Part shown: positions 1-64,000 of the stretch, piece by piece
How the letters are laid out: every line of letters starts with the position of its first letter
Numbering within the stretch: the stretch's first letter is position 1
DNA from: Mytilus edulis
Lineage: Eukaryota
Direction of reading: 5' to 3'
DNA length: 64,000 nucleotides
NCBI RefSeq assembly: GCF_963676685.1
Contig: NC_092347.1
Location: 73,222,001 to 73,286,000 of the forward strand
Notes under the pieces: generated by a model
The model's input: the letters and a program-made list of their open reading frames with translations, nothing else
Database searches by the model: none
Told to the model about the DNA's origin: nothing
Translations under genes and position numbers: made by a program

Positions 1-479
1 ATTTCTTAATTAAGGACAGTCAACACAATTCACTGTTAGTTCAAATGGGTTTGCAGATTATTAACACATTTTACAATCTAGTATGCCTTAAGTGGTCTAA
101 CTATTTAAGAAAATTGGAAATGAACTGTACATGTTTCACGGGATTTCGTTTGCAATAGCTGTATAAGTTTAGAGGCGCAGCTTCATTTATAGTGGATGTA
201 GGCACTTATAGTTCTACGTCAGACATCAAACCCTTCATCTTAAACTTTCTAATCCAATCGACAAATTGTTTCTGAATTTTATATTTAAGTTTCCTTGTTT
301 AATATTTCATATACTTGATTGGCCATAGACTTTCAATTATATTTCATTATTAAATAGTATTTACTTGTTTAAATATTTTGTCTTCAAAATACTTACAATA
401 ATCATTAAAATTATTTTTTTGCGGTTAAGAAGACAAATTATAAGATTCAGAATCGAAGTGGGTTTGGTATGCATGCATG

Positions 480-610
480 TCCGGGAATATCGTTGGGAAC
501 ACAAATAGTCAATGACCACCTAGATAAGCGATAGTTTACTCATTCGTGCTAAAAATAGAACAGAATTCCCCGGCCCTGTATACATTGTAGGCTAAATCTA
601 GTATATATGC
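480..610 (+). promoter_or_regulatory. Putative gene 1 promoter: TATA-like TATATAT (602-608) and kB-like sites
   Basis: TATATAT lies 82 nt before the ATG. AGAATTCCCC at 562-571 (reverse GGGGAATTCT) and GGGAATATCG at 483-492 resemble Rel/NF-kB sites. Confidence 0.45.
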
Positions 611-683
611 TAGTTAAAACATTACTTTTCTCATATTTCAATCCTTATATTAATTAGAAATAAGTTTTTCAAGATACAGCAAA

Positions 684-3600
684 ATGATGTTTGATACGAA
701 AATGTCTGCATGCTTTATAACGCATTCTCTTTGCACGATAGGTATGTCTTTAGATTTTCTGCAAAATGCTTAAAAGGTTAAATATCGTTATTTAAAATAT
801 AAAATATAAAATATCTTTAGCCACATTTTTTAAAAATTTCTGATAACACAATCACTAGGTACACGAACTTTTAAAAAGCATTTTGAAATTGTCAACGTTT
901 AAATTAAAGGGCTTGTAGTTTACTCTGCGGGTGAATTTAAATATAACCCTTTAACGTAATGTTTTTCAGCGAATTTTTTATTGAAGATTACAAACATGAT
1001 TGGTTACTAACGTGAATTATATTTCTATTTAACAGCAATTCTTACATCGCTGTTTTCGAGGGTAAAGACAACACCAACAGGCGCCGAGCGATGGCGACAT
1101 CCTTGTGGAATATCCAATACTGACACCAGCCATTTTCCACCCGTACCTACACGACCACTTGTTGAGATTATTACTGGTATGCTAGTATTGATAAAAGAGG
1201 GACAAGAATATTCAAGCAACCTTCAAGAGAAATTTGTAAGTATTTCCTTATAATTTTGCTTAAAACAGTGCTAAATTTCATTTACAAAAGGCGCAGAAAC
1301 ATGTATGCATGTACATGTAAAAGTACTTTTTGACTATCAACTATTATAAATATAGATAACCTTTTTGGGCTTTTTTTTTATATTAAGTCAGTGGGTTGTT
1401 GTATAATGCAGCAAATATTGTAGATGGAAAGTGAAGTGAAACTACTAGTATCGCGCATTTTTGCTAGAAAATCATTCTTACCGTTAATATTTTAAATTAT
1501 TTAAATCCATGTTTAAGGAAATTCATAAGCTATCTTATTCATTTTATCAGTAAAAGAATGTTTAAAAATTCATTCATAAATTTAACTACACGGTCGGTGA
1601 TTTTTCTTTTTAGTTATAGTAAACAATACGAGAAAAATATGTCACTATAATTCTCAGAATACGGAAGTAAAAATTAAGGTGTAAGAAACGTGATCTAATG
1701 ACATATATATCTGGATTTAAAATACAATTCATAACCCGGTTATCGCACTACAACAGCGGACTTGTTTTACGTTATATGAAATTATTTTGTCAAAATATTT
1801 GAAAAAAAAGCGTTAACTAAATTAATTGTCAAATATGAGTACTGAAAAAAGAGAAATAAATTGGTGTTTTGAGTGTTTAATTCTACATATCTATATTAAT
1901 ATATCTCCTTATTTTTAAGTGTCATAATTATAAATCGATATTATCTTGTTTAAATATGTACAGTATGTATTAATACTTGATAAAAGATAAAATTATTAAC
2001 TATTCAATTAACGGATGTAGTTTTTGTGAATAAACAAAAGTGTTACAATCATTTCCATTGGTCAGTTGAATCTTCCCACTTGTGTTCAATATCATCCTCT
2101 TTGATTTTTAGGCCATGGAGCGAGTGCAAAGTATGCGACATGTGGCATTTCTGAATAGCCTTCATCATGATGGATTTCCAAATGTTAAAACTGCGACGGA
2201 AGGGGATATACAAAATTCCGTAATCAATGTAAGTTTACATTATTATTGAAAAGTATATTCTAATAACAATGTTTATCTTTAAAAATGAATTAAGGAATAT
2301 TATTATCTTTAAAAACGCCAAATTGAATCTTTTCGTTTCAATTTTATGTTGTTGATAAGTGTTGGCAATGTTTGAATAAATATATACAGCACGTTATTGT
2401 TATCGAAGGGGAAGTTACCAAGGGTCAAATTCCAAAAATGACAATAGAAAATGGGAAATCCTGCAAAATATGCTTAACTTTGAAAAAAATCAAATTTCCC
2501 AGTATACTATGATCATGATTATGCTCTATGTACTAAACATAAAGTACATATACAATACCTAAACATATATACAATACAAACGAATTTTTCTATCGATTCA
2601 TTACCCTAAAAAAAAATAATACAATATCAAAACGTTCACATTACAAGTGTATATTCAAATCTTCATGCGTACCTTTATGACGAATGCAACTTTAAAACCA
2701 AGAATTCTATGCTCTTTAGAGCTATCGTCGATACTTCGATTTTAATCATTCTTTACAAAATTGAGAGACATGTAGAAAACAAGATGGTTGGTTGATAAAT
2801 AAGTCTCCTACAAGTTGCTTCCAGCTATGCATTATATTATTACTCTATATATAGGTAATTATTCTCTATGCTTCATATTTTTAAAGTACCTTGTTATTCT
2901 ACAAGTTGCTACCAGCTATGCATTATATTATTACTCTATATATAGGTAATTATTCTCTATGCTTCATATTTTTAAAGTACCTTGTTATTCTACAAGTTGC
3001 TACCAGCTATGCATTATATTATTACTCTATATATAGGTAATTATTCTCTATGCTTTATATTTTTAAAGTACCTTGTTATTCTACAAGTTGCTACCAGCTA
3101 TGCATTATATTATTACTCTATATATAGGTAATTATTCTCTATGCTTCATATTTTTAAAGTACCCTGTTATTCTTTATTCTCTAATTTTTTAGTTCATTTT
3201 CCTCTATTCTTTTTTTTAATCCATAATTATCTATTCTTTAAAACCCTATCCACAAACTCTTTACTAACACAATTTCTACGTTGTATGTATTTATAATTTG
3301 TTTTTGATATGTAAACAATCTTACAATGACAGAATGATTACTAATGTATTTTTTTATTATTATTTCAGGTACCGAAAACTCATTTAGACAGCTACAGAAC
3401 TTTAGCAATTGCTTTGGTCTTCATCGAAAAGATGAAGTTTGACGAAGATATATACGAAAACAAAAAATATTCCAATGAAATTCTTATTATGGAATCGAAA
3501 CTTTACGACATCCTCTGTCATATGGATGAAGTTATAAGCACAAATGGAGACAGCATTGAACACGTGACACGTGAAGTTATGAGCAGGGAACTGCGCGCGC

Positions 3601-3719
3601 ATTCGGAAAGAACAACCCGTTTCGCTCGAGATTACATAACAGTGAAAGATACTTCTAAAATCATGGACTATTTAATTGTTCAATACTCAGCTTTAAAAAA
3701 TCATATCCAAGAAAGCTAA
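684..3719 (+). CDS. Gene 1: secreted helical cytokine-like protein (Unpaired/IL-6-like candidate), 4 exons, 241 aa
   Basis: Exons 684-741, 1036-1235, 2112-2228 and 3369-3719 are all GT-AG bounded (phases 1,0,0) and join into one 726-nt ORF: MMFDTKMSACFITHSLCTIAILTSLFSRVKT/TPTGAERWRHPCGISNTDTSHFPPVPTRPLVEIITGMLVLIKEGQEYSSNLQEKFAMERVQSMRHVAFLNSLHHDGFPNVKTATEGDIQNSVINVPKTHLDSYRTLAIALVFIEKMKFDEDIYENKKYSNEILIMESKLYDILCHMDEVISTNGDSIEHVTREVMSRELRAHSERTTRFARDYITVKDTSKIMDYLIVQYSALKNHIQES*. It has a hydrophobic signal peptide, an alternative in-frame ATG at 702 and four amphipathic segments. The gene model is well supported; the family call is inferred. Confidence 0.88.
2808..3171. repeat. Intronic minisatellite, 4 x 91 bp
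   Basis: Near-identical units CTACAAGTTGCT...CTTGTTATT start at 2808, 2899, 2990 and 3081, inside gene 1 intron 3. Confidence 0.95.
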
Positions 3720-4149
3720 GAAAATCAACAGCTTATTCAATCTTGAGGTAAATCAAGAGGAACTCGAGTAGATTATATTAATCAACTGTAAGTGGTGTCC
3801 ACTATATTGTGTTGTGATATTTACGTATGTGCTTTGGAATTATAGTTCGCCTTTTATGCTGACGCTATAAGAAGTTTCATATATATATACAACATTCTAA
3901 GTAGAATTTCCGTTTAAACGACGATGACAATCCGATGTTTTCATTTGAGAGAATGAGATATAGTTGAGATGAACGAATTTCCAAAGTATAATACATAATC
4001 TATAATTTACTCTTTACATGAAAGTTTAATGGGTTCTGTGATAATTGTATATCTGTGACTGTGATACATGTTAAATTCTGGGCATTAGGTTTTGAAATTT
4101 ACATCATTTTTTTATATTGTATTGTTTTAATATTGTTTTATCGTTAGTC

Positions 4150-4155
4150 AATAAA
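4150..4155 (+). terminator. Candidate polyadenylation signal of gene 1
   Basis: AATAAA about 430 nt after the stop codon, just before the first repeat insertion. Confidence 0.5.
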
Positions 4156-4220
4156 CTTACATATTATACCTACTCTGAGTGTTCTCATTACCAAACAAAG
4201 TGCATGAATATTAAACATAT

Positions 4221-4605
4221 AAAAAAGAAGATGTGGTATGATTGCCAATGAGACAACTATCCACAAAAGACCAAAATGACACAGACATTAACAACTATAG
4301 GTCACCGTACGGCCTTCAACAATGAGCAAAGCCCATACCGCATAGTCAGCTATAAAAGGCCCCGATAAGACACTGTAAAACAATTCAAACGAGAAATCTC
4401 ACGGCCTTATTTATGTAAAAAAAATGAACGAAAAACAAATATGTAACACATAAACAAACGACAACCACTGAATTACAGGCTCCTGACTTGGGACAGGCAC
4501 ATACATAAATAATGTGGCGGGGTTAAACAGTACAACATAAGAACGAACTATAAAAATCAGTTGAAAAAGGCTTAACTCATCAGATGGACAAAAATACAAG
4601 TGGAT
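4221..4605 (-). mobile_element. Interspersed repeat family A (3' end of a Penelope-like element)
   Basis: AAGAAGATGTGGTATGATTGCCAATGAGACAACT... recurs at about 7430-7978, 16980-17355 (opposite orientation), 29478-30150, 33375-33490, 44645-45040 and 52095-52255 (opposite). At 29478 it is contiguous with the 3' side of a minus-strand PLE RT. Confidence 0.8.
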
Positions 4606-5564
4606 GCATGTATGGACATATGAATACACATTCTAAGCTAATTTATACTTTCGCCAATTGTTTGCTTTCTTTATAAATAGGTTTGGTTGATCTTAGTTTT
4701 TCCTTGGTCAAATTAAATTACAACATCGTATATTTCTCGCCACCTTTTAATTTTTCTATTGAGACAAAAAACCAACCTCGACTGAAAACGCAAGATATTT
4801 ATAACAAAAAAGATACAAAAAAGACATTATCATACTACATTCTATATCAAAGATCTTAAAACAGTTGTTTCCATTGATGTTGAGCAAAAGTGTGAAATTT
4901 AAAAATCACTTTGAAAATATTCTGTATTGTTCTAACCAAAACTTTAAAAAAAAATTATATCATATTGGCATAGGACTATTCTCCTGAAGCATCGTCTATT
5001 GTATGGTAAATGTTAAGTTAAAAACTGGTAAGGCTCTTTAAAAACTGGGATACATTATCAATAATTTATGTTGTCTGTCCGCCTGTCAGTTGGGCGGATA
5101 CATTTTAGTTTCAACCCGTCCTTAAGAAATACAATTTATAATATCAGGTTCTGAGAACGCAATCTCCCAAATTGAAATAAGCTGGTGAAAGAGTTATTGA
5201 ACGTAGTACTGTATGTATAAAAATGAATATTTAAAAAGTTACCCGTATTCCAACTTCACGAAATATTTACACAAACTTATTCCCATAAAGACAATTCAAA
5301 CATTTCCGTACAATGTATACCACGTTTTGTGAAGCTTATCTCTGTGAAAAATATACGGTAGCAGGTAAAACTGCCAATTTTTCCAAGTTTATAACAGTTG
5401 TTTGAATTTTATGTAGAGAAAATGGAGACAAGAAACCAAGGGAAGGAAAATAAATATGCAGAAAAAACATCATCAAAACAAAAAGACAATAGTGACACAA
5501 ACTTAACAACAAATAATAATTAATTCAGATGCCCGTTAAAGGCAAGCAATGTCTGGTTCATTAG

Positions 5565-8500
5565 GGGTGTTGCTAAACGGCGGAAACGGAAAACGGAACG
5601 GAATACGGAACGGAAACAGTAAACGGAAACAGAAAGAATTAACATCTTTTCTTTTTGTTAATTTTATCTACATCGGCATGTTTTATATAGTATTTCACAT
5701 GTTCACAAGAAAAAAAACCCCAGAGGAATGAATTTAAAAGAAAAGATTTCAAAGCATAACGTATTGAAATAATTACCAGGAGATGATGAGACTATGTTTT
5801 TGAAATATTTGATAAAGTCATGTGTACATAGTTCATGCGATTCAGGATAGTCTGTTCGACTTTTCTTTTCTTTTTTAAATTTTGATCAATTTCAATAAGA
5901 TAGCAACCCAACAACACGAAACAAATCTCTATGGGCCTATAAAGGATTGACATCGGCCTTGATTCTATAAATCGAATGTGAAGTAATAAATTTGGGGGAA
6001 ATCCTTTGCATCAGTTTTCTTCTTTGTTTTTTTTAATTGCCTTGAAACAAAATTAGTGATGTGGTGTATCTTGTTGCGTTGTTCTGCATTGGTGATTTTC
6101 GTTGTATCTTTTCTTGTATAATGGAAAGAAAACCTAAAAGAAACCTAATAGGACAATGGTGTATCATGGACAAAATCCGATATGGAAACTACAATAGAAA
6201 CTTGTATATACTTTAGTTTTATGAAGAAAAAAAAATGACAAAATCTCTAACTATACAAAGCCTTTCTCAACATTTACAATACTCAAGGATTTGTATAGTA
6301 AATCCTTGCAATACTGATGTATGTTTAGTGTTTGGTATTTACATAGGAAAAGCATTATATCTCCTATAATTTAAATCAATTAATACGAATTGATGTGCAA
6401 AAAGTGGCGAACAATTAGTAGCCTACATGGATATATACTATTTGCACACTGCCCTCACGAAGTTTTTCGTAGTCATGTTCCAAGTTTTTCAAAAACAAAT
6501 TGTTCACGCTACTTTTTAAATATATATGTATCTTGCTTAATTCTTCTCTGAAAATTCAATATCTCTCAAGTAGCCGTGAATTTTGTTTCATAATATTATG
6601 TTAAGTGAAAATAGTGTCACTAATTCAGTATTCTGTTTTACTATATTTATAGAAGAAAACATCCAGAAAGATAGGCGGAAAATACCAAAGGGTTATTCAA
6701 ACTCAGAAGTCGAAAACAAACCGTCAACGCCATTACTAAAAAAAAAAAAAGGCCAAAAAGACCAAAAGACAAACAGACAAACAATTGTACACAAAACACA
6801 ACATATAAACTAAAGGCTGAGCAACACGAACCCTACCAAAAACTTGGGGTGATCTCAGCTACTCCGGAAGGGTAAATTGATTCAACTGCACATGTTACAC
6901 CCGTTAACATAGACATATTCATTCACACAAGAGGAATATTGAAATTTGAAAGTTACTTTTAATTTTGGTAGTTTTTAATGATTTTGGTGCTATGTCAAGT
7001 TAACTGAAAACTCATTCTGCTCAGTTCTTTTTTTATGACGGAAATGATACTTTATTTCACACTACGAATCTGATCATTTTGATGTTTCTATTGGCTATAC
7101 ACCCGATTTTTTCAAGATATCACTGATATCATTTACTTAATAACACATGACCAGAACAGTTCCTTGAGATACCCCAGAATCAACGGTCTGTTGGACCTGT
7201 TTGATCATGATGTTGTTAAATTTACCACGACTCTTTGCTTGCGGAAGCATAGGAATGAGTAAATCAAACATTGCATGTGTTTTACCTGGTTTCCTGTAGC
7301 TGTGTAATTTTGATTTAATAGTTTATATGGGGCGTTTTCAAAATATGAAATAAATATATCTGTAAGGTGTTCTTAACGATTTTTTTGGCGCAATACATGT
7401 AATTGCAACTGCGACATTAACGTAAATATATAAAAAGAAGATGTGGTATGATTGCCAATGAGACAACTCTCCACAAGAGACCAAAATGACACAGAAATTA
7501 ATAACTATAGGTCACCGTACGGCCTTCAACAATGAGCAAAGCCCATACCGCATAGTCAGCTATAAATGGCCTCGATATGAAAATGTAAAACAATTCAAAC
7601 GAGAAAACTAACGGCCTTATTTATGTACAAAAAATGAACGAAAAACAAATATGTAACACATAAACATACAACAACCACTGAATTACAGGCTACTGACTTT
7701 GGACAGGCACATACATACAGAATGTGGTGGGGTTAAACATATTAGTAGGATCCCAACCCTCCCCCTAATCTGGGACAGTGGTATTACATTACAACATAAG
7801 AACGAACTATAAAAATCAGTTGAAAAGGCTTAACTCACTAGATGGACACAAATACACTTGAAGTGGACGTGGCCGGGTACTTGTACATCCCAACAGCAAA
7901 AAGACGCTAGGTTGTACTCGCAGTTAACTACCAGCTAGTTCAAAGCCACGAACAACCAACAAAAGATCATGCATCTATGACGTAACCATTGATGGTACTA
8001 TAATAATCTAGACGATACCGCATTATGTTGGAGCATACTATATTTTGCAGCATCCTGCATTGAATGCATGTTTGAGATACTTGAATAGCGGAAATGCACA
8101 AATGTCTCCAGACCTGTTGTCCATTCATCACGTATCATGTTGGAATTGATGATTGTTGAAAAAATGGTGAATAATAATATGATAGCTGCTAATTCATTTT
8201 ATATATTTTTTTTTAAATTCTATTACCTATTTCGTCTGGCCCTCATACTTTTTATGTATTGAATCAATATTCTAATTTTGTTTTCGTCCATACTTAAGTT
8301 ATTATGTCTTTCCAATTTGGATGTAACGGTGTATTTAGTGGTACATATTTAGTTGATGTCTTCTTAGTTGATACAATTATAGTGATATATTCATTCAATG
8401 TTTTTGCTCTGTCATGGTCGTTTTCTGCTAGTACTAAGACCTGCTTTAGTCTTTAGCGGTATATTTTGAGAGTTCTTTTTTTAACTGACCTGGCCCTGCT

Positions 8501-9348
8501 AAGTGAGCTTTTCTCATCACTTGGCGTTCGTCGTCCGATTTTCGTCTTTGTTAACTTTTACAAAATGTCTCAGTCTCTGAAACTACATAGCCAAATGTTA
8601 TTGAACATATGTCTTTTAAGGAGTCGCCCGACAGTTTTGGTTAATTTTTGCAACAATTATCATCGGTGTATCTAGTTTAAAAACTGTGTGAAAAACATGT
8701 CTAATCTGTCATCGGACTCGGACTTCTTTTAAAATTAGGTTTGCTGTGTATTGCTTCATATGTGTTTCTTAATTCTACATTGGCTAGAGGTATAGGGGGA
8801 GGGTTGGGATCTCACAAAATAAGTTTACCCCCCCCCCCCCCCCCCCTCCGCATTTTTTCGCCTGTTCCAATTTCAGGAATTTCTTACCTTTGTTAGTCTA
8901 GTTTATATGTTTTGGAATTTAGTGTGTGACGCCAATTTTCACTGAACTAGTACACAATTTTATTTAGGGGCCAGCTGATACCACCTCCGGGTGCGTTGAA
9001 GACCAATTGGTGGCCTTCTGATGTTGTCTGGTCTTTCATCGGGTTGTTGCTTCTTTGACATTTTTCATTCTCAATTTCATTAGAATGTTGAGCTCTACCT
9101 TAAGTCCATTCACGTCAAAACGGTCAAATGACTAGGAGTTATCGACCTTATTTGACAAATTTTCTCACTTACATGTTCGCCTGTTATATTGAAATATATG
9201 ATAAATAGATAGAAACTTTTAATAGCAAAAATTACCAGCAAGATCTATTGATGTTCTTTTTTCCCTCCCCTTAAATTCCGTCTATATAAAAATTTCTTTC
9301 CGTTTCCGTTTCCATTCTGTTTTCCGTTTCCGCCGTTAAGCAACACCC
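5565..9348. mobile_element. Non-autonomous Mutator-like DNA transposon with nested repeats
   Basis: Terminal inverted repeats GGGTGTTGCT(A/T)AACGGCGGAAACGG(AAA) with ACGGA-rich subterminal repeats. It is flanked by an exact 10-bp direct repeat GGTTCATTAG (5555-5564 and 9349-9358). No transposase ORF is visible. Confidence 0.8.
8700..9075. mobile_element. Interspersed repeat family C
   Basis: Reverse complement of the 59293-59940 element (AAAATTGAGAATGGAAATGGGGAATGTG...). Other copies are at about 12558-12640, 28145-28555 and 49080-49365. Confidence 0.7.
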
Positions 9349-10557
9349 GGTTCATTAGAGGTAATTGTTGTTTTTCAAATAAAAAAAAACCCTGATGATT
9401 TTTCCACATTCGAGGAAAAGACAAGATTGTGCTACGATATGTTAAACAGTTCTGAAACACTTGTGACAGATAATGCTGTTATATTTCATAACGGTCGACC
9501 GAATCAATATGGCGTTTTTACAGTTACACTGCTCGTTGGGATGACTTCATCTTTACAAAAGAAATGTCTTAATAGCTTCTTTTTTAAGTAACAACCCTCT
9601 AGTGAAAACCCCAGAATACCATAGACATTTTTTACATATATAAAGTAGCTACAAAGGGGACAGGTTTTATTATATAAAATAATAGGTTGACGTCACAACA
9701 ACGTGTAACGCTTTGACAACGAACATATTCATCAATTATCTTGCTGCATTCTTACATCAAGTTGCGGTCACATCAATTTGAAACTTAGAACATCATATGT
9801 TCATTTAAATTGATATGCAAAATTGCGGTTTACCATAATTAACCTGTAAATATAAATGAGTGTTATGGGGAAAAATATATATTACCTCGTATCGTATGGA
9901 AAAACACCGAGGAGTCCGAACATTTGACACACATTCCAAAAGCTCACCTAAGTACATCCTTAAGACATGGATTGTTTTCTAAAGTTTGGAAACAACATGC
10001 AGCGACTATTTTCTAGTTTGTCTACTTTGTTGTAAAGAATGTTATGCTTCTCTTTTATATTCTATTAGGTTGTTTATATATTTAATAAAGCTATGCGTTT
10101 TGTATTAAAATGTGCTGACGTTAAATGCTTTGACACTCACATGAAATTACAAGAAAGAAGCATTAAATTCATTTACATGTGTATGCTACAACGAATGAAT
10201 CGTATGAAACTTTTAGACTATCGATATCTGTCAGTTTTATTTTTGCTGAGGACGCGACCGTTTATTTTAGATAAGTCGATGTTGTGCGTCAGTTGGAAAT
10301 TTACGTGAAGAATTTAATTACAAAATAGATGTCGTATGCACCATACTGTATTATTGCATGTAACATATTCATCTTGCTATATTCTAACATCAAATTGTGG
10401 TCACATCAATTTGAAACTTAGTACGTCATAATTATGTTCATTTAAATTGATATCCAAAATTGTGGTTTACCATGATTAAACCATGATTAAACGGTTTACT
10501 GAACATGGAAATGTGATCGAGTAATGATGTCATATTGACACCGATTATTGTTTTCGT

Positions 10558-11710
10558 TTTTAGCTCACCTGACCTGAAAGGTCAAGTGAGCTTTTCTCAT
10601 CACTTGGCGTCCGTCGTCCGTGGTACGGCGTCCGTCGTCCGTAAACTTTTAAAAAAATCTTCTCCTCTCAAACTAATCAGCCAAATTTAACCAAACTTGG
10701 CCACAATCATCATTGGGGTATCTTGTTTAAAAAATGTGTCCGGTGACCCGGCCAACCAACCAACCAAGCTAATTAAAACATAGAACATAGGGGTAAAATG
10801 CAGTTTTTGGCTTATAACTCAAAAACCAAAGCATTTAGAGCAAATCCGACTGACATACAATTGTTTATCAGGTCAATTTTGCAGTTTTTGGTTATTATCT
10901 TTAATATTATTATAGATAGAGATAAACTGTAATCAGCAATAATGTTCAGCAAAATAAGATCTACAAATAAGTCAACATGACCAAAATTGTCAGTTGACCC
11001 CTTTAGGAGTTATTACCCTTTATAGTCAATTTTTAACCATTGTTCTAAAATTTATGTATTCTTTTAAAAAATCTTCTTCTCTGAAACTACCTGGCCAAAT
11101 TTAACCAAACTTAGCCACAATATTTAATGGGGTATCTAGTTTAAAAAATGTGTGGCGTGACCTTGCCAATCAACCAAGATGGCCGCCATGGCTAAAAATA
11201 GAACAAAGGGGTAAAATGTAGATTTTGGCTTATAGCTCTGAAACCAAAGCATTAAGAGCAAATCTGACTGGGGCTAAATTGTTTATCAGGTCAAGATCTA
11301 TCTGCTCTGAAATTTTCCGACAAACAGACAAACCGTTGTTGGGTTGCTGCCCCAGAATTAGTAATTTAAAGGAAATTTTGCAGTTTTTGGTTATTATCTT
11401 GAATATTATTATAGATAGAGTACTGTTAACTGCAATAATGTTCAGCAAAGTAAGATCTACAAATAAGGCAAACATGACCAAAATTGTCAATTGACCCCTG
11501 TAGGAGTTATTGCCCTTTATATTCATTTTTTAACCATTTTCATAAATTTTTTGTAAATTTTTGTAAATTTTTAGAAAATATTTTCCGCTGTTATTACTGG
11601 GCAAAGTTCATTATAGATTTTAGAGATAATTGTAGCAACAAGAATGTTCCGTAAAGTTAGATCTACAAACACATTACGATCACCAAATTTTAAACATAAT
11701 TTTGTCATGA
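10558..11710 (+). mobile_element. Helentron-associated (pearl/MgE/DINE-1-like) non-autonomous element with internal tandem repeats
   Basis: Starts TTTTAGCTCACCTGACCTGAAAGGTCAAGTGAGC (subterminal inverted repeat), then a (CGTC)n microsatellite, then about 2 copies of a 410-500 bp core. A partial copy is at about 8480-8690. Confidence 0.7.
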
Positions 11711-13335
11711 ATTTATCTGTCTCTATTGTCTCTATTGTTTAATATCGTTTAAATCTCCAAATTGAACGTATATTTTATTCTTGAACTGATACAGAAACAA
11801 ATATGTAACAAATTTGGTTTGAAGTCCTTAAAAACTACAAATATACAAGACATATACTAAACATAACCGTTCAAATACCACGATAACAATCAATCATAAT
11901 CACAAATAAGCATTTACGGCTCGCGAAATTTAACATTCTCTCGACTGGTATTTTTCGCAAATACCCCTCCTTAACATGGTATATCCTATCGATCTGTCGT
12001 GGACCAAAATTACCACTGTAATTGACGTCAACGTTGACGCTATAGAGATTACACATATGTTTGTGTTTCAAATGACCAATAAACATAACCGAAAGCGACA
12101 ACCATGCCTGAAAAGTTTGTGACTTTGGACATATACATTAAGGTCGAAAAATAACACTTTAGTTCTCTAGTATTGATATAGTATATATAACCGTCCGTTG
12201 TTATAATTATTATGGTCTGATTAAGAAGGGAAAAAAATACAAGGAGGATTTTCTTTATCGGATATTTATTTTGTAAACTAAGAGGACAGATTAATTTTTT
12301 TCTCTGCACTGTTTTTTCATTTTTTCAAGGTTTTTCATTTTCATTAAAACAAGGGACTGATTATTTATTTTCACAACTATATTTATAATATTGTAAAACA
12401 TACAACTTTTAAATTCATTTTTTTTTTATTATTATTAATTATAATACATGGTAAGTCAAGTCATTATGTACCATTTAATCAGAAATAATCATCATCTGTG
12501 GAAATGCATCTGCTGAATTCCAAACAGTATATATAAGTATTGAATTTAAAAAGGCATCACCTGTTGGTGACCTTCTGCTGTTGTCTTCTCTATGGTCGGG
12601 TTGTTGTCTCTTTGACACATTCCCCATTTCCATTCTCAATTTTTAAAAAAATTCTCAAAAGTTTGGCTGTAATTAGCCTGGTTTAAAAGTATTACAAAAC
12701 ATTTATCCTGCAATTGGGTGTTCTACTATACAGATACAGCCCTACAGATATCGCTATGTATACTATACAGATATCGCTTTAACGCTCTGCCCACTTCCGG
12801 ACTGAGTATTATGAACCTGCGTGACCTCAGAATGTGTATTGTAGTCGCATTCCAATGACGTATTAATTACGAATTAAGGATTACTTTTATACGTTTCTGA
12901 TAACATACACACATGAAGCAGCAGTTTTTTCTACGATGACAACTATCGATTTCAAAACTTGAATGTGTATAATTGTGTAACAAAAACAACCATGTCAATT
13001 TCAGCATGCATGTTTAGTGAATGTCGAGTCTGAAACGTAGGAAAACTCGTACACTCCTGTTTCAAATTAGACAATGTTTTGTTATTATTTTGATTTTACT
13101 GTTAAAATTAGTTAAATGTTATGTTGAAATAGATAATTATCAACCTTGAGCGATGTATTAATGTTGACCATTCGAGATTCTTTTTTCGCGAACCCGTCTT
13201 CAGCTGAATGCGTGATTACTGTATCGTATACTGTATCGTATTACTACAATGGATTTAAAATCGAAAATAAATGCCAAACATGTGTTTTTGTGTTTTTCAA
13301 AACACAAATACTATACAGAATTAATTGCAGGATAA

Positions 13336-13494
13336 AGACAATAACTGTTTAGTGTCTTTAAATATCAGCTGTATTTGTACTCGGCTCGAAACAGGTGTAA
13401 TAGTTCGCTAAAAGCTTGCATATACATATGTACCTTGCTTCCTAGCCTCGTACTAATACAGCTGATATTTAGAGACACTAAACAGTTATTGTCT
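13336..13494. mobile_element. Palindromic MITE-like element
   Basis: AGACAATAACTGTTTAGTGTCTTTAAATATCAGCTGTATT is inverted as AATACAGCTGATATTTAGAGACACTAAACAGTTATTGTCT. Confidence 0.7.
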
Positions 13495-14740
13495 ATTTAT
13501 GCCGAGCGTAGAGATGCTAAAAGAATTTTGAGAGGTTTTGGACCTGCTGAATACCCCAAGAAGCTATAGAACAAATAAATCAAAATCGTGCTCTTTGGGT
13601 GTTTCCAAAAAACTTTCTTAATCTGAAAAAGCAAGTTCTGAGTTTATCATTTTTTTTACAATATTTTGGTCTCAACGCAACATGTTTAGGTAAAACTTAA
13701 GTTTTTAGGGACACCATCGAAAGACCAATATGTAGGATAAAGCAAAAAAAATTCGCATAGTTAAGTATATTGCTGCTGGTTTTTTTGGTTTTTTTTTTTT
13801 AAACTCTTGATCAAGTTAATAACAAAATTACTAAGTTACAAAAGGAATGCAACACTGACAGAATACAGAGAGGCAATCAATGAACAAAAGACAAATAATT
13901 AAGAAACATTGATAAAAAACCGAGGGGCTACCGCAAAGGGTGAACAGAACTTGTTTCTTGCGAGAAAGTCGCCGTGAAAACAATTTGATATGAAGACAAA
14001 TTTTTGGTTTTGAAAATTTCTACATGAGGCATTTGCCTCAATGTAGTTACGGCCCTGTATTAAAAGTGAGGTCGGTGTTCCTGAGACAATATACCTCAAG
14101 TTAAATGAAACCCATTTTAAGACATTTCGAGTATATCTAAATGATATTTATAATTTTATTATATAAAGAATTGGGAAGTGTTTCTCAATTTGGTTTTGGA
14201 AAAAAGATGAATTTTATGAAGAATCTGGTGCCATCTAATACTTTCGAATAGACCTGCATATTTATTTATTTTCAATACATTGTAAGTCAGGTTATTCATT
14301 TTCAAACTACCACAGAACAAACCATTTATGTTTGTGATTATCAAGTCTGAGTTATTTATTTTCAAAATCCTCCTGCCCCCCCCCCCCTTTTCCCATGAAT
14401 ATTAAATGGTCGTCCCCTAAATTCTCTAATTAATCTTTTAAAGATACAAACGAAACAGTTATTTTACAGCATTTGAATTGTATTTTAACATGCCTGAAAA
14501 CTTTTTCAAGTACACAGGTTTGTCTGTAATCGGACTAAATTTTGAGGTGGAAACGCAACCATTTTAGCAAAAGTGTCCACATGAAACTTAATGTCTGACT
14601 TAAATGTTGCTCGAAGCCAACATGTTTGTCAAGTTTGATAATACATTAAAAACTGCTTTGTTCAATTGTTTTCATATATTTTTTCTATCTGAACAGTATG
14701 CTTTTGATTTCAACTTCGTTTAAATTTTTTTTTGATTCGA

Positions 14741-14784
14741 GCGTCACTGATGAGTCTTTTGTAGACGAAACGCGCGTCTGGCGT
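14741..14784 (+). ncRNA. Type I hammerhead ribozyme (retrozyme-derived), intact core
   Basis: GCGTCA-CTGATGA-GTC(ttttgta)GAC-GAAA-CGCGCG-TC/TGGCGT gives the CUGAUGA and GAAA core, a GUC cleavage triplet (cut after 14778), stem I GCGTCA:TGGCGT and a minimal palindromic stem III. Confidence 0.85.
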
Positions 14785-17700
14785 TAATTGATTATGTCAT
14801 TGTTTGAGACAACATAACTTATTTGACAAAGTGAAATCTATAGATATCAAAGGGACAGTCAAACTCATAAATCGAAAATAAACTGACAAGGCCTGGCTAC
14901 AAATGAAAGAAGACAAACAGACAACCAATAGAACACATGTAACACCATAGAAAACTAAAGAATAAGCAACACGAACCCTACAAGATGTCCTCCATTACAC
15001 AAAATCAGTACGTGCACATATATTTTAGCATATTATGTGTGGTAAGAAAGATAAGTCATGATGGATTCGATGTGCCTTTTTCTGTTGTGAAAAACGTTAA
15101 ATAAAATCCAATTGAGCTCTTATCGTGTTTGATAGTTAAAAAGAAGCAAACCAACGAATAATAAAATTTATCTTATTTTTAATTTTCAAGTTAAATATCA
15201 GTCGCGCTGAATAACATGACTTTTTTTTACCAATCATCCTAATGATGACATATTGAATAAGTGTAATGTTAATCTAAAAAATGCCTGAAGTTATATCATG
15301 TCTTGCACAATAACCTGTAAGAAATTGCCAAGACTCAGAAAGGACACTAGACTAAGCCTTATAATTTTATACGCCAGACAATTTTTTTCTACATCAAACT
15401 CAATGGTGGCGCTCTAATAAAACCAGTTAAAAAGCTAAATGAAATACAAAGCTGACGATCATTAACAGTCGAATATTTCAAAAAGTTGTTACAAATACGG
15501 CTAAAGCAATCTTTTAAATTAACTTGGGTAATGAAGGTTGTTCATACTAATTTCTTATTTCTCAACACTTTAGTCACTTAAAAGTATAAAATTGTTACAT
15601 TTAGGAAAGCTAATGCATTGAAACGTGGAGCAAAATCGTACGCATGTACCTATAAAAGTTGAAAGCCATACTCGCCAAAAATATGGAAAGCAACGATTAA
15701 ATTCACATCGAGTGATATAGTCTAACAGTTTAGACCAACAACAAAAAAACAATCTCAGCATTAACAAATATGTAATCGGTGTTGAATGTTTCTATTCTGA
15801 ATGATTAATGTAATTTTATTTTAATATGAAATATTATGCCATCAACATATGTTGTGACATTATTATTAAAAGCCTCTTTTTGATATAGATCTTAAATTTC
15901 TACTATTTTCATGTAGTATTGGCTCAGATGAAATTTATTATTATAGCGCAAATGAAATGCCAATTGGCAAAACACAGCACCGATCTATGATATTTTAGTC
16001 AGCAGAGCTGACAACTTGGATAGTGATACCCTTTGGGACCAAACGTTAATCAGCAGTGATATCGATCAATTGGTTGAAAAAAAACTTGTCAAAGAGAAAA
16101 TTATTGGAACGCCAGAAACACGTTTCGTCTACATAAGACTCTTCAGCGACACTCTAATCCAAACAGTTGAAAGACCTTTGAACAGGTTCTGCCAGACAGA
16201 TTTTTCTCTTGTTTTGTAAAGTTCAATTTATTTTAATGTTTGTATGTATTTATGTTTTCATTTATTTATTTATGTATAAATTTATTTATCACCAGAAATC
16301 ACCATTGGTCAAGAAAATGCTCTTACCCTGAAACTTAACTATTTTGTCATGACAAAGGATAGACATATTGTTACCGGCATAAACATAACATACATAAAAA
16401 AAAAAACACACAAAGAACAACTATTTCACACTAAAATAAAAGGTTCATGTCTCTCATTTTTTATCTTAAGTAAATTGTTTTGTTATCAATCAGGCCGTTA
16501 GAGTTTCAAATTGATAGTTCCATATATCACATGTCGGTGCTTGAACTTTATAGCCAACTATACGTCATGAGTTTTTCTCATTGTTGAAGGCCGTACGGGT
16601 GCTTACATTTACTTTATTTGCACTTTGAAGGACCGTTACCCTTTTGGCAACCATACTTCTCCTTGTTTATATCAGCACTGGACACTCATTTGCAAATCAG
16701 TCGCCACCCTTTCTTAAAAATACAAATGCCTTGTAAATAGCCAAAATGTGCTGAATATCATTGGATTCATTAAATACCAAGTTTTTTAAAAGCTTCAGAC
16801 TAAAAAGTTGATATGCAATTTGAATTTAAAAAAAATGGGATTCTGAGTAAATCGATGTAGATTTTTTTCAGTCCTACGTGATTTATCAAAAATACCATGG
16901 TACAAATAAAATCACGTGAGACAAAATGAAATCCCATACTTTCAACATTCTATAAGATAAAAACTAAAATTAACTTTTTTATGTTGTGACGTTATACTAT
17001 TGTTTCAGAAAAAGGGAAAAGGTTTGGTACCATTAAAACGTTAAATCCCGCTGCAAATGTTTGCACCTGTCCTAAGTCAGTAATCTGATGTACAGTAGTT
17101 TGTGTAATTTATACGTGTTTCTCGTTTTTTATATAGATTAGACGGTTGGTTTTCCCGTTTGAATGCTTTTACACTAGTAATTTTGGGGCCCTTTATAGCT
17201 TATTGTTTGGTGTGAGTCAACTTGAAGGCTCCGTGTTGAAGGCAATACATTTACCTTAAATGGTTTACTTTTAAACATTGTTATTTGGATGGAGAGTTGT
17301 CTCATACCACATCTTCTTTTTTATATCATTGGCACTCACACAACATCTTCCTATAGTTATTTTGATATAAAGACAGCACAATGTACAAATACCATATGCA
17401 CTAAACTTCAGAACTAGAAGTTAATACTAAATAACATGAATCCTCACATATTTGGGTCCCGTTCTAGCCTAGTTTGCCTGGAATAAAGACAAGGGTATTT
17501 TATATCCAAAAAAAAAGATGTAGATTTATAATATGGTTCGTCTTATGCTGCTTTTTTATTACTTTTCCATGAACTCTAAAACCCGTATTTCAGAAAGTCA
17601 AGGTTGGCTTAATACTTTAGACGCTTAATGGTCAAAAGAAACCTAAACAAGATAGACAGAATCATCTAAATTAGCATGACTTTGAGATTTGAAACATTAT

Positions 17701-18221
17701 AGGTAACCCGAATGATGTCAGTCGTTATATTCCGCTGATCTCCGTCTAATCTCCGATTGCTACATTCCTCAATAGGCTAAAGGCCGCTAGAGGGTGCATT
17801 ATTACTCGTGTCACATTATAGGTTGTTTTCAAAAGAGAGGCAGAAGATCGAAAGAGAGGCGAAAGATAATAACAGGGTTTTCAAACTCATAAGTCGAATA
17901 CAAACCGACAATGCCTAGGCAAACAACGAAACCCACTAAAAGGGAAAAAATCTAAACAAAACACAACATAGAAAAAATAAAGATTCAACAACACAAACCC
18001 CGCAAAAGGGGTATTCAAACACATGAGTCAGAACACTTATTACTGGCTGATGAAAATTACCATCGGGGATTTACGATAGAAAGTGGATGACACGCTTACA
18101 TTATTTGCAAGTGTTTCTATAGGTCAACAATAAACATAAAAAAATCCAAATATGAAGATATGATTATCAATTTTTTTAAATTGATACAATGGATGCATTG
18201 CAGATTGTTTACCTAGTCACG

Positions 18222-18339
18222 TGCTCCGACGACATCAATTGGTGAATTGGTGGTCGCAAATCAAATCCACGGCGACGCTTAAGCAGAGCCAGTAAACGGG
18301 TATTGCCACCATCGAATCACTAATTGATGCCGTCGGAGC
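18222..18339. repeat. Inverted repeat (MITE-like)
   Basis: GCTCCGACGACATCAATTGGTGA is inverted as TCACTAATTGATGCCGTCGGAGC. Confidence 0.6.
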
Positions 18340-19878
18340 TTAAAATAGAATTATGTAATCTTCATTCTAATGAAACTGATAGAAAACAACGTTAACACAT
18401 GCATTTAAAAACTTGCATGTGTCGTCTGCGCATGCGCGTTCATTTACACAGCTTCAATTGTGATGCCATGAAAATTACTGACGTTACTCAATTAAAATGA
18501 ACGGTATCACCAATGTTGCATTAGAATATTAAATTGTTATCATCTTATGTCTTAGATTTTTGAACGGTAGCTTAAATTTCCAAGAAATGTCATAACGAGT
18601 TCATATGACTTGTAATTTTCTAATTGCGTGTGTATTGAAAAATTATCCATGTATAATAGAAGTTTTTAAGTACATGTTGTTTTTCATTTTCTGTCGTAGT
18701 TTCCGCGTTCATTTGTTTACACGTTTTATTTCCCTTTAAATAATTTTCTAATCAGGAAGAGTGTCGAAGACATTTATCAAACACTAGTAAATATAATAAA
18801 TACTGAATTTAGTTTTCTAACTAAAACAAATCTTATTTTGATAAAAACATCTTTTGTCAAAATCTAATATCCCCAATGTGTTTCTTCTTCTATAGCAATT
18901 TTTGATTGTGTGGTTTTAATGGAAAGTAACTGTATTTACTAACGTCTTCGAAGATGGCGACCACAAGTTTTTTTCTCATTTTAAAAAAATAACAAAGGAG
19001 TGCTTTCTAAGAAATACACAATGAGTCTGTCTAATTGTTTACTTAAAATTTAGTCTATCTTAATCAGGTTCATTCCTCCTATTCCCACTTTTTAAAAATC
19101 TGGTAAGAAAAGTTAAAATTTTATGTGGGAATTTGGGCAAACAAAGGATTATACTGAATAAACATTGTTAAATCAACTTTTAATTGACCATTGCTTTTTT
19201 ATAGGTAAAACATTATTTTTGTAAACGTATATGAATTTTGTGTTTATAATCTGAATAAATATGAAAGAAATGGAAACAAATATAGTAAAAATAATCATTT
19301 CTTGTATGAAACAAATTCAACAGTAGAGTCAAGAAAGCATTATAATACAAAACAAAAAGTTAACAACACTAAAACAAATCACATATTGTAACACATACAT
19401 TATAAATTTATTTTATATTAGTCTAACAAAGTGTATTAATATATTCAACGTGAATAAGGTGGGAACCATCATCACCAAACTGTACAAATCTAAAACAAAC
19501 TGACAACGCCATGGCTGTACTGTTGTGATTTCCTGGTTGAGGTATCTATTCATAAGCTCAATTTACGTTATTGTTTGACCAAATGAAATCGGTTGTTATT
19601 AAACAATACAAATGCACGATATAACCTCTATAATTAAAATGATTAAATTGTAGTTTAATTTAAACAACGTTATCAACAAAGGCGTGTTTATATATAAAAT
19701 AATTATTGCTTATCTTGTCTGTGCGAAAAATTAATATTGTTGCCATATCATACCAAATTCTTTGTTGATTATATTTAACTTTGAAAAAACAAATAGAGCC
19801 GAATTTATACATTTCAAATATACTTTTATGGTCCGAGAAAAGATTTTGATCCACACATGAGACATATTTAAAACGAAA

Positions 19879-20985
19879 GCAAACATTGGTTGATCACCCG
19901 TGAGACATGTTTAATAAATGAAAACAGTTTTGATCTTTGATTAAATATACAATAGAAAAACAACAAATTACAATTTTTGTTTGTATTCTAAGAGAAGGCA
20001 ATTCGTAATCAAACCTTGTTTTCGGCAAAACTGAACAGGCAAATGACGTTTACAAAACTGTTAATTATCATAAAATAATGACAAGAGCAATCCTTAGCAA
20101 TTTCAAGCTATTTTTTTTAGTCCGACTTTCGCATTGGAATCTGAACATGAGACAGCAAACATTGGTTGATCACTCGTGAGGCATGTTTATTAAATGAAAA
20201 CAGTTTTGATCTTTGATTAAATATACAATAGAAAAACAACAAATTACAATTTTTGTTTGTATTCTAAGAGAAGGCAATTCGTAATCAAACCTTGTTTTCG
20301 GCAAAACTGAACAGGCAAATGACGTTTACAAAACTGTTAATTATCATAAAATAATGACAAGAGCAATCCTCAGCAATTTCAAGCTATTTTTCTTTGTCCA
20401 ACTATCGCATTGGAATCTGAACATGAGACAGCAAACATTGGTTGATCACTCGTGAGTGATGTTTATTAAATGAAAACAGTTTTGATCTTTAATTAAATAT
20501 ACAATAGAAAAACAACAAATTACAATTTTTGTTTGTATTCTAAGAGAAGGCAATTCGTAATCAAACCTTGTTTTCGGCAAAACTGAACAGGCAAATGACG
20601 TTTACAAAACTGTTAATTATCATAAAATAATGACAAGAGCAATCCTTAGCAATTTCAAGCTATTTTTCTTTGTCCGACTTTCGCATTGGAATCTGAACAT
20701 GAGACAGCAAACATTGGTTGATCACTCGTGAGTGATGTTTATTAAATGAAAACAGTTTTGATCTTTGATTAAATATACAATAAAAAACAACAAATTACAA
20801 TTTTTGTTTGTATTCTAAGAGAAGGCAATTCGTAATCAAACCTTGTTTTATGCCAAACTGATTAGGCAAATGACGTTTACAAAACTGTTAATTATCATAA
20901 GAGAATAACTAGTAACTAGAGCAATCCGTAGTAATTTCAAGCTATATGTCTAGTTATTCTAATCCGACTTTCGCATTTTGATCTG
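19879..20985. repeat. Tandem satellite, about 4 x 276 bp
   Basis: GCAAACATTGGTTGATCAC recurs at 19879, 20155, 20431 and 20707 with high identity. Confidence 0.95.
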
Positions 20986-21034
20986 AGAAGCATTCATATA
21001 AAACAGGTGTATGTGGTTTTTTTCAAAGCATATA

Positions 21035-21378
21035 GACAATAACAATCAAAACCAAGGAGTAAACAAAGACTCATAAAACCAAAAGACATTTATATCAACA
21101 GTTATAAATAATAAATAAGAAACAACACAAACTCCACTAAAATCCGGGAGTGAAATCAGGTGCTCCGGAAGGGTAAGCATTTCCTGCACCGTATACGGCA
21201 CCCGTCGTGTTATTTCTTTGTTCAGTTCGGTAATGATGGAAGGTTATTATGACTGAGGAAGAATATCAGATATGATTTCTGACACACTTTTGTCATAATG
21301 GCCAAGCAGCTCATGATGGAGACCGTAAAATTTCTTGAGTGATGACCTTGATTTGATTGATTCATAGCCCTGTCTTAG
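21035..21378 (-). mobile_element. Penelope-like element 3' fragment
   Basis: Reverse complement of the 60460-60770 region (ORF end ...RQGYESIKSRSSLKKFYGLHHEL... plus 3' UTR). Confidence 0.8.
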
Positions 21379-22369
21379 TTTGACCTTACATATGCTGTAT
21401 TTGCTTAATAACACCTATAATCTAATACATAGTATGATAAAAATGTGGAAACTCAGAAGACATTAATCTTTTTTTATAAAAGGGTTAGGGGACATTTATT
21501 AAAATAGAGAAAAACTACATAAATGCTGTTTTAATCAAAATCTCAAATTTGCATCTTAACGTTACTTTACTGATCGTCATAAGTAATATTTTTTATCTAT
21601 GATTAAAATTATAACTAAATATTGACCGCTGTACCCCAATTTTGACATTTTTACCGATTATGTCTTGTTTGTTTTGTTCACACAGCGTTGTCAATATATT
21701 GGCATTTTATGCAAATGCCATACAAGTGAGAGGTTTACCTAGCTAATTTTAATAGGTTTAATCCACTATTTTCTACATTAGAAAATGTCTGTACCAAGGC
21801 AGGAATATGACAGTTGTTATCCATTCGTTTGATGTGTTTAAGATTTTGATTTTGCCATTTGATTTCGGACTCTCCGTTTTGAATTTTCTTCGGAGTTCGT
21901 TTTATTTATTTATTTTATTTTACTTTTTAAATTAGTTTAGTCAGTAATTAGTTTTAAGATAGCACAGGGATAACCAGAAATCTGAAATTAAAAATCACAT
22001 TTACGAAATTGAAATATTTGTAATGCAATATAAAGTAAGCAAACAAATTGAATTTTTCAAGAACAAATCAAAGGATATTTTACATGACTGTAGAGTCTGA
22101 ATTAAATCTAGGATACAACTCCTACCAACTCTTTGCATAGTTATCAATATTTAGTTACAACACGGATAAAAGTTAAATTACTAAACTTTAATGAAAATAG
22201 TGTTTTATCCGAGCTTCAGGATATCAGTTAGTTGATAAATAAAGAAATACTAAATATTCCGTCTTGAATAAAATTTGAAACCAAAAGGAAATCTTAAGTT
22301 TCTGTTGTTATTAAATGATGTGTTTTTATATAATAACTTTATTTGATAGAAGTTACTTAGTTCATTTTT

Positions 22370-25300
22370 TTCTCTCTCGCAGTGTCCGGTTTCATTTGTT
22401 TTAACACCAAAAGAAATCGTATGTCCCTCTTGATAATTTTCTTATAAGGAAGAGTATCTTAGAAAATATTTAACACTGAAAAGTGTTACATGTACTGAGT
22501 TATGTATTCTATGAGAAGGGAATTGGCTTTTCCACCTTTATTAAAGAAAATTTATGTTATAAAATTAGAATATATGCAAGTTAAAAGAAAATTTCAAACT
22601 TCAGTGGCGATAAGAATAAGTTTTTGCTTCGAGGACTTTACTCCAACTTTATTTTTAGGTTATTGCAATAATTAATTAAAAGATAAATACTCAAAGCGGC
22701 AATTATGCATATTAACAACTGTGTTATTAACAGTAAATGAATAAGACTTAACCAAAAAATAATACACATTCTTGGAGATGTTTTTCAAGTTATAATACGT
22801 ATTTTTTTCGCAAGAATCTTACTTGTTTGAATAAAAAATGTCTCTATTTTTGCACTATTTTGTTCACAAAATCATCGTTAATATTGTGTCTCTCTACAAA
22901 ATGACCTTTATTTTACAGATATTTAGTTATTTTCAACAAAAAATTGAAAACAACACGTTTAATAATTTCTTGCTTCGGAAGCACTTTTCTGGATTTACCT
23001 TCATCAGAAACGCTCAAAGCCAAACTTTTGAAATCCGAAGATGTATAAGTATCGAAACCGTTGAAGAGCTATATGTCAAAAATACCTAAAATAAATAGCC
23101 AAATTCATTTAAAGCCAACTTTGCCTGAGGGAGTTCCAAAAAGTAGATCTGCTAGTGTAGGAGAAAGGAATCACGTTTTCTATCTTTTAGATAATTCTGA
23201 TAAAAAATATAATTTATGCAAAGAAAAGATATAAGATTATGAGAGTGCCAATCTGCCTAAGAATCAAAAAGTGGAGGACATATGACAAACAAAAACCCAC
23301 CAAGCTGACATTAATTGATGTTCAAATTGTATAATGTTGCACCAATATCACAACATTTGTTTCCTTTTCTGTTATAATTATTCAAGATATTACTTGGTTG
23401 AAATGTGCCAGAAATTGACCATTAAAGGGAACAAGCTGGGTAATTTGCTATCATCCTATCAAAAATTTATCTAGAGATTTCCGAATTACCAGACGCGCAG
23501 AAACAAAGGACCTAGCATTTCTAACTCAGGACGAGGATAACTTCAAATTAGAATGATTAGGTTGGTGGAGTTTTTACTCGCTCGCGTTTTGAAATTTTTC
23601 AAAATTGCCAGATTCTTACAGAGACTGTCACTTCAGTCATGTGTAACTGGTAATAAATAATTGCTGAGAAGGAATTCAACCCGTTTTCATTTTCGAAGCT
23701 ATAAAACATTTTGCATTTTTCTGAAGATATGTCCAATTGGGAATGTCTGAAAAATTCTATAAGTGGCAATTTGAATCGAGTACAGTAAATTTTGTTAAAA
23801 GAAACCCAGCCGGACGAACTTAACAAAAGTTACATTATATGAAAAGTTTGATATTTGTCGGAACAATTTCGTTGGGTTTTTGACATAATTCAACACTTAA
23901 AAGTGCTACAGGGACTGAGTTATGTATTAGATGAAAAGGGAAACATATTTGCATTCCTTTTAAGGAAATGAATACTATAAAAACGTGGAAAAATTTGAAA
24001 TAATTATATAAAAATTTCAAATTTTATCTCGACAAAAATAATATATTTCTTCGCCGGAATTTACTCCATTCTTATTTTGAGGTCCAAACAATCTTGCGTT
24101 TATTGCAATATGTGATAAATTATTAATTTATAAAAAGTACTCAATTTGGAGAGTATACAAAGCCACTTTTTTATTAACAGAAATGAACAAGACAAGCAAA
24201 AACAATAATTCTTGGAAATATTAAGTTTATATGAACTATTTTCACCAGAATTTATTTGCTTGAATAAACAATGGCATGGTTTGCATTTGTTTACAAGAAC
24301 ATCGTTAATATTGTTCTCTTCTTTACATAATCCTTTATGTTATAGAAAAACATTCATCTTTTTCGGTCATGGTTTCTTGCTTCATTTATTTACACGTTTA
24401 AAGAAAAAGTAGTACCTTTCCTTATAATTTTGTCAACTGGAAGTGGCAATTTTTGTCGAGTGCAGTAAATTTTTATTAAAGAACAATGATGAACGTACAT
24501 TTTACGTAGAAAAACACATATTCTGTGAGAAGTTTATTATTTTTCGGTACATTTTGTTACGCTTTTAGACATAATTCAACGCTAAAAAGTGCTACATTAT
24601 GTGACTTATGTATAATAAGAAAATATCAAATCTTGGTGAAGATACAAATAACGCACTTCTTTGTCAATGTTTATCCAAAAAAAAAAATTGTTGTCCCAAA
24701 TAATTCGTGTGGTTATTACAATATGTGATCAAATTATAAATTCATAAAAAAAATTACTCAAATTGGCAATAATACGAAATGCCTTCTTTATTTTCAGAAA
24801 ATGACCACGACAAACATTCTGAACAAAAATAACAATTCTTGGAGACGTTAAGTTATAGACTCTTTTTTAACAGAATTGTATTTGCCTAAATAAAAAATGT
24901 CCTGTTTTGGTTTTGTTCATAAGAGCATCGTTAATAATGTATCGCTCTAAAGAATGGTTTTAATGTTACAGATATTTAGTTTTTTTTGTTTATTTATATT
25001 TTATGTCATGATTTCTGGTTTCATTTGTTAGTAACACATTTAACATTAAATGTTTAACAAAATAGTAATACCCTTTTAATAGTTTTCTCAACTGGATGAG
25101 TTTTTTTTTTGGAACTAAAACTTCATCTTCTGAGTTAAGTATTCTAAGATAATAAATAATGTTTTCTGTTTTTTTAATAATTTTGAAAATAAAAACATAA
25201 CGAATGCAAAGTATAGATTTAAGAATCGATGAGTGATAAACATAATTAATTGCTGAGAAGAAGTTCATCCCAATCTTATTTTCGATGTTTAAAAAAACAT

Positions 25301-26480
25301 TTTTATATTTTTCTGAACATATTACCAACTAGTTATGTCTGAAAAGATCTCGAAACGACAATTATAAATTCGAGTTCAGTAAATTTAAATCTAAAAATAA
25401 AACAGACAGACGCACTTGTCAAATTTAACATTATGTTTGAAGTTAAGCTGTTTATATAATTTTTTTGTCAAATTTTATTCGTTTTAATATAGAATATTCT
25501 TCTATGCATTTTGTTTCAAAACACTGCAGTGACTGTGTTGTTTTCAAATAGGTACCGACAGTAATGGAGACATGTATAGAGCTTTATCAAAAAGACACAT
25601 TTTGTAAAATATTATTTATACTCTTGAATATTCTATTCAATGTGGGTTGAAAGAAACGTTTTCCCTTGTTTTACTTCTTTATAAACTCATCTTGCGTCGG
25701 TAAGGAAAGACTGTTCTTTGTATGGGACTTTGCAAATTCGTTCTAAATTCTATAAATAATTATAATTTAATATATATTTTGTTTTCAGTTTTTATCCAAA
25801 AATCAGGCCATATGAAATGAATTATAAATATACTTAAATCTCTAATTTTAAATCAAAATTGAAAACATCCGGGAATCTCAAGTACCTGTTGTTATTCAAT
25901 ATTGTTTACTCAGTGGTTGACCTTTCTTTATAAGTTCATTGAATTATTTAGTTCATAAATATTGTCACATTCTCCAGTTTCATTTGTTTAAACATCGCAA
26001 TAAATCGTAGTTTCCTTATAATAGCTTTTCTCAACAGGAAGAATACTGATAACATTTGTCGGCATGAATATTAAACATTTTCTGAGCTGTGTTTTTTTGA
26101 GAGAAGGGAAGCCTTTTCCCATCCTTTTAAATTATGGTATAAAGTCAAAATTAATGCAAAGTACGACAAAATGTGGGAATTTGATGTTTTTAAAAATAAA
26201 TAATTACTAAGAAGGATTCACCACGACTGTATTTGCTGGTTTGAAAACAATGTGGAATTTATACGAACGTGTTACCAAATTGAAAATGCATTAAAAGTGC
26301 TCAGAAATGCATTTTTTTTATGTCTATTTTGGAAAATGACTCAAACGGACATTTCGAAACAAAAACGAAAATGCTTAGAGAAGTAAAGCTGTAATTTTTT
26401 TTGCGGAAAATTTTCGTTTAAATTTTGGATATCCTTTCTTTTCCATTTTTTTTTACAAAAAGACGGCATTGTTTTTTCCA
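22370..26480. repeat. Ancient, highly diverged tandem duplication (unit about 600-650 bp)
   Basis: TTCATTT(G/A)TT...CC...TAA..TTTT....GGA.GAG recurs near 22390, 24380, 25020, 25978 (and 18708). TATT(G/A)CAATA...TACTCAA recurs near 22661, 24101 and 24714. Confidence 0.6.
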
Positions 26481-29143
26481 AATTATCACCAACAGTAATA
26501 ATTTCTTTATTTGACATATATTGGTTATAATTAAAACCTCTATAATATTCAAATCTAAGTTGGTTTATTCCAATTTTTTCCGTTGCCATACAGCTTTTCT
26601 TACTCATAAGGTGTTCATACGGAAAAAAAATTAAACTTCATTATGTTTTTGTTTTTGCTTTAATTGCATTTGGATGCCCAGACTTTTGAATTCCGGTCTC
26701 TTATCGATGTCCGTTTCGCCGTCTCATTGTTGTTTTCAAATACATTTTATTTCTTCTTTAATCGGTGTCCCTGGATTCAAATCCAATGCGAATCGAATTC
26801 GGTTATCGCGTTCACACACTCTACTTTTTTTTAAATTCGAATCGGATTCGAATTGGCTAATTCGCATTATCCAATTCGCTTTAGAAATATGATTTTGTTA
26901 AAAACGAATTAGAAAATTCGCTTTAATTCGATTTAAATTGTTGTGTGGACACCTTCTAACTTCGAATTGAATATTATTAATAAATTGATAATGCAAACTA
27001 AAAGGTAACGTCGTTCGAAATTTAAAGCGAAGTTGATGCACAATACAATTTGTATAAAAAAAAAAAGGGACAAAAACACCATAGGGACAGTCAAAACTCA
27101 ATAATCAAAAATAAAACTGACAACGCCGGCTAAAAATTAAAAAGACAAACAGACAATTAATATTACATAAGACACAACATAGAAATCTAAAGACTAAGCA
27201 ACACGAACCCAACAAAAAACTGGGGTTGATCTCAGGTGCTCCGGAAGGGTAAGCAGATCTTATAGGAATTTACGTTCGGACGTAAAACGTTTCGAATGCG
27301 AATTTAACTTATTCGAATTTATAAATGCGAAACGAATTCGAACTACGTGTGAACGCAGCATTACATTGGTGGCGGGTTTTTTTTTTCTCTGAAAATTGTT
27401 GTAAAACATAAAATTTCTAAATCTTAAATCTTTAAGGCAAAATGATAATACCTTCCAACAAAGATATGAAAAGGGCAATATACGGTAGACGTACCTACAC
27501 ATTGGACGTTGATTTGAAGAACTTACATCGATAATGATCGGATGTCGATTTGAGTCTAACATGTGTATATCTATAATATAACTCGAGATTATCTGGTGAA
27601 GAATTAATAAGTTAAACATGAAACTAATATGAAAGGACTACAATTACAGGCAGTAATGTATATTATCAAATATTTTCGTGGTATAAAGATGCTATTGGAA
27701 ATATTCCCTTACACTTCCGAGTTTACCACTTGATGATCCAGAATGCCTTACAGACACCAATTTCCCCTCAATAAATCTGCAGAAATAGTGTCAACATGAA
27801 TGAAGATATGACGTTCTACTATCGTGACGTGGTTAAGATTTACTTGGTGATCTTCTTATAGTGAAAGACAATCATTAAGAAAACTTTATTTGTTTTAACT
27901 GATAATACACGATTGATTCCTACACGTTTAAATTTCCCTATGATTAAAGAGCCATCCCTGTCTGTTTTGTGTGCTTGAAGAATTACTTGGTCTATTTCGC
28001 TATATAACAATTTGAAAAGTTATATCAGGAAAAGATTGTAACATTGATAATTGACCTATAATATACTAAATTCTATCATTAAGGTTTGCATCAAAATTAG
28101 TGGCAGGATACGGGTTTTGTTCCTCTCCATAATTTTATAATGGTACAATAATAAACCCCTGACGGGAGGAATTGTACTTGATTTCCATTTCAATATGACG
28201 AAGAAATATTTTTATTATCATTTTAATTGAGGTCTGGAGCTGGCATGTCAGTAACTACTAGTAGTCCCTTGTTAATTATGTATCATTGTCATTTTGCCTA
28301 GTTTCTATTGTTACCTATTCTGACAATTATTGCGCCTGTCCCAAGTCAGGAACCTCTGGCTTTTGGTAGTCATGTATGTATTAATTTTATTTTAATTCCT
28401 TTATTTGTTTTGGAGTTTAGTACGATGTCCATTTTCACTGAAGTAGTAAACATTTTTAGTTAGGGGTCAGCTAAGGCCCATCTCCGGGTGCAGGATTTTC
28501 TCGCTGCGTTGTAGATATATCTCTTTGATATATTCCCGATTTCCATTCTCCATTTCATTTAATCACTATATTATTACTAAACAAATTTAATAAAATTTTA
28601 CCAAATTTCCATTTGGAAGCTGGCAAACAAATTCAACATTAAAATCCTTCTTATGACAGTACGTTTATATTCCAGCAGATGGTTCGATACCATTGCTGGT
28701 GGTCCACATATCACAAAGGCTGCCATTTGATCTGTTGCCAGTAGTTTTTCATTCATAATCACAACACTTTTACTGTTAATTCCTACGAATTGTAGAACTC
28801 TACTAGAACCAAGTGAGCAAGTTCATAAGACTGTCTTAATATCATTAAGGTGTTCTTTTTTATCTGTTTCATCTCTAATACTTATATACTGTTCGTGTAT
28901 TTATGTTTTCATGCATTTTTGGTCGTGTGCATCTAATAATTACATTAGATGTATGTTTCATCACAATACGTTATTCTGATTGGCTAACTGCACATCATGT
29001 ATTATTCCTTAAGCAGTTGTATCACTCAATAAAACTTCTCATTCGTGATGACACGAGGTCCAACAATAAAGTGCACAGGTAAATAAAATAAAAACTTGAT
29101 AAAAGGCGTGTTTTCATGATCCTATAGGTAAAAATGTAATTAT

Positions 29144-29300
29144 AAGTATTGAATGCTTTTTTTTGTAACTTTATAGGGTTGTAAAAGCGTTGACCGTGCG
29201 CACATTTTTAGTATGAAGCGCTACCGCGCTTCATACAAAATGTACTTCGGTCAACGCTTTTACACCCCAATAAATTTACAAAAAAGAGCATTCAATTCTT
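29144..29300. mobile_element. Palindromic MITE
   Basis: ATTGAATGC...GTAAAAGCGTTGACCG...TATGAAGCG is mirrored by CGCTTCATA...CGGTCAACGCTTTTAC...GCATTCAAT. Confidence 0.7.
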
Positions 29301-29477
29301 AAATAAAAAATATTCCATGAACACGTGTCGATCACAAATATTTGTTTTTAATACTTTCATTAAAAGAAAAGATACAATGGAACTTTCAATTTGTAAGTAG
29401 AAGCTAGTGAAACATCATTCAAATAGCATCAATAACAAATATCCATAGTTGAAGACTATGAATGGAGTCTAAATATA

Positions 29478-31088
29478 AAAAAAGAAGATGTGGTATTATT
29501 GCCAATGAGACAACTATCCACAAACGACAAAAAGGACACAGACATTAACACCTATAGGTCACCGTACGGCCTTCAACAATGAGCAAAGCCCATACCGCAT
29601 AGTGAGCTATAATAGGCCCCGATAAGACAAGGTAAAACAATTCAAACAATAAAACTAACGGCCTTATTTATGTAAAAAAAAATGAACGAAAAACAAATAT
29701 GTAACACATAAACAAACGACAACCACTGAATTACAGGCTCCTGACTTGGGACAGGCACATACATAAATAATGTGGCGGGGTTAAACATGTTAGCGGGATC
29801 CCCCCCCCCCCCTAACCTTGGACAGTGGTATAACAGTACAACTATAAAAATCAGTTTAAAAAGGCTTAACTCATCAGATGGACAAAAATACAAGTGGACG
29901 TGGCCGGGTACTTATACACCCCGACACAAAGAGACGCAATGCACAGATCTGAGAGTGCTCGCAGTTATCTGACAGCTAGTTCAAAGCCACTAACAACTAA
30001 TAAAAAAAATCATGCATCTAAGACTAAACTATCAATCCCTACACATCCAATATCCAATGGATTTAGTGTAAAGACGTCATAAACAGCCAGAGAAAAACAT
30101 GACCTTGTGCAATGCCAAGTTACAGGTAACGACAGATTGTAGATCCATGAATATATATATATATATGTATATAACATACTAGAAGTATTTAGTTAGCTTT
30201 TAATTTACTGATGACAAATCAATATTTATACCAATAAAAACAATATTCAATGATCTTATTACAGTGTTGAATAGGTAATCTTTTAGGTGAGTTTATTTAA
30301 AGGAGCGACAAGTTTACATGGATCATTTTGAAATTTCCGTAAAAATGAGGATGTGCTATCCCGTTTGAAATAAGTTTTCTACAGGTACAACCAAACTTCA
30401 AAACCAAATTTTTATATCTATGGAAAACTTTAGTTAAGGTTTTAAGTAATTTATGGTAACGATATCCCTGGTTTAATGATTTACCAGTAATTCATCGGTT
30501 GCGTTCGTTAAAATCAAAAACGTCACAACAGACACGGGCATAGCGAACGAGCTGTGAATATAAACACCGTAGGATGGTGCCAAAGGAACATCACCATCTA
30601 AAAATGGATAATTAACAATAGGGAACGAAAAATATTTTGTCGTAAATTTTAGTGTGGAGTTTCCCGTTTAAAACCGAAAGATCTAAATCCAGGAAAGGAC
30701 AGTTATTACCGAATAAATTTGATTTATTTAATGTAAGTTCCTTGGGGTAAATTTCAGTAGTATATTGAGAAAATTCTTGATTATTTAACGAAAACATATC
30801 ATCAAGGTAACGGTAAGTGATGTTGAATTTATCAATTAAATGCAATTTCGACGGGTCTTTACTGAGTTTAGTCATAAACTGTGATTCGTAACAGTACAAA
30901 AACAAGTCTGCTATTAAAGGGGCACAATAAGGTGCCCATTGGGATACCTACAAACTGTCGATAAACTTTGTTGCCGAAACGTACATAAATATTATCAAGG
31001 AGAAAATTAACAGCTTCAATCATCTCATCACACCTCCAGTAAGTATATCTAGCATGTTTACCTTTCTCATTTGAGAAGAAGGCTTTAA
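29478..31088 (-). mobile_element. Penelope-like retroelement, 3' part (degenerate RT + 3' UTR)
   Basis: Minus-strand translation has NIYVRFGNKVYRQFVGIPMG, TYRYLDD and FLDLDLSVLNGKLHTKIYDK with frameshifts. It continues into repeat family A. Confidence 0.9.
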
Positions 31089-34000
31089 GGTCAAGTAACA
31101 GTAAATCAACACCGTCTAGCGGATTCCGCGAAATGTTGCGACGATTTGTACGAGTTACGTCCCTTAGACTAGATTTAGCAATGTTGCAACCGGCGACTTT
31201 CCGACGGGACAACGGCACATTTGATGAAAGAATTTTAGAATTAAATTGTTTGCTAAAATTAAGAATTTACAGGATTTTTTAAAATGAATATGAAAAAAGT
31301 CATGAAGACGATCTATAAAATGAAAATTGGGAAGTTGACTAGCGTCAATGACGTGGAGTGGTAGAGCTTAGATATCTCGGCGACAAGTCAAAAGAGTGTA
31401 AAAACTGTAGCTAACTGCTATTTGATTTTCTACATAATTTTGTCGAGGAAAAACAATGCTATCTTGGAAGTATTCTCTATATAGTACGTCAAAACTGTTC
31501 CTACAGAAACCCGGCCTATATTGATCCGACTATATTCACTGGGAAAAGACATCGTCCAGCAGAAAACGAAACGAAAATTAATACTATTAAACTTAGTCTT
31601 GTTGTATAAATATTATAGGCCCTGTTTTAAAAATTACCACACCAGTCGAAACAAGAAAACATATTTTCAAATTTAAGAAATGGAAGTCACATAGAATTCT
31701 CAGCTGCGTCAGTCAGTCTCAAGTTGAAACAGATGACACAATGTTTTTATATTCACATTAACCTTCTACACGGTTGCAACAATCATTTAAATTGTATACA
31801 TCATAAGTTTATAAACTAATAATAAATAAATCATTAACAAAAATATTCAAATCTATCGCTCGCTACAGTTTGTTTTCTAACGTTTTTGTAATGATGCTTT
31901 CTTTCACGTCCTCAATTTTGTGGAAAATTTCGAAGCTAAAAATAGAACAAAAATCTTTATTTAGATGTATGTATAAATATTATAGGCCTTTGGTTTGAAG
32001 AGTATGGTATAATCTCCTAGTACAAGAACATTCAGTGGATCCTTAAAATAATTTTCTTAGTATTAATTCGTATGGTTGTCGCCTCAAAGGAAATTGCTAT
32101 ACATCGGGTTAAAAAATTAAATGTGTTCACTGGCAGTTGCATATCAAAAATAGAATAGAACTGATCTCAATTCTAATTTACTCATAACACTTGAAGGTTG
32201 AGAACGAGATTCTATCAATCATGCCGATATTATACTTCTACTATATATCTACTAAAATAGAATATGTACACACACTTTCAAAGCATAAAGTAGAATGAAA
32301 ATCCCGTAAGTAGTCAGTAATTCATAAGACAGCAACCAGACAACAACACAAGGCCACACGAAACAATATTTGATGATAAGCATTTGTGCAGATGGACTTC
32401 GACAAAAGTCAAAATTTCCAGTCATGTCTCTGCCTGTGTGCGTTTTTCTTTTTCGTTTTTCTTTTTTGGATGGGGGATTATCTCTCGTATATAAAACATA
32501 TTTATGTACATCTGGTTTGTTTCATGTCTCAACCTCCGTATGTTAACTAATAGCTCTAAAACGTTATGAGAAAAAGATGTGGCAATGAGCAAGAACGTAA
32601 AATATATCATTATGAATTAATGTTACACAATCTACAAAACCAAATATAACACTGATGCTAATAAAAAGCAATCGCTCACACATAAGGGATAATAGTAAAA
32701 GTATATTTTCAAATATAACCTTTTACAAAGTAAAGTGGTCAGATGCATATCCAGCCATTTCTAAAAGTGGAGGTCCCGACCCAGGATAAAAAGGGGGTGT
32801 TCCAACAATATGTTCCAATTCAAAATGCATTTATCGTAAAAAAAATAGGGGTTACAACCCCCGGAACCCTTCTGGATCCGCCACTGATAATGATTACATG
32901 ATTTACAAAATACGTACTTTATCAAAATGGATGGGGTGAACACTTGCATGGGGAATTTGAGCGGGGAATGCAAAAAAGTGAACTTAAGCGCCTCCATCAC
33001 TGGACATTTGAGCGCTGGAATATTAGCCGCACCTGAATTTTCAAATACTAGTAGGACATTCTGACGAAATGTTCTGTGTTACAACCGAGAAATTTTACCT
33101 GTTCTAAATATAGTAGTAATGGTAGTGTAGTCCTGGGTTGATCTCTTAGTACCAATTAATCTGAGTAAGCGCAAAACGTAAAGCAAATGATGGAATACAT
33201 GTTGTAGCTCAACGTCTTTTTAAATTAATCCGTACAGAAATTGATGTGGCAAAAATAAAAACAAATTAAAGGCATTAGCAGCGTTTTAACGCCTATGTTT
33301 AGAAAAAGACATAAATCTCACCCTTCACATTGCCCAGTTTTAATTTTATGACTTCGTTTTTTTATTACAAAACAGAAGTTGTGATATGATAGATAATGAG
33401 ATATACAAGAGACCAAATGATACAGATATAAACAAGTAAACGTAACCGTACGACCTTAAATAATTAGCAAAACCTATAACGCATAATCAGCTCATTTTTA
33501 TTTTCGCTCAAATGTACTTAATATCGGCGCTGAAATTTCGATACTTTTGCGCTCAACGCCCCTATTTCACGGTCCACGAAACATAATGGGGCGTCCGTGT
33601 TCTATGGACACGTTATTATTTTTTTTTTATCTAAATTGCAGCAGCATATTAACAGAACACGTTCTCTCTTTATATAGTACCAACACAATCTATTACATTT
33701 TCCGCTGATAAAAGTACCGGTTTTTCAAAAAGTGGCCAAATCTTATATCGGAACGGAGAAATAATGCAAACAGATGACCTGCAAGTTAGTCTAAGAGAGT
33801 TTATAAATTGATTACCTGACAACTGTATATTACATGCACATAAAGCTAAGCTTTTTGGTTCAAGAGTTATATAGCATGTGACCGTGAGGGGTCGGATGGG
33901 TTTGCCAATCTCCTATCGGAACATTTCTTTTGGAAAACCCAGAGTCACAAAAGAGAGAAAATTAAAGCTTCATTTACCTCTTATATTGAGTCAGGAAATT

Positions 34001-34100
34001 AGGTCGATTTCTATTTTGATGTTATTATCATTTTTGCGTTCAAGTATTTTCGTCTGAATTAGAAATGGTTTTGAACATGTATACTGATAATGAAGTAATG

Positions 34101-34135
<35 letters not shown>

Positions 34136-34792
34136 TTTTATTTATAGTCGGGCATGATATATACAATTCAACAAGGTACACATGAGCTCATAAGAGCTCT
34201 TAACCGACTTGATATTTAAAACAAATAACAAATTATCAAAACATTTGACAGACAACACATACAAATAAAACACATGCATAATAAAATAGCTAAGCAAACA
34301 TGCATAAATCAGAGGCTATGATAAAAAGAAACTATCAGTACAAACACATAATCATCATGCAAATCGAACGTCGGAAATTCGACATCTTGACGTTATAAGT
34401 AATAAAATGACGACGTCACTATTTTTGATGTTTTTTTTTTTGCCAAAATGATGAGGTTGCGTCGCTTCTACAGGGAAAACGAAGTCGGTGACCATATCTT
34501 TTTTTTTTACATCATCTAATTCGTAAGAAAATAATCTTTTAAAAAAAATCTATGGAGTGGTTCACGTGATTTATACAGGAAACCGAAAATTGTAGAAGAA
34601 AATTAAGGATTTTCCCTATATATTCAATGTAATTTGGTACACTCTCGGACCATTAAAAAAATGGCTTTTTCTCGTAAACGAAGTCGGTGACCTATACTTT
34701 TTTTTACATTTTCCGATGTATATTTTCAATAGCTAATTAAGTTCTTAATTTTAAAAAAATCTATGGACTTGTTCATTTACTGATCCTTGACC
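31089..34792. mobile_element. Kolobok-like non-autonomous DNA transposon (TTAA TSD) inserted in a PLE RT
   Basis: TIRs GGTCAAG(T/G)A(A/T)CAGTAAAT(C/G)AACA, with TTAA at 31085-31088 and 34793-34796. The subterminal direct repeat AACGAAGTCGGTGACC occurs twice. Removing the insert rejoins the RT frame. Confidence 0.8.
34101..34133. repeat. (AAGT)n microsatellite
   Basis: About 8 copies; a shorter run is at about 50558-50575. Confidence 0.9.
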
Positions 34793-35130
34793 TTAAATGA
34801 GTTGCAGCAAATATATCTACATTTTGCTTTACCAAACGACCATTTAATTAAATAGGAAACTTTTGTTTAATAAGATAGTGTGGAAGTGTAATGTAAAGAG
34901 TAGAAAAATCTAAACTATTAACAGAATCAAAAGGACCATCAAAAGCACGTAATTTATCTAAAAGATCCAAAGAATTTTTTACACTCCAAAAATGGTTTAT
35001 ACCACTATGTTCATATATTTTATTACAATTATTTATGATAAGCTCTTTGATAGTAGTTAACGAACTAGTTAAGAGCACTGAAAGATTAGTTGTAGAACAC
35101 TTACTAGAGGCCGAGATGAAACGATATAAC
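34793..35130 (-). mobile_element. Penelope-like RT, 5' part of the element at 29478-31088
   Basis: YRFISASSKCSTT...GINHFWSVKNS...SLDFSTLY...YICCNS are N-terminal PLE RT motifs. Confidence 0.85.
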
Positions 35131-35204
35131 CATATATAAGTGACCACAGCAATTTGATTATACATATATACTCTAGTACTCGTTGACATCACTAAATTAA
35201 ACAC

Positions 35205-36805
35205 ATACTCAATCTATAAGTCAGCATTATACATATGTATACCTTATCAGATTTAGGTCTGTAAGCATACACAAGTACCCGTCAAAATAAGATCAAGTCA
35301 GCATTATACATAATTATTTATACCATATTAAGGTCTCTAGGCACACACAAAAAAATGTCAGAATAAGAACAAGTCAGCAGTACATGTATACCATATAAGA
35401 TTAAGGTATATAGGCTCACAAAAAATGTCAGAATAAGAACAAGTCAGCAGTAAACATATGTATACCATATCAGATTAAGGTCTATAAGCATACAAAAAAC
35501 CGTCAGAATAAGTACAAGTGAGCATTATACATATGTATACCATATCAGATTAAGGTCTGTTAGCATACAAATACTTGTCCGAATGAGTACAAGACAGCAT
35601 TATACTGATGTATACCGTATAAGATAAAGGTCTGTAAGCGTACAAAAAACCGTCAGAATAAGTATAAGTGAGAATTATACATATGATACACTATCAGATT
35701 AAGGTCTGTAAGCATACAAAAATATCCGTCAGAATAAGTACAAGTCAGTATTATACATATGTATAAATTATCAGATTAAGGTCTGAAAGCATACAAAAAT
35801 ACCCGTCAAAATAAGTACAAGTCAGCATTATACATATGTATACCATATCAGATTAAAGTCTCTAGGCATACAAAAATACCCGTCAAAATAAGTACAAGTG
35901 AGCATTATACATATGTATACCATATCAGATTAAAGTCTCTAGGCATATGAAAATACCCGCCAGAATAAGTATAAGTGAGAATTATACATATGTATATCAT
36001 ATCAGATTAAAGTCTGTAGGCATACTAAAAGAACCGACAGAATAAGAACAAGTCAGCATTTTACATATGTATACCAAATCAGATAAAGGCATGTAAGCAT
36101 ACAAAAAACCGTCAGAATAAGTACAAGTCAGCATTTTACATAGTATGAAATTCAAAACAGTGTAGCTATGGCCATTGATTGACACATTAAAATCATTCAT
36201 TGACTGGGACAATTTAGGTGAACGTTTGTATGTAACGACCAATGCTCACTATGTACTTTTTAAAGAAACTTAAACTATGGGGTCACCAAAGGTTCTCAAA
36301 ACCTAAATAAAGTAATTCGAAAAATTAATCAGAAATAACACGATATTTTGATTTATATCAATTATATAAATCAAAACACAAAGTTTATTCCTGATTAATT
36401 TTTCGAATTATTTTATAATTAAAGGCGTTAAGAAACCTTTGGTGACCCCACAGTTTAAATGTCTATCGTAGGTACGTCATGAACAGTGGTTGTTACAGAC
36501 AAACGTTCACGTAAATTGTCCCAGTCAATGGATGATTTTGATGGGTCAATCAATGGCCACAGCTACACTGTTTTGAATTTCATACTATGTATACCATATC
36601 AGATTAAGGTCTGTAAGCGTACAAAAAAACCCGTCAGAATAAGTACAAGTCAGCATTATACATATGTATACCATACCAGATTAAGGCATGTAAGCATACA
36701 AAAAACCGTCAGAATAAGTACAAGTCAGCACTATACATATGTATACCATATCAGATTAAGGTCTGTAGGCATTCCAAAAAAAAAACGTCAGAATATTAAG
36801 TACAA
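35205..36805. repeat. Satellite of about 75-77 bp units (about 15 copies), interrupted by a fold-back MITE
   Basis: Unit AGAATAAGTACAAGTCAGCATTATACATATGTATACCATATCAGATTAAGGTCTGTAAGCATACAAAAAACCGTC. Confidence 0.92.
36143..36585. mobile_element. 443-bp fold-back MITE with TA target duplication
   Basis: Almost fully palindromic (GTATGAAATTCAAAACAGTGTAGCT...AGCTACACTGTTTTGAATTTCATAC). Removing it and one TA restores the satellite sequence TTTTACATATGTATACC. Confidence 0.88.
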
Positions 36806-37714
36806 TTTTTCAAGAAAATTTCTAAGTTCTTAAATATTCAAAATAAAATCAAACTGACATAATTTTTTTGTTTGTCCAGAGTTTCTTAGTAAATCTATAA
36901 AGGGAACAATCCGGGGTGAATGTTTAATGCTCTTTTTTCATACAAAAAAACATAAAATAACAAAAAACACCAAAATTCAAAACAAAAGTATGAAATAAAA
37001 TGGCAAATTCAAAAGCTTAAAAACATCAAAAGGATGGATACCAACTGTCATATTCCTGACTTGTAACAGACATTTTCTTATGCAGAAAATGGTGGATAAA
37101 ACCTGGTTTTATAGCTAGCTTATCCTGTCCGTTTTTTCAAGATATTGTTTTGTGCTGTGTACATTAGGTCAACAATATATTTGTCATGGATGCTACTGTC
37201 TAGTGTGATGATTAAATGCACGTTAATGAGCAAATACTTCAACATTGGCATGATACATTTTTTTATTCTGATTAAGTATATTATGAATCACTTGTAGTAA
37301 ATTGTGAATGTATGTTTGAGGTTTTTTTTCTTTTTCAATAATATATCTAATGTATTTGAACGGCAATCTGTTAAATAAACAGTGACTTTTTCTTCTAAAC
37401 CTGGCATTGCTCTTCCCTATTAACTTACATAAGACGAACTGTATTTTATGAACAAGTAATAATTCCATGATTTTGTGTATCAAGTAAATTTATTTTCATT
37501 TGCTACGATTTTTTATACGCTGCATTCTTCAAGCATACACTTATTTGTTTATGCATCTTCACGTTAGTAATATCCTTTAACTTTACCATGTTTACGTTCC
37601 GCTATATATATAATATATATATATACGAAACCTCTTTCTAAATTATTTTAAAACATCTATGTTTTCAGCAATCAAAGCCCTGCTCAAAAGTTAATGTGAA
37701 ACTGTCAATTCTAG

Positions 37715-38260
37715 AGGTGGCGTGATGTGAATACTATAAAATTCCAAAGATCTTTTAGAGTACATACAATCTACGATTCTCTCATCTTAAAAACATATTA
37801 AAACATTTGACTTTTCTACACTTTACACAAGTATTCCCTTCCCAAACCAAAAGACAAATTAAAAGAGTTGAAATTACTTTGTTTCATTAAAAAGAATGGT
37901 GAACGTAGATACTAGTATCTTATCTTAGGAAGGATAAATCCTAATTTGTGAAGAATCATTCAAACAAAATATTCTCTGAAACTGACATTAAAAAGATGCT
38001 TGATTTCTTGGTTGACAACATATCTGTTACGTTTGGAGGTCGTGTTTTTCAACAGACTGTCGGAATTTCAATGGAAACAAATTGTGCCCCTTTTCTTGCT
38101 GACTTGTTTCTTTAGCATTATGGGGCTGACATCATACCGCAACTTCTTAGGAAGAAAGATACGGAATATATATCTCCCAATTAATACGATATCCCCGGGC
38201 TTGTATTTCCTATCAAGATTTCCTTGATGGATAAGTTCTGCTCATAAGGAAGCTACACAT
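37715..38260 (+). mobile_element. Degenerate Penelope-like RT fragment
   Basis: KNSKDLLEYIQ, IKTFDFSTLYTSIP and FGGRVFQQTVGISMETNCAPFLADLFL, with stops and frameshifts. Confidence 0.85.
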
Positions 38261-39149
38261 TAAATCAAGAGATGTTTCAACATATAGAATTGAACATCTC
38301 TGGTTTGCCATATTAGGCTGACAAAAAAAATAATTATTTGCAACGTAATATTCCTTTATTATCACAAATAGGCACGTTGGAACTTTTTTTTAAATTTGTT
38401 CATTTAAGATCGTATAATTCTCTTACAGTATTGCACTAAATAGAAGAAAAGTACTCTCTAGAGTTATCATTTATAAACTATTTCCTTTACTCGATCCTTA
38501 ATTTTTCAGAGAATCAGAAAAAGCAAAGGCACGTGATTTCTTTTGATATACTAAAATACTTTAGCAGACCGGTACTTGATTTACATCTACAAATGAATGT
38601 AAATTGTTCAAGTGCACCGGATAAGGTTTGAATAAACATTATGGCCGAAACTGAATACATGTAGATTATGAGAGAATTTGGAAAGATGCTTTCAGTTAAA
38701 TAATACGCTTTTCCGGTGAATATTTTTATATCTATAGTTTGTATCATATTAATGAAGTCCTTGAAATGTCACGAGCTCAATAATTACTGAGATATTTTTA
38801 CTTTGATGACGCTATTTTAATGTTGACCTTATTATGGGCCAAGTTCAATGTTGATAGTATTAACGTCACTAACCAAATTGCACATATTTAGCAAAAATAG
38901 CACCGTAAATTGTATATTTTATCTGAAGAACTACAATTTTTTTTTTCCTTTTGATATTATTCACGTATTTTAAATAGGTGAACATGTTTTTATATACACA
39001 AAACGTTCAGTGTATAATTACAGATGAAGCAGCCGCTAAAAAAAGTAAAATCTACCATGCGACGTCCACAAAAAGGTCATGTACATTAACAAATGAAATA
39101 TGATACGATCAATCATTTCTTAAAAAATTAGTCTTAAGCATGGAATAAA

Positions 39150-42100
39150 GTCCAATTGCTCTGAAAATTTGATGAAAAAATCCTGTTAAAAAAAAGACGT
39201 TTATACTAAGGAAACGGTCAAACGTACGAATACAATTGTGGGGATTTTAAAGGGATAATGAAATTAACGTAATTTAAAGGAAACCATCTAATGACCGAAT
39301 ATAAAAACGTTTTTATGTAGGTGGGTTCTTGCAGCCGTTTTCTTAAAATTTACGTTAGAAATCCAGCATTCTGGTGCGTGTTTTGCGTTGATAAACCCCT
39401 AAATTTTCATGTCTAGAATGTAGAATTGTGTATAAATACTGTTCCATAAAGCTTCACATGTATTAATTGTATCAGTCAGTCGATATAATAGTTCTAGCAA
39501 TGAAGCCAGTAAGTGTCGTTTATCTGTTCATCCTTATTAATTCATTTTTTTTCTTTCTTATTATTATGTATAGATCTGAAAATGAACCAAAACAGACAAT
39601 TTTTTTTTTTTATCAATATTATTTCATTCAATTTATCTGGCACCCAACATCAATGTTTCCTTATGAAAATTAAATATTCTAAATCTATGAAAAAGATTAA
39701 GTAGTAACCAAAATGTGTGACAGTAGCAACCTAAGTATGTCTTTTCCTTGATATCGTCGCATACTATATTTATAATATTAAGGAAAAATGTATGCATCGT
39801 TAACAAATTCTCAGTTTTAATACTTACAAAGGCAGTGTAATTGTTTGATAATAAAGGTCGTCGTCGTCTTAAGGGAAGCAACCATTCAGCCTTTCGACAA
39901 GTATTACTATGAGAAAAAAATAACATGAACTCCGCTAATGAAGGAATAATAACATGTTTTCCTCCCCTTATTTCATTGACAAATTCAGTATTTAAAATTC
40001 TTCGACCTACGATAATATAAACTATAGTCTCTAAATGAAAATATCATGTTGAAAAAGAAGACGCTTTTCTCTAGAAACGGTAACATTCGCGAACACAATT
40101 TTGAGGATTTTCAGAGGCAAATGAAATTAAACCAAATATAAATGCGTTTTTATGAAGGCACGTTCTTGAAAAAGTTACAAAATTTACATGAGAATTTCAG
40201 CATACTAGTGTGTTTTTCGTTGATAATCCATAAGTTTTCATGTTCAAAATGTAGAAATTGTATAAAAACTGTTACATAAAGCTTCACATGAATCAATTGT
40301 ATCAGTTAGTCAATAGAATATTTCTACCAATGAAGCCAGTTAGTGTCGTTATATGTTTTATTTCATATTGATAAGCATTCCTATGAGGAATAACCAACAT
40401 TTATTCCTCCCCTTATTGCATATATAATATACAATTACAGTCTCTAAATGAAAATATCACGATGAAAAAGAAGACGTTTTTTTGCGGAAACTGTAACATT
40501 CGCGAACACAATTTTGGAGATTTCAAGAGGCAAATGAAATTATCAAGATGTTAAACATTGACTAACCAAATATAAACGCGTTATATTGTAGCCACGTTAT
40601 TGAAAGAGTTGATACATTTTTCTCAAAATTTACATGAGAACATCGGCATACTAGTGTGTGTTTTGCATTGATAATTCCCAAAATATAGAATTTGTATAAA
40701 TACTGTTCCATAAAGTTTACACGAATCAATTGTATCAGTCAGCCGATAGAATATTTTTAACAATAAAGCCAGTGAGTGTCGTTTACGTGTGTGTTTTTCA
40801 TATCAATTCATTTTGAACTTTTTGTTAATATCATGTTCGGATCATAACCTGAACTAAATATCATTTGATTAAATTTATTTGGCACCCTACATCCATATTC
40901 CCTTATGACAAATAGATATTTAAAATCCATGAAAGACGATTAAATACTAACTTCAACATGCCACAGTAGCAACCAAAGTGTGTCTTTTTCTACAATACGT
41001 TTCATATAATATTTACACTATTAAGGAAGAAAGGTATACATCGCTAATAAATTGTAGCATACAAGAAGCGAGGTCAGTGCAATTGATCAGTCTGTCAACA
41101 AAAAGATTGGATAAGATGCTGGTCTATTTTCTAAAATCCAATCACCTAATTACTTTATGCTTGTGGATTTTATTAAAAGGTTTAATTGTCCGTTATCTCT
41201 GTTAAACTGATATTAAGTTAAATCAAAACCAAAAGTTGCAATTATCAAATATATAGAACCATACTATTACGGTACACTCGGAAGGGGCGTAACACGAAAT
41301 TCCTTATTTACATTTAGGGGTTTTATACTCATGTTTAATATCTACAAAGGCAGTGTGATTATTTGATAAAATTGTTCGTCTTGAAGGAATCAACAATTCA
41401 GCCTTTTGACAAGTATTCCTATGAGGGAAAACAACATGTACCCCTCCCCTTATTGCAGTGACCAATCCAGATTTTTTTTATTCATCGACCTACGATACAC
41501 TTATAAACTCGAAAGAATTTAAAACATATTATTTTTTCCGCTTGGTCTTAGATGCACATAAACCTTATAACTAACCAAAAGTGGACAAGAAACTTTATCA
41601 AACATATGTTTGGTTAGGTATGAAATAACACAACATTGATAATAATTATATGTGGAGGTGAACTACTTCGGACATTTCCTAATAATAAGTGGGAATAGTA
41701 TCTGTGACATCCGCCGCCCATGCAAATTTAACAAATGTTAAGCATATTTTGTGAGATAACACTTATAGTCCTGAATGAAAATATCGTGTTGAACAAAAGT
41801 AGACATTTTACGCAGAAAACGGTAAAACTTACGAAAACAATTTTGGGGATTTTGACAGGCAAATGAAATTAGCGTCAAGTATAACAACTACTGTCCAAAT
41901 ATTAGAGCGCTTTTATGTAGGCGCATGCTTGAAGGAGTTACCCTTTTCTTAAAATTTACATTAAAATTCCAGCATACTGGTGTTTGTTTTGCGTTAATAA
42001 TCCTTAAATTTCCGTGTCCAGACTTTTGTATAAATACTGTTCCATAAAGCTTCACATGAATAAATTGTTTCACTCAGCCGATAGACTATTTCTAGCAATG

Positions 42101-42670
42101 AAGCCAGTAAGTGTCGTTCATGTTTAGCCATAGTAATTTATTATATTTTTTCTAAATATTATCGTCGGATCAGAATATGAACTTAACCATACAAAATGTT
42201 CTTTTTTATAAATATTTTTGACTCAACTTATCTGGCACCCTACATTCATATTTCCTTATGAAAATTTGATATTTTAAATCCATGATTAACGATGAAGTAG
42301 TTACGATAATTTTAGACAGTAGCAACCAAAGTATGTCTTTTCCTTTGTTTCGTTGCATACATGTACTATATTTACAATATTAAGGAAGAAAGGTATATGC
42401 ATCGATAATACATTGTAGTATACAAATAATTTGCTTGATGCCACATTTTAAAAACTATCTATGTGTTAGTCTTAAAATGTATTTTCCTTTTATGGAATAC
42501 AATAAGCATGTCAGTATAATTGACCAGTTTGTCTTAAGAAAATTGGATAAGATAGTGGTCTATCTCCAAAATCCAATCATTTAATTACTTTAGTTATGCA
42601 TGTTGCTTTACTTTAAAGGTTAAAGTGTTCTCTCTGTTTAACTGATATTAAGTTAAATTAAAACACAAGT
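39150..42670 (+). promoter_or_regulatory. Array of four diverged copies of the gene 2 promoter/exon-1 cassette
   Basis: TATAAA(T/A)A at 39431, 40261, 40695 and 42029. Each is followed 68-69 nt later by ATG AAG CCA|GT(A/T/G)AGT at 39500, 40330, 40763 (ATG mutated to ATA) and 42098. Flanking sequence is also repeated. Confidence 0.75.
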
Positions 42671-45600
42671 CTTTTCCCAATGTTCAAATTGTACGATATC
42701 AGAACGGATCAAGCCCGAGTGGGTCTACTAATTGTATTGTTTCTTGTTCCATTGAAGGTTATTAACATCCGTATATGTGGAAGGATCGAGTGACGTTTAT
42801 TCATAGTCATTTATTTCGATCATTTTAACGATTGCCCTTTTTTTTATATTTAAATTAATTGTTAAATTGCACTCACTTTATCATATAAACCTTATATTTT
42901 TCAGACTCTCCTTATCTCGATTTTATGTCTTGGATATTTTGTACGGACATCGTATGCACTGCCTATTTTATGCAGTAACGAATCACCGGGAAACATCTTG
43001 AGATTACGTATACTTGACAGAATACATTCCAATGCACTGAGTTTAGCAGAATCTTTAAAACTAAAAACAGTAAGTAAAAATCATGGTATTTATCATAAAT
43101 GGCATTCAAAATGCTAAACATAGTGCATAGTAACAAATCATGTATGTGTTAAAGTATTCAAGACGTATGAAAGTTAAAAAAACAAATCGACAAAAGGGAG
43201 CAAATATTACACAAATTGATTATTAACCTATCAATTGAGTTGCTATTTATCGCCTCTCTTTCGCTATGTCAGTCTATTTGTACTAATTACGGAAACTACT
43301 GCTGAGCAAAAAAAGGTGGAAAATAATATTGTGCTTATTGTACCTGAATTTGCATTGGTTCAAACACCTCATTAGCAAGAAACATGATTAAGATTTAAAC
43401 AACCACTTTATTTATCAAATCTATTTTACCCTTCCCCTAAAACAAACTATAAAATGAAACACATGTTAATTTTCATGTTTTGTAATTTAATAAACCAAAT
43501 AAAAGCTTTTACCATACATCTTTTTTTAAGTGTCAGAATCAAGGTACTGCGAAAGTTTATAACATTTGGGTATATTCTAATCAACTGAGTCTTATGATTT
43601 GAGAATTCAAAATGTATTCCGTAGTGAAAAATGGTAAACATCAATTTTAATTGTCTTTTTTGGGGGAAAATGTCAATCTTAAGCTGGAGTTAGAAAGTGC
43701 AGTAATTGTTTTGTACTAACAGTAATATCAACATGTGAAGATTTTAAAAACACTGCGATCTTATTTAGTAATTACCGGATTTGTTTTCACATAAGCAACA
43801 CGACGGGTGCCACATGTGGAGCAGGATCTGCTTACCCTTCCGGAGCACCTGAGATCACCCCTAGTTTTTGGTGGGGTTCGTGTTTTTTATTCTTTAGTTT
43901 TCTATGTTGTGTCATCTGACTATTGTTTGTCTGTTTTTATTTTTAGCCATGGCGTTGCCAGTTTATTTCCGATTGATGAGTTTGACTGTCCCTTTGGTAT
44001 CTTTCGTCCCTCTTTTAGTATATAAAAGTACGATCTCTGTTTAATTTTTATTTAAATTTTAATTTTTAATTCAATACAATTGTTATCAAAAATATCTTTC
44101 AGAGTTCACATGTCTCAGACTTGCTTAAACAACTTTTAGACCATGCAGCTCCTCCATCTGGATTCCCTAGCATATCATCTAATGCAAGCTGCTCTGACTG
44201 TAATCAGGTATGTTATCAATTATAAGAATCATTTGCAGCATTTAGCATTCAATACAAGAGGTTACATGTATTCTTTAAAAGAAAATATATTTTGGTATAT
44301 AACCTTATTTCTGACACACGAGAGAGCAAATGCGATGACAGATAATCTTTTTTTCTGACACAAAAGAGTGCAAATACGATGACGGCTATTGATAAACCTA
44401 TTTATTACACATGAGAGTGCTAATGAGTGATGACGGTTGTTGATAAAGTAAAGATGACACATGTTTTTATCATTTGATTGACGTTGCATGATTAGTGAGT
44501 GGCAAGGGAACAATGTTATATACAATCAAGACGCCATCAAGGAAGCAAAAACAATAGATAGGTTATGCGATGTAGGTCGACTAGGATGAGAGGAGTCAAA
44601 TGTATTTCTGTCATGGATAAATAAAGATAGAAAGATAGAAATAGAAAAATGTGGTGTGAGTGCCAATGAGACAAATCTCCATATAAATAACAATTTATAA
44701 AAGTAAACCATTATAAATCAATTGACGGCCTTCAACAAGGAGCCTTGGCTCACACCGAACAACAAGCTATAAAGGGCCCCAAAATTACTAGTTTGAAACC
44801 ATTCAAACGGGAAAACCAACTGTCTATAAAAAAACGAGAAACAAGAAACACTTATAAATTACATAAACAAACGACAACTACTGTACATCAAATTCATGAC
44901 TTAGGACAGGTGCAAACATTTGCAGCCTGATTAAACGTTTTAATGGTACCAAACCTTCTCCCCTTTTCTGAAACAGTAGTATAACATCACAACATAGAAA
45001 AACACACGATAAAATAGCAATTGGAAGGCTTAACTCAAACAAAAGAACTGTTTTGTGCATATTGGATTTAACTCAATTGTCATTTAAGTGGTTGGCAAGG
45101 CACACACATATCTTTTTTAAATCTTCGTCTTTCCGGTTGAAAGCATCTGTTTCAAATTGCCATTTTTTTTTATTTGTCAACTGTTGTTTTTTGGGTAAAT
45201 TTGTTACTAGTAGTGTCTATTGGCCATGTACATTAAACCTACCCGCGTTTTAAATTTCCAGTTCACGAATCATTTGAATGAAACATGAATAAACAAAGTC
45301 ATGTGATTGTTAATGAAAAACCACCCCTTCTTACAAACAGTTTCTTACTTCAATCAAGCAATCAACAAAGAAATTGTTAAAAAATGTTAACTCATACATA
45401 TCACTGTTCTGAAGTCATTTCTGTCTCTTTCTCTGAACGAATTATACTACTAGTAGGTTTTTTAAAGCCATCTTTTAGTTGTTTCCTACATAAAATAAAA
45501 CTTTGTTCTTTTAAAAACATTCGAGTACATTAAGGGCATGAACACGATATTTACATATGAATTAGATTAACACATATATAAACTAATTTTTCATACTTAA

Positions 45601-46028
45601 CGTAACATATCTTAAAAACTGCATTTTGATTATGTGGAAATAGTATGCAAACCATATAATAAAGTAAAATAAATGTTTTATACTTAGGGCGACTATATTC
45701 TATTCATTCAATTCAAAATTGATTATTATTGCAGACAAGCTGTTTTGAAGAGGACCTTGCACCAATTGAAAATTTGATGAGGTTCATAAACAGTTATATG
45801 TCTTCAAGTTATTCTACAGAAATTGTGAGCATTACATCCGAGTTATCTGTGATCCGCGAACTTATGGGTGGAGATGCAATAGATATGTCAAATATATTTC
45901 AATTAAAGAGTTTAACCCAGAACACGGATACAGATTACATTGCTGCAAAGGATACAGATTACATTATTGCAAAAGATACTCTCAATTTTATCAATAAACT
46001 TAAACAACGCTACGAAACACGTGTTTAA
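42098..46028 (+). CDS. Gene 2: secreted helical cytokine-like paralog, 4 exons, 190 aa
   Basis: Exons 42098-42106 (MKP|gtaagt), 42905-43069, 44103-44207 and 45735-46028, all phase 0 and GT-AG: MKPTLLISILCLGYFVRTSYA/LPILCSNESPGNILRLRILDRIHSNALSLAESLKLKTSSHVSDLLKQLLDHAAPPSGFPSISSNASCSDCNQTSCFEEDLAPIENLMRFINSYMSSSYSTEIVSITSELSVIRELMGGDAIDMSNIFQLKSLTQNTDTDYIAAKDTDYIIAKDTLNFINKLKQRYETRV*. Exons 2-3 are clearly homologous to gene 3, and the GFP and DYIxxKDT motifs are shared with gene 1. Confidence 0.85.
43770..44015 (+). mobile_element. Repeat family B (PLE 3' end) in gene 2 intron 2
   Basis: Near-identical to 56240-56492, the 3' UTR of the PLE at 55538. Further copies are at about 6670-6905, 14845-14980, 17835-18010, 27065-27260 (all minus) and 54195-54388. 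Confidence 0.85.
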
Positions 46029-47407
46029 AGTGTCACGTGTTATTTTCCTATAAGTATTATGGGTAACTAACTTTGTTCAGTATCTGAACTTCCTGTATTA
46101 TCTAATATTTTGGTAAATATTGTATAGAGATATATTTAAATTAAAATTTAATTTAATTTTCATAAATTGTATGTACTAATGAATATAAATGAATAATTGT
46201 GTACCGACATAAATCTATATATATAAATATAGGAATACATTTTTTTCACTTCTCATTGGTCTTTTTGTCCTTGTTTACAAATTAATGATTCAATAGACAG
46301 AGTTACAGTTTGTCACACTTTGGTTTTTTTTATTAAATTTGCCTGAGATATACGAATTTAAATGATTTGGATAATTGCTAGTTGTGTTTTTCAATTACTA
46401 ATATTTATCAATTAAATAGCTATTTTTTTGTGGTCTTAACGATCTCGACCATATATAGCAACTCTTGTTTTTGTTAGCTATTGTTTACCATGTGTTTGAT
46501 CATTTTGGGTAATACACTTTATGATATTTTGCCATACTTAACGTATATTTTGTTATTTGATTCTAATATGTTTTTTAATGTTATGTCTTTTTGGGCATTG
46601 AATCTTTATACCTTTTATTGCATGACTTTAATTTAAAATTCGTTTATAAGTAAAGAATATATATCTACACGTATGACTATATCTTATCTTTATTTCACTC
46701 AAAAAAAAGAAGAAAACACCGAAAAAGAAACACAAGAACAAAACATAAGCAATTGATAACATGATCATAAACATGTAGTTCGGCATTTCGTCAATCATTG
46801 TTTATCTCATTATTTCAATTTACTTCATTCAGCTTGATTAAGTTGGAAACATGCTGCAAAAAACATCTGTATATTTAGACAGTTTTGATAAGGCTGATGT
46901 TTTCACAAGATCGTGCAAGCTTATTCGTCCCTTTTTCTGCAATTGTATCGTATCTCCTTTGTGGAGACATTATGGTAAACCTATATATAAAAAGAAATTC
47001 GGTCATGTAACTTTAAAATGTCTATAAAGCAATATTCTTACGGATTATTTATCTCCTATCTGATACAACATCCGATAGCCTGTTATATATAGTATCATGA
47101 TGTTCTTGATAGAGAATAGTTCCTAGTATGAAAAGTATGACGAAAATACAAAATCCAAGGTAAATTCAAAGAAGGAAGAGTCAAACTCAAACCTTATGAA
47201 AATGTTTTTTTTAAACCTGGTCGTATAGCTAGCTAAACCTCTCACTTGTATGACATTTTTTTTAGTTCCATTATATTGACAATATTGGTTGAGCAACTCA
47301 AACAGACAAACAGGCCGTACCTTGACCTATAATGGTTTACTTTTATAAATTGGCATTTGGATGGAGAGTTGCCTCATTGGCACTCATATCACATCTTCCT
47401 ATAACTA

Positions 47408-48158
47408 TCTATAATACTAAAATTACGAGGTCCAATTTGTCAGCCGTCATCACGTAAAAACGACGAATCAAAGAATTCAACTTTATATATAACTAATATA
47501 GTACAAAGGTGTAGATTAAAAATTACACCACTCCAGGCCCTTTTGTTTTCCACGTAATTAATATTGCCAATAATTAAGAAGTTCCGGGTTGAGTCCGATA
47601 CCGATACCAATAGTATATTCACCTGTTACCGATTACCTTATCTGTCCGTTCCGCATTAGACAGGCGCACCACCAAACGGTGTATTCAGTATTAATATGCT
47701 ACTATATAGTATAACACGGGTCATATTCACAGGGTTGACACTACTTAATTGTCAAATTGTTACCTATTGTAGTACTTTAATCAGTTAGACTTTCTAATAT
47801 TACAATACGAATACTAAAAATCTGGACTAAAATAAGGCGTATAGGTACAGTTAGCGGGCATGACGTAAAACAGCGAACCAAAGAATTCAACTTTATTTAT
47901 AACTAATATAGGACAATGCTGTTGATTAAAAAATATTCCATTCCAGGACCTTTTCTTTTCCAAATAATTAATATTATCAATAACTGATAAGTTCCAGTTC
48001 GACGGGTTCAAACCGAAAGATTTGAAAGCAGAGAAAACTGTGTATCTTATAATCGGCATGAATTTATCAGATGACAATACTAATACTTAAATAAGGCTTG
48101 CGCATAGTTATATACTTTAATTCAGTCACGGACCCGTGATATCACGGGTGTGTTCTAG
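47408..48158 (+). mobile_element. Non-autonomous Helitron (751 bp)
   Basis: 5' TCTATAATAC and 3' CTAG, with a perfect 18-bp palindrome ACCCGTGATATCACGGGT (48132-48149) just upstream of the end. It is inserted between A and T without a TSD and has an internal direct repeat of about 140 bp. Confidence 0.85.
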
Positions 48159-51100
48159 TATAATATAAAAATGTAACAATGATTATGATCCATCAACCAA
48201 AACTGTTTAACATACATTACAGACTTACAAAACAACAGACTAACAATTAAACAAAAATAAAAGCAAATCAAACGAAGACGTCAACAATATGTGTGTTGTT
48301 GTAAGTGATAGTATAATAACAAAGACGCCTATCTTTAGTTGATAGTAAATTCGATATATAGTGCACACCTTCTCTAAAAAGTATAAATTGAAAAAATATA
48401 AATACAAAGGTAAAACAAATGAAAAGCAACACTGTCAAAACATCTTGTGTCCGAATCAAACCACACAACCCAATTCAATCAGGAAAGCCAAAAGTCAAAA
48501 AAACATAAAAGCGGGATGCATAAAAACCCTGTAGCGTCAAAAGTTATATGAGTTTGACTATCCCTCAGGTTTCTGTCGTCCCTTTTATAAGACAAATAAA
48601 TCAATTGAAATTTTGATACTATTTAAATGTACCAACATTGAAAACGAGCTGATAAAACTGAAAAAGGACTTATTTTAAAAAAGAAAAATAATGTTGGACG
48701 ATTGATTCTAATCAACATGATATTCTCCTCCAAATAATGAATCTTCATCCCGTATGTTTAAATTTTATACCTAGTTTAGGCTTTCGAAGTATTATTTGAT
48801 AGATTTTTTTGGTGGTTTATTTTCAAACACAACTGGTAAGGATAACTAATTATTTATTTCCAGTGAAATATGTATTGAGAATAAAGACTAGTAAAATTCA
48901 AAATGGAAATGAGGAATGTGTCAAATAAACTCATCATAGATATATGGATTCAAATTTTATATATACGCCAGACGCGCGTTTCGTCTACAAAAAGACTTAT
49001 CAGTGACGCTCGAATAAAAAATGTTTTAAAGGCCATATAAAGTACGAAGTTGAAGAGCATTGAGAACCGAAAATGCCTCAAAGAGACAACAACCCGACCA
49101 TAGAGCAGACAACAGCCGAAGTCCACCAATGAATGTTCAATGCAGCGAGAAACTCCCGCACCCGGAAGAGTCCTTCAGCTAGCCCCTAAACAAATTATTA
49201 TTTTACTAGTTCCGTGTTAATGGGCGTCATACTTAACTCAGAATAATATACAAGAAATTTAAATTAAAAATGTAAATAAGATTGAGAATGGAAATAGGGA
49301 ATGTGTCAAAGAGACAACCCGACCATAGAAAAGACAACAGCAGAAGGTCACCAACAGGTCTTCTTTACTCGTTGACCTCAGAGTGATGTGTTCCTTTGTA
49401 GACAGATATTAATTTATACGATATGCAATAGATTGCAGCTGCTACTTAAACTTAGTGAAATGCCATCGAGGGAGTCCGTCCATAGACAAATAGTCTTAGC
49501 TTGGCAGATCGCATTATGAATTGACAATTTGGAATTTGCGGTTACCTTCCATAGCAATTAACGAAATTTTGTTCACCAGGTTTACCCACGATCAACAACT
49601 AGAATTTTCAGATAAGAATGGTAGTTTCATGTTAATGGTTCTAAAAGCTCTTCGACTACTTACATTGTTTTTCCATTTGACTTTAATGATTTGAGCGTAA
49701 ATGCTGAGTCTTTTGTAGACTAAAAGCGCTTTTGACATACAAAGTAACAAGCTTAGTATCTTTGATGAGTAAACTACGTCCTGTTTGTTTATAAATATCA
49801 TAGAAAGTATGGAACTAGAATATATGACAAACATGACGATCAAACTTCCTAATGGTAAACTTCCAATTTCTCAGCAGTAACATACACTCTGCTCTGCGAA
49901 AGAAAATAATATATCGTAGTTATTTAGTTAGGCTCTTCCATGTTCACACTCTTTTTGGCTCTCTAACGATTATGTTTTTTTTCACACAAAAACTGCTGCA
50001 ACAAAATAATTAGGATCATCCAACTTTTTAAACTTTATGATCAACACCACAAATTGGTTAACCAATACGATATGACGGTGTTTTTACTCACTAGCGTCAT
50101 GTTTTCGTGGTCAAAAATCTGTTTAAAGTACCAATAGAGTCGTCTCATTTGTAATGTTACCTGTTTGTCCTATTCCCAGTGGGGATATATCAAGTGGGTA
50201 TAGATTTGCATAACAAGTGGTGCATGCAGAACTGTAAAGAATATAATTGTTGGACATCTTAAATGCTCTTGGAATGGCATTGAGTGAATCTATAAGTTGC
50301 CTTGCCTCTAAGAAATATTAACATAATTGAATGTGTAGTAAAACATTAAAAGAAAATAAATGTAATAGATGTTTTATAATTATGACATTCTTGTCGCCTA
50401 GCCTTTTTTCCTACTCCTTAAATTTAAAAATATATCAAGACAATGTTTATTTTGTTTCATACAAAAATATCAAGCAGTTCATAATATCAATCGTGCTCTT
50501 TGTGTACAGTAATATTACCAAACTAACTGCTCCAAATGCGCATTTCGAAAATTAATGTAAGTAAGTAAGTAAGTAATTAGTTTATTACAGTGTCACAATC
50601 TAACATTATACATAATATATTATACATCAGATAAAAACATCATAAAAATATATTAGATCCCTGCCTTAAAAGACATATGAGACACTTTTACTTCATGCTC
50701 ATTAAATGCATACACAATTTAAAACATTTAAAATAATGTCTCATGGGTCGAAATATTTTGAAAAATCGTTTTTAGTATCATTCGAGATAGAATTGGTCCT
50801 TAAATTTATCAAGCTACATTGTCATCAAGACAAGTTAATTCTCGAAAGTTACCGTTTGTTGAGGAGTAGTATTACAAACGAAGAACAAACCATGTTAAAG
50901 TTCTAGTTCGGCTACGAACATAAACTATTTATCAAATAAAACTAAACAGTATTCGAGATATCATCTCACCTGACAAGTGCAATTAAGCATCTTTATAGAT
51001 TTTATATACAATTACCAATGTTCATTTTTATATCTGCATGATCTTATCCACTGCTTCAATATATTATTAATCTATACAGACTCTACAAAAGAAATAAATT

Positions 51101-51199
51101 ATGTTACAAATTAATTATTTAAACTTTGTACAATCTTTAAAACGTCCACTTAAATCATCATTTCAAGAATTAATACTTAAACTTTCAAACTTTTATAAA

Positions 51200-51530
51200 T
51201 AGTTATCGAAGGTATCAGGATTATAATTTAATACGACATACGCGCGTTTCGTCTACATAAGACTAAGCAGTGACGCTCAGATAAAAAAAAAGATAAAAAA
51301 GAAAGAAGTACAACGTTGAAGAGCATTGAGGACCCAAAATTCCAAAACGTTGTGATAAATACGGCTAAGATAATCTTTGCCTAGGATAAGAAAATCCTTA
51401 AGTTTTTTTTTAAAAATCAAGGATTTGTAAACAAGAAATTTATCAAAATGACCATATAATTGATATTCATGTCTGTCAACTCTAAAGGGCTGACTACTGG
51501 GCTGGTGATACCCTCGGGGACGAAACGCAA
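51200..51530 (-). mobile_element. Retrozyme-like repeat with mutated hammerhead
   Basis: Same family as 14741; the core reads CTGCTTA. Related remnants are at about 15365-15520, 15985-16180, 48925-49080, 54410-54600 (minus) and 55075-55310 (plus). Confidence 0.7.
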
Positions 51531-54500
51531 AGGGATTAATTGTGTTTAGAAATGACAGTTAAGTATCGACAAATACAAGAAAAGGGAAAAGATAAAAAAA
51601 TAAATATGTTACATCCGTGAAGTATATCTAAAGTAAAGTATTTTTTTTTATACTGACAATCTGTTATCTCAACATTTTTTATGTATCTCTTCCATTGCCC
51701 TTGCTATTTTTTATGGACGATATTCAACTCGTGCTGCTGCGTAAGCAGTTACTCACGTGAATGTACACTATGACGACCAAACTTTATTTTTAACTTACTC
51801 TATGGTTTATTATGCTATAATAAAAATATGTCCGAATTTTAAGATATTTTAGTTAACTTAAAATTACGTTCTAACATAGCTTATTGACAAATATTAATAC
51901 CCGTTTTTGGAATAACTGCATTACGGCCTTCCCTTTAAACGTCAGTGTTGCTCGTTTCTAAATAACATGAGGGGGGAAAGGTTACATTAGATCTTTTTTA
52001 AATAGACTAGTTCATAACATCGTTAAAATTATGATTAGAACAGGCTGCAAGATTAAGATTTTTCAGTTTTGACCATACATAGTTATCTCGTTTGAATTAT
52101 TTTACATTGTCATTTCGGGGTCTTTTATTGCTGACTATGCGGTTTATGTTTTGCTCTTCGTTGAAGACCGTACGGTGACCTATGGATATTGATTTCTGTG
52201 TCATTTGGTCTCTTGTGGAGAGTTGTCTTATTTGCAATCATACCACATCATCTTTATATATATATCTACAATTTTCAATACAATGTCAGTTGTGATAGGC
52301 TCTTTTTCGTAAATTATGTGCATGTTTCTGAGTTATGAATACAATATAATTTTGAATATAATGTTAAGCTGGTAAAGAAGAGATGCAATGTTATTTTCAC
52401 CACATACGTAAAGTGTGTAAAAATAATAAAAAAGTGAAGTCCTCAAAACATAAATATATATATTTAAAATCATGACCATACTTCACATTAAACCAGAACT
52501 TGGTAAACTTTTATCTGACTTTGTGTGTGTATAATTGCCCATGTCACAACACAACATTATTATCAGTATATATCATTAACACGTACAACAATATCAACTT
52601 ATTCTATATAATCGCGACACACCTACTCAGTAACATCTAACAAAACAGCAAGGACTTGTGTATTTAATTGTTCTTATATAGAATTAGTGTTAGAGCCGCC
52701 TACAAAGATATCTATAAATTCAATAACATCAGTAATATGCACCTGGCACTCTCTGTTTTTATTATTCCTGTTTAGGAACAATCTATACATCTACTCTTAC
52801 CTTAAATCAGGTGTTTAATACATCGATTAACAGATCAAACAGGTGGTACTTATCAGTCAATCTCATTTAACCAATCTTATGTGAACGCATTTCCAGCTAT
52901 TGCACAAGGGGTCTGAAATATACAACAATATCAACCACAGCATATTGTTTAATGTTGACTGTTGTTGTTGTTGTTGTTGTCGTTTTGTTTTTCTTTTGAC
53001 AAATTGATGGCTGTTTCTTTTCGATTAATTACCCCTTGGTATCCCTGTAATGCATTGTTAGGTTGTTGGTTTTTTTTCAAACGCTGATAATAAACATATG
53101 TCTCTAATTATCTATTACAAAGTAAAATCACAAAAGTACTGAACTCCAAGAAATATTAAAAATGAAAGTCCTTAATCAAATGGCAAAATCAAAAGCTCAA
53201 ACACATCAAACGAATGGATAACAACTGTCGTATTCATAACTTGGTACAGGCATTTTCGTATGCTAAAAATGTTGCAATTTCCGTATATACATGTTAATTC
53301 ACGATTAATAACTTAAATAATATGATTTAGTTTAGATGAATTGTAATGTAATATTGAAAACCAGAGAGTTACCCTGAATTTCTTGTAAAAATAAAGAGAC
53401 CCGTCGCTAGAATGTTGGACTAGTGAAGTGAATTGTTAACAGCATGCAACATATTGTTGAATAAAAATAAAAGAAAATGGTGGATTTAAGCTGGTCTTAT
53501 AGTTAGATAAACATCTCAACTGTATGACAGTCACATCAAATTCCAATATATTAACAAAAAAAACAGACACAATCGGTAAAAATTTCAAAATAGGGGTACA
53601 GCAGTCAACATTGTGTTATTATCCTAATCACTATAAAAACAAACAAATGTAACAAAGTACAAAAAGGCATACATCAAATTTAACCACCTCATTTTGCTTT
53701 TTTATTTAACAATTTTATTTATATATGTAGAATCCACCCGTCAAGGATTGATACTGAGCTTCTTATTTGTTCTTGAGTTTGTAAATTATATTGTATTTGA
53801 ATGATTTGATAAATGAATGGAATAGAAGGTACATAACAAATACTAATTAAAATAAATCATATATGATTTACACAAGCAAGAATAATTACATTCTCCCGAG
53901 ATTAAGAATCATCCATAATGTTTATAGATGTACAAGTTGTTGATTCAATACGTAAATCAAGTAATTTTACAATGTTTAAATATCATAATCGATATAGAGG
54001 ACACATCAAGGTAACACACACTTATAAAGCATCACCTTCTTAAAGATATATATCAGGCTCGTCGACGAGGCAGGACTGTCCTCATAAGCATACATCGCCC
54101 GTCAAACCAAGCTGTACGCAGTCAAAATGGCACAATCGTATATATAGCATAAGTGTTTTAAATTACAGATCAGACCACATGTATTGCAGATTCTGTTTGC
54201 CCTTCCGGAGCACCAGAGATCATCCCCAGTTTTTGGTGAGGTATGTGCTGCTTAGTATTTAGTTTTTTATAATAGTCTTGTGCACTATTATTTGTATGTG
54301 TATTTTTTTTTATGTTAGCCATGGCGTTGTCAGTTTAACTTTGATCAATGAGTTTGACTGTCCCTCTGGTATCTTTCGCCCCTCTTTTATGTATCTAAAT
54401 ATCTAAATACTCATGAAAGATACTAGGAATAATATTTGGGTTTTATCTAAACTGATTATAAAACTCATTAGTGACGCTTGAATCATAACAGTTGGAAGGC

Positions 54501-55537
54501 CAAATCAAATACGATGATGAAGAATATTAAAAAACCGAAAACTCCAAAACATTATAGCAAATACGACTTATACAATGTACTTATGAGAGTATATTAAACT
54601 TAGTATCGAGTACTATCACAAGTAAGTTTATGCACAAACATATTGTACAAAACAAACAAGTCGGTCAACAGGGATGCACAAGTAGTACCCATTGGAATAC
54701 AGGCTATCGGTTAGATATAAATAAAAATACTCAACAAATGTATTATCGATCTCGACCTAGTGTACTAGATTTTGGAATCATGTATTTTACAATGTAAATT
54801 TTCTAGACATTAAACAGGATATTTATATCAATGACTTCCAGCTTTGTAAATGAGACGAAGTGTTACATTTTTTTTTTAATTAAACATGATGTTTAGTAGT
54901 GTAAATTGTAGACAAATAATTGTTTTGATTAATACAAATTTTTAAAGATTGTGATTGAAGAGATAAGATCTTTCATTTCGTAATAAATCCTCATAAACTG
55001 CTTTAAAATAATTTGGCACAATATATCTGAGGATCATCTTGATCTGGACGAAAAATAAAGGGAGAACTATTGAAATCGTTTACAGAATTTTTTTTGAAAT
55101 ACTAAGGCTTTTCTGCCTAAGGAATAGATAACATTAGCTGTATTTGGCAAAAGTTTTAGGAATTTTTGGTCATCAATGCTCTTCAACTTCATACTTTATC
55201 TGGCCTTTTTACATTTTTTAATTGAAGCTTTACTGCTGAGTCTTTTGTAGACGAAATGCGCGTCTGACGCAAATGTAGATTTTTAATTTTGGCATCTTTG
55301 ATGAGTTTATTTATGACACTAGCAGTTTACCGATTTTTAAATCTCATAATTCAGTTACGAAAAAAAAATCAAGGTAGCAATCGAGAACTGCAGGAATTGC
55401 ATGAACTCAAAAAGAAGCGAGACCGGATGGGTCGAAAGGTTGCAGGCGGGATATCTATATCATCCTTTTTGACGTGAATACAATGAGAAAGATGGTTGGG
55501 TTTGTGATTTGCAATATCTTCCTCTTTTGCAAGTTTC

Positions 55538-56492
55538 TTGATTGATAACATATTTGTTACGTTCGGAGGACGTGTTTTTCAACAAACTGTCGGCATTCCA
55601 ATGGGAACAAACTGTGCCCCTCTACTCGCCGACTTGTTTCTTTATTTTTATGAGGCTGACTTCATGCAGGAACTTCTTAGGAAGAAAGATAAGAATTTAG
55701 CAATATCCTTTAACTATACTTTCCGCTATATAGATTATGTTCTTTCACTAAACAATTCAAAATTTGGTGACTATGGCATCTATCCAATCGAACTAGAGAT
55801 AAAGGAAACTACAGACACAGTTAAGTCGGCTTCATATCTTGACTTACATCTAGAAATTGACAATGAGGGTCGGTCGAAAACAAAACTTTACGACAAAAGA
55901 GATGATTTCAGCTTTCCAATTGTGAACTTTCCATATCTAAGTAGCAACATTCCAGCAGCAGCTGCATACGGGGTATATATCTCCCAATTGATACGATATT
56001 CCCGTGCTTGCATTTCCTATCATGATTTTCTTGATAGAGGTTTGCTGCTCACAAGGAAGCTATTAAATCAAGAGTTCCAAATGGTGAAGTTGAAATCATC
56101 CCTTCGCAAATTTTACGGACGCCATCACGAGTTGGTTGACCGTTATGGAATAACCGTTTCACAAATGATATCGGATATGTTCCTTACGTCGTAACTGCAA
56201 TCCCCTTCCCTTTCATGAATATGAACTACCGAATTAGACTATTTACCGGATTTGTAATCACATAAGCAACACGACGGGTGCCACATGTGGAGCAGGATCT
56301 GCTTACCCTTCCGGAGCACCTGAGATCACCCCTAGTTTTTGGTGGGGTTCGTGTTGTTAATTCTTTAGTTTTCTATGTTGTGTCGTGTGTACTATTGTTT
56401 TTCTGTTTGTCTTTTTCATTTTTAGCCATGGCGTTGTCAGTTTATTTTGGATTTATGAGTTTGACTGTCCCTTTGGTATCTTTCGTCCCTCT
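55538..56492 (+). mobile_element. 5'-truncated Penelope-like retroelement (probable Naiad clade): RT/thumb ORF 55538-56194 plus 3' UTR
   Basis: GIPMGTNCAPLLADLFL, FRYIDY (YIDD mutated), YLDLHL, LYDKRDDFSFPIVNFP and YGVYISQLIRY. The ORF stops after the thumb with no C-terminal GIY-YIG domain. Confidence 0.92.
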
Positions 56493-57959
56493 TTTGCAAA
56501 TGATGTAGGGTTATATATTTGATTTCCAGTTTCGTTGTGTAAGTTAGTCAACCAATAAAAAACATAAGATTCGGTAAAACAAATTTTCTCAGCATGCAGT
56601 TGACAATGACACATCTTATTGTTTAAAATTCTGACAAAATCTTTCATTCAAGTAAACTTTTAAGATTCACATCACTAGAAAATACAATTGCGTATGATGA
56701 GCGAAAGTATGAATGATTTGTGTATTTCTGTCATTGGTTCATTTTTTACATGCGCAAGCTTTTTTAAACAATTTCCGCAAGTAGCGATTATAAACTTATG
56801 ATCAACTCTGCTTCCTTCTCTACGATGTAATTACATTACTAATATACAAGTTCCCTCTTCTTATGTATTGTTGGATGAAAAGTAATAAAGTGACCAAAGT
56901 GAATAATGAAATGCAGTGTGATTTTCTCAGATCTTTAAGATGATACGTTGATCTTGTTTTGTGTAATTCCAATATACCCACTATTAAAGTATTTTCGTTG
57001 GCTTAGTGATTTACGTCTGTTGGTATCGAATTTGTCCCTTTGGCTAATATTGGAAAGTATCTCCTCCCCCCATCCCTCTAAAGGAACGAAACTCCCACAA
57101 ATTCAAAAGAAGAAAGAGGTGAAAAATACTCAAATACTCAAATGCATGAAACAGTAGTCTGCAAATTTTGAAACTTTTGTTTTTCATTTTTTTATTAGCT
57201 GTCAGTACCCATGGATATTCATTTAACGTCACTCTCTGATGAGTCTAGCGCTTTCAAATTATACATTGAAGATTTAAAAGACCGAAGAAATACTGTTTGA
57301 AATGCAATCGAACACAGGGAAAAACATTTGAGATATGACAAAACAAAACAAACCGCCGGCATTTATAATATTAACAAATTTATTTTCTGGTAACGGAAGA
57401 AAAAAAAGTTTAGGAATTAGATTGAACAAGCAGCACGATCCCATACTTATGCTTAACCATAACTTGAATATAGCTTCTCTTGTATTCGGAAGTTAAAATA
57501 GTTCAAAACTGGTACCGATGATGAATCGGCCACTATGGAAAACAAGAGAAAAACATTTATAAAAAAAACTTAAACAGGAATATATTGTAGCATATTGTCT
57601 AATGTAAAACGATACGGTCATGACCCCTCCCTCTCACCCCTTTTTGTCATCTTATCAGATCCATTATCTGCATGAGTAATACGATATCTTTTTTAAACAT
57701 AAATACAAACAAACAATCAGAGATATATAAATGCTTTAAAAGTATAATATTTTAAAAACGCATACATATATATGTGTGTGTACCAACGTGAGTACCGCTA
57801 GATACTTTATTTGTATGTATAAAATCAGAGTATGCAAATGTATTGCTTGTTTAATCGTAAGTAAATTGCATTTGCAGATATATATGTCTCTTCCAATTTC
57901 CAACACGAATTGCATGGTCAAAAAATTATTTTTAAATGAAACCAAACATGGTTTAATTA

Positions 57960-58982
57960 CTCTTGTTTAATTTTCTTTTTCGCCACACCTTATTCCAAAA
58001 CAGTATTTGTTGTCGTCACTTTGATTTGTTTCTCTCAATTTTTCAAATAAACAAAAAAAAAAAGGCAACAGTAGTATACCCCTATTCAAAAGTCACAAAT
58101 CGATTAAGGATGTTTGCTCCTCTATTTTTGATTTTTTGCCAGATTTTCGGAATCCTCTGGTTTTATCCATGTATTAACATAAAAAAAAATTTGCTTACTA
58201 ACCCCCACTTTTCTTTTCACATTTTTATTACATACAAGTTAAAAAGCCATATTTCAATCTTATGAAATTCTTGTTATTTTTTCATAGTTTTTTAAACAAA
58301 AAAGGTGTTAATGTTAAATGTAAGAAAAATCTAGAGAGAATTATTTCCCGCCAAATTTGAAATGGCTTTATATATCTCGAAAACAAGCACACGGACCCAC
58401 CATTTTTTTCTGCTTTTTTAGTTTCTTTATTTATATACTATCAATTTATAACAGTCTTTTAAAAAGCTTGTTATTTTGAAACAGAGTAGCGAACATCCTT
58501 AAGCGGGAAAAGAATCCGGGTCACAAAAAAAAATGAGTCCACAGCAGCGTTGTCGTCTACAGTAAACCTGGAATCAAATTGGAAGTGCAAATGTTCATTC
58601 ATCCAACATCTTTATTTGTATGATCAACATGCAAGATAAACTGATCAACATAAGCCATTTGACCACACAATTGTATTCAACCATACAATTATTTTTTACT
58701 AAATCTAAATGTGTGACAAGTTAAACATTTTAAAGGTAAAAAAACAAAATGCTGACTGATAAGAAAAAAAGTCAGGGAAGCCCGCAATTTTAACCAAGAC
58801 AGACGACGTCAAAGCATCATGATTCTTCCGTAATACATTTTGAACAATAATGATTTTTTTTTATTCATCAGACTCGGTTTGTTTTTTGATAAGATTGAAA
58901 GTTTATAACCCGGATTTGTTTTCTCTCAATCGAATATACTGTTTTGGAATAAGGTGTGGCGAAAAAGAAAATTAAACAAGAG
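57960..58982. mobile_element. TIR element with TA flanks (Tc1/mariner-type MITE) carrying a nested MITE
   Basis: CTCTTGTTTAATTTTCTTTTTCGCCACACCTTATTCCAAAACAGTAT is inverted at 58936-58982, with TA on both sides. Confidence 0.75.
58108..58498. mobile_element. Kolobok-like MITE (TTAA TSD)
   Basis: TTAA|GGATGTTTGCTCCTCT ... AGAGTAGCGAACATCC|TTAA. Confidence 0.75.
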
Positions 58983-58987
58983 TATAA

Positions 58988-60281
58988 CGTGACGGTACCC
59001 AAATTGCACCTTTTTTGACAGTTTTTTCACCTACGTTTTTTATGATAAAGAAAAAAATGTCCATACTGTATTTATTTTGTAGCCCTATCCTTCTTTTTTG
59101 TATAGGTACACCAATTTGATTTTTAATCCATATTGAGTCATAAAAAATGGGTTTGAATCAACCTCCAAACTATCCATAATTTTGTAATGAGGAGTACCCA
59201 AATTGCATCCATGCTTAAATTCACATCGTCAAAAGTCTAATAACCGAGCTTTTGTGTAATTTCTTCAAATATTTGAACAATTGGATATTAGTAAAATTGA
59301 GAATGGAAATGGGGAATGTGCCAAAGAGACAACAACCCGACCATAGAAAAAAACAACAGCAGAAGGTCACCAACAGGTCTTCAATGTAGCGAATAATTCC
59401 CGCACCCGGAGGCGTCCTTCAGCTGGCCCCTAAACAAATATATACTAGTTCAGTGATAATGAACGCCATACTAATTTCCAAATTGACACAAGAAACTAAA
59501 ATTAAAATAATACAAGACAAACAAAGGCCAGAGGCTCCTGACTTGGGACAGGCGCAAAAATGCGGCGGGGTTAAACATGTTTGTGAGATCTCAACCCTCC
59601 CCATATACCTCTAGCCAATGTAGAAAGGTAAACGCATAACAATACGCACATTAAAATTCAGTTCAAGAGAAGTCCGAGTCTGATGTCAGAAGATGTAACC
59701 AAAGAAAATAAACAAAAATTACAATAATACATAAATAACAACAGACTACTAGCAGTTAACTGACATGCCAGCTCCAGACTTCAATTAAACTGACTGAAAG
59801 ATTATGATTTCATCATATGAACATCAGGCACAATCCTTCCCGTTAGGGGTTTAGTATCATACCATCATAACATATATGAGAAGAACATAACCCGTGTCAT
59901 GCCAACAACTGGTTTTTGAATAAATGTGTGTAGTTCCGATGCTTACTCTTCATATTTTATGCTTACTCTTAATATTTTACGAAATGGATACTTATAATAT
60001 ATTATATTTGCTAGTTTTAAAAAGATGACGTTTTGATGACGTCGCATGGTGACGTTTTCGTACATTTTCTTTTTTCAGTAAACAGTCCATCTGTTGATAA
60101 ATACTGTGAACGTTTTGTGCATATCTAAATATGTCTACCTATGTTGAAAGACGTGCATAGTATCAAATCATAAAAATATAAATTGTTTAGTGTCTAGGAG
60201 AATTCATAAGTAAGATTTCCGTTGATATTTTTTCTAAATAGGTACAATTTGGGTACTTGGTGCAATTTGGGTACCCTTACG
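58988..60281. mobile_element. TIR element with nested family C repeat (59293-59940)
   Basis: CGTGACGGTACCCAAATTGCACC versus GGTGCAATTTGGGTACCCTTACG, with internal repeats of GTACCCAAATTG. Confidence 0.7.
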
Positions 60282-60294
60282 ATATATACCAAAT

Positions 60295-60770
60295 CGCGAT
60301 GATTTTAATTTTCCCATAGTCAACTTTCCATTTCTGTGTAGCAACATCCCAGCGGCGCCATCATATGGAGTATATGTGTGTCAATTGATACGTTACTTTA
60401 GAGCTAGCTCAAAGAACATTGATTTTGTTGAATGAGGAATACTGCTTTCTCAAAAGTTGCTAAGACAGGGCTATGAATCAATCAAATTAAGGTCATCACT
60501 CAAGAAATTTTACGGTCCCCATCATGAGCTGATTGTCCATTATGACAAAACTGTGTCAGAAATCATATCTGATATTCTTCCTCAGTCATAATAACCTTCC
60601 ATCATTACCGAACTGAATAAAAAAAATAACACGACGGGTGCCGTATACGGTGCAGGAAATACTTACCCTTCCGGAGCACCTGATTTCACTCCCGGTTTTT
60701 AGTGGAGTTCGTGTTGTTTCTTCTTTATTATTCATAACTGTTGGTGTAAATGTCCTTTGGTTTTGTGAGT
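60295..60770 (+). mobile_element. Penelope-like element 3' fragment (thumb + 3' UTR)
   Basis: RDDFNFPIVNFPFLCSNIPAAPSYGVYVCQLIRY...KKFYGPHHEL...SDILPQS*, with one internal stop. Confidence 0.88.
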
Positions 60771-60903
60771 CTGTAATATTTTTTGTCTATTCGAAATAGC
60801 ATAAAAAATGTGGTGCACACTTTAAAAAAAACCGCCACGCGAGTTATTCAGTGTGAACCACATTTTTTATGTCATTTCTTCATAGACAGAAAAAATATTA
60901 CAG
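60771..60903. repeat. Palindromic MITE-like element
   Basis: CTGTAATATTTTTTGTCTAT...CATAAAAAATGTGGT is mirrored by ACCACATTTTTTATG...ATAGACAGAAAAAATATTACAG. Confidence 0.7.
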
Positions 60904-61164
60904 TCACTCCTTCAATAATTATGACAATAAGAAAATGAAATCTGTAGCGAAAACAGCAAAAGAATATGGTATAAATGATAGTTTATTTTCAATGATTGTG
61001 TAATAACAGGATGAAGCAGGCCCTTTTAAAACATTTTTGCAGATTCATTGTACTACTTTTTGTGAATGAAATAACAACACAAAACTTTCAAATTCATCAG
61101 GTCATCTAACTGAAACTTTTCCTTCCCTAAATACATGTCCAAATACCACCACGTTCTTGTTTTG

Positions 61165-61210
61165 GTGAAGATATTCCCAACGGAATTTTCCAAACTCTAT
61201 ATAAATTTAA
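61165..61210 (+). promoter_or_regulatory. Putative gene 3 promoter: kB site(s) + TATA box
   Basis: GGAATTTTCC at 61182-61191 and GATATTCCC at 61170-61178 lie immediately before TATATAAA (61198-61205), about 70 nt upstream of the ATG. This is the same TATA-ATG spacing as in gene 2. Confidence 0.6.
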
Positions 61211-61270
61211 GTCCAGGATTCACTATTTAATAACTATTTAATATCATTTCAAGCACCAATCATTTATACT

Positions 61271-63448
61271 ATGGACTCCGTAAGTTTTATTTTACACATG
61301 TCTAGATGGATATTTTCATCGAACAAAATATAGTCCTCACTATGTACGATTCGGTTGAATTCCAAATTACAGTTTCTTGCGGGATCAGTTTTGTTCACAA
61401 AGCAAATTATTAACAATAATTTTCAAAATTAATTGAGTATATGTCTTAAGGAAGAACCACGAAAGGCTGAAGCACACAATTATGTTTAATTTGTACTGAC
61501 AGATGTTCATATAACAAATAGATCTCTTTCCTAAAATTCAACATTTTTCTTTTTCCTGTTAGTTCATAAATATAAAGCTAAAATTAAAACTTAGTGAACT
61601 TATTGTACAATGGAGGAAGTTTAGGGTGATTAAGGTCGAATGACCTTTTATGAATGAAACAAAGATGATGTTACACGAGGAAGAAACGCAGCAAAGCAAG
61701 TACCGAAACACTACTGAATATCTTGAGAATTTACATTCCTCAAGTCTTCTATGAAATAGTTATAATTACATTACGTTACAAAACTTTTTGCATTCATTAG
61801 AATAAATCTAACACAAATTTCCTTATTTAAATCACTACATTTACTAATGCTGTGATTACTATACTACCTATGGTTAATTCTTAGTTAAAGTGTGTTTTTA
61901 TTTGAACTTCTTTGTTTCGTACTTTATTATTTTTGATGGAATTGGAAGTTTTACATTCATGGAATGTTTTAGAGGGAACGTAATAATTCGGTAAACAAAT
62001 AGTATATTTATAAACTCCAAATTGATGTTCTATGTGAATTTATGTAGCAAGTGGGTTGATATAATCAGTTTATCCTTTTCGTTTGTTATACGATGTGTCA
62101 GTAGCCCACAATGTAGTTCATTTCCGTCAATTTACAGTTTTGAATGGTTTAACCTTATTTAACAATATATAATGATTGAGATATCAAATCCATTCAATTT
62201 CTTTGATACATTGTTTAGTAAAATTAAGTTCTTACAGTTTATAGCATGAAGCTCTATGTACCATTAATATACAGGTTAAACTTACGGATCAATATAATAT
62301 ATCATTGTCATCCCTACCAATATCAGTTCTACTGTTTTTACATTAAATTGCAAACTTTTATTGCATTATCATAGTATCATATACACACTATTTTCATGTT
62401 TTACGAATAACAATGTTAAAATTATGAACGAAGCTTTCCGATTTCTGGGGAAATGTGTTATAAACGTTTATAATTTTCTGACATTGCATTTTTCTTTCAA
62501 ACGGCATTTAAATATTACTACAAATTACTACAATTATGATTATCAAAATGTTTACTCAACAATAAAACCATTAAAGAATCCTTTTTTTTTTTTTTTTAAT
62601 GACGTTACCTGGAATTGACATTGCGTGAAATACCCTTTTGTTATACTTGCTAGATAAAGACAGCAGGAAATGTTCTAACTTAATTAAACATGTTAAACAA
62701 ATCGTGATCCCCTGTAGGATTAGGTTCAAAACTCACGAGACTGCAACCATTATTATATATTAATTTTTAAATGTAAACATATATTTATCATTTTATTTTT
62801 CAGTCATTACAAATCGTCTCCTTTTTATGTGTTATGTATCTTGCATTGCCATCATTTGCAATGCCCATTACCTGCGATCCAGAAAACTACACGCGATTAC
62901 AGATTAAGGACAGAATACATACTCGTCTTATGCCATCAGCTGAGGCCTTAAAAAGCAACATAGTACGTAAATACTGAATATATTTAGTTAATTATTCAAA
63001 TTGATTTCAATTAATTCTTGAATGACTTTTAGAGTCACAGTTTAGAAAGCAAAGATACGTCTAATGGAAAGAAAATAAAACAATATTAAATTTTTCTAAT
63101 ATCAAATGTATGAATTGTCCCATTTGTATAATAAATTGTTTTTTTTTTTTAAATATTAACATCTTCTGGCACTTGCTAACTATCGAACACGGTCTTGGTT
63201 GCTGATTTAGTTTGTAACCTGGAATTGTCTTCTCTTAATTTTGATATGACCTTCGAACAGTGGTATACTACCAATGATTTTATTTAGTTTATTTACTCGT
63301 TCGTCACTTATTTTACGTAACATAACTATCATTTATGTTTATTTAGGTTTCCAAATTTCCACTCTGGGTTTTACCATATTTAGACGCTGCAGCATTACCA
63401 GGATTTCCAAACATATCATCTAATGGAAAATGTTCACTTTGTACACAG
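61271..63448 (+). CDS. Gene 3 (3'-partial): secreted helical cytokine-like paralog of gene 2; exons 1-3, last exon beyond the window
   Basis: Exons 61271-61279 (MDS|gtaagt), 62804-62962 and 63347-63448, phase 0: MDSSLQIVSFLCVMYLALPSFA/MPITCDPENYTRLQIKDRIHTRLMPSAEALKSNIVSKFPLWVLPYLDAAALPGFPNISSNGKCSLCTQ. It aligns with gene 2 (PIxC, RLxIxDRIH, AExLK, LDxAA, GFPxISSN, CSxCxQ). Confidence 0.85.
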
Positions 63449-63581
63449 GTACGTTAGTTATCTGTTATGAAAACATGTTTTTGAAATTTTAACATTGTAT
63501 TTGAATTAAGACGTACTAACAATTCTTTGATATCATATAGTCTGCACACACTATTGCATACACAAACACACACACACTCTA

Positions 63582-63785
63582 TACTGTAAATTCAGAAATT
63601 ATTGCGAGGTTTTTTTTATTGCGAAAAATGCGACAGGGTAATAATCGCAATATTCAAACTTGCATATAGAAATTTTTTAAATGAATGAAACAGGATTTTC
63701 TCAATATTGCAAGAATTGAAATCGCATTTTAGTCCCAAATGACATAATGGCATTAATAAATGCACGCAATAATGAACTTACAGTA
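63582..63785. mobile_element. Small MITE in gene 3 intron 3
   Basis: TACTGTAAATTC...ATTATTGCG and CGCAATAAT...TTACAGTA are inverted termini. Confidence 0.6.
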
Positions 63786-64000
63786 CCACAACAATAAACA
63801 GGGAACAAGCTTAGTCAGAAAAAAGTAAACAAATGACGCTGACAATTAAAAAGTATTCTCTCACGACTTATTTTGCTTCACTCCCACACAATAATACATA
63901 CTATAAAAGTATAAACACCGCCTACTCTACATCAACATACAATTATACCAAAGCCCGTGTTTAAATCGATAACAATAATTGTTTCCTTTTACATGAAATG

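Follow-up and report, generated by a model that had tools for sequence, protein, structure and literature searches.

Three genes on one strand

The stretch of DNA analysed here (the window, 64,000 nt) corresponds to Mytilus edulis C4:73.222–73.286 Mb and carries three co-oriented genes on the + strand, g1, g2 and g3, for which exon models with canonical AG...GT borders give GT–AG introns and frames that are open throughout. An initial annotation of the window had proposed three such spliced genes, with only the last exons of the first two visible in the list of open reading frames, and both observations are confirmed. The g1 gene spans 684–3719 and encodes 241 aa, its introns being in phases 1, 0 and 0; g2 spans 42098–46028 and, at predicted junctions, encodes 190 aa with every intron in phase 0, in agreement with the phase-0 introns noted earlier in the mature region. 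Both protein sizes had been given correctly, their order being corrected here so that 241 aa belongs to the first gene and 190 aa to the second. The third gene occupies 61271–63448 of the window and, again at predicted junctions, encodes ~177 aa including a last exon that starts 35 nt past the window end (window-equivalent 64035–64298, that is C4:73286035–73286298; L005:1495–1758). First exons are as tiny as had been described, at 58 nt in g1 and 9 nt in each of g2 and g3.

Exon 1 of g1 (684–741) contains the start codon and the first 19 signal-peptide codons ahead of a GTATGT donor, and is identical in the annotated M. edulis proteins P0002 and P0054. The remaining signal peptide, a conserved W-x-x-P-C-G segment and helix A follow in exon 2 (1036–1235), the W..PC[GA] motif being kept in paralogues on C4 and C14, while exon 3 (2112–2228), flanked on both sides by phase-0 introns, encodes the end of helix A and an AB loop with DGFPNV. 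Helices B, C and D and the stop codon are encoded by exon 4 (3369–3719), in which RDYITVKD marks where helix D starts. Both the M. trossulus XP model P0001 and the transcript-like P0052 share the exon 3/4 junction.

The second gene opens with an exon encoding Met-Lys-Pro only (42098–42106), followed by exon 2 (42905–43069), which carries the signal peptide, the first mature cysteine and helix A, aligns to helix A (residues 49–79) of the paralogue P0025 and has paralogous exons at six other loci. Its AB loop, with GFPSI and a C-x2-C pair, lies in a 105-nt exon 3 (44103–44207) of phase 0 on both sides, and exon 4 (45735–46028) provides helices B, C and D and the stop codon. A 24-nt tandem duplication at 45930–45977 doubles the DYIxAKDT motif of this last exon; it is in frame, is also present in the Logan open reading frame P0008 and recurs in independent Logan contigs. 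Two cysteines that all other type-B copies keep are missing from g2. In g3, exon 1 (61271–61279) encodes Met-Asp-Ser, exon 2 (62804–62962) the signal peptide and helix A, and exon 3 (63347–63448) the AB loop with GFPNI.

Six-frame translation of the window returns exactly three occurrences of GFP[NS][VI], at 2172, 44160 and 63401, all on the + strand and one in exon 3 of each gene, as the initial annotation had it, and places DYIxxKDT at 3630, 45933 and 45957. This second motif was rightly assigned to the last helix, although it stands at the start of that helix and not at the end of the protein.

TATA-like boxes have been identified 60–80 nt 5' of each ATG: TATATAT at 602–608, 76 nt before the g1 ATG at 684 and recognised by motif only, TATATAA at 61198 for g3, and TATAAAT at 42029 within a proximal promoter and exon 1 unit of g2 (42020–42121). 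This unit belongs to a repeat family (D1) with three further + strand copies upstream, of which the most distal (39422–39523) retains ATGAAGCCA and the adjoining GTAAGT donor intact, with an exact 19-mer at 39496; the second (40252–40353) retains the ATG with a GTTAGT donor, and the third (40685–40786) is probably dead because its ATG has changed to ATA.

By inspection, hydrophobic N-termini followed by small-residue cleavage contexts in g1–g3 indicate secreted products whose mature sizes fall within the ~150–220 residues expected of long-chain class I cytokines, and in the type-A and type-B models described below the N-terminal helices (residues 4–24 and 6–26) stand apart from the bundle. The evidence supports g1–g3 as real, constrained genes encoding small secreted proteins.

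A conserved family under purifying selection

The window forms part of a 10-gene cluster spanning ~280 kb on C4, which bears out the expanded tandem locus proposed earlier, and at least six further loci elsewhere in the genome bring the family to at least 16 genes. The C4 cluster comprises sub-type A, represented here by g1, and sub-type B, represented by g2 and g3; a neighbouring copy at C4:73.393 Mb (L023) is frameshifted, with exon 3 not detected. Exon positions and phases recur among the paralogues, and the RefSeq entries XP_071169165/6, models of a single type-B paralogue, have the same exon plan as g2 and g3. The family is conserved and under purifying selection, with dN/dS values of 0.30, 0.26 and 0.25 in three recent paralogue pairs. 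Judged from their sequences, the two sub-types are related: hhalign aligns A with B at E 3e-5 to 9e-5, collinearly across 134 columns that bring the GFP and DYxxxKD motifs into register, and their introns have equal phases and equal structural positions, where helix A ends and where helix B starts.

The description of these genes as hidden holds for g2 and g3, for which database protein searches found no matching protein, but not for g1, since M. edulis, M. galloprovincialis and M. coruscus already have an annotated, though unnamed, 241-aa protein for it; the g1 model is identical to M. edulis CAG2248678.1 at 240/241 residues and to CAG2257740.1 at 236/241. A 243-aa homologue (P0052) is encoded on a Logan contig of 1323 nt, which could not accommodate the 3-kb genomic gene and so probably represents a spliced transcript across all three junctions. 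Sequence searches recover family members only in Mytilus and in mussel-like contigs.

Predicted fold

The type-A fold was taken from an AlphaFold2 (AF2) model of P0002, a database protein sharing 98% identity with g1, and the type-B fold from a model of P0025, a paralogue 34–43% identical to g2 and g3; the folding alignments were shallow for both types, with 15–23 rows and many fragments. Confidence was pLDDT 72 and pTM 0.71 for P0002 (41–72 in pLDDT across five type-A models) and pLDDT 80 and pTM 0.70 for P0025, and the ESM Atlas has its own model of P0002, built from the single sequence, with pTM 0.78. Four long helices in an up-up-down-down arrangement, joined by long AB and CD crossover loops, are predicted in both proteins, at residues 61–91, 126–154, 160–183 and 206–240 of P0002 (helices A to D) and at 49–79, 110–134, 137–156 and 174–196 of P0025.

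Superposition of P0002 by VIA-align is sequential and best with IL-11 (Z 19.0, rmsd 2.1 Å, 164/165 residues), followed by CLCF1 (17.8), OSM (16.6), IL-6 (16.4), CNTF and IL-27p28 (both 16.3) and LIF (16.1); the best 24 rows are all helical cytokines, and the first non-cytokine appears at Z 8.4. In Foldseek, P0002 reaches TM 0.84 to IL-11, with long-chain cytokines throughout the best 50 matches. Scores for P0025 are IL-23p19 12.6, LIF 11.9, IL-12p35 11.8, and IL-11 and IL-6 both 11.6, cytokines fill the first 32 rows, and the best Foldseek matches are G-CSF, IL-11, LIF, IL-27 and IL-6. ESM Atlas features of both proteins adjoin IL6, IL11, LIF, IL12A and Hormone_1 clusters, with scores of 0.90–0.96. 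The suggestion that AlphaFold and Foldseek would return such a bundle with IL-6-like matches was borne out on these two models. A class II (interferon/IL-10) fold as best match was rejected for type A, where interferons score Z 9.9–11.5 and IL-22, IL-20 and IFN-lambda 7–9 against 16–19 for the IL-6 family, and for type B, where the order of matches is as in type A. Because the structural matches of both sub-types and the language-model features agree, the prediction of a long-chain class I helical cytokine fold, specifically of the IL-6/gp130 group, is strongly supported; a shared fold alone is not proof of shared function.

Profile comparison, also proposed earlier, gave the opposite outcome, with no match to Pfam IL6 (PF00489), LIF_OSM, CNTF, IL11 or GCSF at a threshold as loose as E<=10, whether exon pieces or full-length relatives were used, and profile searches of PDB sequences returned nothing relevant; since no Pfam cytokine family or PDB chain matches, the case for homology with vertebrate cytokines is a purely structural one, built on predicted models. 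A regular-expression scan of g1–g3 and seven relatives for the IL-6/G-CSF/MGF cysteine signature found no match. In the 114-member mollusc Atlas cluster nearest these proteins, 11% of members carry PF00489, according to second-hand information. An exon-level scan of this genome for the receptor domain IL6Ra-bind (PF09240) gave no match, with controls blank as well.

Candidate ligands and competing explanations

The models suggest that g1–g3 belong to a secreted Mytilus family of ~160–215 mature residues with an IL-6/IL-11/LIF/CNTF-type fold, whose members probably act as intercellular receptor ligands. The earlier reading of the genes as cytokine-like ligands is partly supported, the ligand role being one that we infer from the models. 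On leaving the cell, the proteins would bridge class I cytokine receptors (IL6R/gp130/Domeless-like, reported in molluscs), upon which receptor-bound JAK would phosphorylate STAT. Among surface motifs, the best conserved is D-Y-x-x-x-K-D in the N-terminal turns of helix D; it occupies the position of the 'site III' receptor contact of IL-6-family cytokines and is proposed as a receptor-binding determinant. The large number of divergent paralogues, together with the alternative first exons, may allow signals to be diversified or regulated in different ways.

Helical endocrine or neuro-hormones of the growth hormone, prolactin, leptin and erythropoietin kind, serving growth, metabolism or reproduction in place of immunity or inflammation and still acting via class I receptors, are an unlikely alternative: prolactin, placental lactogen, growth hormone, leptin and erythropoietin are among the type-A structural matches (Z 10.7–15.8; Foldseek ranks 2–3) and the best ESM feature match of P0002 is a Hormone_1-bearing cluster, but gp130-family scores of 16–19 exceed those of growth hormone (13.0), leptin (11.8) and erythropoietin (10.7), and a fast-diverging tandem expansion over at least 16 loci would be more typical of immune ligands. 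IL-23p19 (Z 12.6) and IL-12p35 (11.8) being among the best type-B matches, and IL-12 alpha clusters coming second and third in the ESM features of P0025, the proteins might instead be IL-12-type alpha subunits (p19/p35/p28-like), which would need to pair with a soluble receptor-like partner in a heterodimer in order to function. However, the differences from LIF, IL-11 and IL-6 are below 1 in Z, so that the two groups are tied for type B; the even cysteine number of the mature proteins leaves no obvious free cysteine for an intersubunit bond, and no p40/EBI3-like gene was seen within the window, making this reading very improbable.

Moderate model confidence, the restriction of sequence hits to Mytilus and mussel-like contigs and the finding of no sequence similarity to known families would suit a lineage-specific, non-signalling secreted helical protein (an effector, carrier or matrix component), its cytokine fold convergent or an artefact of shallow alignments. 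This is quite unlikely, since AF2 with an alignment and ESM Atlas from the single sequence agree on connectivity across two sub-families, the IL-11 match stands far above those of unrelated helical bundles and, among secreted proteins, up-up-down-down cytokine topology is hardly known outside receptor ligands. It is also improbable that g2, g3 or both are in decay or not expressed, with only other cluster members functional: neither has a database protein, a conserved cysteine pair is gone from g2, which also carries the internal 24-nt duplication, and the neighbouring C4 copy is frameshifted, yet frames are open, splice sites canonical and TATA boxes kept in both genes, the joint loss of both g2 cysteines fits one lost disulfide, and the duplication is in frame and seen again in independent Logan contigs.

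According to a 2026 survey, Mollusca possess an IL6R-like receptor together with JAK and STAT, and no IL-6-type ligands are known in invertebrates except insect Unpaired (Upd) proteins (PMC13203501). As putative receptor ligands, the family members give the molluscan JAK/STAT pathway its first concrete candidates for the ligands it has so far been missing. More tentatively, with somewhat less than an even chance, these genes may encode the ligands of a gp130/Domeless-type receptor–JAK–STAT axis that lophotrochozoans have long seemed to lack. If so, long-chain helical cytokines of the IL-6 type would already have been present in the protostome–deuterostome ancestor, and mussels, which have innate immunity only, would have expanded them into a network of at least 16 genes in two sub-families, with alternative promoters and first exons, whose complexity as a cytokine system is comparable to that of vertebrates.

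Vertebrate IL-6/gp130 cytokines share with the mussel proteins secretion, a comparable mature size and, on the predicted models, four up-up-down-down helices, long AB and CD loops and an AB-loop mini-helix, with superposition Z of 16–19 for type A and 11–12.6 for type B. The tiny first coding exon has a possible counterpart in LIF and OSM, the N-terminal and helix-C cysteines of type A resemble those of the LIF/OSM disulfides, and the conserved aromatic residue and lysine at the start of helix D would stand where LIF-type cytokines carry FxxK. Unlike their vertebrate counterparts, the mussel proteins have Y-x3-K and not F-x2-K in helix D, differ in cysteine pattern and come from protostome genes that have undergone extensive tandem expansion. 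Drosophila Upd1–3 are likewise secreted protostome proteins, thought to be helical cytokines, from tandem genes. They are about twice the length of the mussel proteins, with 'WxxPCG...LC...RDY' as a putative Upd signature. Upd1–3 are ligands of the gp130-like receptor Domeless and activate JAK/STAT (PMC13203501). The oyster protein CgIFNLP is reportedly secreted, assigned to the helical cytokines by modelled structure and not by sequence, and acts on JAK/STAT-related genes (PMC9756803). It resembles the mussel family as a secreted bivalve protein classified through its modelled structure; the two are set apart by description, CgIFNLP being class II (interferon)-like whereas the mussel proteins favour the class I IL-6 type, at Z 16–19 against 9.9–11.5 for interferons.

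Gene models and signs of constraint

Six-frame translation of the window located exactly three occurrences of the motif GFP[NS][VI] (2172, 44160 and 63401, on the + strand only) and placed DYIxxKDT at 3630, 45933 and 45957. The DNA read around these motifs, with a script check, gave three genes in one orientation, each with open frames and canonical AG/GT exon borders, confirming the three spliced, motif-sharing genes described in the initial annotation; equally accurate was its remark that the ORF track barely shows them, since long ORFs reveal only the final exon of g1 and that of g2. Gene g1 (+ strand; exons 684-741, 1036-1235, 2112-2228 and 3369-3719; intron phases 1, 0, 0) encodes 241 aa, and g2 (+ strand; exons 42098-42106, 42905-43069, 44103-44207 and 45735-46028; phases 0, 0, 0) encodes 190 aa. 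Gene g3 (+ strand; exons 61271-61279, 62804-62962 and 63347-63448; phases 0, 0, 0) encodes about 177 aa, its fourth exon (G000:C4:73286035-73286298, in the M. edulis genome) beginning 35 nt past the window end. Each ATG is preceded at a distance of 60-80 nt by a TATA-like box, and both in-window stop codons, those of g1 and g2, have poly(A) signals after them. Frame and length were checked on concatenated exons, which were also used for identity counts against database proteins and for one local tblastn against the fetched loci.

Relatives of these genes are present as proteins in several Mytilus species. The g1 product is identical to M. edulis CAG2248678.1 at 240/241 residues and to CAG2257740.1 at 236/241, with orthologues of 241 aa, none of them named, in M. 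galloprovincialis and M. coruscus. P0052, a 243-aa homologue of the g1-like sub-type (type A), is carried on a Logan contig of just 1323 nt, compared with 3 kb for the genomic gene, and the contig is therefore most simply read as a spliced transcript across all three junctions. For the g2/g3-like sub-type (type B), the gene at C4 73.411 Mb is represented by RefSeq models in both M. edulis and M. trossulus (XP_071169165/6 being M. edulis RefSeq proteins) and by protein annotations from M. galloprovincialis and M. coruscus. A word-based search, which may miss entries, found no full-length database protein for g2 or g3; for g2, nothing but prokaryote-style ORF calls of its last exon came to light (P0008, from Logan), and both genes may be unannotated. 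Ratios of dN/dS of 0.30, 0.26 and 0.25 in three recent paralogue pairs indicate purifying selection, and values in this range (0.25-0.30), together with conservation across species, rule out chance ORFs.

Predicted fold and relationship of the two sub-types

Stand-ins were folded for both sub-types: P0002, a database protein 98% identical to g1, for type A, and P0025, the 73.411 Mb paralogue, exon by exon 34-43% identical to g2 and g3, for type B; g2 and g3 themselves were assessed exon by exon and via database paralogues. The folding alignments were shallow and all fold evidence is predicted; the type-A alignment (A6) excludes short paralogue exon fragments, whose tails MAFFT had misplaced in A4 and A5. 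The AF2 model of P0002 (pLDDT 72, pTM 0.71) places helix A at residues 61-91, B at 126-154, C at 160-183 and D at 206-240, and that of P0025 (pLDDT 80, pTM 0.70) places them at 49-79, 110-134, 137-156 and 174-196. In both, a signal helix precedes four long helices, with a long AB loop bearing a mini-helix, a short BC turn and a long CD loop; this predicted connectivity is that of long-chain helical cytokines.

Comparison of the type A model with 48,161 PDB representatives returned exclusively helical cytokines in rows 1-24, led by IL-11 (Z 19.0; rmsd 2.1 Å over 164/165 residues) and including CLCF1 (17.8), OSM (16.6), IL-6 (16.4), CNTF and IL-27p28 (16.3 each), LIF (16.1) and placental lactogen (15.8), with the first non-cytokine at Z 8.4. 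By Foldseek, IL-11 was matched at TM 0.84, and the best 50 matches were long-chain cytokines without exception. The type B model matched IL-23p19 (Z 12.6), LIF (11.9), IL-12p35 (11.8), and IL-11 and IL-6 (11.6 each), with cytokines throughout rows 1-32, the earliest other protein at Z 6.9, and G-CSF, IL-11, LIF, IL-27 and IL-6 in its Foldseek list. The comparison tool warns that the chance level for helical models is often Z about 13-14; the modelled type A scores are well above this level and those of type B are not, yet the type B match list is equally specific. A generic up-down four-helix bundle is ruled out, ferritin/Dps-like proteins matching only at Z<=8.4. As the initial annotation had anticipated for predicted structures submitted to Foldseek, IL-6-family proteins head the matches of type A, and those of the type B paralogue are likewise cytokines. 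In ESM Atlas features, P0002 and P0025 lie beside the IL6, IL11, LIF, IL12A, GCSF and Hormone_1 clusters (scores 0.90-0.96); the single-sequence Atlas model of P0002 (pTM 0.78) matches a 114-member mollusc cluster (TM 0.78), 11% of whose members carry Pfam IL6.

Searches at the sequence level were blank or close to it. Pfam gave nothing at E<=10 beyond sub-threshold noise for all exon peptides and seven full-length relatives, and PDB sequence-profile searches (A1, A2) returned noise only, with no PDB sequence match. Scanning the mussel's own genome with Pfam IL6 produced one weak, unrelated match on C11 (E 0.75), and a scan of the same genome for IL6Ra-bind was blank, as were its controls. Judged by sequence criteria, the family is a member of no curated family.

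The two sub-types gave no cross-matches in a BLAST-like search. Profile-profile comparison aligned their last exons at E 3.2e-5 (probability 73%); over the full length it gave E 8.7e-5 (probability 60%), in a collinear alignment of 134 columns in which the GFP motifs coincide, as do the DYxxxKD motifs. Both types also have two phase-0 introns at identical points of the structure, one where helix A ends and the other where helix B starts, so that exon 3 corresponds to the AB loop and exon 4 to helices B-D. Because of the profile match, the shared intron places and their adjacency, types A and B are regarded as one family.

Conserved residues, putative mechanism and known cytokine systems

D-Y-x3-K-D is the most conserved motif in both sub-types and sits at the first turns of helix D, the region in which the site III contacts of IL-6-family cytokines are located. 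In IL-6 and IL-11 these contacts involve Trp; in LIF and CNTF they involve FxxK, whose F-x2-K spacing differs from the Y-x3-K of the mussel helix D. By analogy, the mussel motif is a lead as a candidate site III-like contact. Among type-B copies, g2 alone is without two cysteines (at the CFNxDC and QMGC positions) that every other copy keeps, a joint loss which suggests that the two pair with each other in type B. In type A, the N-terminal cysteine is predicted to bond with the one in helix C; across type-A paralogues the motif W-x-x-P-C-[GA] is conserved. The N-termini of the family are of the secreted type, and its proteins would act as extracellular ligands, assembling class I cytokine receptors that would in turn trigger JAK/STAT. 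The initial annotation proposed such a role, as Unpaired/IL-6-type JAK/STAT ligands: its fold and locus organisation are largely supported by the predicted structures and the tandem cluster, whereas its receptor, pathway and Unpaired label are putative.

Mussels are known for their disease resilience and have expanded and variable immune gene families, which makes the locus relevant to mussel immunity. The family resembles the IL-6/gp130-type cytokines in predicted structure and, putatively, in working. JAK, STAT and class I receptors resembling IL6R/gp130 all occur in Mollusca, but no IL-6-type ligand is known there: a 2026 survey reports such ligands from vertebrates alone and Upd from insects alone (PMC13203501). 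Reviews of bivalve cytokines cover IL-17, TNF, MIF, AIF-1 and an interferon-like protein, with class I helical cytokines absent, and the nearest described mollusc analogue, oyster CgIFNLP, is itself class II-like (PMC9756803). The searchable literature yielded no earlier description of class I helical cytokines, or of Domeless ligands, from molluscs, lophotrochozoans or Mytilus; on the predicted models, the protein kind is known but the sequence family is new, in a phylum without an earlier described member. The locus offers concrete, clonable candidate ligands for bivalve JAK/STAT, by which the question of what activates that pathway becomes directly testable, and bears on the date of origin of the IL-6-type fold.

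Family organisation and repeats of the locus

The window corresponds to C4:73222001-73286000 of a 1.37-Gb genome. Exon-wise searches of this genome placed type A last exons at C4 73.137, 73.184, 73.193 and 73.225 Mb; copies that have diverged further lie on C14 (two copies) and in the C4 interval 77.44-77.47 Mb (three copies). Type B copies were placed at C4 73.267, 73.286, 73.300, 73.346, 73.395 and 73.411 Mb, and another lies on C12. Ten + strand genes thus lie inside about 280 kb of C4, among at least 16 loci overall, with exon sizes, borders and phases the same across paralogues and type B exon 3 measuring 102-108 nt everywhere. The type B copy at 73.395 Mb (L023, G000:C4:73391500-73395200) has a frameshifted last exon and no detectable exon 3; this member of the cluster is probably a pseudogene. 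The family is also represented on metagenome-deposited contigs (P0020, P0004 and P0019 clusters; JGI/IMG, ENA and WGS prefix JYMV01) with lengths of up to 282 kb; the DNA in these symbiont or environmental samples presumably came from the host mussel.

Several repeats accompany the window genes. Four tandem copies of a ~100-nt unit, comprising the TATA box of g2 with its 9-nt coding exon 1 and that exon's splice donor, occupy 39422-42121. The copies at 39496 and 42094 share ATGAAGCCA and the adjoining GTAAGT without any difference, that at 40326 has a weaker donor, and that at 40759 reads ATA in place of ATG. These copies may be alternative promoters or first exons; RefSeq isoforms X2 and X3 of the 73.411 Mb paralogue likewise differ only by their first exon (P0023 compared with P0025). 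Within g2 exon 4, an in-frame 24-nt tandem duplication (45930-45977; 21/24 bases identical), also carried by the Logan ORF P0008, doubles DYIxAKDT at the start of helix D. Intron 3 of g1 contains a 91-nt tandem repeat (2808-3173; 4.0 copies, 98% matches).

Between g1 and g2 lie two satellite-like arrays (19878-20945 and 35218-36781), one with a 276-nt unit in 3.8 copies and the other with a 75-77-nt unit in about 12 + 2.6 copies, the latter containing long ORFs (35997-36833). A short ORF starting MPHVEQDLLTLPEHLRSPLVFGGVRV recurs at 43807-44025 (g2 intron 2), 56278-56508 and about 60630-60720, and resembles the terminal part of a dispersed repeat. Neighbouring ORFs with the motif '...GIPMGT..APLLADLFLY' (55538-56194, + strand; 30612-31218, - strand) gave no Pfam match at E<=0.01 and, by eye, look like retroelement polymerase remnants.

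What the first reader, a model, noticed from the sequence alone, without database searches (positions are those of the whole stretch)
1036..3719. Gene 1 carries the WxxPCG ... LC ... RDY signature recalled from arthropod Unpaired-like proteins
Seen: the mature protein has only two Cys (WRHPCG near the N-terminus and KLYDILCHM in the third helix). Candidate helices are A (LVEIITG...FAMER), B (HLDSYRTLAIALVFIEKM), C (YSNEILIMESKLYDILCHMDEVI) and D (RFARDYITVKDTSKIMDYLIVQY), with long AB and CD loops. Intron phases are 1,0,0, and a phase-1 first intron followed by phase 0 is the IL-6 family pattern. From recall, not a search, Upd-like proteins have an N-terminal WxNPCG motif. Inference: gene 1 is the conserved, ancestral-type member, linking the ecdysozoan Upd family to lophotrochozoans.
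Basis: partly seen in the sequence, partly recalled or inferred. Interest (0 to 1): 0.85.

Follow-up and report, generated by a model that had tools for sequence, protein, structure and literature searches.

The report
Mussel homologue of insect Unpaired cytokine
This expressed four-exon mussel gene encodes a secreted four-helix protein that is a clear relative of the insect JAK/STAT cytokine Unpaired and folds like vertebrate IL-11/IL-6, so it is a strong candidate for the JAK/STAT ligand that recent papers say has not been found in molluscs.

Summary
Exons 684-741, 1036-1235, 2112-2228 and 3369-3719 (+), with intron phases 1,0,0, encode 241 aa. cDNA contigs from four studies carry exactly these three GT..AG joints.

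The protein differs by one residue from an unnamed Mytilus edulis protein. Only two Cys lie outside the signal peptide: C43 in WRHPCG and C175 in helix C. Both are kept in about 92 of 93 relatives.

The best structural matches are IL-11 (Z 18.6), CLCF1, OSM, CNTF, LIF and IL-6.

The family occurs in molluscs and an annelid. A mollusc/annelid-only profile matches an arthropod-only profile at hhalign 99.85%, E 7e-31. That arthropod family includes the sequence deposited as 'Unpaired [Gryllus bimaculatus]' (BLASTP to the mussel protein E 9e-9). It also gives recurrent hits, all below the curated cut-off, to Pfam PF15972 Unpaired (10 of 78 members, best E 7.6e-5).

Receptor binding and JAK/STAT activation are inferred, not shown. 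Three points remain open:
- 'Ancestral-type member' is not shown.
- The Cys-Cys distance was not measured.
- The intron-phase argument was not tested.

First readers of this scan noted other candidate four-helix cytokine genes in this window and 122 kb downstream.

The parts
633..741 (+). Exon 1: 5' UTR from about 633, ATG at 684. Encodes residues 1-19 plus the first base of codon 20 (signal peptide); phase-1 donor GT at 742.
   Evidence: Sequence. The cDNA contig of run X1 starts at 633 behind a SMART template-switch oligo and joins 741 to 1036. A TATA-like 'tatatat' lies about 25-30 nt upstream of 633.
1036..1235 (+). Exon 2: end of the signal peptide, mature N-terminus with WRHPCG (nt 1092-1109, Cys43) and most of helix A (from nt 1158).
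   Evidence: Translation; joints in contigs of X1 and X2; family HMM positions 18-84, E 5e-20; AlphaFold helix 61-89.
2112..2228 (+). Exon 3 (phase 0/0): end of helix A (..AMER) and the AB loop with the conserved H-x-D-G-F-P turn.
   Evidence: Translation; joints 1235|2112 and 2228|3369 in 2 and 4 runs; HMM positions 83-123, E 2e-8.
3369..3719 (+). Exon 4: helix B (3369-3455), helix C (3471-3542, Cys175 at 3516-3518), CD loop, helix D (3609-3713, RDY at 3627-3635) and stop TAA at 3717-3719. The 3' UTR runs on beyond 3900.
   Evidence: Translation; HMM positions 120-235, E 1e-46; phmmer hits; AlphaFold helices; contigs of 4 runs cover 3369-3900.
2808..3173 (.). 91-bp x 4 tandem repeat inside intron 3. 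It is not coding and is absent from the cDNA contigs.
   Evidence: TRF, 98% matches; no contig depth there.

Best explanation
Gene 1 encodes a secreted long-chain class-I helical cytokine of about 214 residues after signal-peptide removal. It is a lophotrochozoan member of the protostome Unpaired (Upd-like) family. The fold is an up-up-down-down four-helix bundle. The N-terminal W-x-x-P-C-G segment is most likely tied to helix C by the single conserved Cys43-Cys175 disulfide, as the N-termini of LIF and OSM are tied (my recall). By homology with insect Unpaired and by its IL-11/IL-6/CNTF-like shape, it most likely binds a Domeless/gp130-type class-I receptor on mussel cells and activates JAK and STAT. 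The conserved aromatic in R-D-[YW] at the start of helix D may play the part of the site-III Trp/Phe of IL-6-family cytokines.

Shown: gene model, transcription and splicing, family membership, fold, homology to a deposited cricket Unpaired.

Inferred: secretion, the disulfide, the receptor, JAK/STAT activation and the site-III reading.

The confidence of 0.7 is for the whole statement. Homology to the Unpaired-like family alone I put at about 0.9, and the JAK/STAT ligand function at about 0.6.
For: - Gene model and expression.
- The public M. edulis protein P0059 differs by 1 aa.
- 58 relatives were found by single-sequence phmmer of exon 4 against 1.84e9 proteins. They include scallop, oysters, ark clam, gastropods, the annelid Owenia and a beetle at E 3.6e-4.
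- Non-circular profile-profile link between lophotrochozoans and arthropods: 99.85%, E 7e-31, 203 columns.
- Link to the deposited Gryllus 'Unpaired': E 4e-17 by profile and 9e-9 pairwise. One ant member is named 'unpaired-like protein [Lasius niger]'.
- Pfam PF15972 Unpaired is the most recurrent Pfam family among arthropod members (10/78, best E 7.6e-5). The matches are colinear, running from the W.NPCG segment to helix C.
- AlphaFold model: pLDDT 87.6, pTM 0.81.
- VIA-align: IL-11 Z 18.6 (rmsd 2.2 A, 164 of 165 residues), CLCF1 17.5, OSM 16.6, CNTF 16.5, LIF 16.4, IL-6 16.3. The first non-cytokine row is at Z 9.6. The Foldseek top 50 are all long-chain cytokines.
- The cricket Unpaired model (pLDDT 91.6) gives the same ranking, with IL-11 at Z 18.1.
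- ESM-Atlas neighbours are GH/PRL, IL6, LIF_OSM, IL11 and CNTF clusters at 0.92-0.96.
- Both Cys are near-universally conserved.
- A STAT DNA-binding domain is present in this genome. PMC13203501 reports IL6R-like, JAK and STAT together in molluscs without a known ligand.
- Cricket and cockroach Upd knock-downs phenocopy Dome/Stat knock-downs in leg regeneration.
Against: - No functional data exist for any mollusc member.
- Pfam PF15972 hits neither the mussel proteins nor the mussel genome directly, and arthropod hits stay under its 27-bit cut-off.
- No Drosophila or other dipteran or lepidopteran sequence was retrieved, so the last step to Upd1-3 is indirect.
- No sequence-level match to vertebrate cytokines in PDB.
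- Exon-level searches for IL6Ra-bind and the JAK FERM_F1 domain in this genome were blank, which is inconclusive.
- The Cys-Cys distance was not measured.
- No N-glycosylation sequon is present.
Confidence: 0.7

Rival explanations
1. Same family and fold, but the mussel protein (and perhaps the whole non-dipteran 'WxNPCG' family) signals through another class-I receptor. A candidate is the orphan CRLF3, whose endogenous ligand is unknown in insects. Alternatively it acts as a leptin/GH-like hormone rather than a Domeless ligand.
For: CRLF3 is conserved across eumetazoans and has no known ligand (PMC8063046). No member of this family was found in Diptera or Lepidoptera. Structural matches also include placental lactogen (Z 16.8), GH (13.8) and leptin (11.9).
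Against: The cricket member is the deposited 'Unpaired'. The cricket literature treats Upd as the JAK/STAT ligand that drives proliferation in leg regeneration, and in the cockroach a gene called Upd gives the same knock-down phenotype as Dome and Stat. The best structural neighbours are gp130-family ligands. The family was seen only in protostomes, whereas CRLF3 is pan-eumetazoan.
Confidence: 0.15
2. It is a molluscan interferon-like (class-II helical) cytokine of the kind reported from oyster as CgIFNLP. In that case a member has already been studied under another name.
For: PMC9756803 lists the oyster CgIFNLP as a helical cytokine with low sequence identity to vertebrate IFNs and a receptor that activates JAK/STAT genes. 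Fish and mammalian type-I IFNs appear in the structural list at Z 10-12.
Against: IL-6/gp130-family ligands score far higher (Z 16-18.6) than IFNs. The sequence homology is to Unpaired.
Confidence: 0.05
3. It is a secreted helical-bundle protein with no cytokine role, and its resemblance to IL-6-family folds is convergent.
For: Helical bundles give middling Z-scores by arrangement alone (note). There is no sequence link to vertebrate cytokines.
Against: Z 16-18.6 with near-complete coverage stands well above the approximately 13 bar that the tool's note gives for helical bundles and above the first non-cytokine row (9.6). The topology, with long AB and CD loops, is specific. Homology to a functionally studied insect Unpaired is significant.
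Confidence: 0.05

Closest known systems
Insect Unpaired / Upd-like outside Diptera: Gryllus bimaculatus Unpaired (BBG28436.1), 'unpaired-like protein' of Lasius niger. Nasonia upd-like and honey-bee Updl genes are known from the literature.
   Same: Homologous over the whole mature protein (hhalign E 7e-31 between the phylum-level profiles; BLASTP E 9e-9 to cricket Unpaired). Same order of motifs: W-x-x-P-C-G, H/Y-x-D/W-G/L-x-P turn, Y-x-x-L-x-x-x-A-V-x-L-E-Q, L-C, R-D-[YW]-x-I-x-[KR]-D. Same two Cys. Same predicted fold and same nearest PDB neighbours.
   Different: About 20-25% identity. The mussel protein has a plain signal peptide, whereas many arthropod isoforms carry a long N-terminal extension with a conserved R-D-Q-R-T motif before the hydrophobic segment. 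Arthropod sequences are far more conserved (AVGLEQ, RDWIIFRDYMN) than molluscan ones, which sit on long branches. Mytilus has at least 9 paralogues.
Drosophila Upd1, Upd2, Upd3 (Pfam PF15972 'Unpaired'), ligands of Domeless
   Same: Pfam's Unpaired model is the top recurrent family for arthropod members of this family. The matches are colinear, profile 16-177 of 273. Both are secreted JAK/STAT-type helical cytokines (the Drosophila function is established knowledge).
   Different: All hits are below Pfam's cut-off, and there are none for the mussel protein or genome.
Vertebrate gp130/IL-6-family cytokines (IL-11, CLCF1, CNTF, LIF, OSM, IL-6, IL-27p28)
   Same: Long-chain up-up-down-down four-helix bundle. 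IL-11 Z 18.6, rmsd 2.2 A over 164 of 165 residues; CLCF1 17.5; OSM 16.6; CNTF 16.5; LIF 16.4; IL-6 16.3. Weak Pfam IL11 hits in 3 arthropod members, best E 0.019. The disulfide from the N-terminal segment to helix C recalls LIF and OSM (my recall, not tested).
   Different: No significant sequence similarity. It lacks the two local disulfides of IL-6/G-CSF. Common descent rather than convergence is not shown.
Oyster CgIFNLP (interferon-like protein), as listed in PMC9756803
   Same: A molluscan secreted helical cytokine candidate linked to JAK/STAT genes.
   Different: It is described as class-II/IFN-like.

Membership tests
Protostome Unpaired / Upd-like family (as represented by deposited insect Unpaired sequences) | Significant sequence homology to a protein deposited and studied as Unpaired | tested here: met
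   P0175 is letter-for-letter BBG28436.1 'Unpaired [Gryllus bimaculatus]'. BLASTP P0059 vs P0175: E 9e-9, 24% identity over 229 columns. Lophotrochozoan profile vs P0175: 98.8%, E 4e-17. Versus the arthropod profile: 99.85%, E 7e-31.
Protostome Unpaired / Upd-like family | Conserved motif set and the two conserved Cys (N-terminal W-x-x-P-C and helix-C L-C), plus R-D-[YW] at the start of helix D | tested here: met
   Alignments A1, A3 and A4. Cys conserved in 14/15 and 15/15, and in 77/78 and 78/78 rows.
Protostome Unpaired / Upd-like family | Secreted: N-terminal signal peptide | tested here: inconclusive
   A hydrophobic stretch at residues 9-26 is followed by a polar segment, and AlphaFold puts a helix at 6-26. 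No signal-peptide predictor was available.
Protostome Unpaired / Upd-like family | Binds Domeless-type receptor and activates JAK/STAT | not testable with these tools
STAT_bind is present in the genome.
Pfam PF15972 Unpaired (curated model built on Drosophila-type Upd) | Score above the curated gathering cut-off (27 bits) | tested here: not met
   No hit for the mussel exons, for 15 lophotrochozoan proteins or for the mussel genome. Arthropod members reach at best E 7.6e-5; the individually listed scores are 11.9-18.3 bits.
Long-chain class-I helical cytokines (IL-6/gp130 ligand type) | Up-up-down-down four-helix bundle with long AB and CD loops | tested here: met
   AlphaFold pLDDT 87.6 with helices 61-89, 126-154, 160-183 and 206-240. 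IL-11 Z 18.6, and the top 13 VIA rows are all class-I helical cytokines, as is the Foldseek top 50.
Long-chain class-I helical cytokines (IL-6/gp130 ligand type) | Match to Pfam IL6, IL11, LIF_OSM or CNTF, or to a solved cytokine, by sequence | tested here: not met
   None at E up to 10 for the mussel protein. PDB profile searches were blank. Only weak IL11 hits in 3 arthropod members, E 0.019.
Long-chain class-I helical cytokines (IL-6/gp130 ligand type) | IL-6/G-CSF pattern of two local disulfides | tested here: not met
   The mature protein has only two Cys, 132 residues apart.
Long-chain class-I helical cytokines (IL-6/gp130 ligand type) | Shared intron positions and phases with IL-6-family genes | not tested
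   Phases 1,0,0 are confirmed for the mussel gene.

The most novel reading that the evidence does not exclude
The W-x-x-P-C ... L-C ... R-D-[YW] family is the ancestral protostome ligand of the Domeless/gp130 receptor lineage and shares descent with the vertebrate IL-6/IL-11/LIF group. On this reading long-chain gp130-type cytokines predate the protostome-deuterostome split, Drosophila Upd1-3 are fast-evolving outliers of an otherwise well-conserved family, and the 'missing' JAK/STAT ligand of molluscs, annelids, Hemiptera and other groups has been present but unrecognised.
Probability: 0.4. Interest if true: 0.85.

Novelty: new member of a known kind. Interest (0 to 1): 0.7.

Why it matters
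Recent papers state that no IL-6-like ligand is known for the IL6R-like/JAK/STAT module of molluscs (PMC13203501, 2026). They also describe Upd ligands as poorly conserved or 'absent' in many insect orders, including all studied Hemiptera (PMC13535093, 2026).

The evidence here points to one conserved protostome family, present in bivalves, gastropods, an annelid, Collembola, a copepod and many insect orders, Hemiptera included. It contains a functionally studied cricket Unpaired and folds like IL-11/IL-6.

That gives bivalve immunology and regeneration research a concrete ligand to express and test. It also makes the question of whether gp130-type cytokines are older than bilaterian divergence directly testable.

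Tried and rejected
- Pfam scan of the three exon peptides: nothing at E up to 10.
- Pfam PF15972 against the mussel genome: only noise, E 9.9.
- Profile searches of PDB sequences with the lophotrochozoan and arthropod alignments: nothing meaningful.
- Three word-indexed protein searches and two ESM-Atlas look-ups found no dipteran or lepidopteran member and no protein named Upd1-3.
- I tried to tie the cockroach, thrips and honey-bee 'Upd' or 'Updl' genes of the literature to these proteins through accession numbers or primers. The main texts gave none and the supplements were not held or did not list them. The tie came instead from the depositor's name on the cricket sequence.
- Family HMM against all six frames of the window: gene 1 is the only clear member. 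The ORF at 45723-46025 shows just a D-helix-like D-Y-I-I-A-K-D-T motif (HMM E 0.003; hhalign probability 47% over 24 columns), so the window's other putative cytokine genes are not confirmed as members.
- Exon-level searches of the genome for IL6Ra-bind and JAK FERM_F1: blank and inconclusive.
- No complex prediction was run, because no receptor sequence was available by reference.
- The joined 241-aa model was assembled only inside scripts, for counting and for comparison with retrieved proteins. It was never sent to a search or fold tool. Searches used the exons by reference, and the public protein P0059 (1 aa different) served as proxy.
- The bacterial promoter scan is irrelevant for this eukaryote.
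Full report
**1. The observation**

The window is AT-rich eukaryotic DNA (about 31% GC). It comes from a 1.37-Gb chromosome-scale assembly, position C4:73.22 Mb.

Reading the sequence gives four coding exons on the + strand: 684-741, 1036-1235, 2112-2228 and 3369-3719. All introns are GT..AG, with phases 1, 0, 0, and the product is 241 aa. The finding's start (1036) is exon 2; exon 1 encodes most of the signal peptide.

The model is confirmed in two independent ways.
- The joined product differs by a single residue (F53L) from a public, unnamed Mytilus edulis protein (P0059, CAG2248678.1). It differs by 3-5 residues from M. galloprovincialis and M. edulis entries. The genome is therefore a Mytilus.
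- Contigs of four public runs from four studies carry exactly the joints 741|1036, 1235|2112 and 2228|3369. One 1013-nt contig spans all four exons and begins at 633, right behind a SMART template-switch oligo. It is therefore cDNA, and transcription starts near 633.

Cys residues stand at 10 and 17 (signal peptide), 43 (WRHPCG) and 175 (helix C). R-D-Y is 212-214. There is no N-glycosylation sequon.

**2. How the searches were run**

Searches used the exons by reference, and P0059 served as proxy for folding and alignment. The joined sequence was assembled only inside scripts, for counting and for comparison with retrieved proteins.

**3. The family**

Pfam finds nothing in the exon peptides.

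Single-sequence phmmer of exon 4 against 1.84 billion representatives gives 58 hits. The named ones are all 'uncharacterized':
- Mytilus spp., the scallop Ylistrum, the oysters Ostrea, Saccostrea and Crassostrea, and the ark clam Tegillarca;
- the gastropods Gigantopelta and Elysia;
- the annelid Owenia;
- the beetle Acanthoscelides, at E 3.6e-4.

In 15 full-length sequences P42, C43, Y134 and C175 are invariant.

The mussel genome holds at least nine last-exon matches:
- C4:73.14-73.23 Mb, four genes, including a 95%-identical twin 41 kb upstream of gene 1;
- C4:77.44-77.47 Mb, with weaker matches out to 77.57 Mb;
- C14:40.63-40.65 Mb.

The exon boundaries fall at the same profile positions in the paralogues, about 84 and about 120. 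Within the window, gene 1 is the only clear member.

**4. The arthropod link**

A profile of the 15 sequences finds dozens of arthropod proteins at E 1e-16 to 1e-60. They come from Coleoptera, Hymenoptera, Hemiptera, Thysanoptera, Orthoptera, Blattodea, Ephemeroptera, Phasmatodea, Collembola and a copepod. That profile contained two arthropod-like rows, so I repeated the test without circularity.
- A mollusc/annelid-only alignment (A3) against an arthropod-only alignment (A2) gives hhalign 99.85%, E 7e-31, over 203 columns, from the W-x-x-P-C-G segment to the C-terminus.

**5. Is that arthropod family Unpaired?**

Three lines of evidence say yes.
- Depositors' names. P0175 is letter-for-letter GenBank BBG28436.1, 'Unpaired [Gryllus bimaculatus]'. 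An ant member is named 'unpaired-like protein [Lasius niger]'.
- Function in the literature. The cricket literature treats Upd as the JAK/STAT ligand that drives proliferation in leg regeneration. In the cockroach, knock-down of a gene called Upd phenocopies Dome and Stat knock-down.
- Pfam. PF15972 'Unpaired' is the most recurrent Pfam family among 78 arthropod members (10 members, best E 7.6e-5). The matches are colinear: profile positions 16-177 of 273 align from the W.NPCG segment to helix C. Because Unpaired was the hypothesis named in advance, a whole-library E of 7.6e-5 for that one family among 24,736 is strong. Every hit is nonetheless below Pfam's 27-bit cut-off.

Direct comparisons with the mussel side:
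- mussel proxy against cricket Unpaired by BLASTP: E 9e-9, 24% identity over 229 columns;
- lophotrochozoan profile against cricket Unpaired: 98.8%, E 4e-17.

What is missing is a residue-level comparison with Drosophila Upd1-3. No dipteran or lepidopteran protein was retrieved, and PF15972 hits neither the mussel proteins nor the mussel genome.

**6. Fold**

AlphaFold2 with the 15-row alignment gives pLDDT 87.6 and pTM 0.81.

The Foldseek top 50 PDB matches are all long-chain helical cytokines. E-values are weak (from 0.02), but target-normalised TM-scores reach 0.83 for IL-11.

VIA-align against 48,161 representative chains gives the ranking below.

| Chain | Z |
|---|---|
| IL-11 (rmsd 2.2 A, 164 of 165 residues) | 18.6 |
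| CLCF1 | 17.5 |
| placental lactogen | 16.8 |
| IL-27p28 | 16.6 |
| OSM | 16.6 |
| CNTF | 16.5 |
| LIF | 16.4 |
| IL-6 | 16.3 |
| type-I interferons | 10-12 |
| first non-cytokine row | 9.6 |

The cytokine scores are above the approximately 13 bar that the tool's note gives for helical bundles.

A model of cricket Unpaired (pLDDT 91.6, pTM 0.89) gives the same order: IL-11 18.1, CLCF1 17.2, IL-6 16.2. Its W-I-N-P-C-G segment is placed with pLDDT about 86. ESM-Atlas feature neighbours are GH/PRL, IL6, LIF_OSM, IL11 and CNTF clusters at 0.92-0.96. Sequence profiles find no solved vertebrate cytokine.

**7. Mechanism**

Shown: an expressed, spliced gene; a signal-peptide-like N-terminus; membership of a protostome family that includes insect Unpaired; an IL-11/IL-6-like four-helix fold.

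Inferred:
- The only two conserved Cys (14/15 and 15/15 in lophotrochozoans, 77/78 and 78/78 in arthropods) most likely form a disulfide. It would pin the N-terminal segment to helix C, an arrangement I recall from LIF and OSM. The distance could not be measured because the tool gives no coordinates.
- The conserved R-D-[YW] at the start of helix D sits where IL-6-family cytokines carry their site-III aromatic (my recall, untested).
- By homology the protein should bind a Domeless/gp130-type receptor and activate JAK and STAT. A STAT DNA-binding domain is in the genome. PMC13203501 reports IL6R-like, JAK and STAT in molluscs 'in the absence of a canonical IL6 ligand'.
- My exon-level searches for IL6Ra-bind and JAK FERM_F1 were blank and are inconclusive.

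**8. Rivals**

- The same family might act through another class-I receptor such as the orphan CRLF3, or as a hormone.
- It might be related to the oyster interferon-like protein CgIFNLP, which I could not test.
- The fold might be convergent.

I give these 0.15, 0.05 and 0.05.

**9. 'Ancestral-type member'**

An ML tree puts all arthropods in one clade (100/99) and leaves the molluscs unresolved on long branches. Gene 1 groups with another Mytilus paralogue (98/95).

**10. Novelty**

All database names for the lophotrochozoan members are 'uncharacterized' or 'hypothetical'. Ten full-text searches found no paper describing an Unpaired or IL-6-type ligand in molluscs or annelids, and 2026 papers state that none is known. 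The library does not cover subscription journals, so prior work cannot be excluded.

I class the finding as a new member of a known kind. It has above-average interest because it supplies a missing pathway component and shows that the Upd family is conserved across protostomes.

Noticed in passing
G000:C4:73182086-73184507 (about 41 kb upstream of the window's gene 1; locus L002): A near-identical tandem twin of gene 1 (95% aa identity in exon 4) with the same exon spacing. Further paralogue clusters lie at C4:73.137 and 73.193 Mb, C4:77.44-77.57 Mb and C14:40.63-40.65 Mb. Together this is a lineage-specific expansion to at least 9 genes.
   Followed up: partly
window 45723-46025 (+): An ORF ends in an internally duplicated T-D-Y-I-A-A-K-D / T-D-Y-I-I-A-K-D-T...Y motif that resembles the family's helix D (HMM E 0.003; hhalign probability 47% over 24 columns). 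It is possibly the last exon of a very divergent paralogue, the 'gene 2' of another first-reader note.
   Followed up: partly
window 2808-3173: A 91-bp unit repeated 4.0 times at 98% identity inside intron 3 of gene 1. It is not present in the cDNA contigs.
   Followed up: yes
alignment A2 (arthropod orthologues such as P0100, P0105, P0112, P0124): Many arthropod isoforms carry a 60-130-aa N-terminal extension with a conserved [RK]-D-Q-R-T motif upstream of the hydrophobic segment, while shorter isoforms lack it. This may mean alternative first exons, or a membrane-anchored pro-form of insect Unpaired-like proteins. The mussel protein has no such extension.
   Followed up: no
proteins P0098 (Rhodnius), P0214 (Bemisia), P0137 (Macrosteles), P0139 (Lycorma): Clear members of the Unpaired-like family exist in Hemiptera (E 2e-72 to 2e-83 to the arthropod profile for P0139 and P0098; P0214 E 1e-63 to a wasp member), although a 2026 review states that Upd ligands appear absent in all studied Hemiptera (PMC13535093). 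Sub-threshold Pfam scores probably explain the reported absences.
   Followed up: partly
window 3572 (T>G in all four runs) and 1134 (T>C in two runs): The cDNA contigs differ from the assembly at a few coding positions. These are probably alleles or closely related Mytilus species among the runs.
   Followed up: no

What the first reader, a model, noticed from the sequence alone, without database searches (positions are those of the whole stretch)
39150..42670. Four tandem copies of a complete promoter + 9-nt coding exon 1 feeding one gene body
Seen: what looks like a degenerate repeat is the 5' end of gene 2 duplicated four times. Each copy keeps a TATA box, a 68-69 nt spacing and ATG-AAG-CCA followed by a splice donor: 39500 GTAAGT, 40330 GTTAGT, 40763 GTGAGT with ATG changed to ATA, and 42098 GTAAGT. 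No exon 2 copy was seen between them. Three cassettes could splice in phase 0 to exon 2 (42905) and give the identical precursor. The ATG-less copy would give a non-coding or signal-less transcript. Inference: these are alternative promoters that diversify cytokine regulation without changing the protein, or relics of unequal crossing-over.
Basis: partly seen in the sequence, partly recalled or inferred. Interest (0 to 1): 0.8.

Follow-up and report, generated by a model that had tools for sequence, protein, structure and literature searches.

The report
Fourfold duplicated promoter and first exon
A mussel gene for a secreted IL-6-like protein has its promoter and tiny first exon repeated four times in a row, but nothing yet shows that any copy other than the one nearest the gene is used.

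Summary
Observation confirmed in every detail. Four homologous cassettes hold a TATA box, a 68-69 nt spacing, ATG-AAG-CCA (ATA in copy 3) and a GT donor. They lie at 39172-39809, 40012-40368, 40424-41064 and 41759-42425, upstream of one exon 2 at 42905.

The array occurs only here in the 1.37 Gb genome. It is not an assembly artefact: DNA contigs of other runs bridge c1 to c2 and c2 to c3.

The gene is a four-exon, 190-aa secreted protein. Its M. galloprovincialis orthologue folds like IL-6/IL-23/LIF cytokines. A 9-nt coding exon 1 was found, once each, in four of the five paralogues with an exon-2 match; only this gene has four.

The 85-column block from TATA to donor has 66 of 85 invariant columns against 120 of 270 upstream (p = 6e-8). 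The deficit sits on old branches, and c2 and c3 show decay.

Expression is untested. The one RNA run laid had essentially no reads on the gene. A public M. edulis protein carries a leader that only the proximal copy c4 encodes.

Verdict: an old tandem duplication. c4 is the working promoter and c1 a possible alternative. Modest interest.

The parts
39172..39809 (+). Cassette c1: about 330 nt of upstream DNA, TATA 39431-39437, ATG-AAG-CCA 39500-39508, donor GTAAGT 39509-39514, then intron block B.
   Evidence: X6 DNA contig 39431-40199 shows no substitution in 39431-39514.
39807..40023 (+). Block C, the junction segment between c1 and c2. It is homologous to 41325-41509, and a part of it to 40368-40420.
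   Evidence: In the whole-genome search with 41230-41760, block C was matched only inside this locus.
40012..40368 (+). Cassette c2, short and lacking intron block B. TATAAAA 40261-40267, ATG 40330-40332, exon end 40338, donor GTTAGT 40339-40344.
   Evidence: Position 40341 reads A, giving GTAAGT, in X6, X7 and X8.
40424..41064 (+). Cassette c3. TATA 40695-40701, ATA in place of ATG at 40763-40765, exon end 40771, donor GTGAGT 40772-40777, a 1-nt deletion in the leader, then intron block B.
41059..41759 (+). Spacer between c3 and c4. Block D 41059-41229 is homologous to 42497-42664. Block C is 41325-41509. Segment 41509-41759 has no other copy.
41759..42425 (+). Cassette c4, the proximal copy. 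TATA 42029-42035, in-frame upstream ATG 42056-42058, ATG 42098-42100, exon end 42106, donor GTAAGT 42107-42112, then intron block B.
   Evidence: The M. edulis protein P0023 starts with the translation of this leader.
42905..43069 (+). Exon 2, 165 nt in phase 0: hydrophobic signal-peptide core and the start of helix A.
   Evidence: Collinear with P0003 and P0004. Near-identical in order to the matching part of P0020.
44103..44207 (+). Exon 3, 105 nt.
45735..46028 (+). Exon 4, with stop codon TAA at 46026-46028. It holds a 24-nt tandem repeat at 45926-45979 that doubles DTDYI(A/I)AK.

Best explanation
The array is an old tandem segmental duplication, produced by repeated unequal crossing-over. 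The duplicated unit holds the promoter, the 9-nt coding first exon and the 5' part of intron 1 of a mussel gene. That gene encodes a secreted four-helix, IL-6-like protein.

The proximal copy c4 is the working promoter and first exon. Its donor at 42106/42107 splices to exon 2 at 42905.

The distal copy c1 keeps every signal intact and may still fire as an alternative promoter, splicing 39508 to 42905 to give the same protein.

c2 and c3 are decaying. c3 has lost the start codon. c2 has lost intron block B, has a weak donor in this haplotype, and varies between individuals.

Shown here: the duplication, its uniqueness, its presence in other DNA samples, the gene model, and the extra conservation of the core.

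Inferred: which copies are transcribed.
For: Homology and structure:
- The four copies are 69-77% identical over 320-660 nt.
- The unit is found nowhere else in 1.37 Gb.
- In the upstream flank, 13 of 200 ungapped columns split (c1,c4)|(c2,c3), and none shows either other two-by-two split.

Other DNA samples:
- X6 contigs span 39431-40199 and 40170-40523, bridging c1 to c2 and c2 to c3.
- X8 covers c1, c2 and c3.
- X7, under another organism label, covers c2 and c4.

Gene model:
- P0020 (M. galloprovincialis VDI61982.1, 190 aa) starts MKPTLLIS. It follows exon 1+2+3+4 in order, with seven residue differences from the window by my reading.
- P0023 (M. edulis CAG2248677.1, 204 aa) begins MNKLFHSADRLFLAMKP. 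This equals the translation of the c4 leader from 42056. The c1 leader gives ATG TAT TAA, the c2 leader a different peptide, and c3 has no ATG.

Family architecture:
- A TATA box or a 9-nt ATG exon with a GTAAGT donor occurs once in four paralogues.
- Their cassettes have no second copy in the loci searched.

Conservation of the core:
- 66 of 85 columns are invariant against 120 of 270 upstream (p = 6e-8), the top of 271 windows.
- Internal branch: 0 of 84 against 13 of 200 (p = 0.012).
- c1 branch: 3 of 84 against 24 of 200 (p = 0.027).
Against: - No transcript was seen for any cassette. RNA run X10 had depth 0 (at most 0.1 in two bins) on the cassettes and exon 2, at about 6 in 100 of the run read. 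The bins that hold exon 3 also hold a high-copy repeat or intron, so exon 3 could not be read apart.
- The public models are gene predictions. A predictor would pick the nearest first exon anyway.
- On the c2, c3 and c4 terminal branches the core is not significantly slower than the flank: 4 of 84 against 7 of 200, 4 of 84 against 15 of 200, and 3 of 84 against 12 of 200. Sequence therefore cannot show that c4 itself is constrained today, nor that c2 is dead.
- In three other samples the c2 donor is the consensus GTAAGT, so c2 may work in other haplotypes.
- The counts are small.
Confidence: 0.6

Rival explanations
1. All three ATG-bearing cassettes (c1, c2, c4) are regularly used alternative promoters. 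They drive the same cytokine precursor under different stimuli or in different tissues. c3 gives a non-coding transcript.
For: - Every copy keeps the TATA box, the 68-69 nt spacing and a GT donor.
- The core block is the best conserved part of the repeat.
- The lineage leading to c2 and c3, which is not the proximal copy, has 0 of 84 changes in the core against 13 of 200 in the flank. This suggests past selection on an upstream copy.
- The c2 donor is GTAAGT in X6, X7 and X8.
Against: - No RNA evidence.
- c2 and c3 are as diverged in the core (0.869) as in the flank (0.858).
- The c2 core differs from the window at 3 listed places in X6, one of them in its TATA box, and at 8 in X8.
- c3 lacks the start codon.
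- The public model uses the c4 leader.
Confidence: 0.2
2. The upstream cassettes are not productive promoters. They act as extra copies of the regulatory DNA, like shadow enhancers or added transcription-factor binding sites, for the c4 promoter.
For: Upstream blocks are shared by all four copies, for example alignment columns 76-120 and 211-270 at 0.76-0.80 pairwise identity. A GGGGATTTT word lies at the same place in c1 and c4. Its resemblance to a Rel/kappaB site is recalled, not tested.
Against: The best conserved part is the block from TATA through the leader to the donor, not the upstream blocks. An enhancer role does not explain conservation of the ATG, the two codons and the donor. The GGGGATTTT count is not above chance by itself: 14 of 100 shuffles reach 2.
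Confidence: 0.12
3. The array is an assembly artefact, with collapsed or expanded haplotypes.
For: Mussel genomes are highly heterozygous. This is recalled, not tested.
Against: The copies differ by 23-31% and by large indels, which is not allelic. Independent DNA contigs from other runs bridge neighbouring copies.
Confidence: 0.02

Closest known systems
Tandem arrays of variable first exons, each with its own promoter, spliced to common downstream exons (UGT1, clustered protocadherins). Seen as search listing and abstract starts of PMC1885805 and PMC3325998.
   Same: A head-to-tail array of homologous first exons. Each is preceded by promoter-like DNA and followed by a splice donor. None has an acceptor. 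One shared exon 2 lies downstream.
   Different: The coding part is only 9 nt and identical (MKP), so the array cannot diversify the mature protein. There are four copies, one without a start codon. Use of the upstream copies is not shown.
Origin of alternative exons by tandem exon duplication. This general idea is recalled. My phrase search for it found no paper.
   Same: Unequal crossing-over copies an exon with its flanks. The copies then diverge or decay.
   Different: Here the promoter is duplicated together with the exon, so the choice would be made at transcription initiation and not at splicing.
IL-6 / IL-12-family long-chain helical cytokines and insect Unpaired. Earlier scan note s1-834672 on gene 1 of this window.
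   Same: - A secreted protein of about 190 aa.
- Four long helices with long A-B and C-D loops.
- The best fold matches are IL-23 p19 (Z 12.0), IL-27 p28, OSM, LIF, CLCF1, IL-11, IL-12 p35 and IL-6.
- A DYI-x-KD motif is shared with gene 1.
   Different: - No Pfam family matches.
- Sequence similarity to gene 1 is weak (E 0.042, 26% over 80 aa).
- The exon 4 profile finds only 18 proteins at E <= 0.001.
- Foldseek gives no match at E <= 0.001.
- Gene 2 lacks two cysteines that the five paralogues keep in exon 4.

Membership tests
Variable/alternative first-exon array (UGT1 / protocadherin type organisation) | Tandem array of homologous first exons upstream of shared constant exons | tested here: met
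   Four homologous cassettes and a single exon 2.
Variable/alternative first-exon array (UGT1 / protocadherin type organisation) | Each first exon has its own functional promoter | tested here: inconclusive
   A TATA box sits at a fixed 68-69 nt from the ATG in all four copies, and the core is conserved. No transcription start data were available, and RNA run X10 gave no reads.
Variable/alternative first-exon array (UGT1 / protocadherin type organisation) | Each first exon is spliced to the common second exon in real transcripts | tested here: inconclusive
   Donors are present in all four (GTAAGT, GTTAGT, GTGAGT, GTAAGT). Only the MKP-exon 2 junction is seen, in public predicted proteins, and the c4 leader in one of them. 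No junction reads were seen.
Variable/alternative first-exon array (UGT1 / protocadherin type organisation) | The first exons encode different protein parts | tested here: not met
   The coding part is ATG-AAG-CCA in c1, c2 and c4, and ATA-AAG-CCA in c3.
Long-chain four-helix (class I, IL-6-like) cytokine | Four-helix up-up-down-down bundle with long crossover loops | tested here: met
   AlphaFold2 model of the natural orthologue P0020: pLDDT 81.3, pTM 0.77, helices 31-59, 94-114, 117-136 and 158-187. Ranks 1-29 of 48,161 chains are helical cytokines or hormones with Z 12.0-6.3, and the first other fold has Z 6.2. The tool's caveat is that Z under about 13 can be generic for helical bundles.
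Long-chain four-helix (class I, IL-6-like) cytokine | Significant sequence similarity to a described cytokine family | tested here: not met
   No Pfam hit above cut-off. The exon 4 profile finds only 18 proteins; those later named by a source are Mytilus proteins and none is named as a described cytokine. Similarity to gene 1 has E 0.042.
Long-chain four-helix (class I, IL-6-like) cytokine | Binds a gp130/Domeless-type receptor and activates JAK/STAT | not testable with these tools
   Needs binding and signalling assays.

The most novel reading that the evidence does not exclude
A mussel IL-6/Unpaired-like cytokine gene is driven by an array of promoters that arose by duplication. c1, c2 and c4 would respond to different stimuli or tissues and yield the same precursor, or precursors with different N-terminal leaders if the in-frame upstream ATG of c2 and c4 is transcribed. 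The ATG-less c3 would give a regulatory non-coding transcript.
Probability: 0.15. Interest if true: 0.55.

Novelty: new member of a known kind. Interest (0 to 1): 0.3.

Why it matters
If the upstream cassettes fire, this would be a compact, natural case of regulatory diversification by promoter duplication. The gene is a candidate ligand of the molluscan JAK/STAT pathway. A 2026 paper reports IL6 only in vertebrates while tracing IL6R back to Mollusca (PMC13203501; I saw the search listing and the start of the abstract).

The four copies also form a built-in series for asking which promoter elements selection keeps.

If only c4 fires, the array is an ordinary relic of unequal crossing-over. 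It is then mainly a warning for gene annotation: any of three identical ATG-AAG-CCA exons can be picked as exon 1.

Tried and rejected
- **RNA test.** The look-up of sequencing runs with exon 4 and its 3' flank listed no holder on record as RNA. The three holders I laid (X6, X7, X8) covered introns and intergenic DNA evenly, so they are DNA. The RNA raw-read run X10 gave no reads outside two high-copy repeats.
I could not fetch the contigs behind P0001 and P0002, nor the M. edulis and M. galloprovincialis loci.
- **Dispersed repeat or transposon:** rejected. The cassette and its spacer match only this locus.
- **Structured RNA:** no Rfam family in 38500-46500.
- **Pfam** on the three exon translations: nothing above cut-off.
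- **Metagenome pattern scan** for the exon 1 and donor motif: 0 matches.
- **Are the motifs (TATA, ATG, codons, donor) better kept than the leader between them?** No: 3 of 22 against 16 of 63 variable columns, p = 0.37. The whole block is conserved, not just the motifs.
- **Paralogue promoters** show no DNA similarity to the gene 2 cassettes; the best E values are 0.016-0.056. No exon 1 of this pattern was found for the paralogue at C4:73343481.
- **Literature.** Two searches for mussel Unpaired or JAK ligands gave nothing relevant. A search with 'alternative first exons', 'tandem duplication' and 'alternative promoters' held 0 papers.
- **Supplements** are closed. The RNA support for the public models VDI61982.1 and CAG2248677.1 may sit in supplements of genome papers that I did not consult.
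- **Joined step.** Searches used the exons apart, as separate rows in A3, and the fold used the natural public protein P0020.
Full report
**What is there**

The window is AT-rich eukaryotic DNA at about 31% G+C. It lies at C4:73222001-73286000 of a 1.37 Gb genome. Proteins that match its genes come from Mytilus species.

| Copy | TATA box | Start codon | Exon end | Donor |
|---|---|---|---|---|
| c1 | TATAAAT 39431 | ATG 39500 | 39508 | GTAAGT |
| c2 | TATAAAA 40261 | ATG 40330 | 40338 | GTTAGT |
| c3 | TATAAAT 40695 | ATA 40763 | 40771 | GTGAGT |
| c4 | TATAAAT 42029 | ATG 42098 | 42106 | GTAAGT |

The TATA-to-ATG distance is 69, 69, 68 and 69 nt.

The copies are homologous well beyond these motifs.
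- The repeat finder gives a four-copy family over the core and three- or four-copy families on both sides.
- blastn of 39101-43100 against the window gives 69-77% identity over 320-660 nt, with E from 1e-55 to 1e-136, and no hit outside 39172-42664.

**Anatomy of the array**

Each unit has three or four parts:
- about 330 nt of upstream DNA plus exon 1 (block A);
- about 280 nt of intron (block B, missing in c2);
- in c3 and c4, a further block D (41059-41229 and 42497-42664);
- in c1, c2 and c3, a junction block C (39807-40023, 40368-40420 and 41325-41509) that abuts the next unit.

c3 is followed by 250 nt with no other copy (41509-41759).

All but the last unit end in block C. This pattern fits a first duplication whose junction acquired C, followed by further unequal crossovers. 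That history is inference.

Neither the cassette nor the spacer 41230-41760 has another copy in the genome, so it is not a mobile element. No Rfam family matches 38500-46500.

**The gene**

The gene model, by eye:

| Exon | Coordinates | Size |
|---|---|---|
| 1 | ends 42106 | 9 nt coding |
| 2 | 42905-43069 | 165 nt |
| 3 | 44103-44207 | 105 nt |
| 4 | 45735-46028 | includes stop codon TAA |

Searched apart, they gave these results.
- They hit nothing in Pfam above cut-off.
- Exon 4 found only two 76-aa fragments in the word search.
- An alignment that holds the three exon translations as separate rows under a full-length relative (A3) found P0020. This is VDI61982.1, 'Hypothetical predicted protein [Mytilus galloprovincialis]', 190 aa, beginning MKPTLLIS. 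It follows exon 1+2+3+4 in order, with seven residue differences from the window by my reading.

The model therefore equals a public annotation.

Its 90% cluster holds one more member, P0023 (CAG2248677.1, M. edulis, 204 aa), whose N-terminus is MNKLFHSADRLFLAMKPT.
- This is the translation of the c4 leader from an in-frame ATG at 42056-42058.
- The c1 leader reads ATG TAT TAA.
- The c2 leader would read MNQLYQLVNRIFLPMKP.
- c3 has ACG there (read).

That public model therefore uses a c4-type first exon. Both entries are predictions, and I could not see what RNA evidence stood behind them.

**Family context**

The exon 4 translation has five paralogues in the genome, four on the same chromosome within 150 kb and one on C12.

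The exon 2 translation matches four of these five. In each, exon 2 starts at an acceptor in the same phase, just before the hydrophobic core.

Four paralogues have one 9-nt coding exon 1 with a GTAAGT donor:

| Place | Exon 1 | TATA box |
|---|---|---|
| window 61271 | ATGGACTCC | 61198-61205 |
| C4:73295965 | ATGAAATCA | found |
| C12:30709362 | ATGAAATTA | not found with my pattern |
| C4:73408294 | ATGATTTCA | found |

- For the paralogue at C4:73343481 my pattern found none.
- None of the four cassettes has a second direct copy in the sequence searched: the 64-kb window for one, 10-kb loci for two and a 3.8-kb locus for one, where the only extra hit was a 96-nt inverted repeat. None resembles the gene 2 cassettes at DNA level.
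- The public M. trossulus protein P0003 contains the residues MIS of one such microexon joined to exon 2.

The microexon architecture is thus ancestral to the family. The fourfold repeat is peculiar to gene 2 and younger than the gene duplications.

**Is it a cytokine?**

Sequence evidence:
- A profile of six exon 4 translations (A2) found 18 proteins at E <= 0.001 among 1.84 billion representatives. That library carries no names.
- Those of the 18 that later calls name are Mytilus proteins, and no source names one as a described cytokine.

Fold evidence:
- AlphaFold2 on the natural protein P0020 with a 19-row family alignment gave pLDDT 81.3 and pTM 0.77. It has four long helices and long A-B and C-D loops.
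- Foldseek ranks IL-6, G-CSF and IL-11 first, but with E 0.12-0.33 and none at E <= 0.001.
- The search that does not lean on Foldseek puts IL-23 p19 (Z 12.0), IL-27 p28 (11.1), OSM (11.1), LIF (11.0), CLCF1 (10.9), IL-11 (10.8), IL-12 p35 (10.8), growth hormone (10.5) and IL-6 (10.3) on top. The first non-cytokine appears at rank 30 with Z 6.2.
- The tool warns that Z under about 13 may be generic for helical bundles.

I accept 'IL-6-like helical cytokine fold'. Membership of a described family is not shown.

Gene 2 differs from its five paralogues in two ways. It lacks two conserved cysteines in exon 4, and it has an 8-residue duplication.

**Is the core conserved beyond the rest?**

Yes. 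In the four-way alignment A1, the 85 columns from GTATAAA to the end of the donor have 66 invariant columns against 120 of 270 upstream (Fisher p = 6e-8). This is the best of 271 windows of that length. Against the intron block in c1, c3 and c4 the count is 70 of 85 against 180 of 315 (p = 1.4e-5). On ungapped columns the contrast is 18 of 84 variable against 80 of 200 (p = 0.0026).

Two qualifications apply.
- An intron stretch (c1 39621-39680) is nearly as conserved, at 0.84-0.87 among three copies.
- Within the core, the motifs are not better kept than the leader: 3 of 22 against 16 of 63 variable columns, p = 0.37.

Sorting the changes by branch:

| Branch | Core | Upstream flank | p |
|---|---|---|---|
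| Internal, (c1,c4)\|(c2,c3) | 0 of 84 | 13 of 200 | 0.012 |
| c1 | 3 of 84 | 24 of 200 | 0.027 |
| c2 | 4 of 84 | 7 of 200 | not significant |
| c3 | 4 of 84 | 15 of 200 | not significant |
| c4 | 3 of 84 | 12 of 200 | not significant |

c2 and c3 are as alike in the flank (0.858) as in the core (0.869).

My reading is that for much of the array's history more than one copy's core was kept by selection. That includes the lineage of a non-proximal copy. Since c2 and c3 separated, at least one of them has drifted. The counts are small.

**Other individuals**

The three contig runs I laid proved to be DNA, because they cover introns and intergenic DNA.
- X6 contigs span 39431-40199 and 40170-40523, so neighbouring copies are joined in another data set. 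X6 also shows fixed differences from the window.
- X8 covers c1, c2 and c3.
- X7, under another organism label, covers c2 (40290-40480) and c4 (41765-42118).
- The array is therefore real and shared.
- At 40341 all three runs read A, so the c2 donor is GTAAGT outside this assembly.
- All five substitutions of the X6 contig over c1 lie outside 39431-39514. The places of three of its four gaps were not shown.
- The c2 core differs at 3 listed places in X6, one of them inside its TATA box at 40266, and at 8 in X8.
- These are hints of relaxed constraint on c2. They are not a test, because 114 rows of differences were not shown.

**Expression**

This is the weak point. No run on record as RNA held exon 4.

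The RNA raw-read run X10, read at about 6 in 100, had depth 0 (at most 0.1 in two bins) on the cassettes and exon 2. The bins that hold exon 3 are filled by a high-copy repeat or by intron, so exon 3 could not be read apart.

**Mechanism proposed**

Transcription from c4 starts about 30 nt after the TATA box, near 42055-42062. This rests on the usual TATA-to-start distance, which is recalled. It gives a leader of about 40 nt and the 9-nt coding part, and the donor at 42107 pairs with the acceptor before 42905.

A transcript from c1 or c2 would run through the downstream cassettes. These have donors but no acceptors, so it could splice straight to 42905 and give the same MKP precursor.

A c3 transcript has no start codon. 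The first ATG in exon 2 is out of frame (read).

If initiation lies upstream of the in-frame ATG at 42056 (c4) or at the matching place in c2, the precursors would carry different 14-residue extensions. c1 would instead have a two-codon upstream reading frame.

All of this is inference from sequence.

**Comparison and verdict**

The organisation matches arrays of variable first exons with their own promoters (UGT1, protocadherins; abstract starts of PMC1885805 and PMC3325998). It differs in that the coding part is identical, and use of the copies is unproven.

I file it as a new member of a known kind: a tandemly duplicated promoter plus first exon. My estimates are:
- about 0.6 that c4 is the main or only active copy;
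- about 0.2 that several copies are in regular use;
- about 0.12 for an enhancer-like role of the upstream copies.

Interest is modest at 0.3. The kind is known, however, and the functional claim rests on no transcript.

Noticed in passing
window 61198-61285 and 62804-62953: A third gene of the family starts here. It has TATATAAA at 61198, ATG-GAC-TCC at 61271-61279, a GTAAGT donor, and exon 2 from 62804. Its exon 4 lies just past the window end, at C4:73286041. It has a single cassette only.
   Followed up: partly
G000 C4:73286041, 73300015, 73346406, 73411172 and C12:30712815 (L006-L010): Gene 2 belongs to a cluster of at least five paralogues on the same chromosome, plus one on another chromosome. 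All have the same exon phases. Three of those outside the window have a single 9-nt coding first exon.
   Followed up: partly
window 45926-45979: A 24-nt tandem repeat (2.2 copies) inside exon 4 doubles the peptide DTDYI(A/I)AK, which holds the family's DY-x-x-AKD motif. The five paralogues have one copy.
   Followed up: partly
window 45735-46025 (exon 4): Gene 2 has lost two cysteines that all five paralogues keep: DCEPL has become DLAPI, and MGCEA has become MGGDA. This may mean a lost disulphide or relaxed constraint on gene 2.
   Followed up: no
window 43772-44017 and 44635-45100: Two very high-copy repeats lie in introns 2 and 3. Summed contig depths run into the millions in the DNA runs, and the RNA run also gives reads on them.
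   Followed up: no
window 35218-36146 and 36582-36781: A 75-77 nt satellite-like tandem array (12.3 and 2.6 copies, 82-88% matches) lies about 3 kb upstream of the cassette array.
   Followed up: no
window 40069-40400 in run X8: The X8 contig over c2 has a depth of 20.2 against 2.5-5 for neighbouring X8 contigs. It differs from the window at 15 letters and 10 gaps. This may be extra or collapsed cassette copies in that individual.
   Followed up: no
window 39240-39248 and 41845-41853: GGGGATTTT occurs only twice in the 64 kb window, at homologous places of c1 and c4. c2 and c3 have one-base and two-base variants of it. Its resemblance to a Rel/kappaB site is recalled, not tested, and the count alone is not above chance.
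   Followed up: partly
window 39621-39680, 40864-40925, 42216-42280: An intron block shared by c1, c3 and c4 is almost as conserved as the promoter core, at 0.84-0.87 pairwise identity. The reason is unknown.
   Followed up: no
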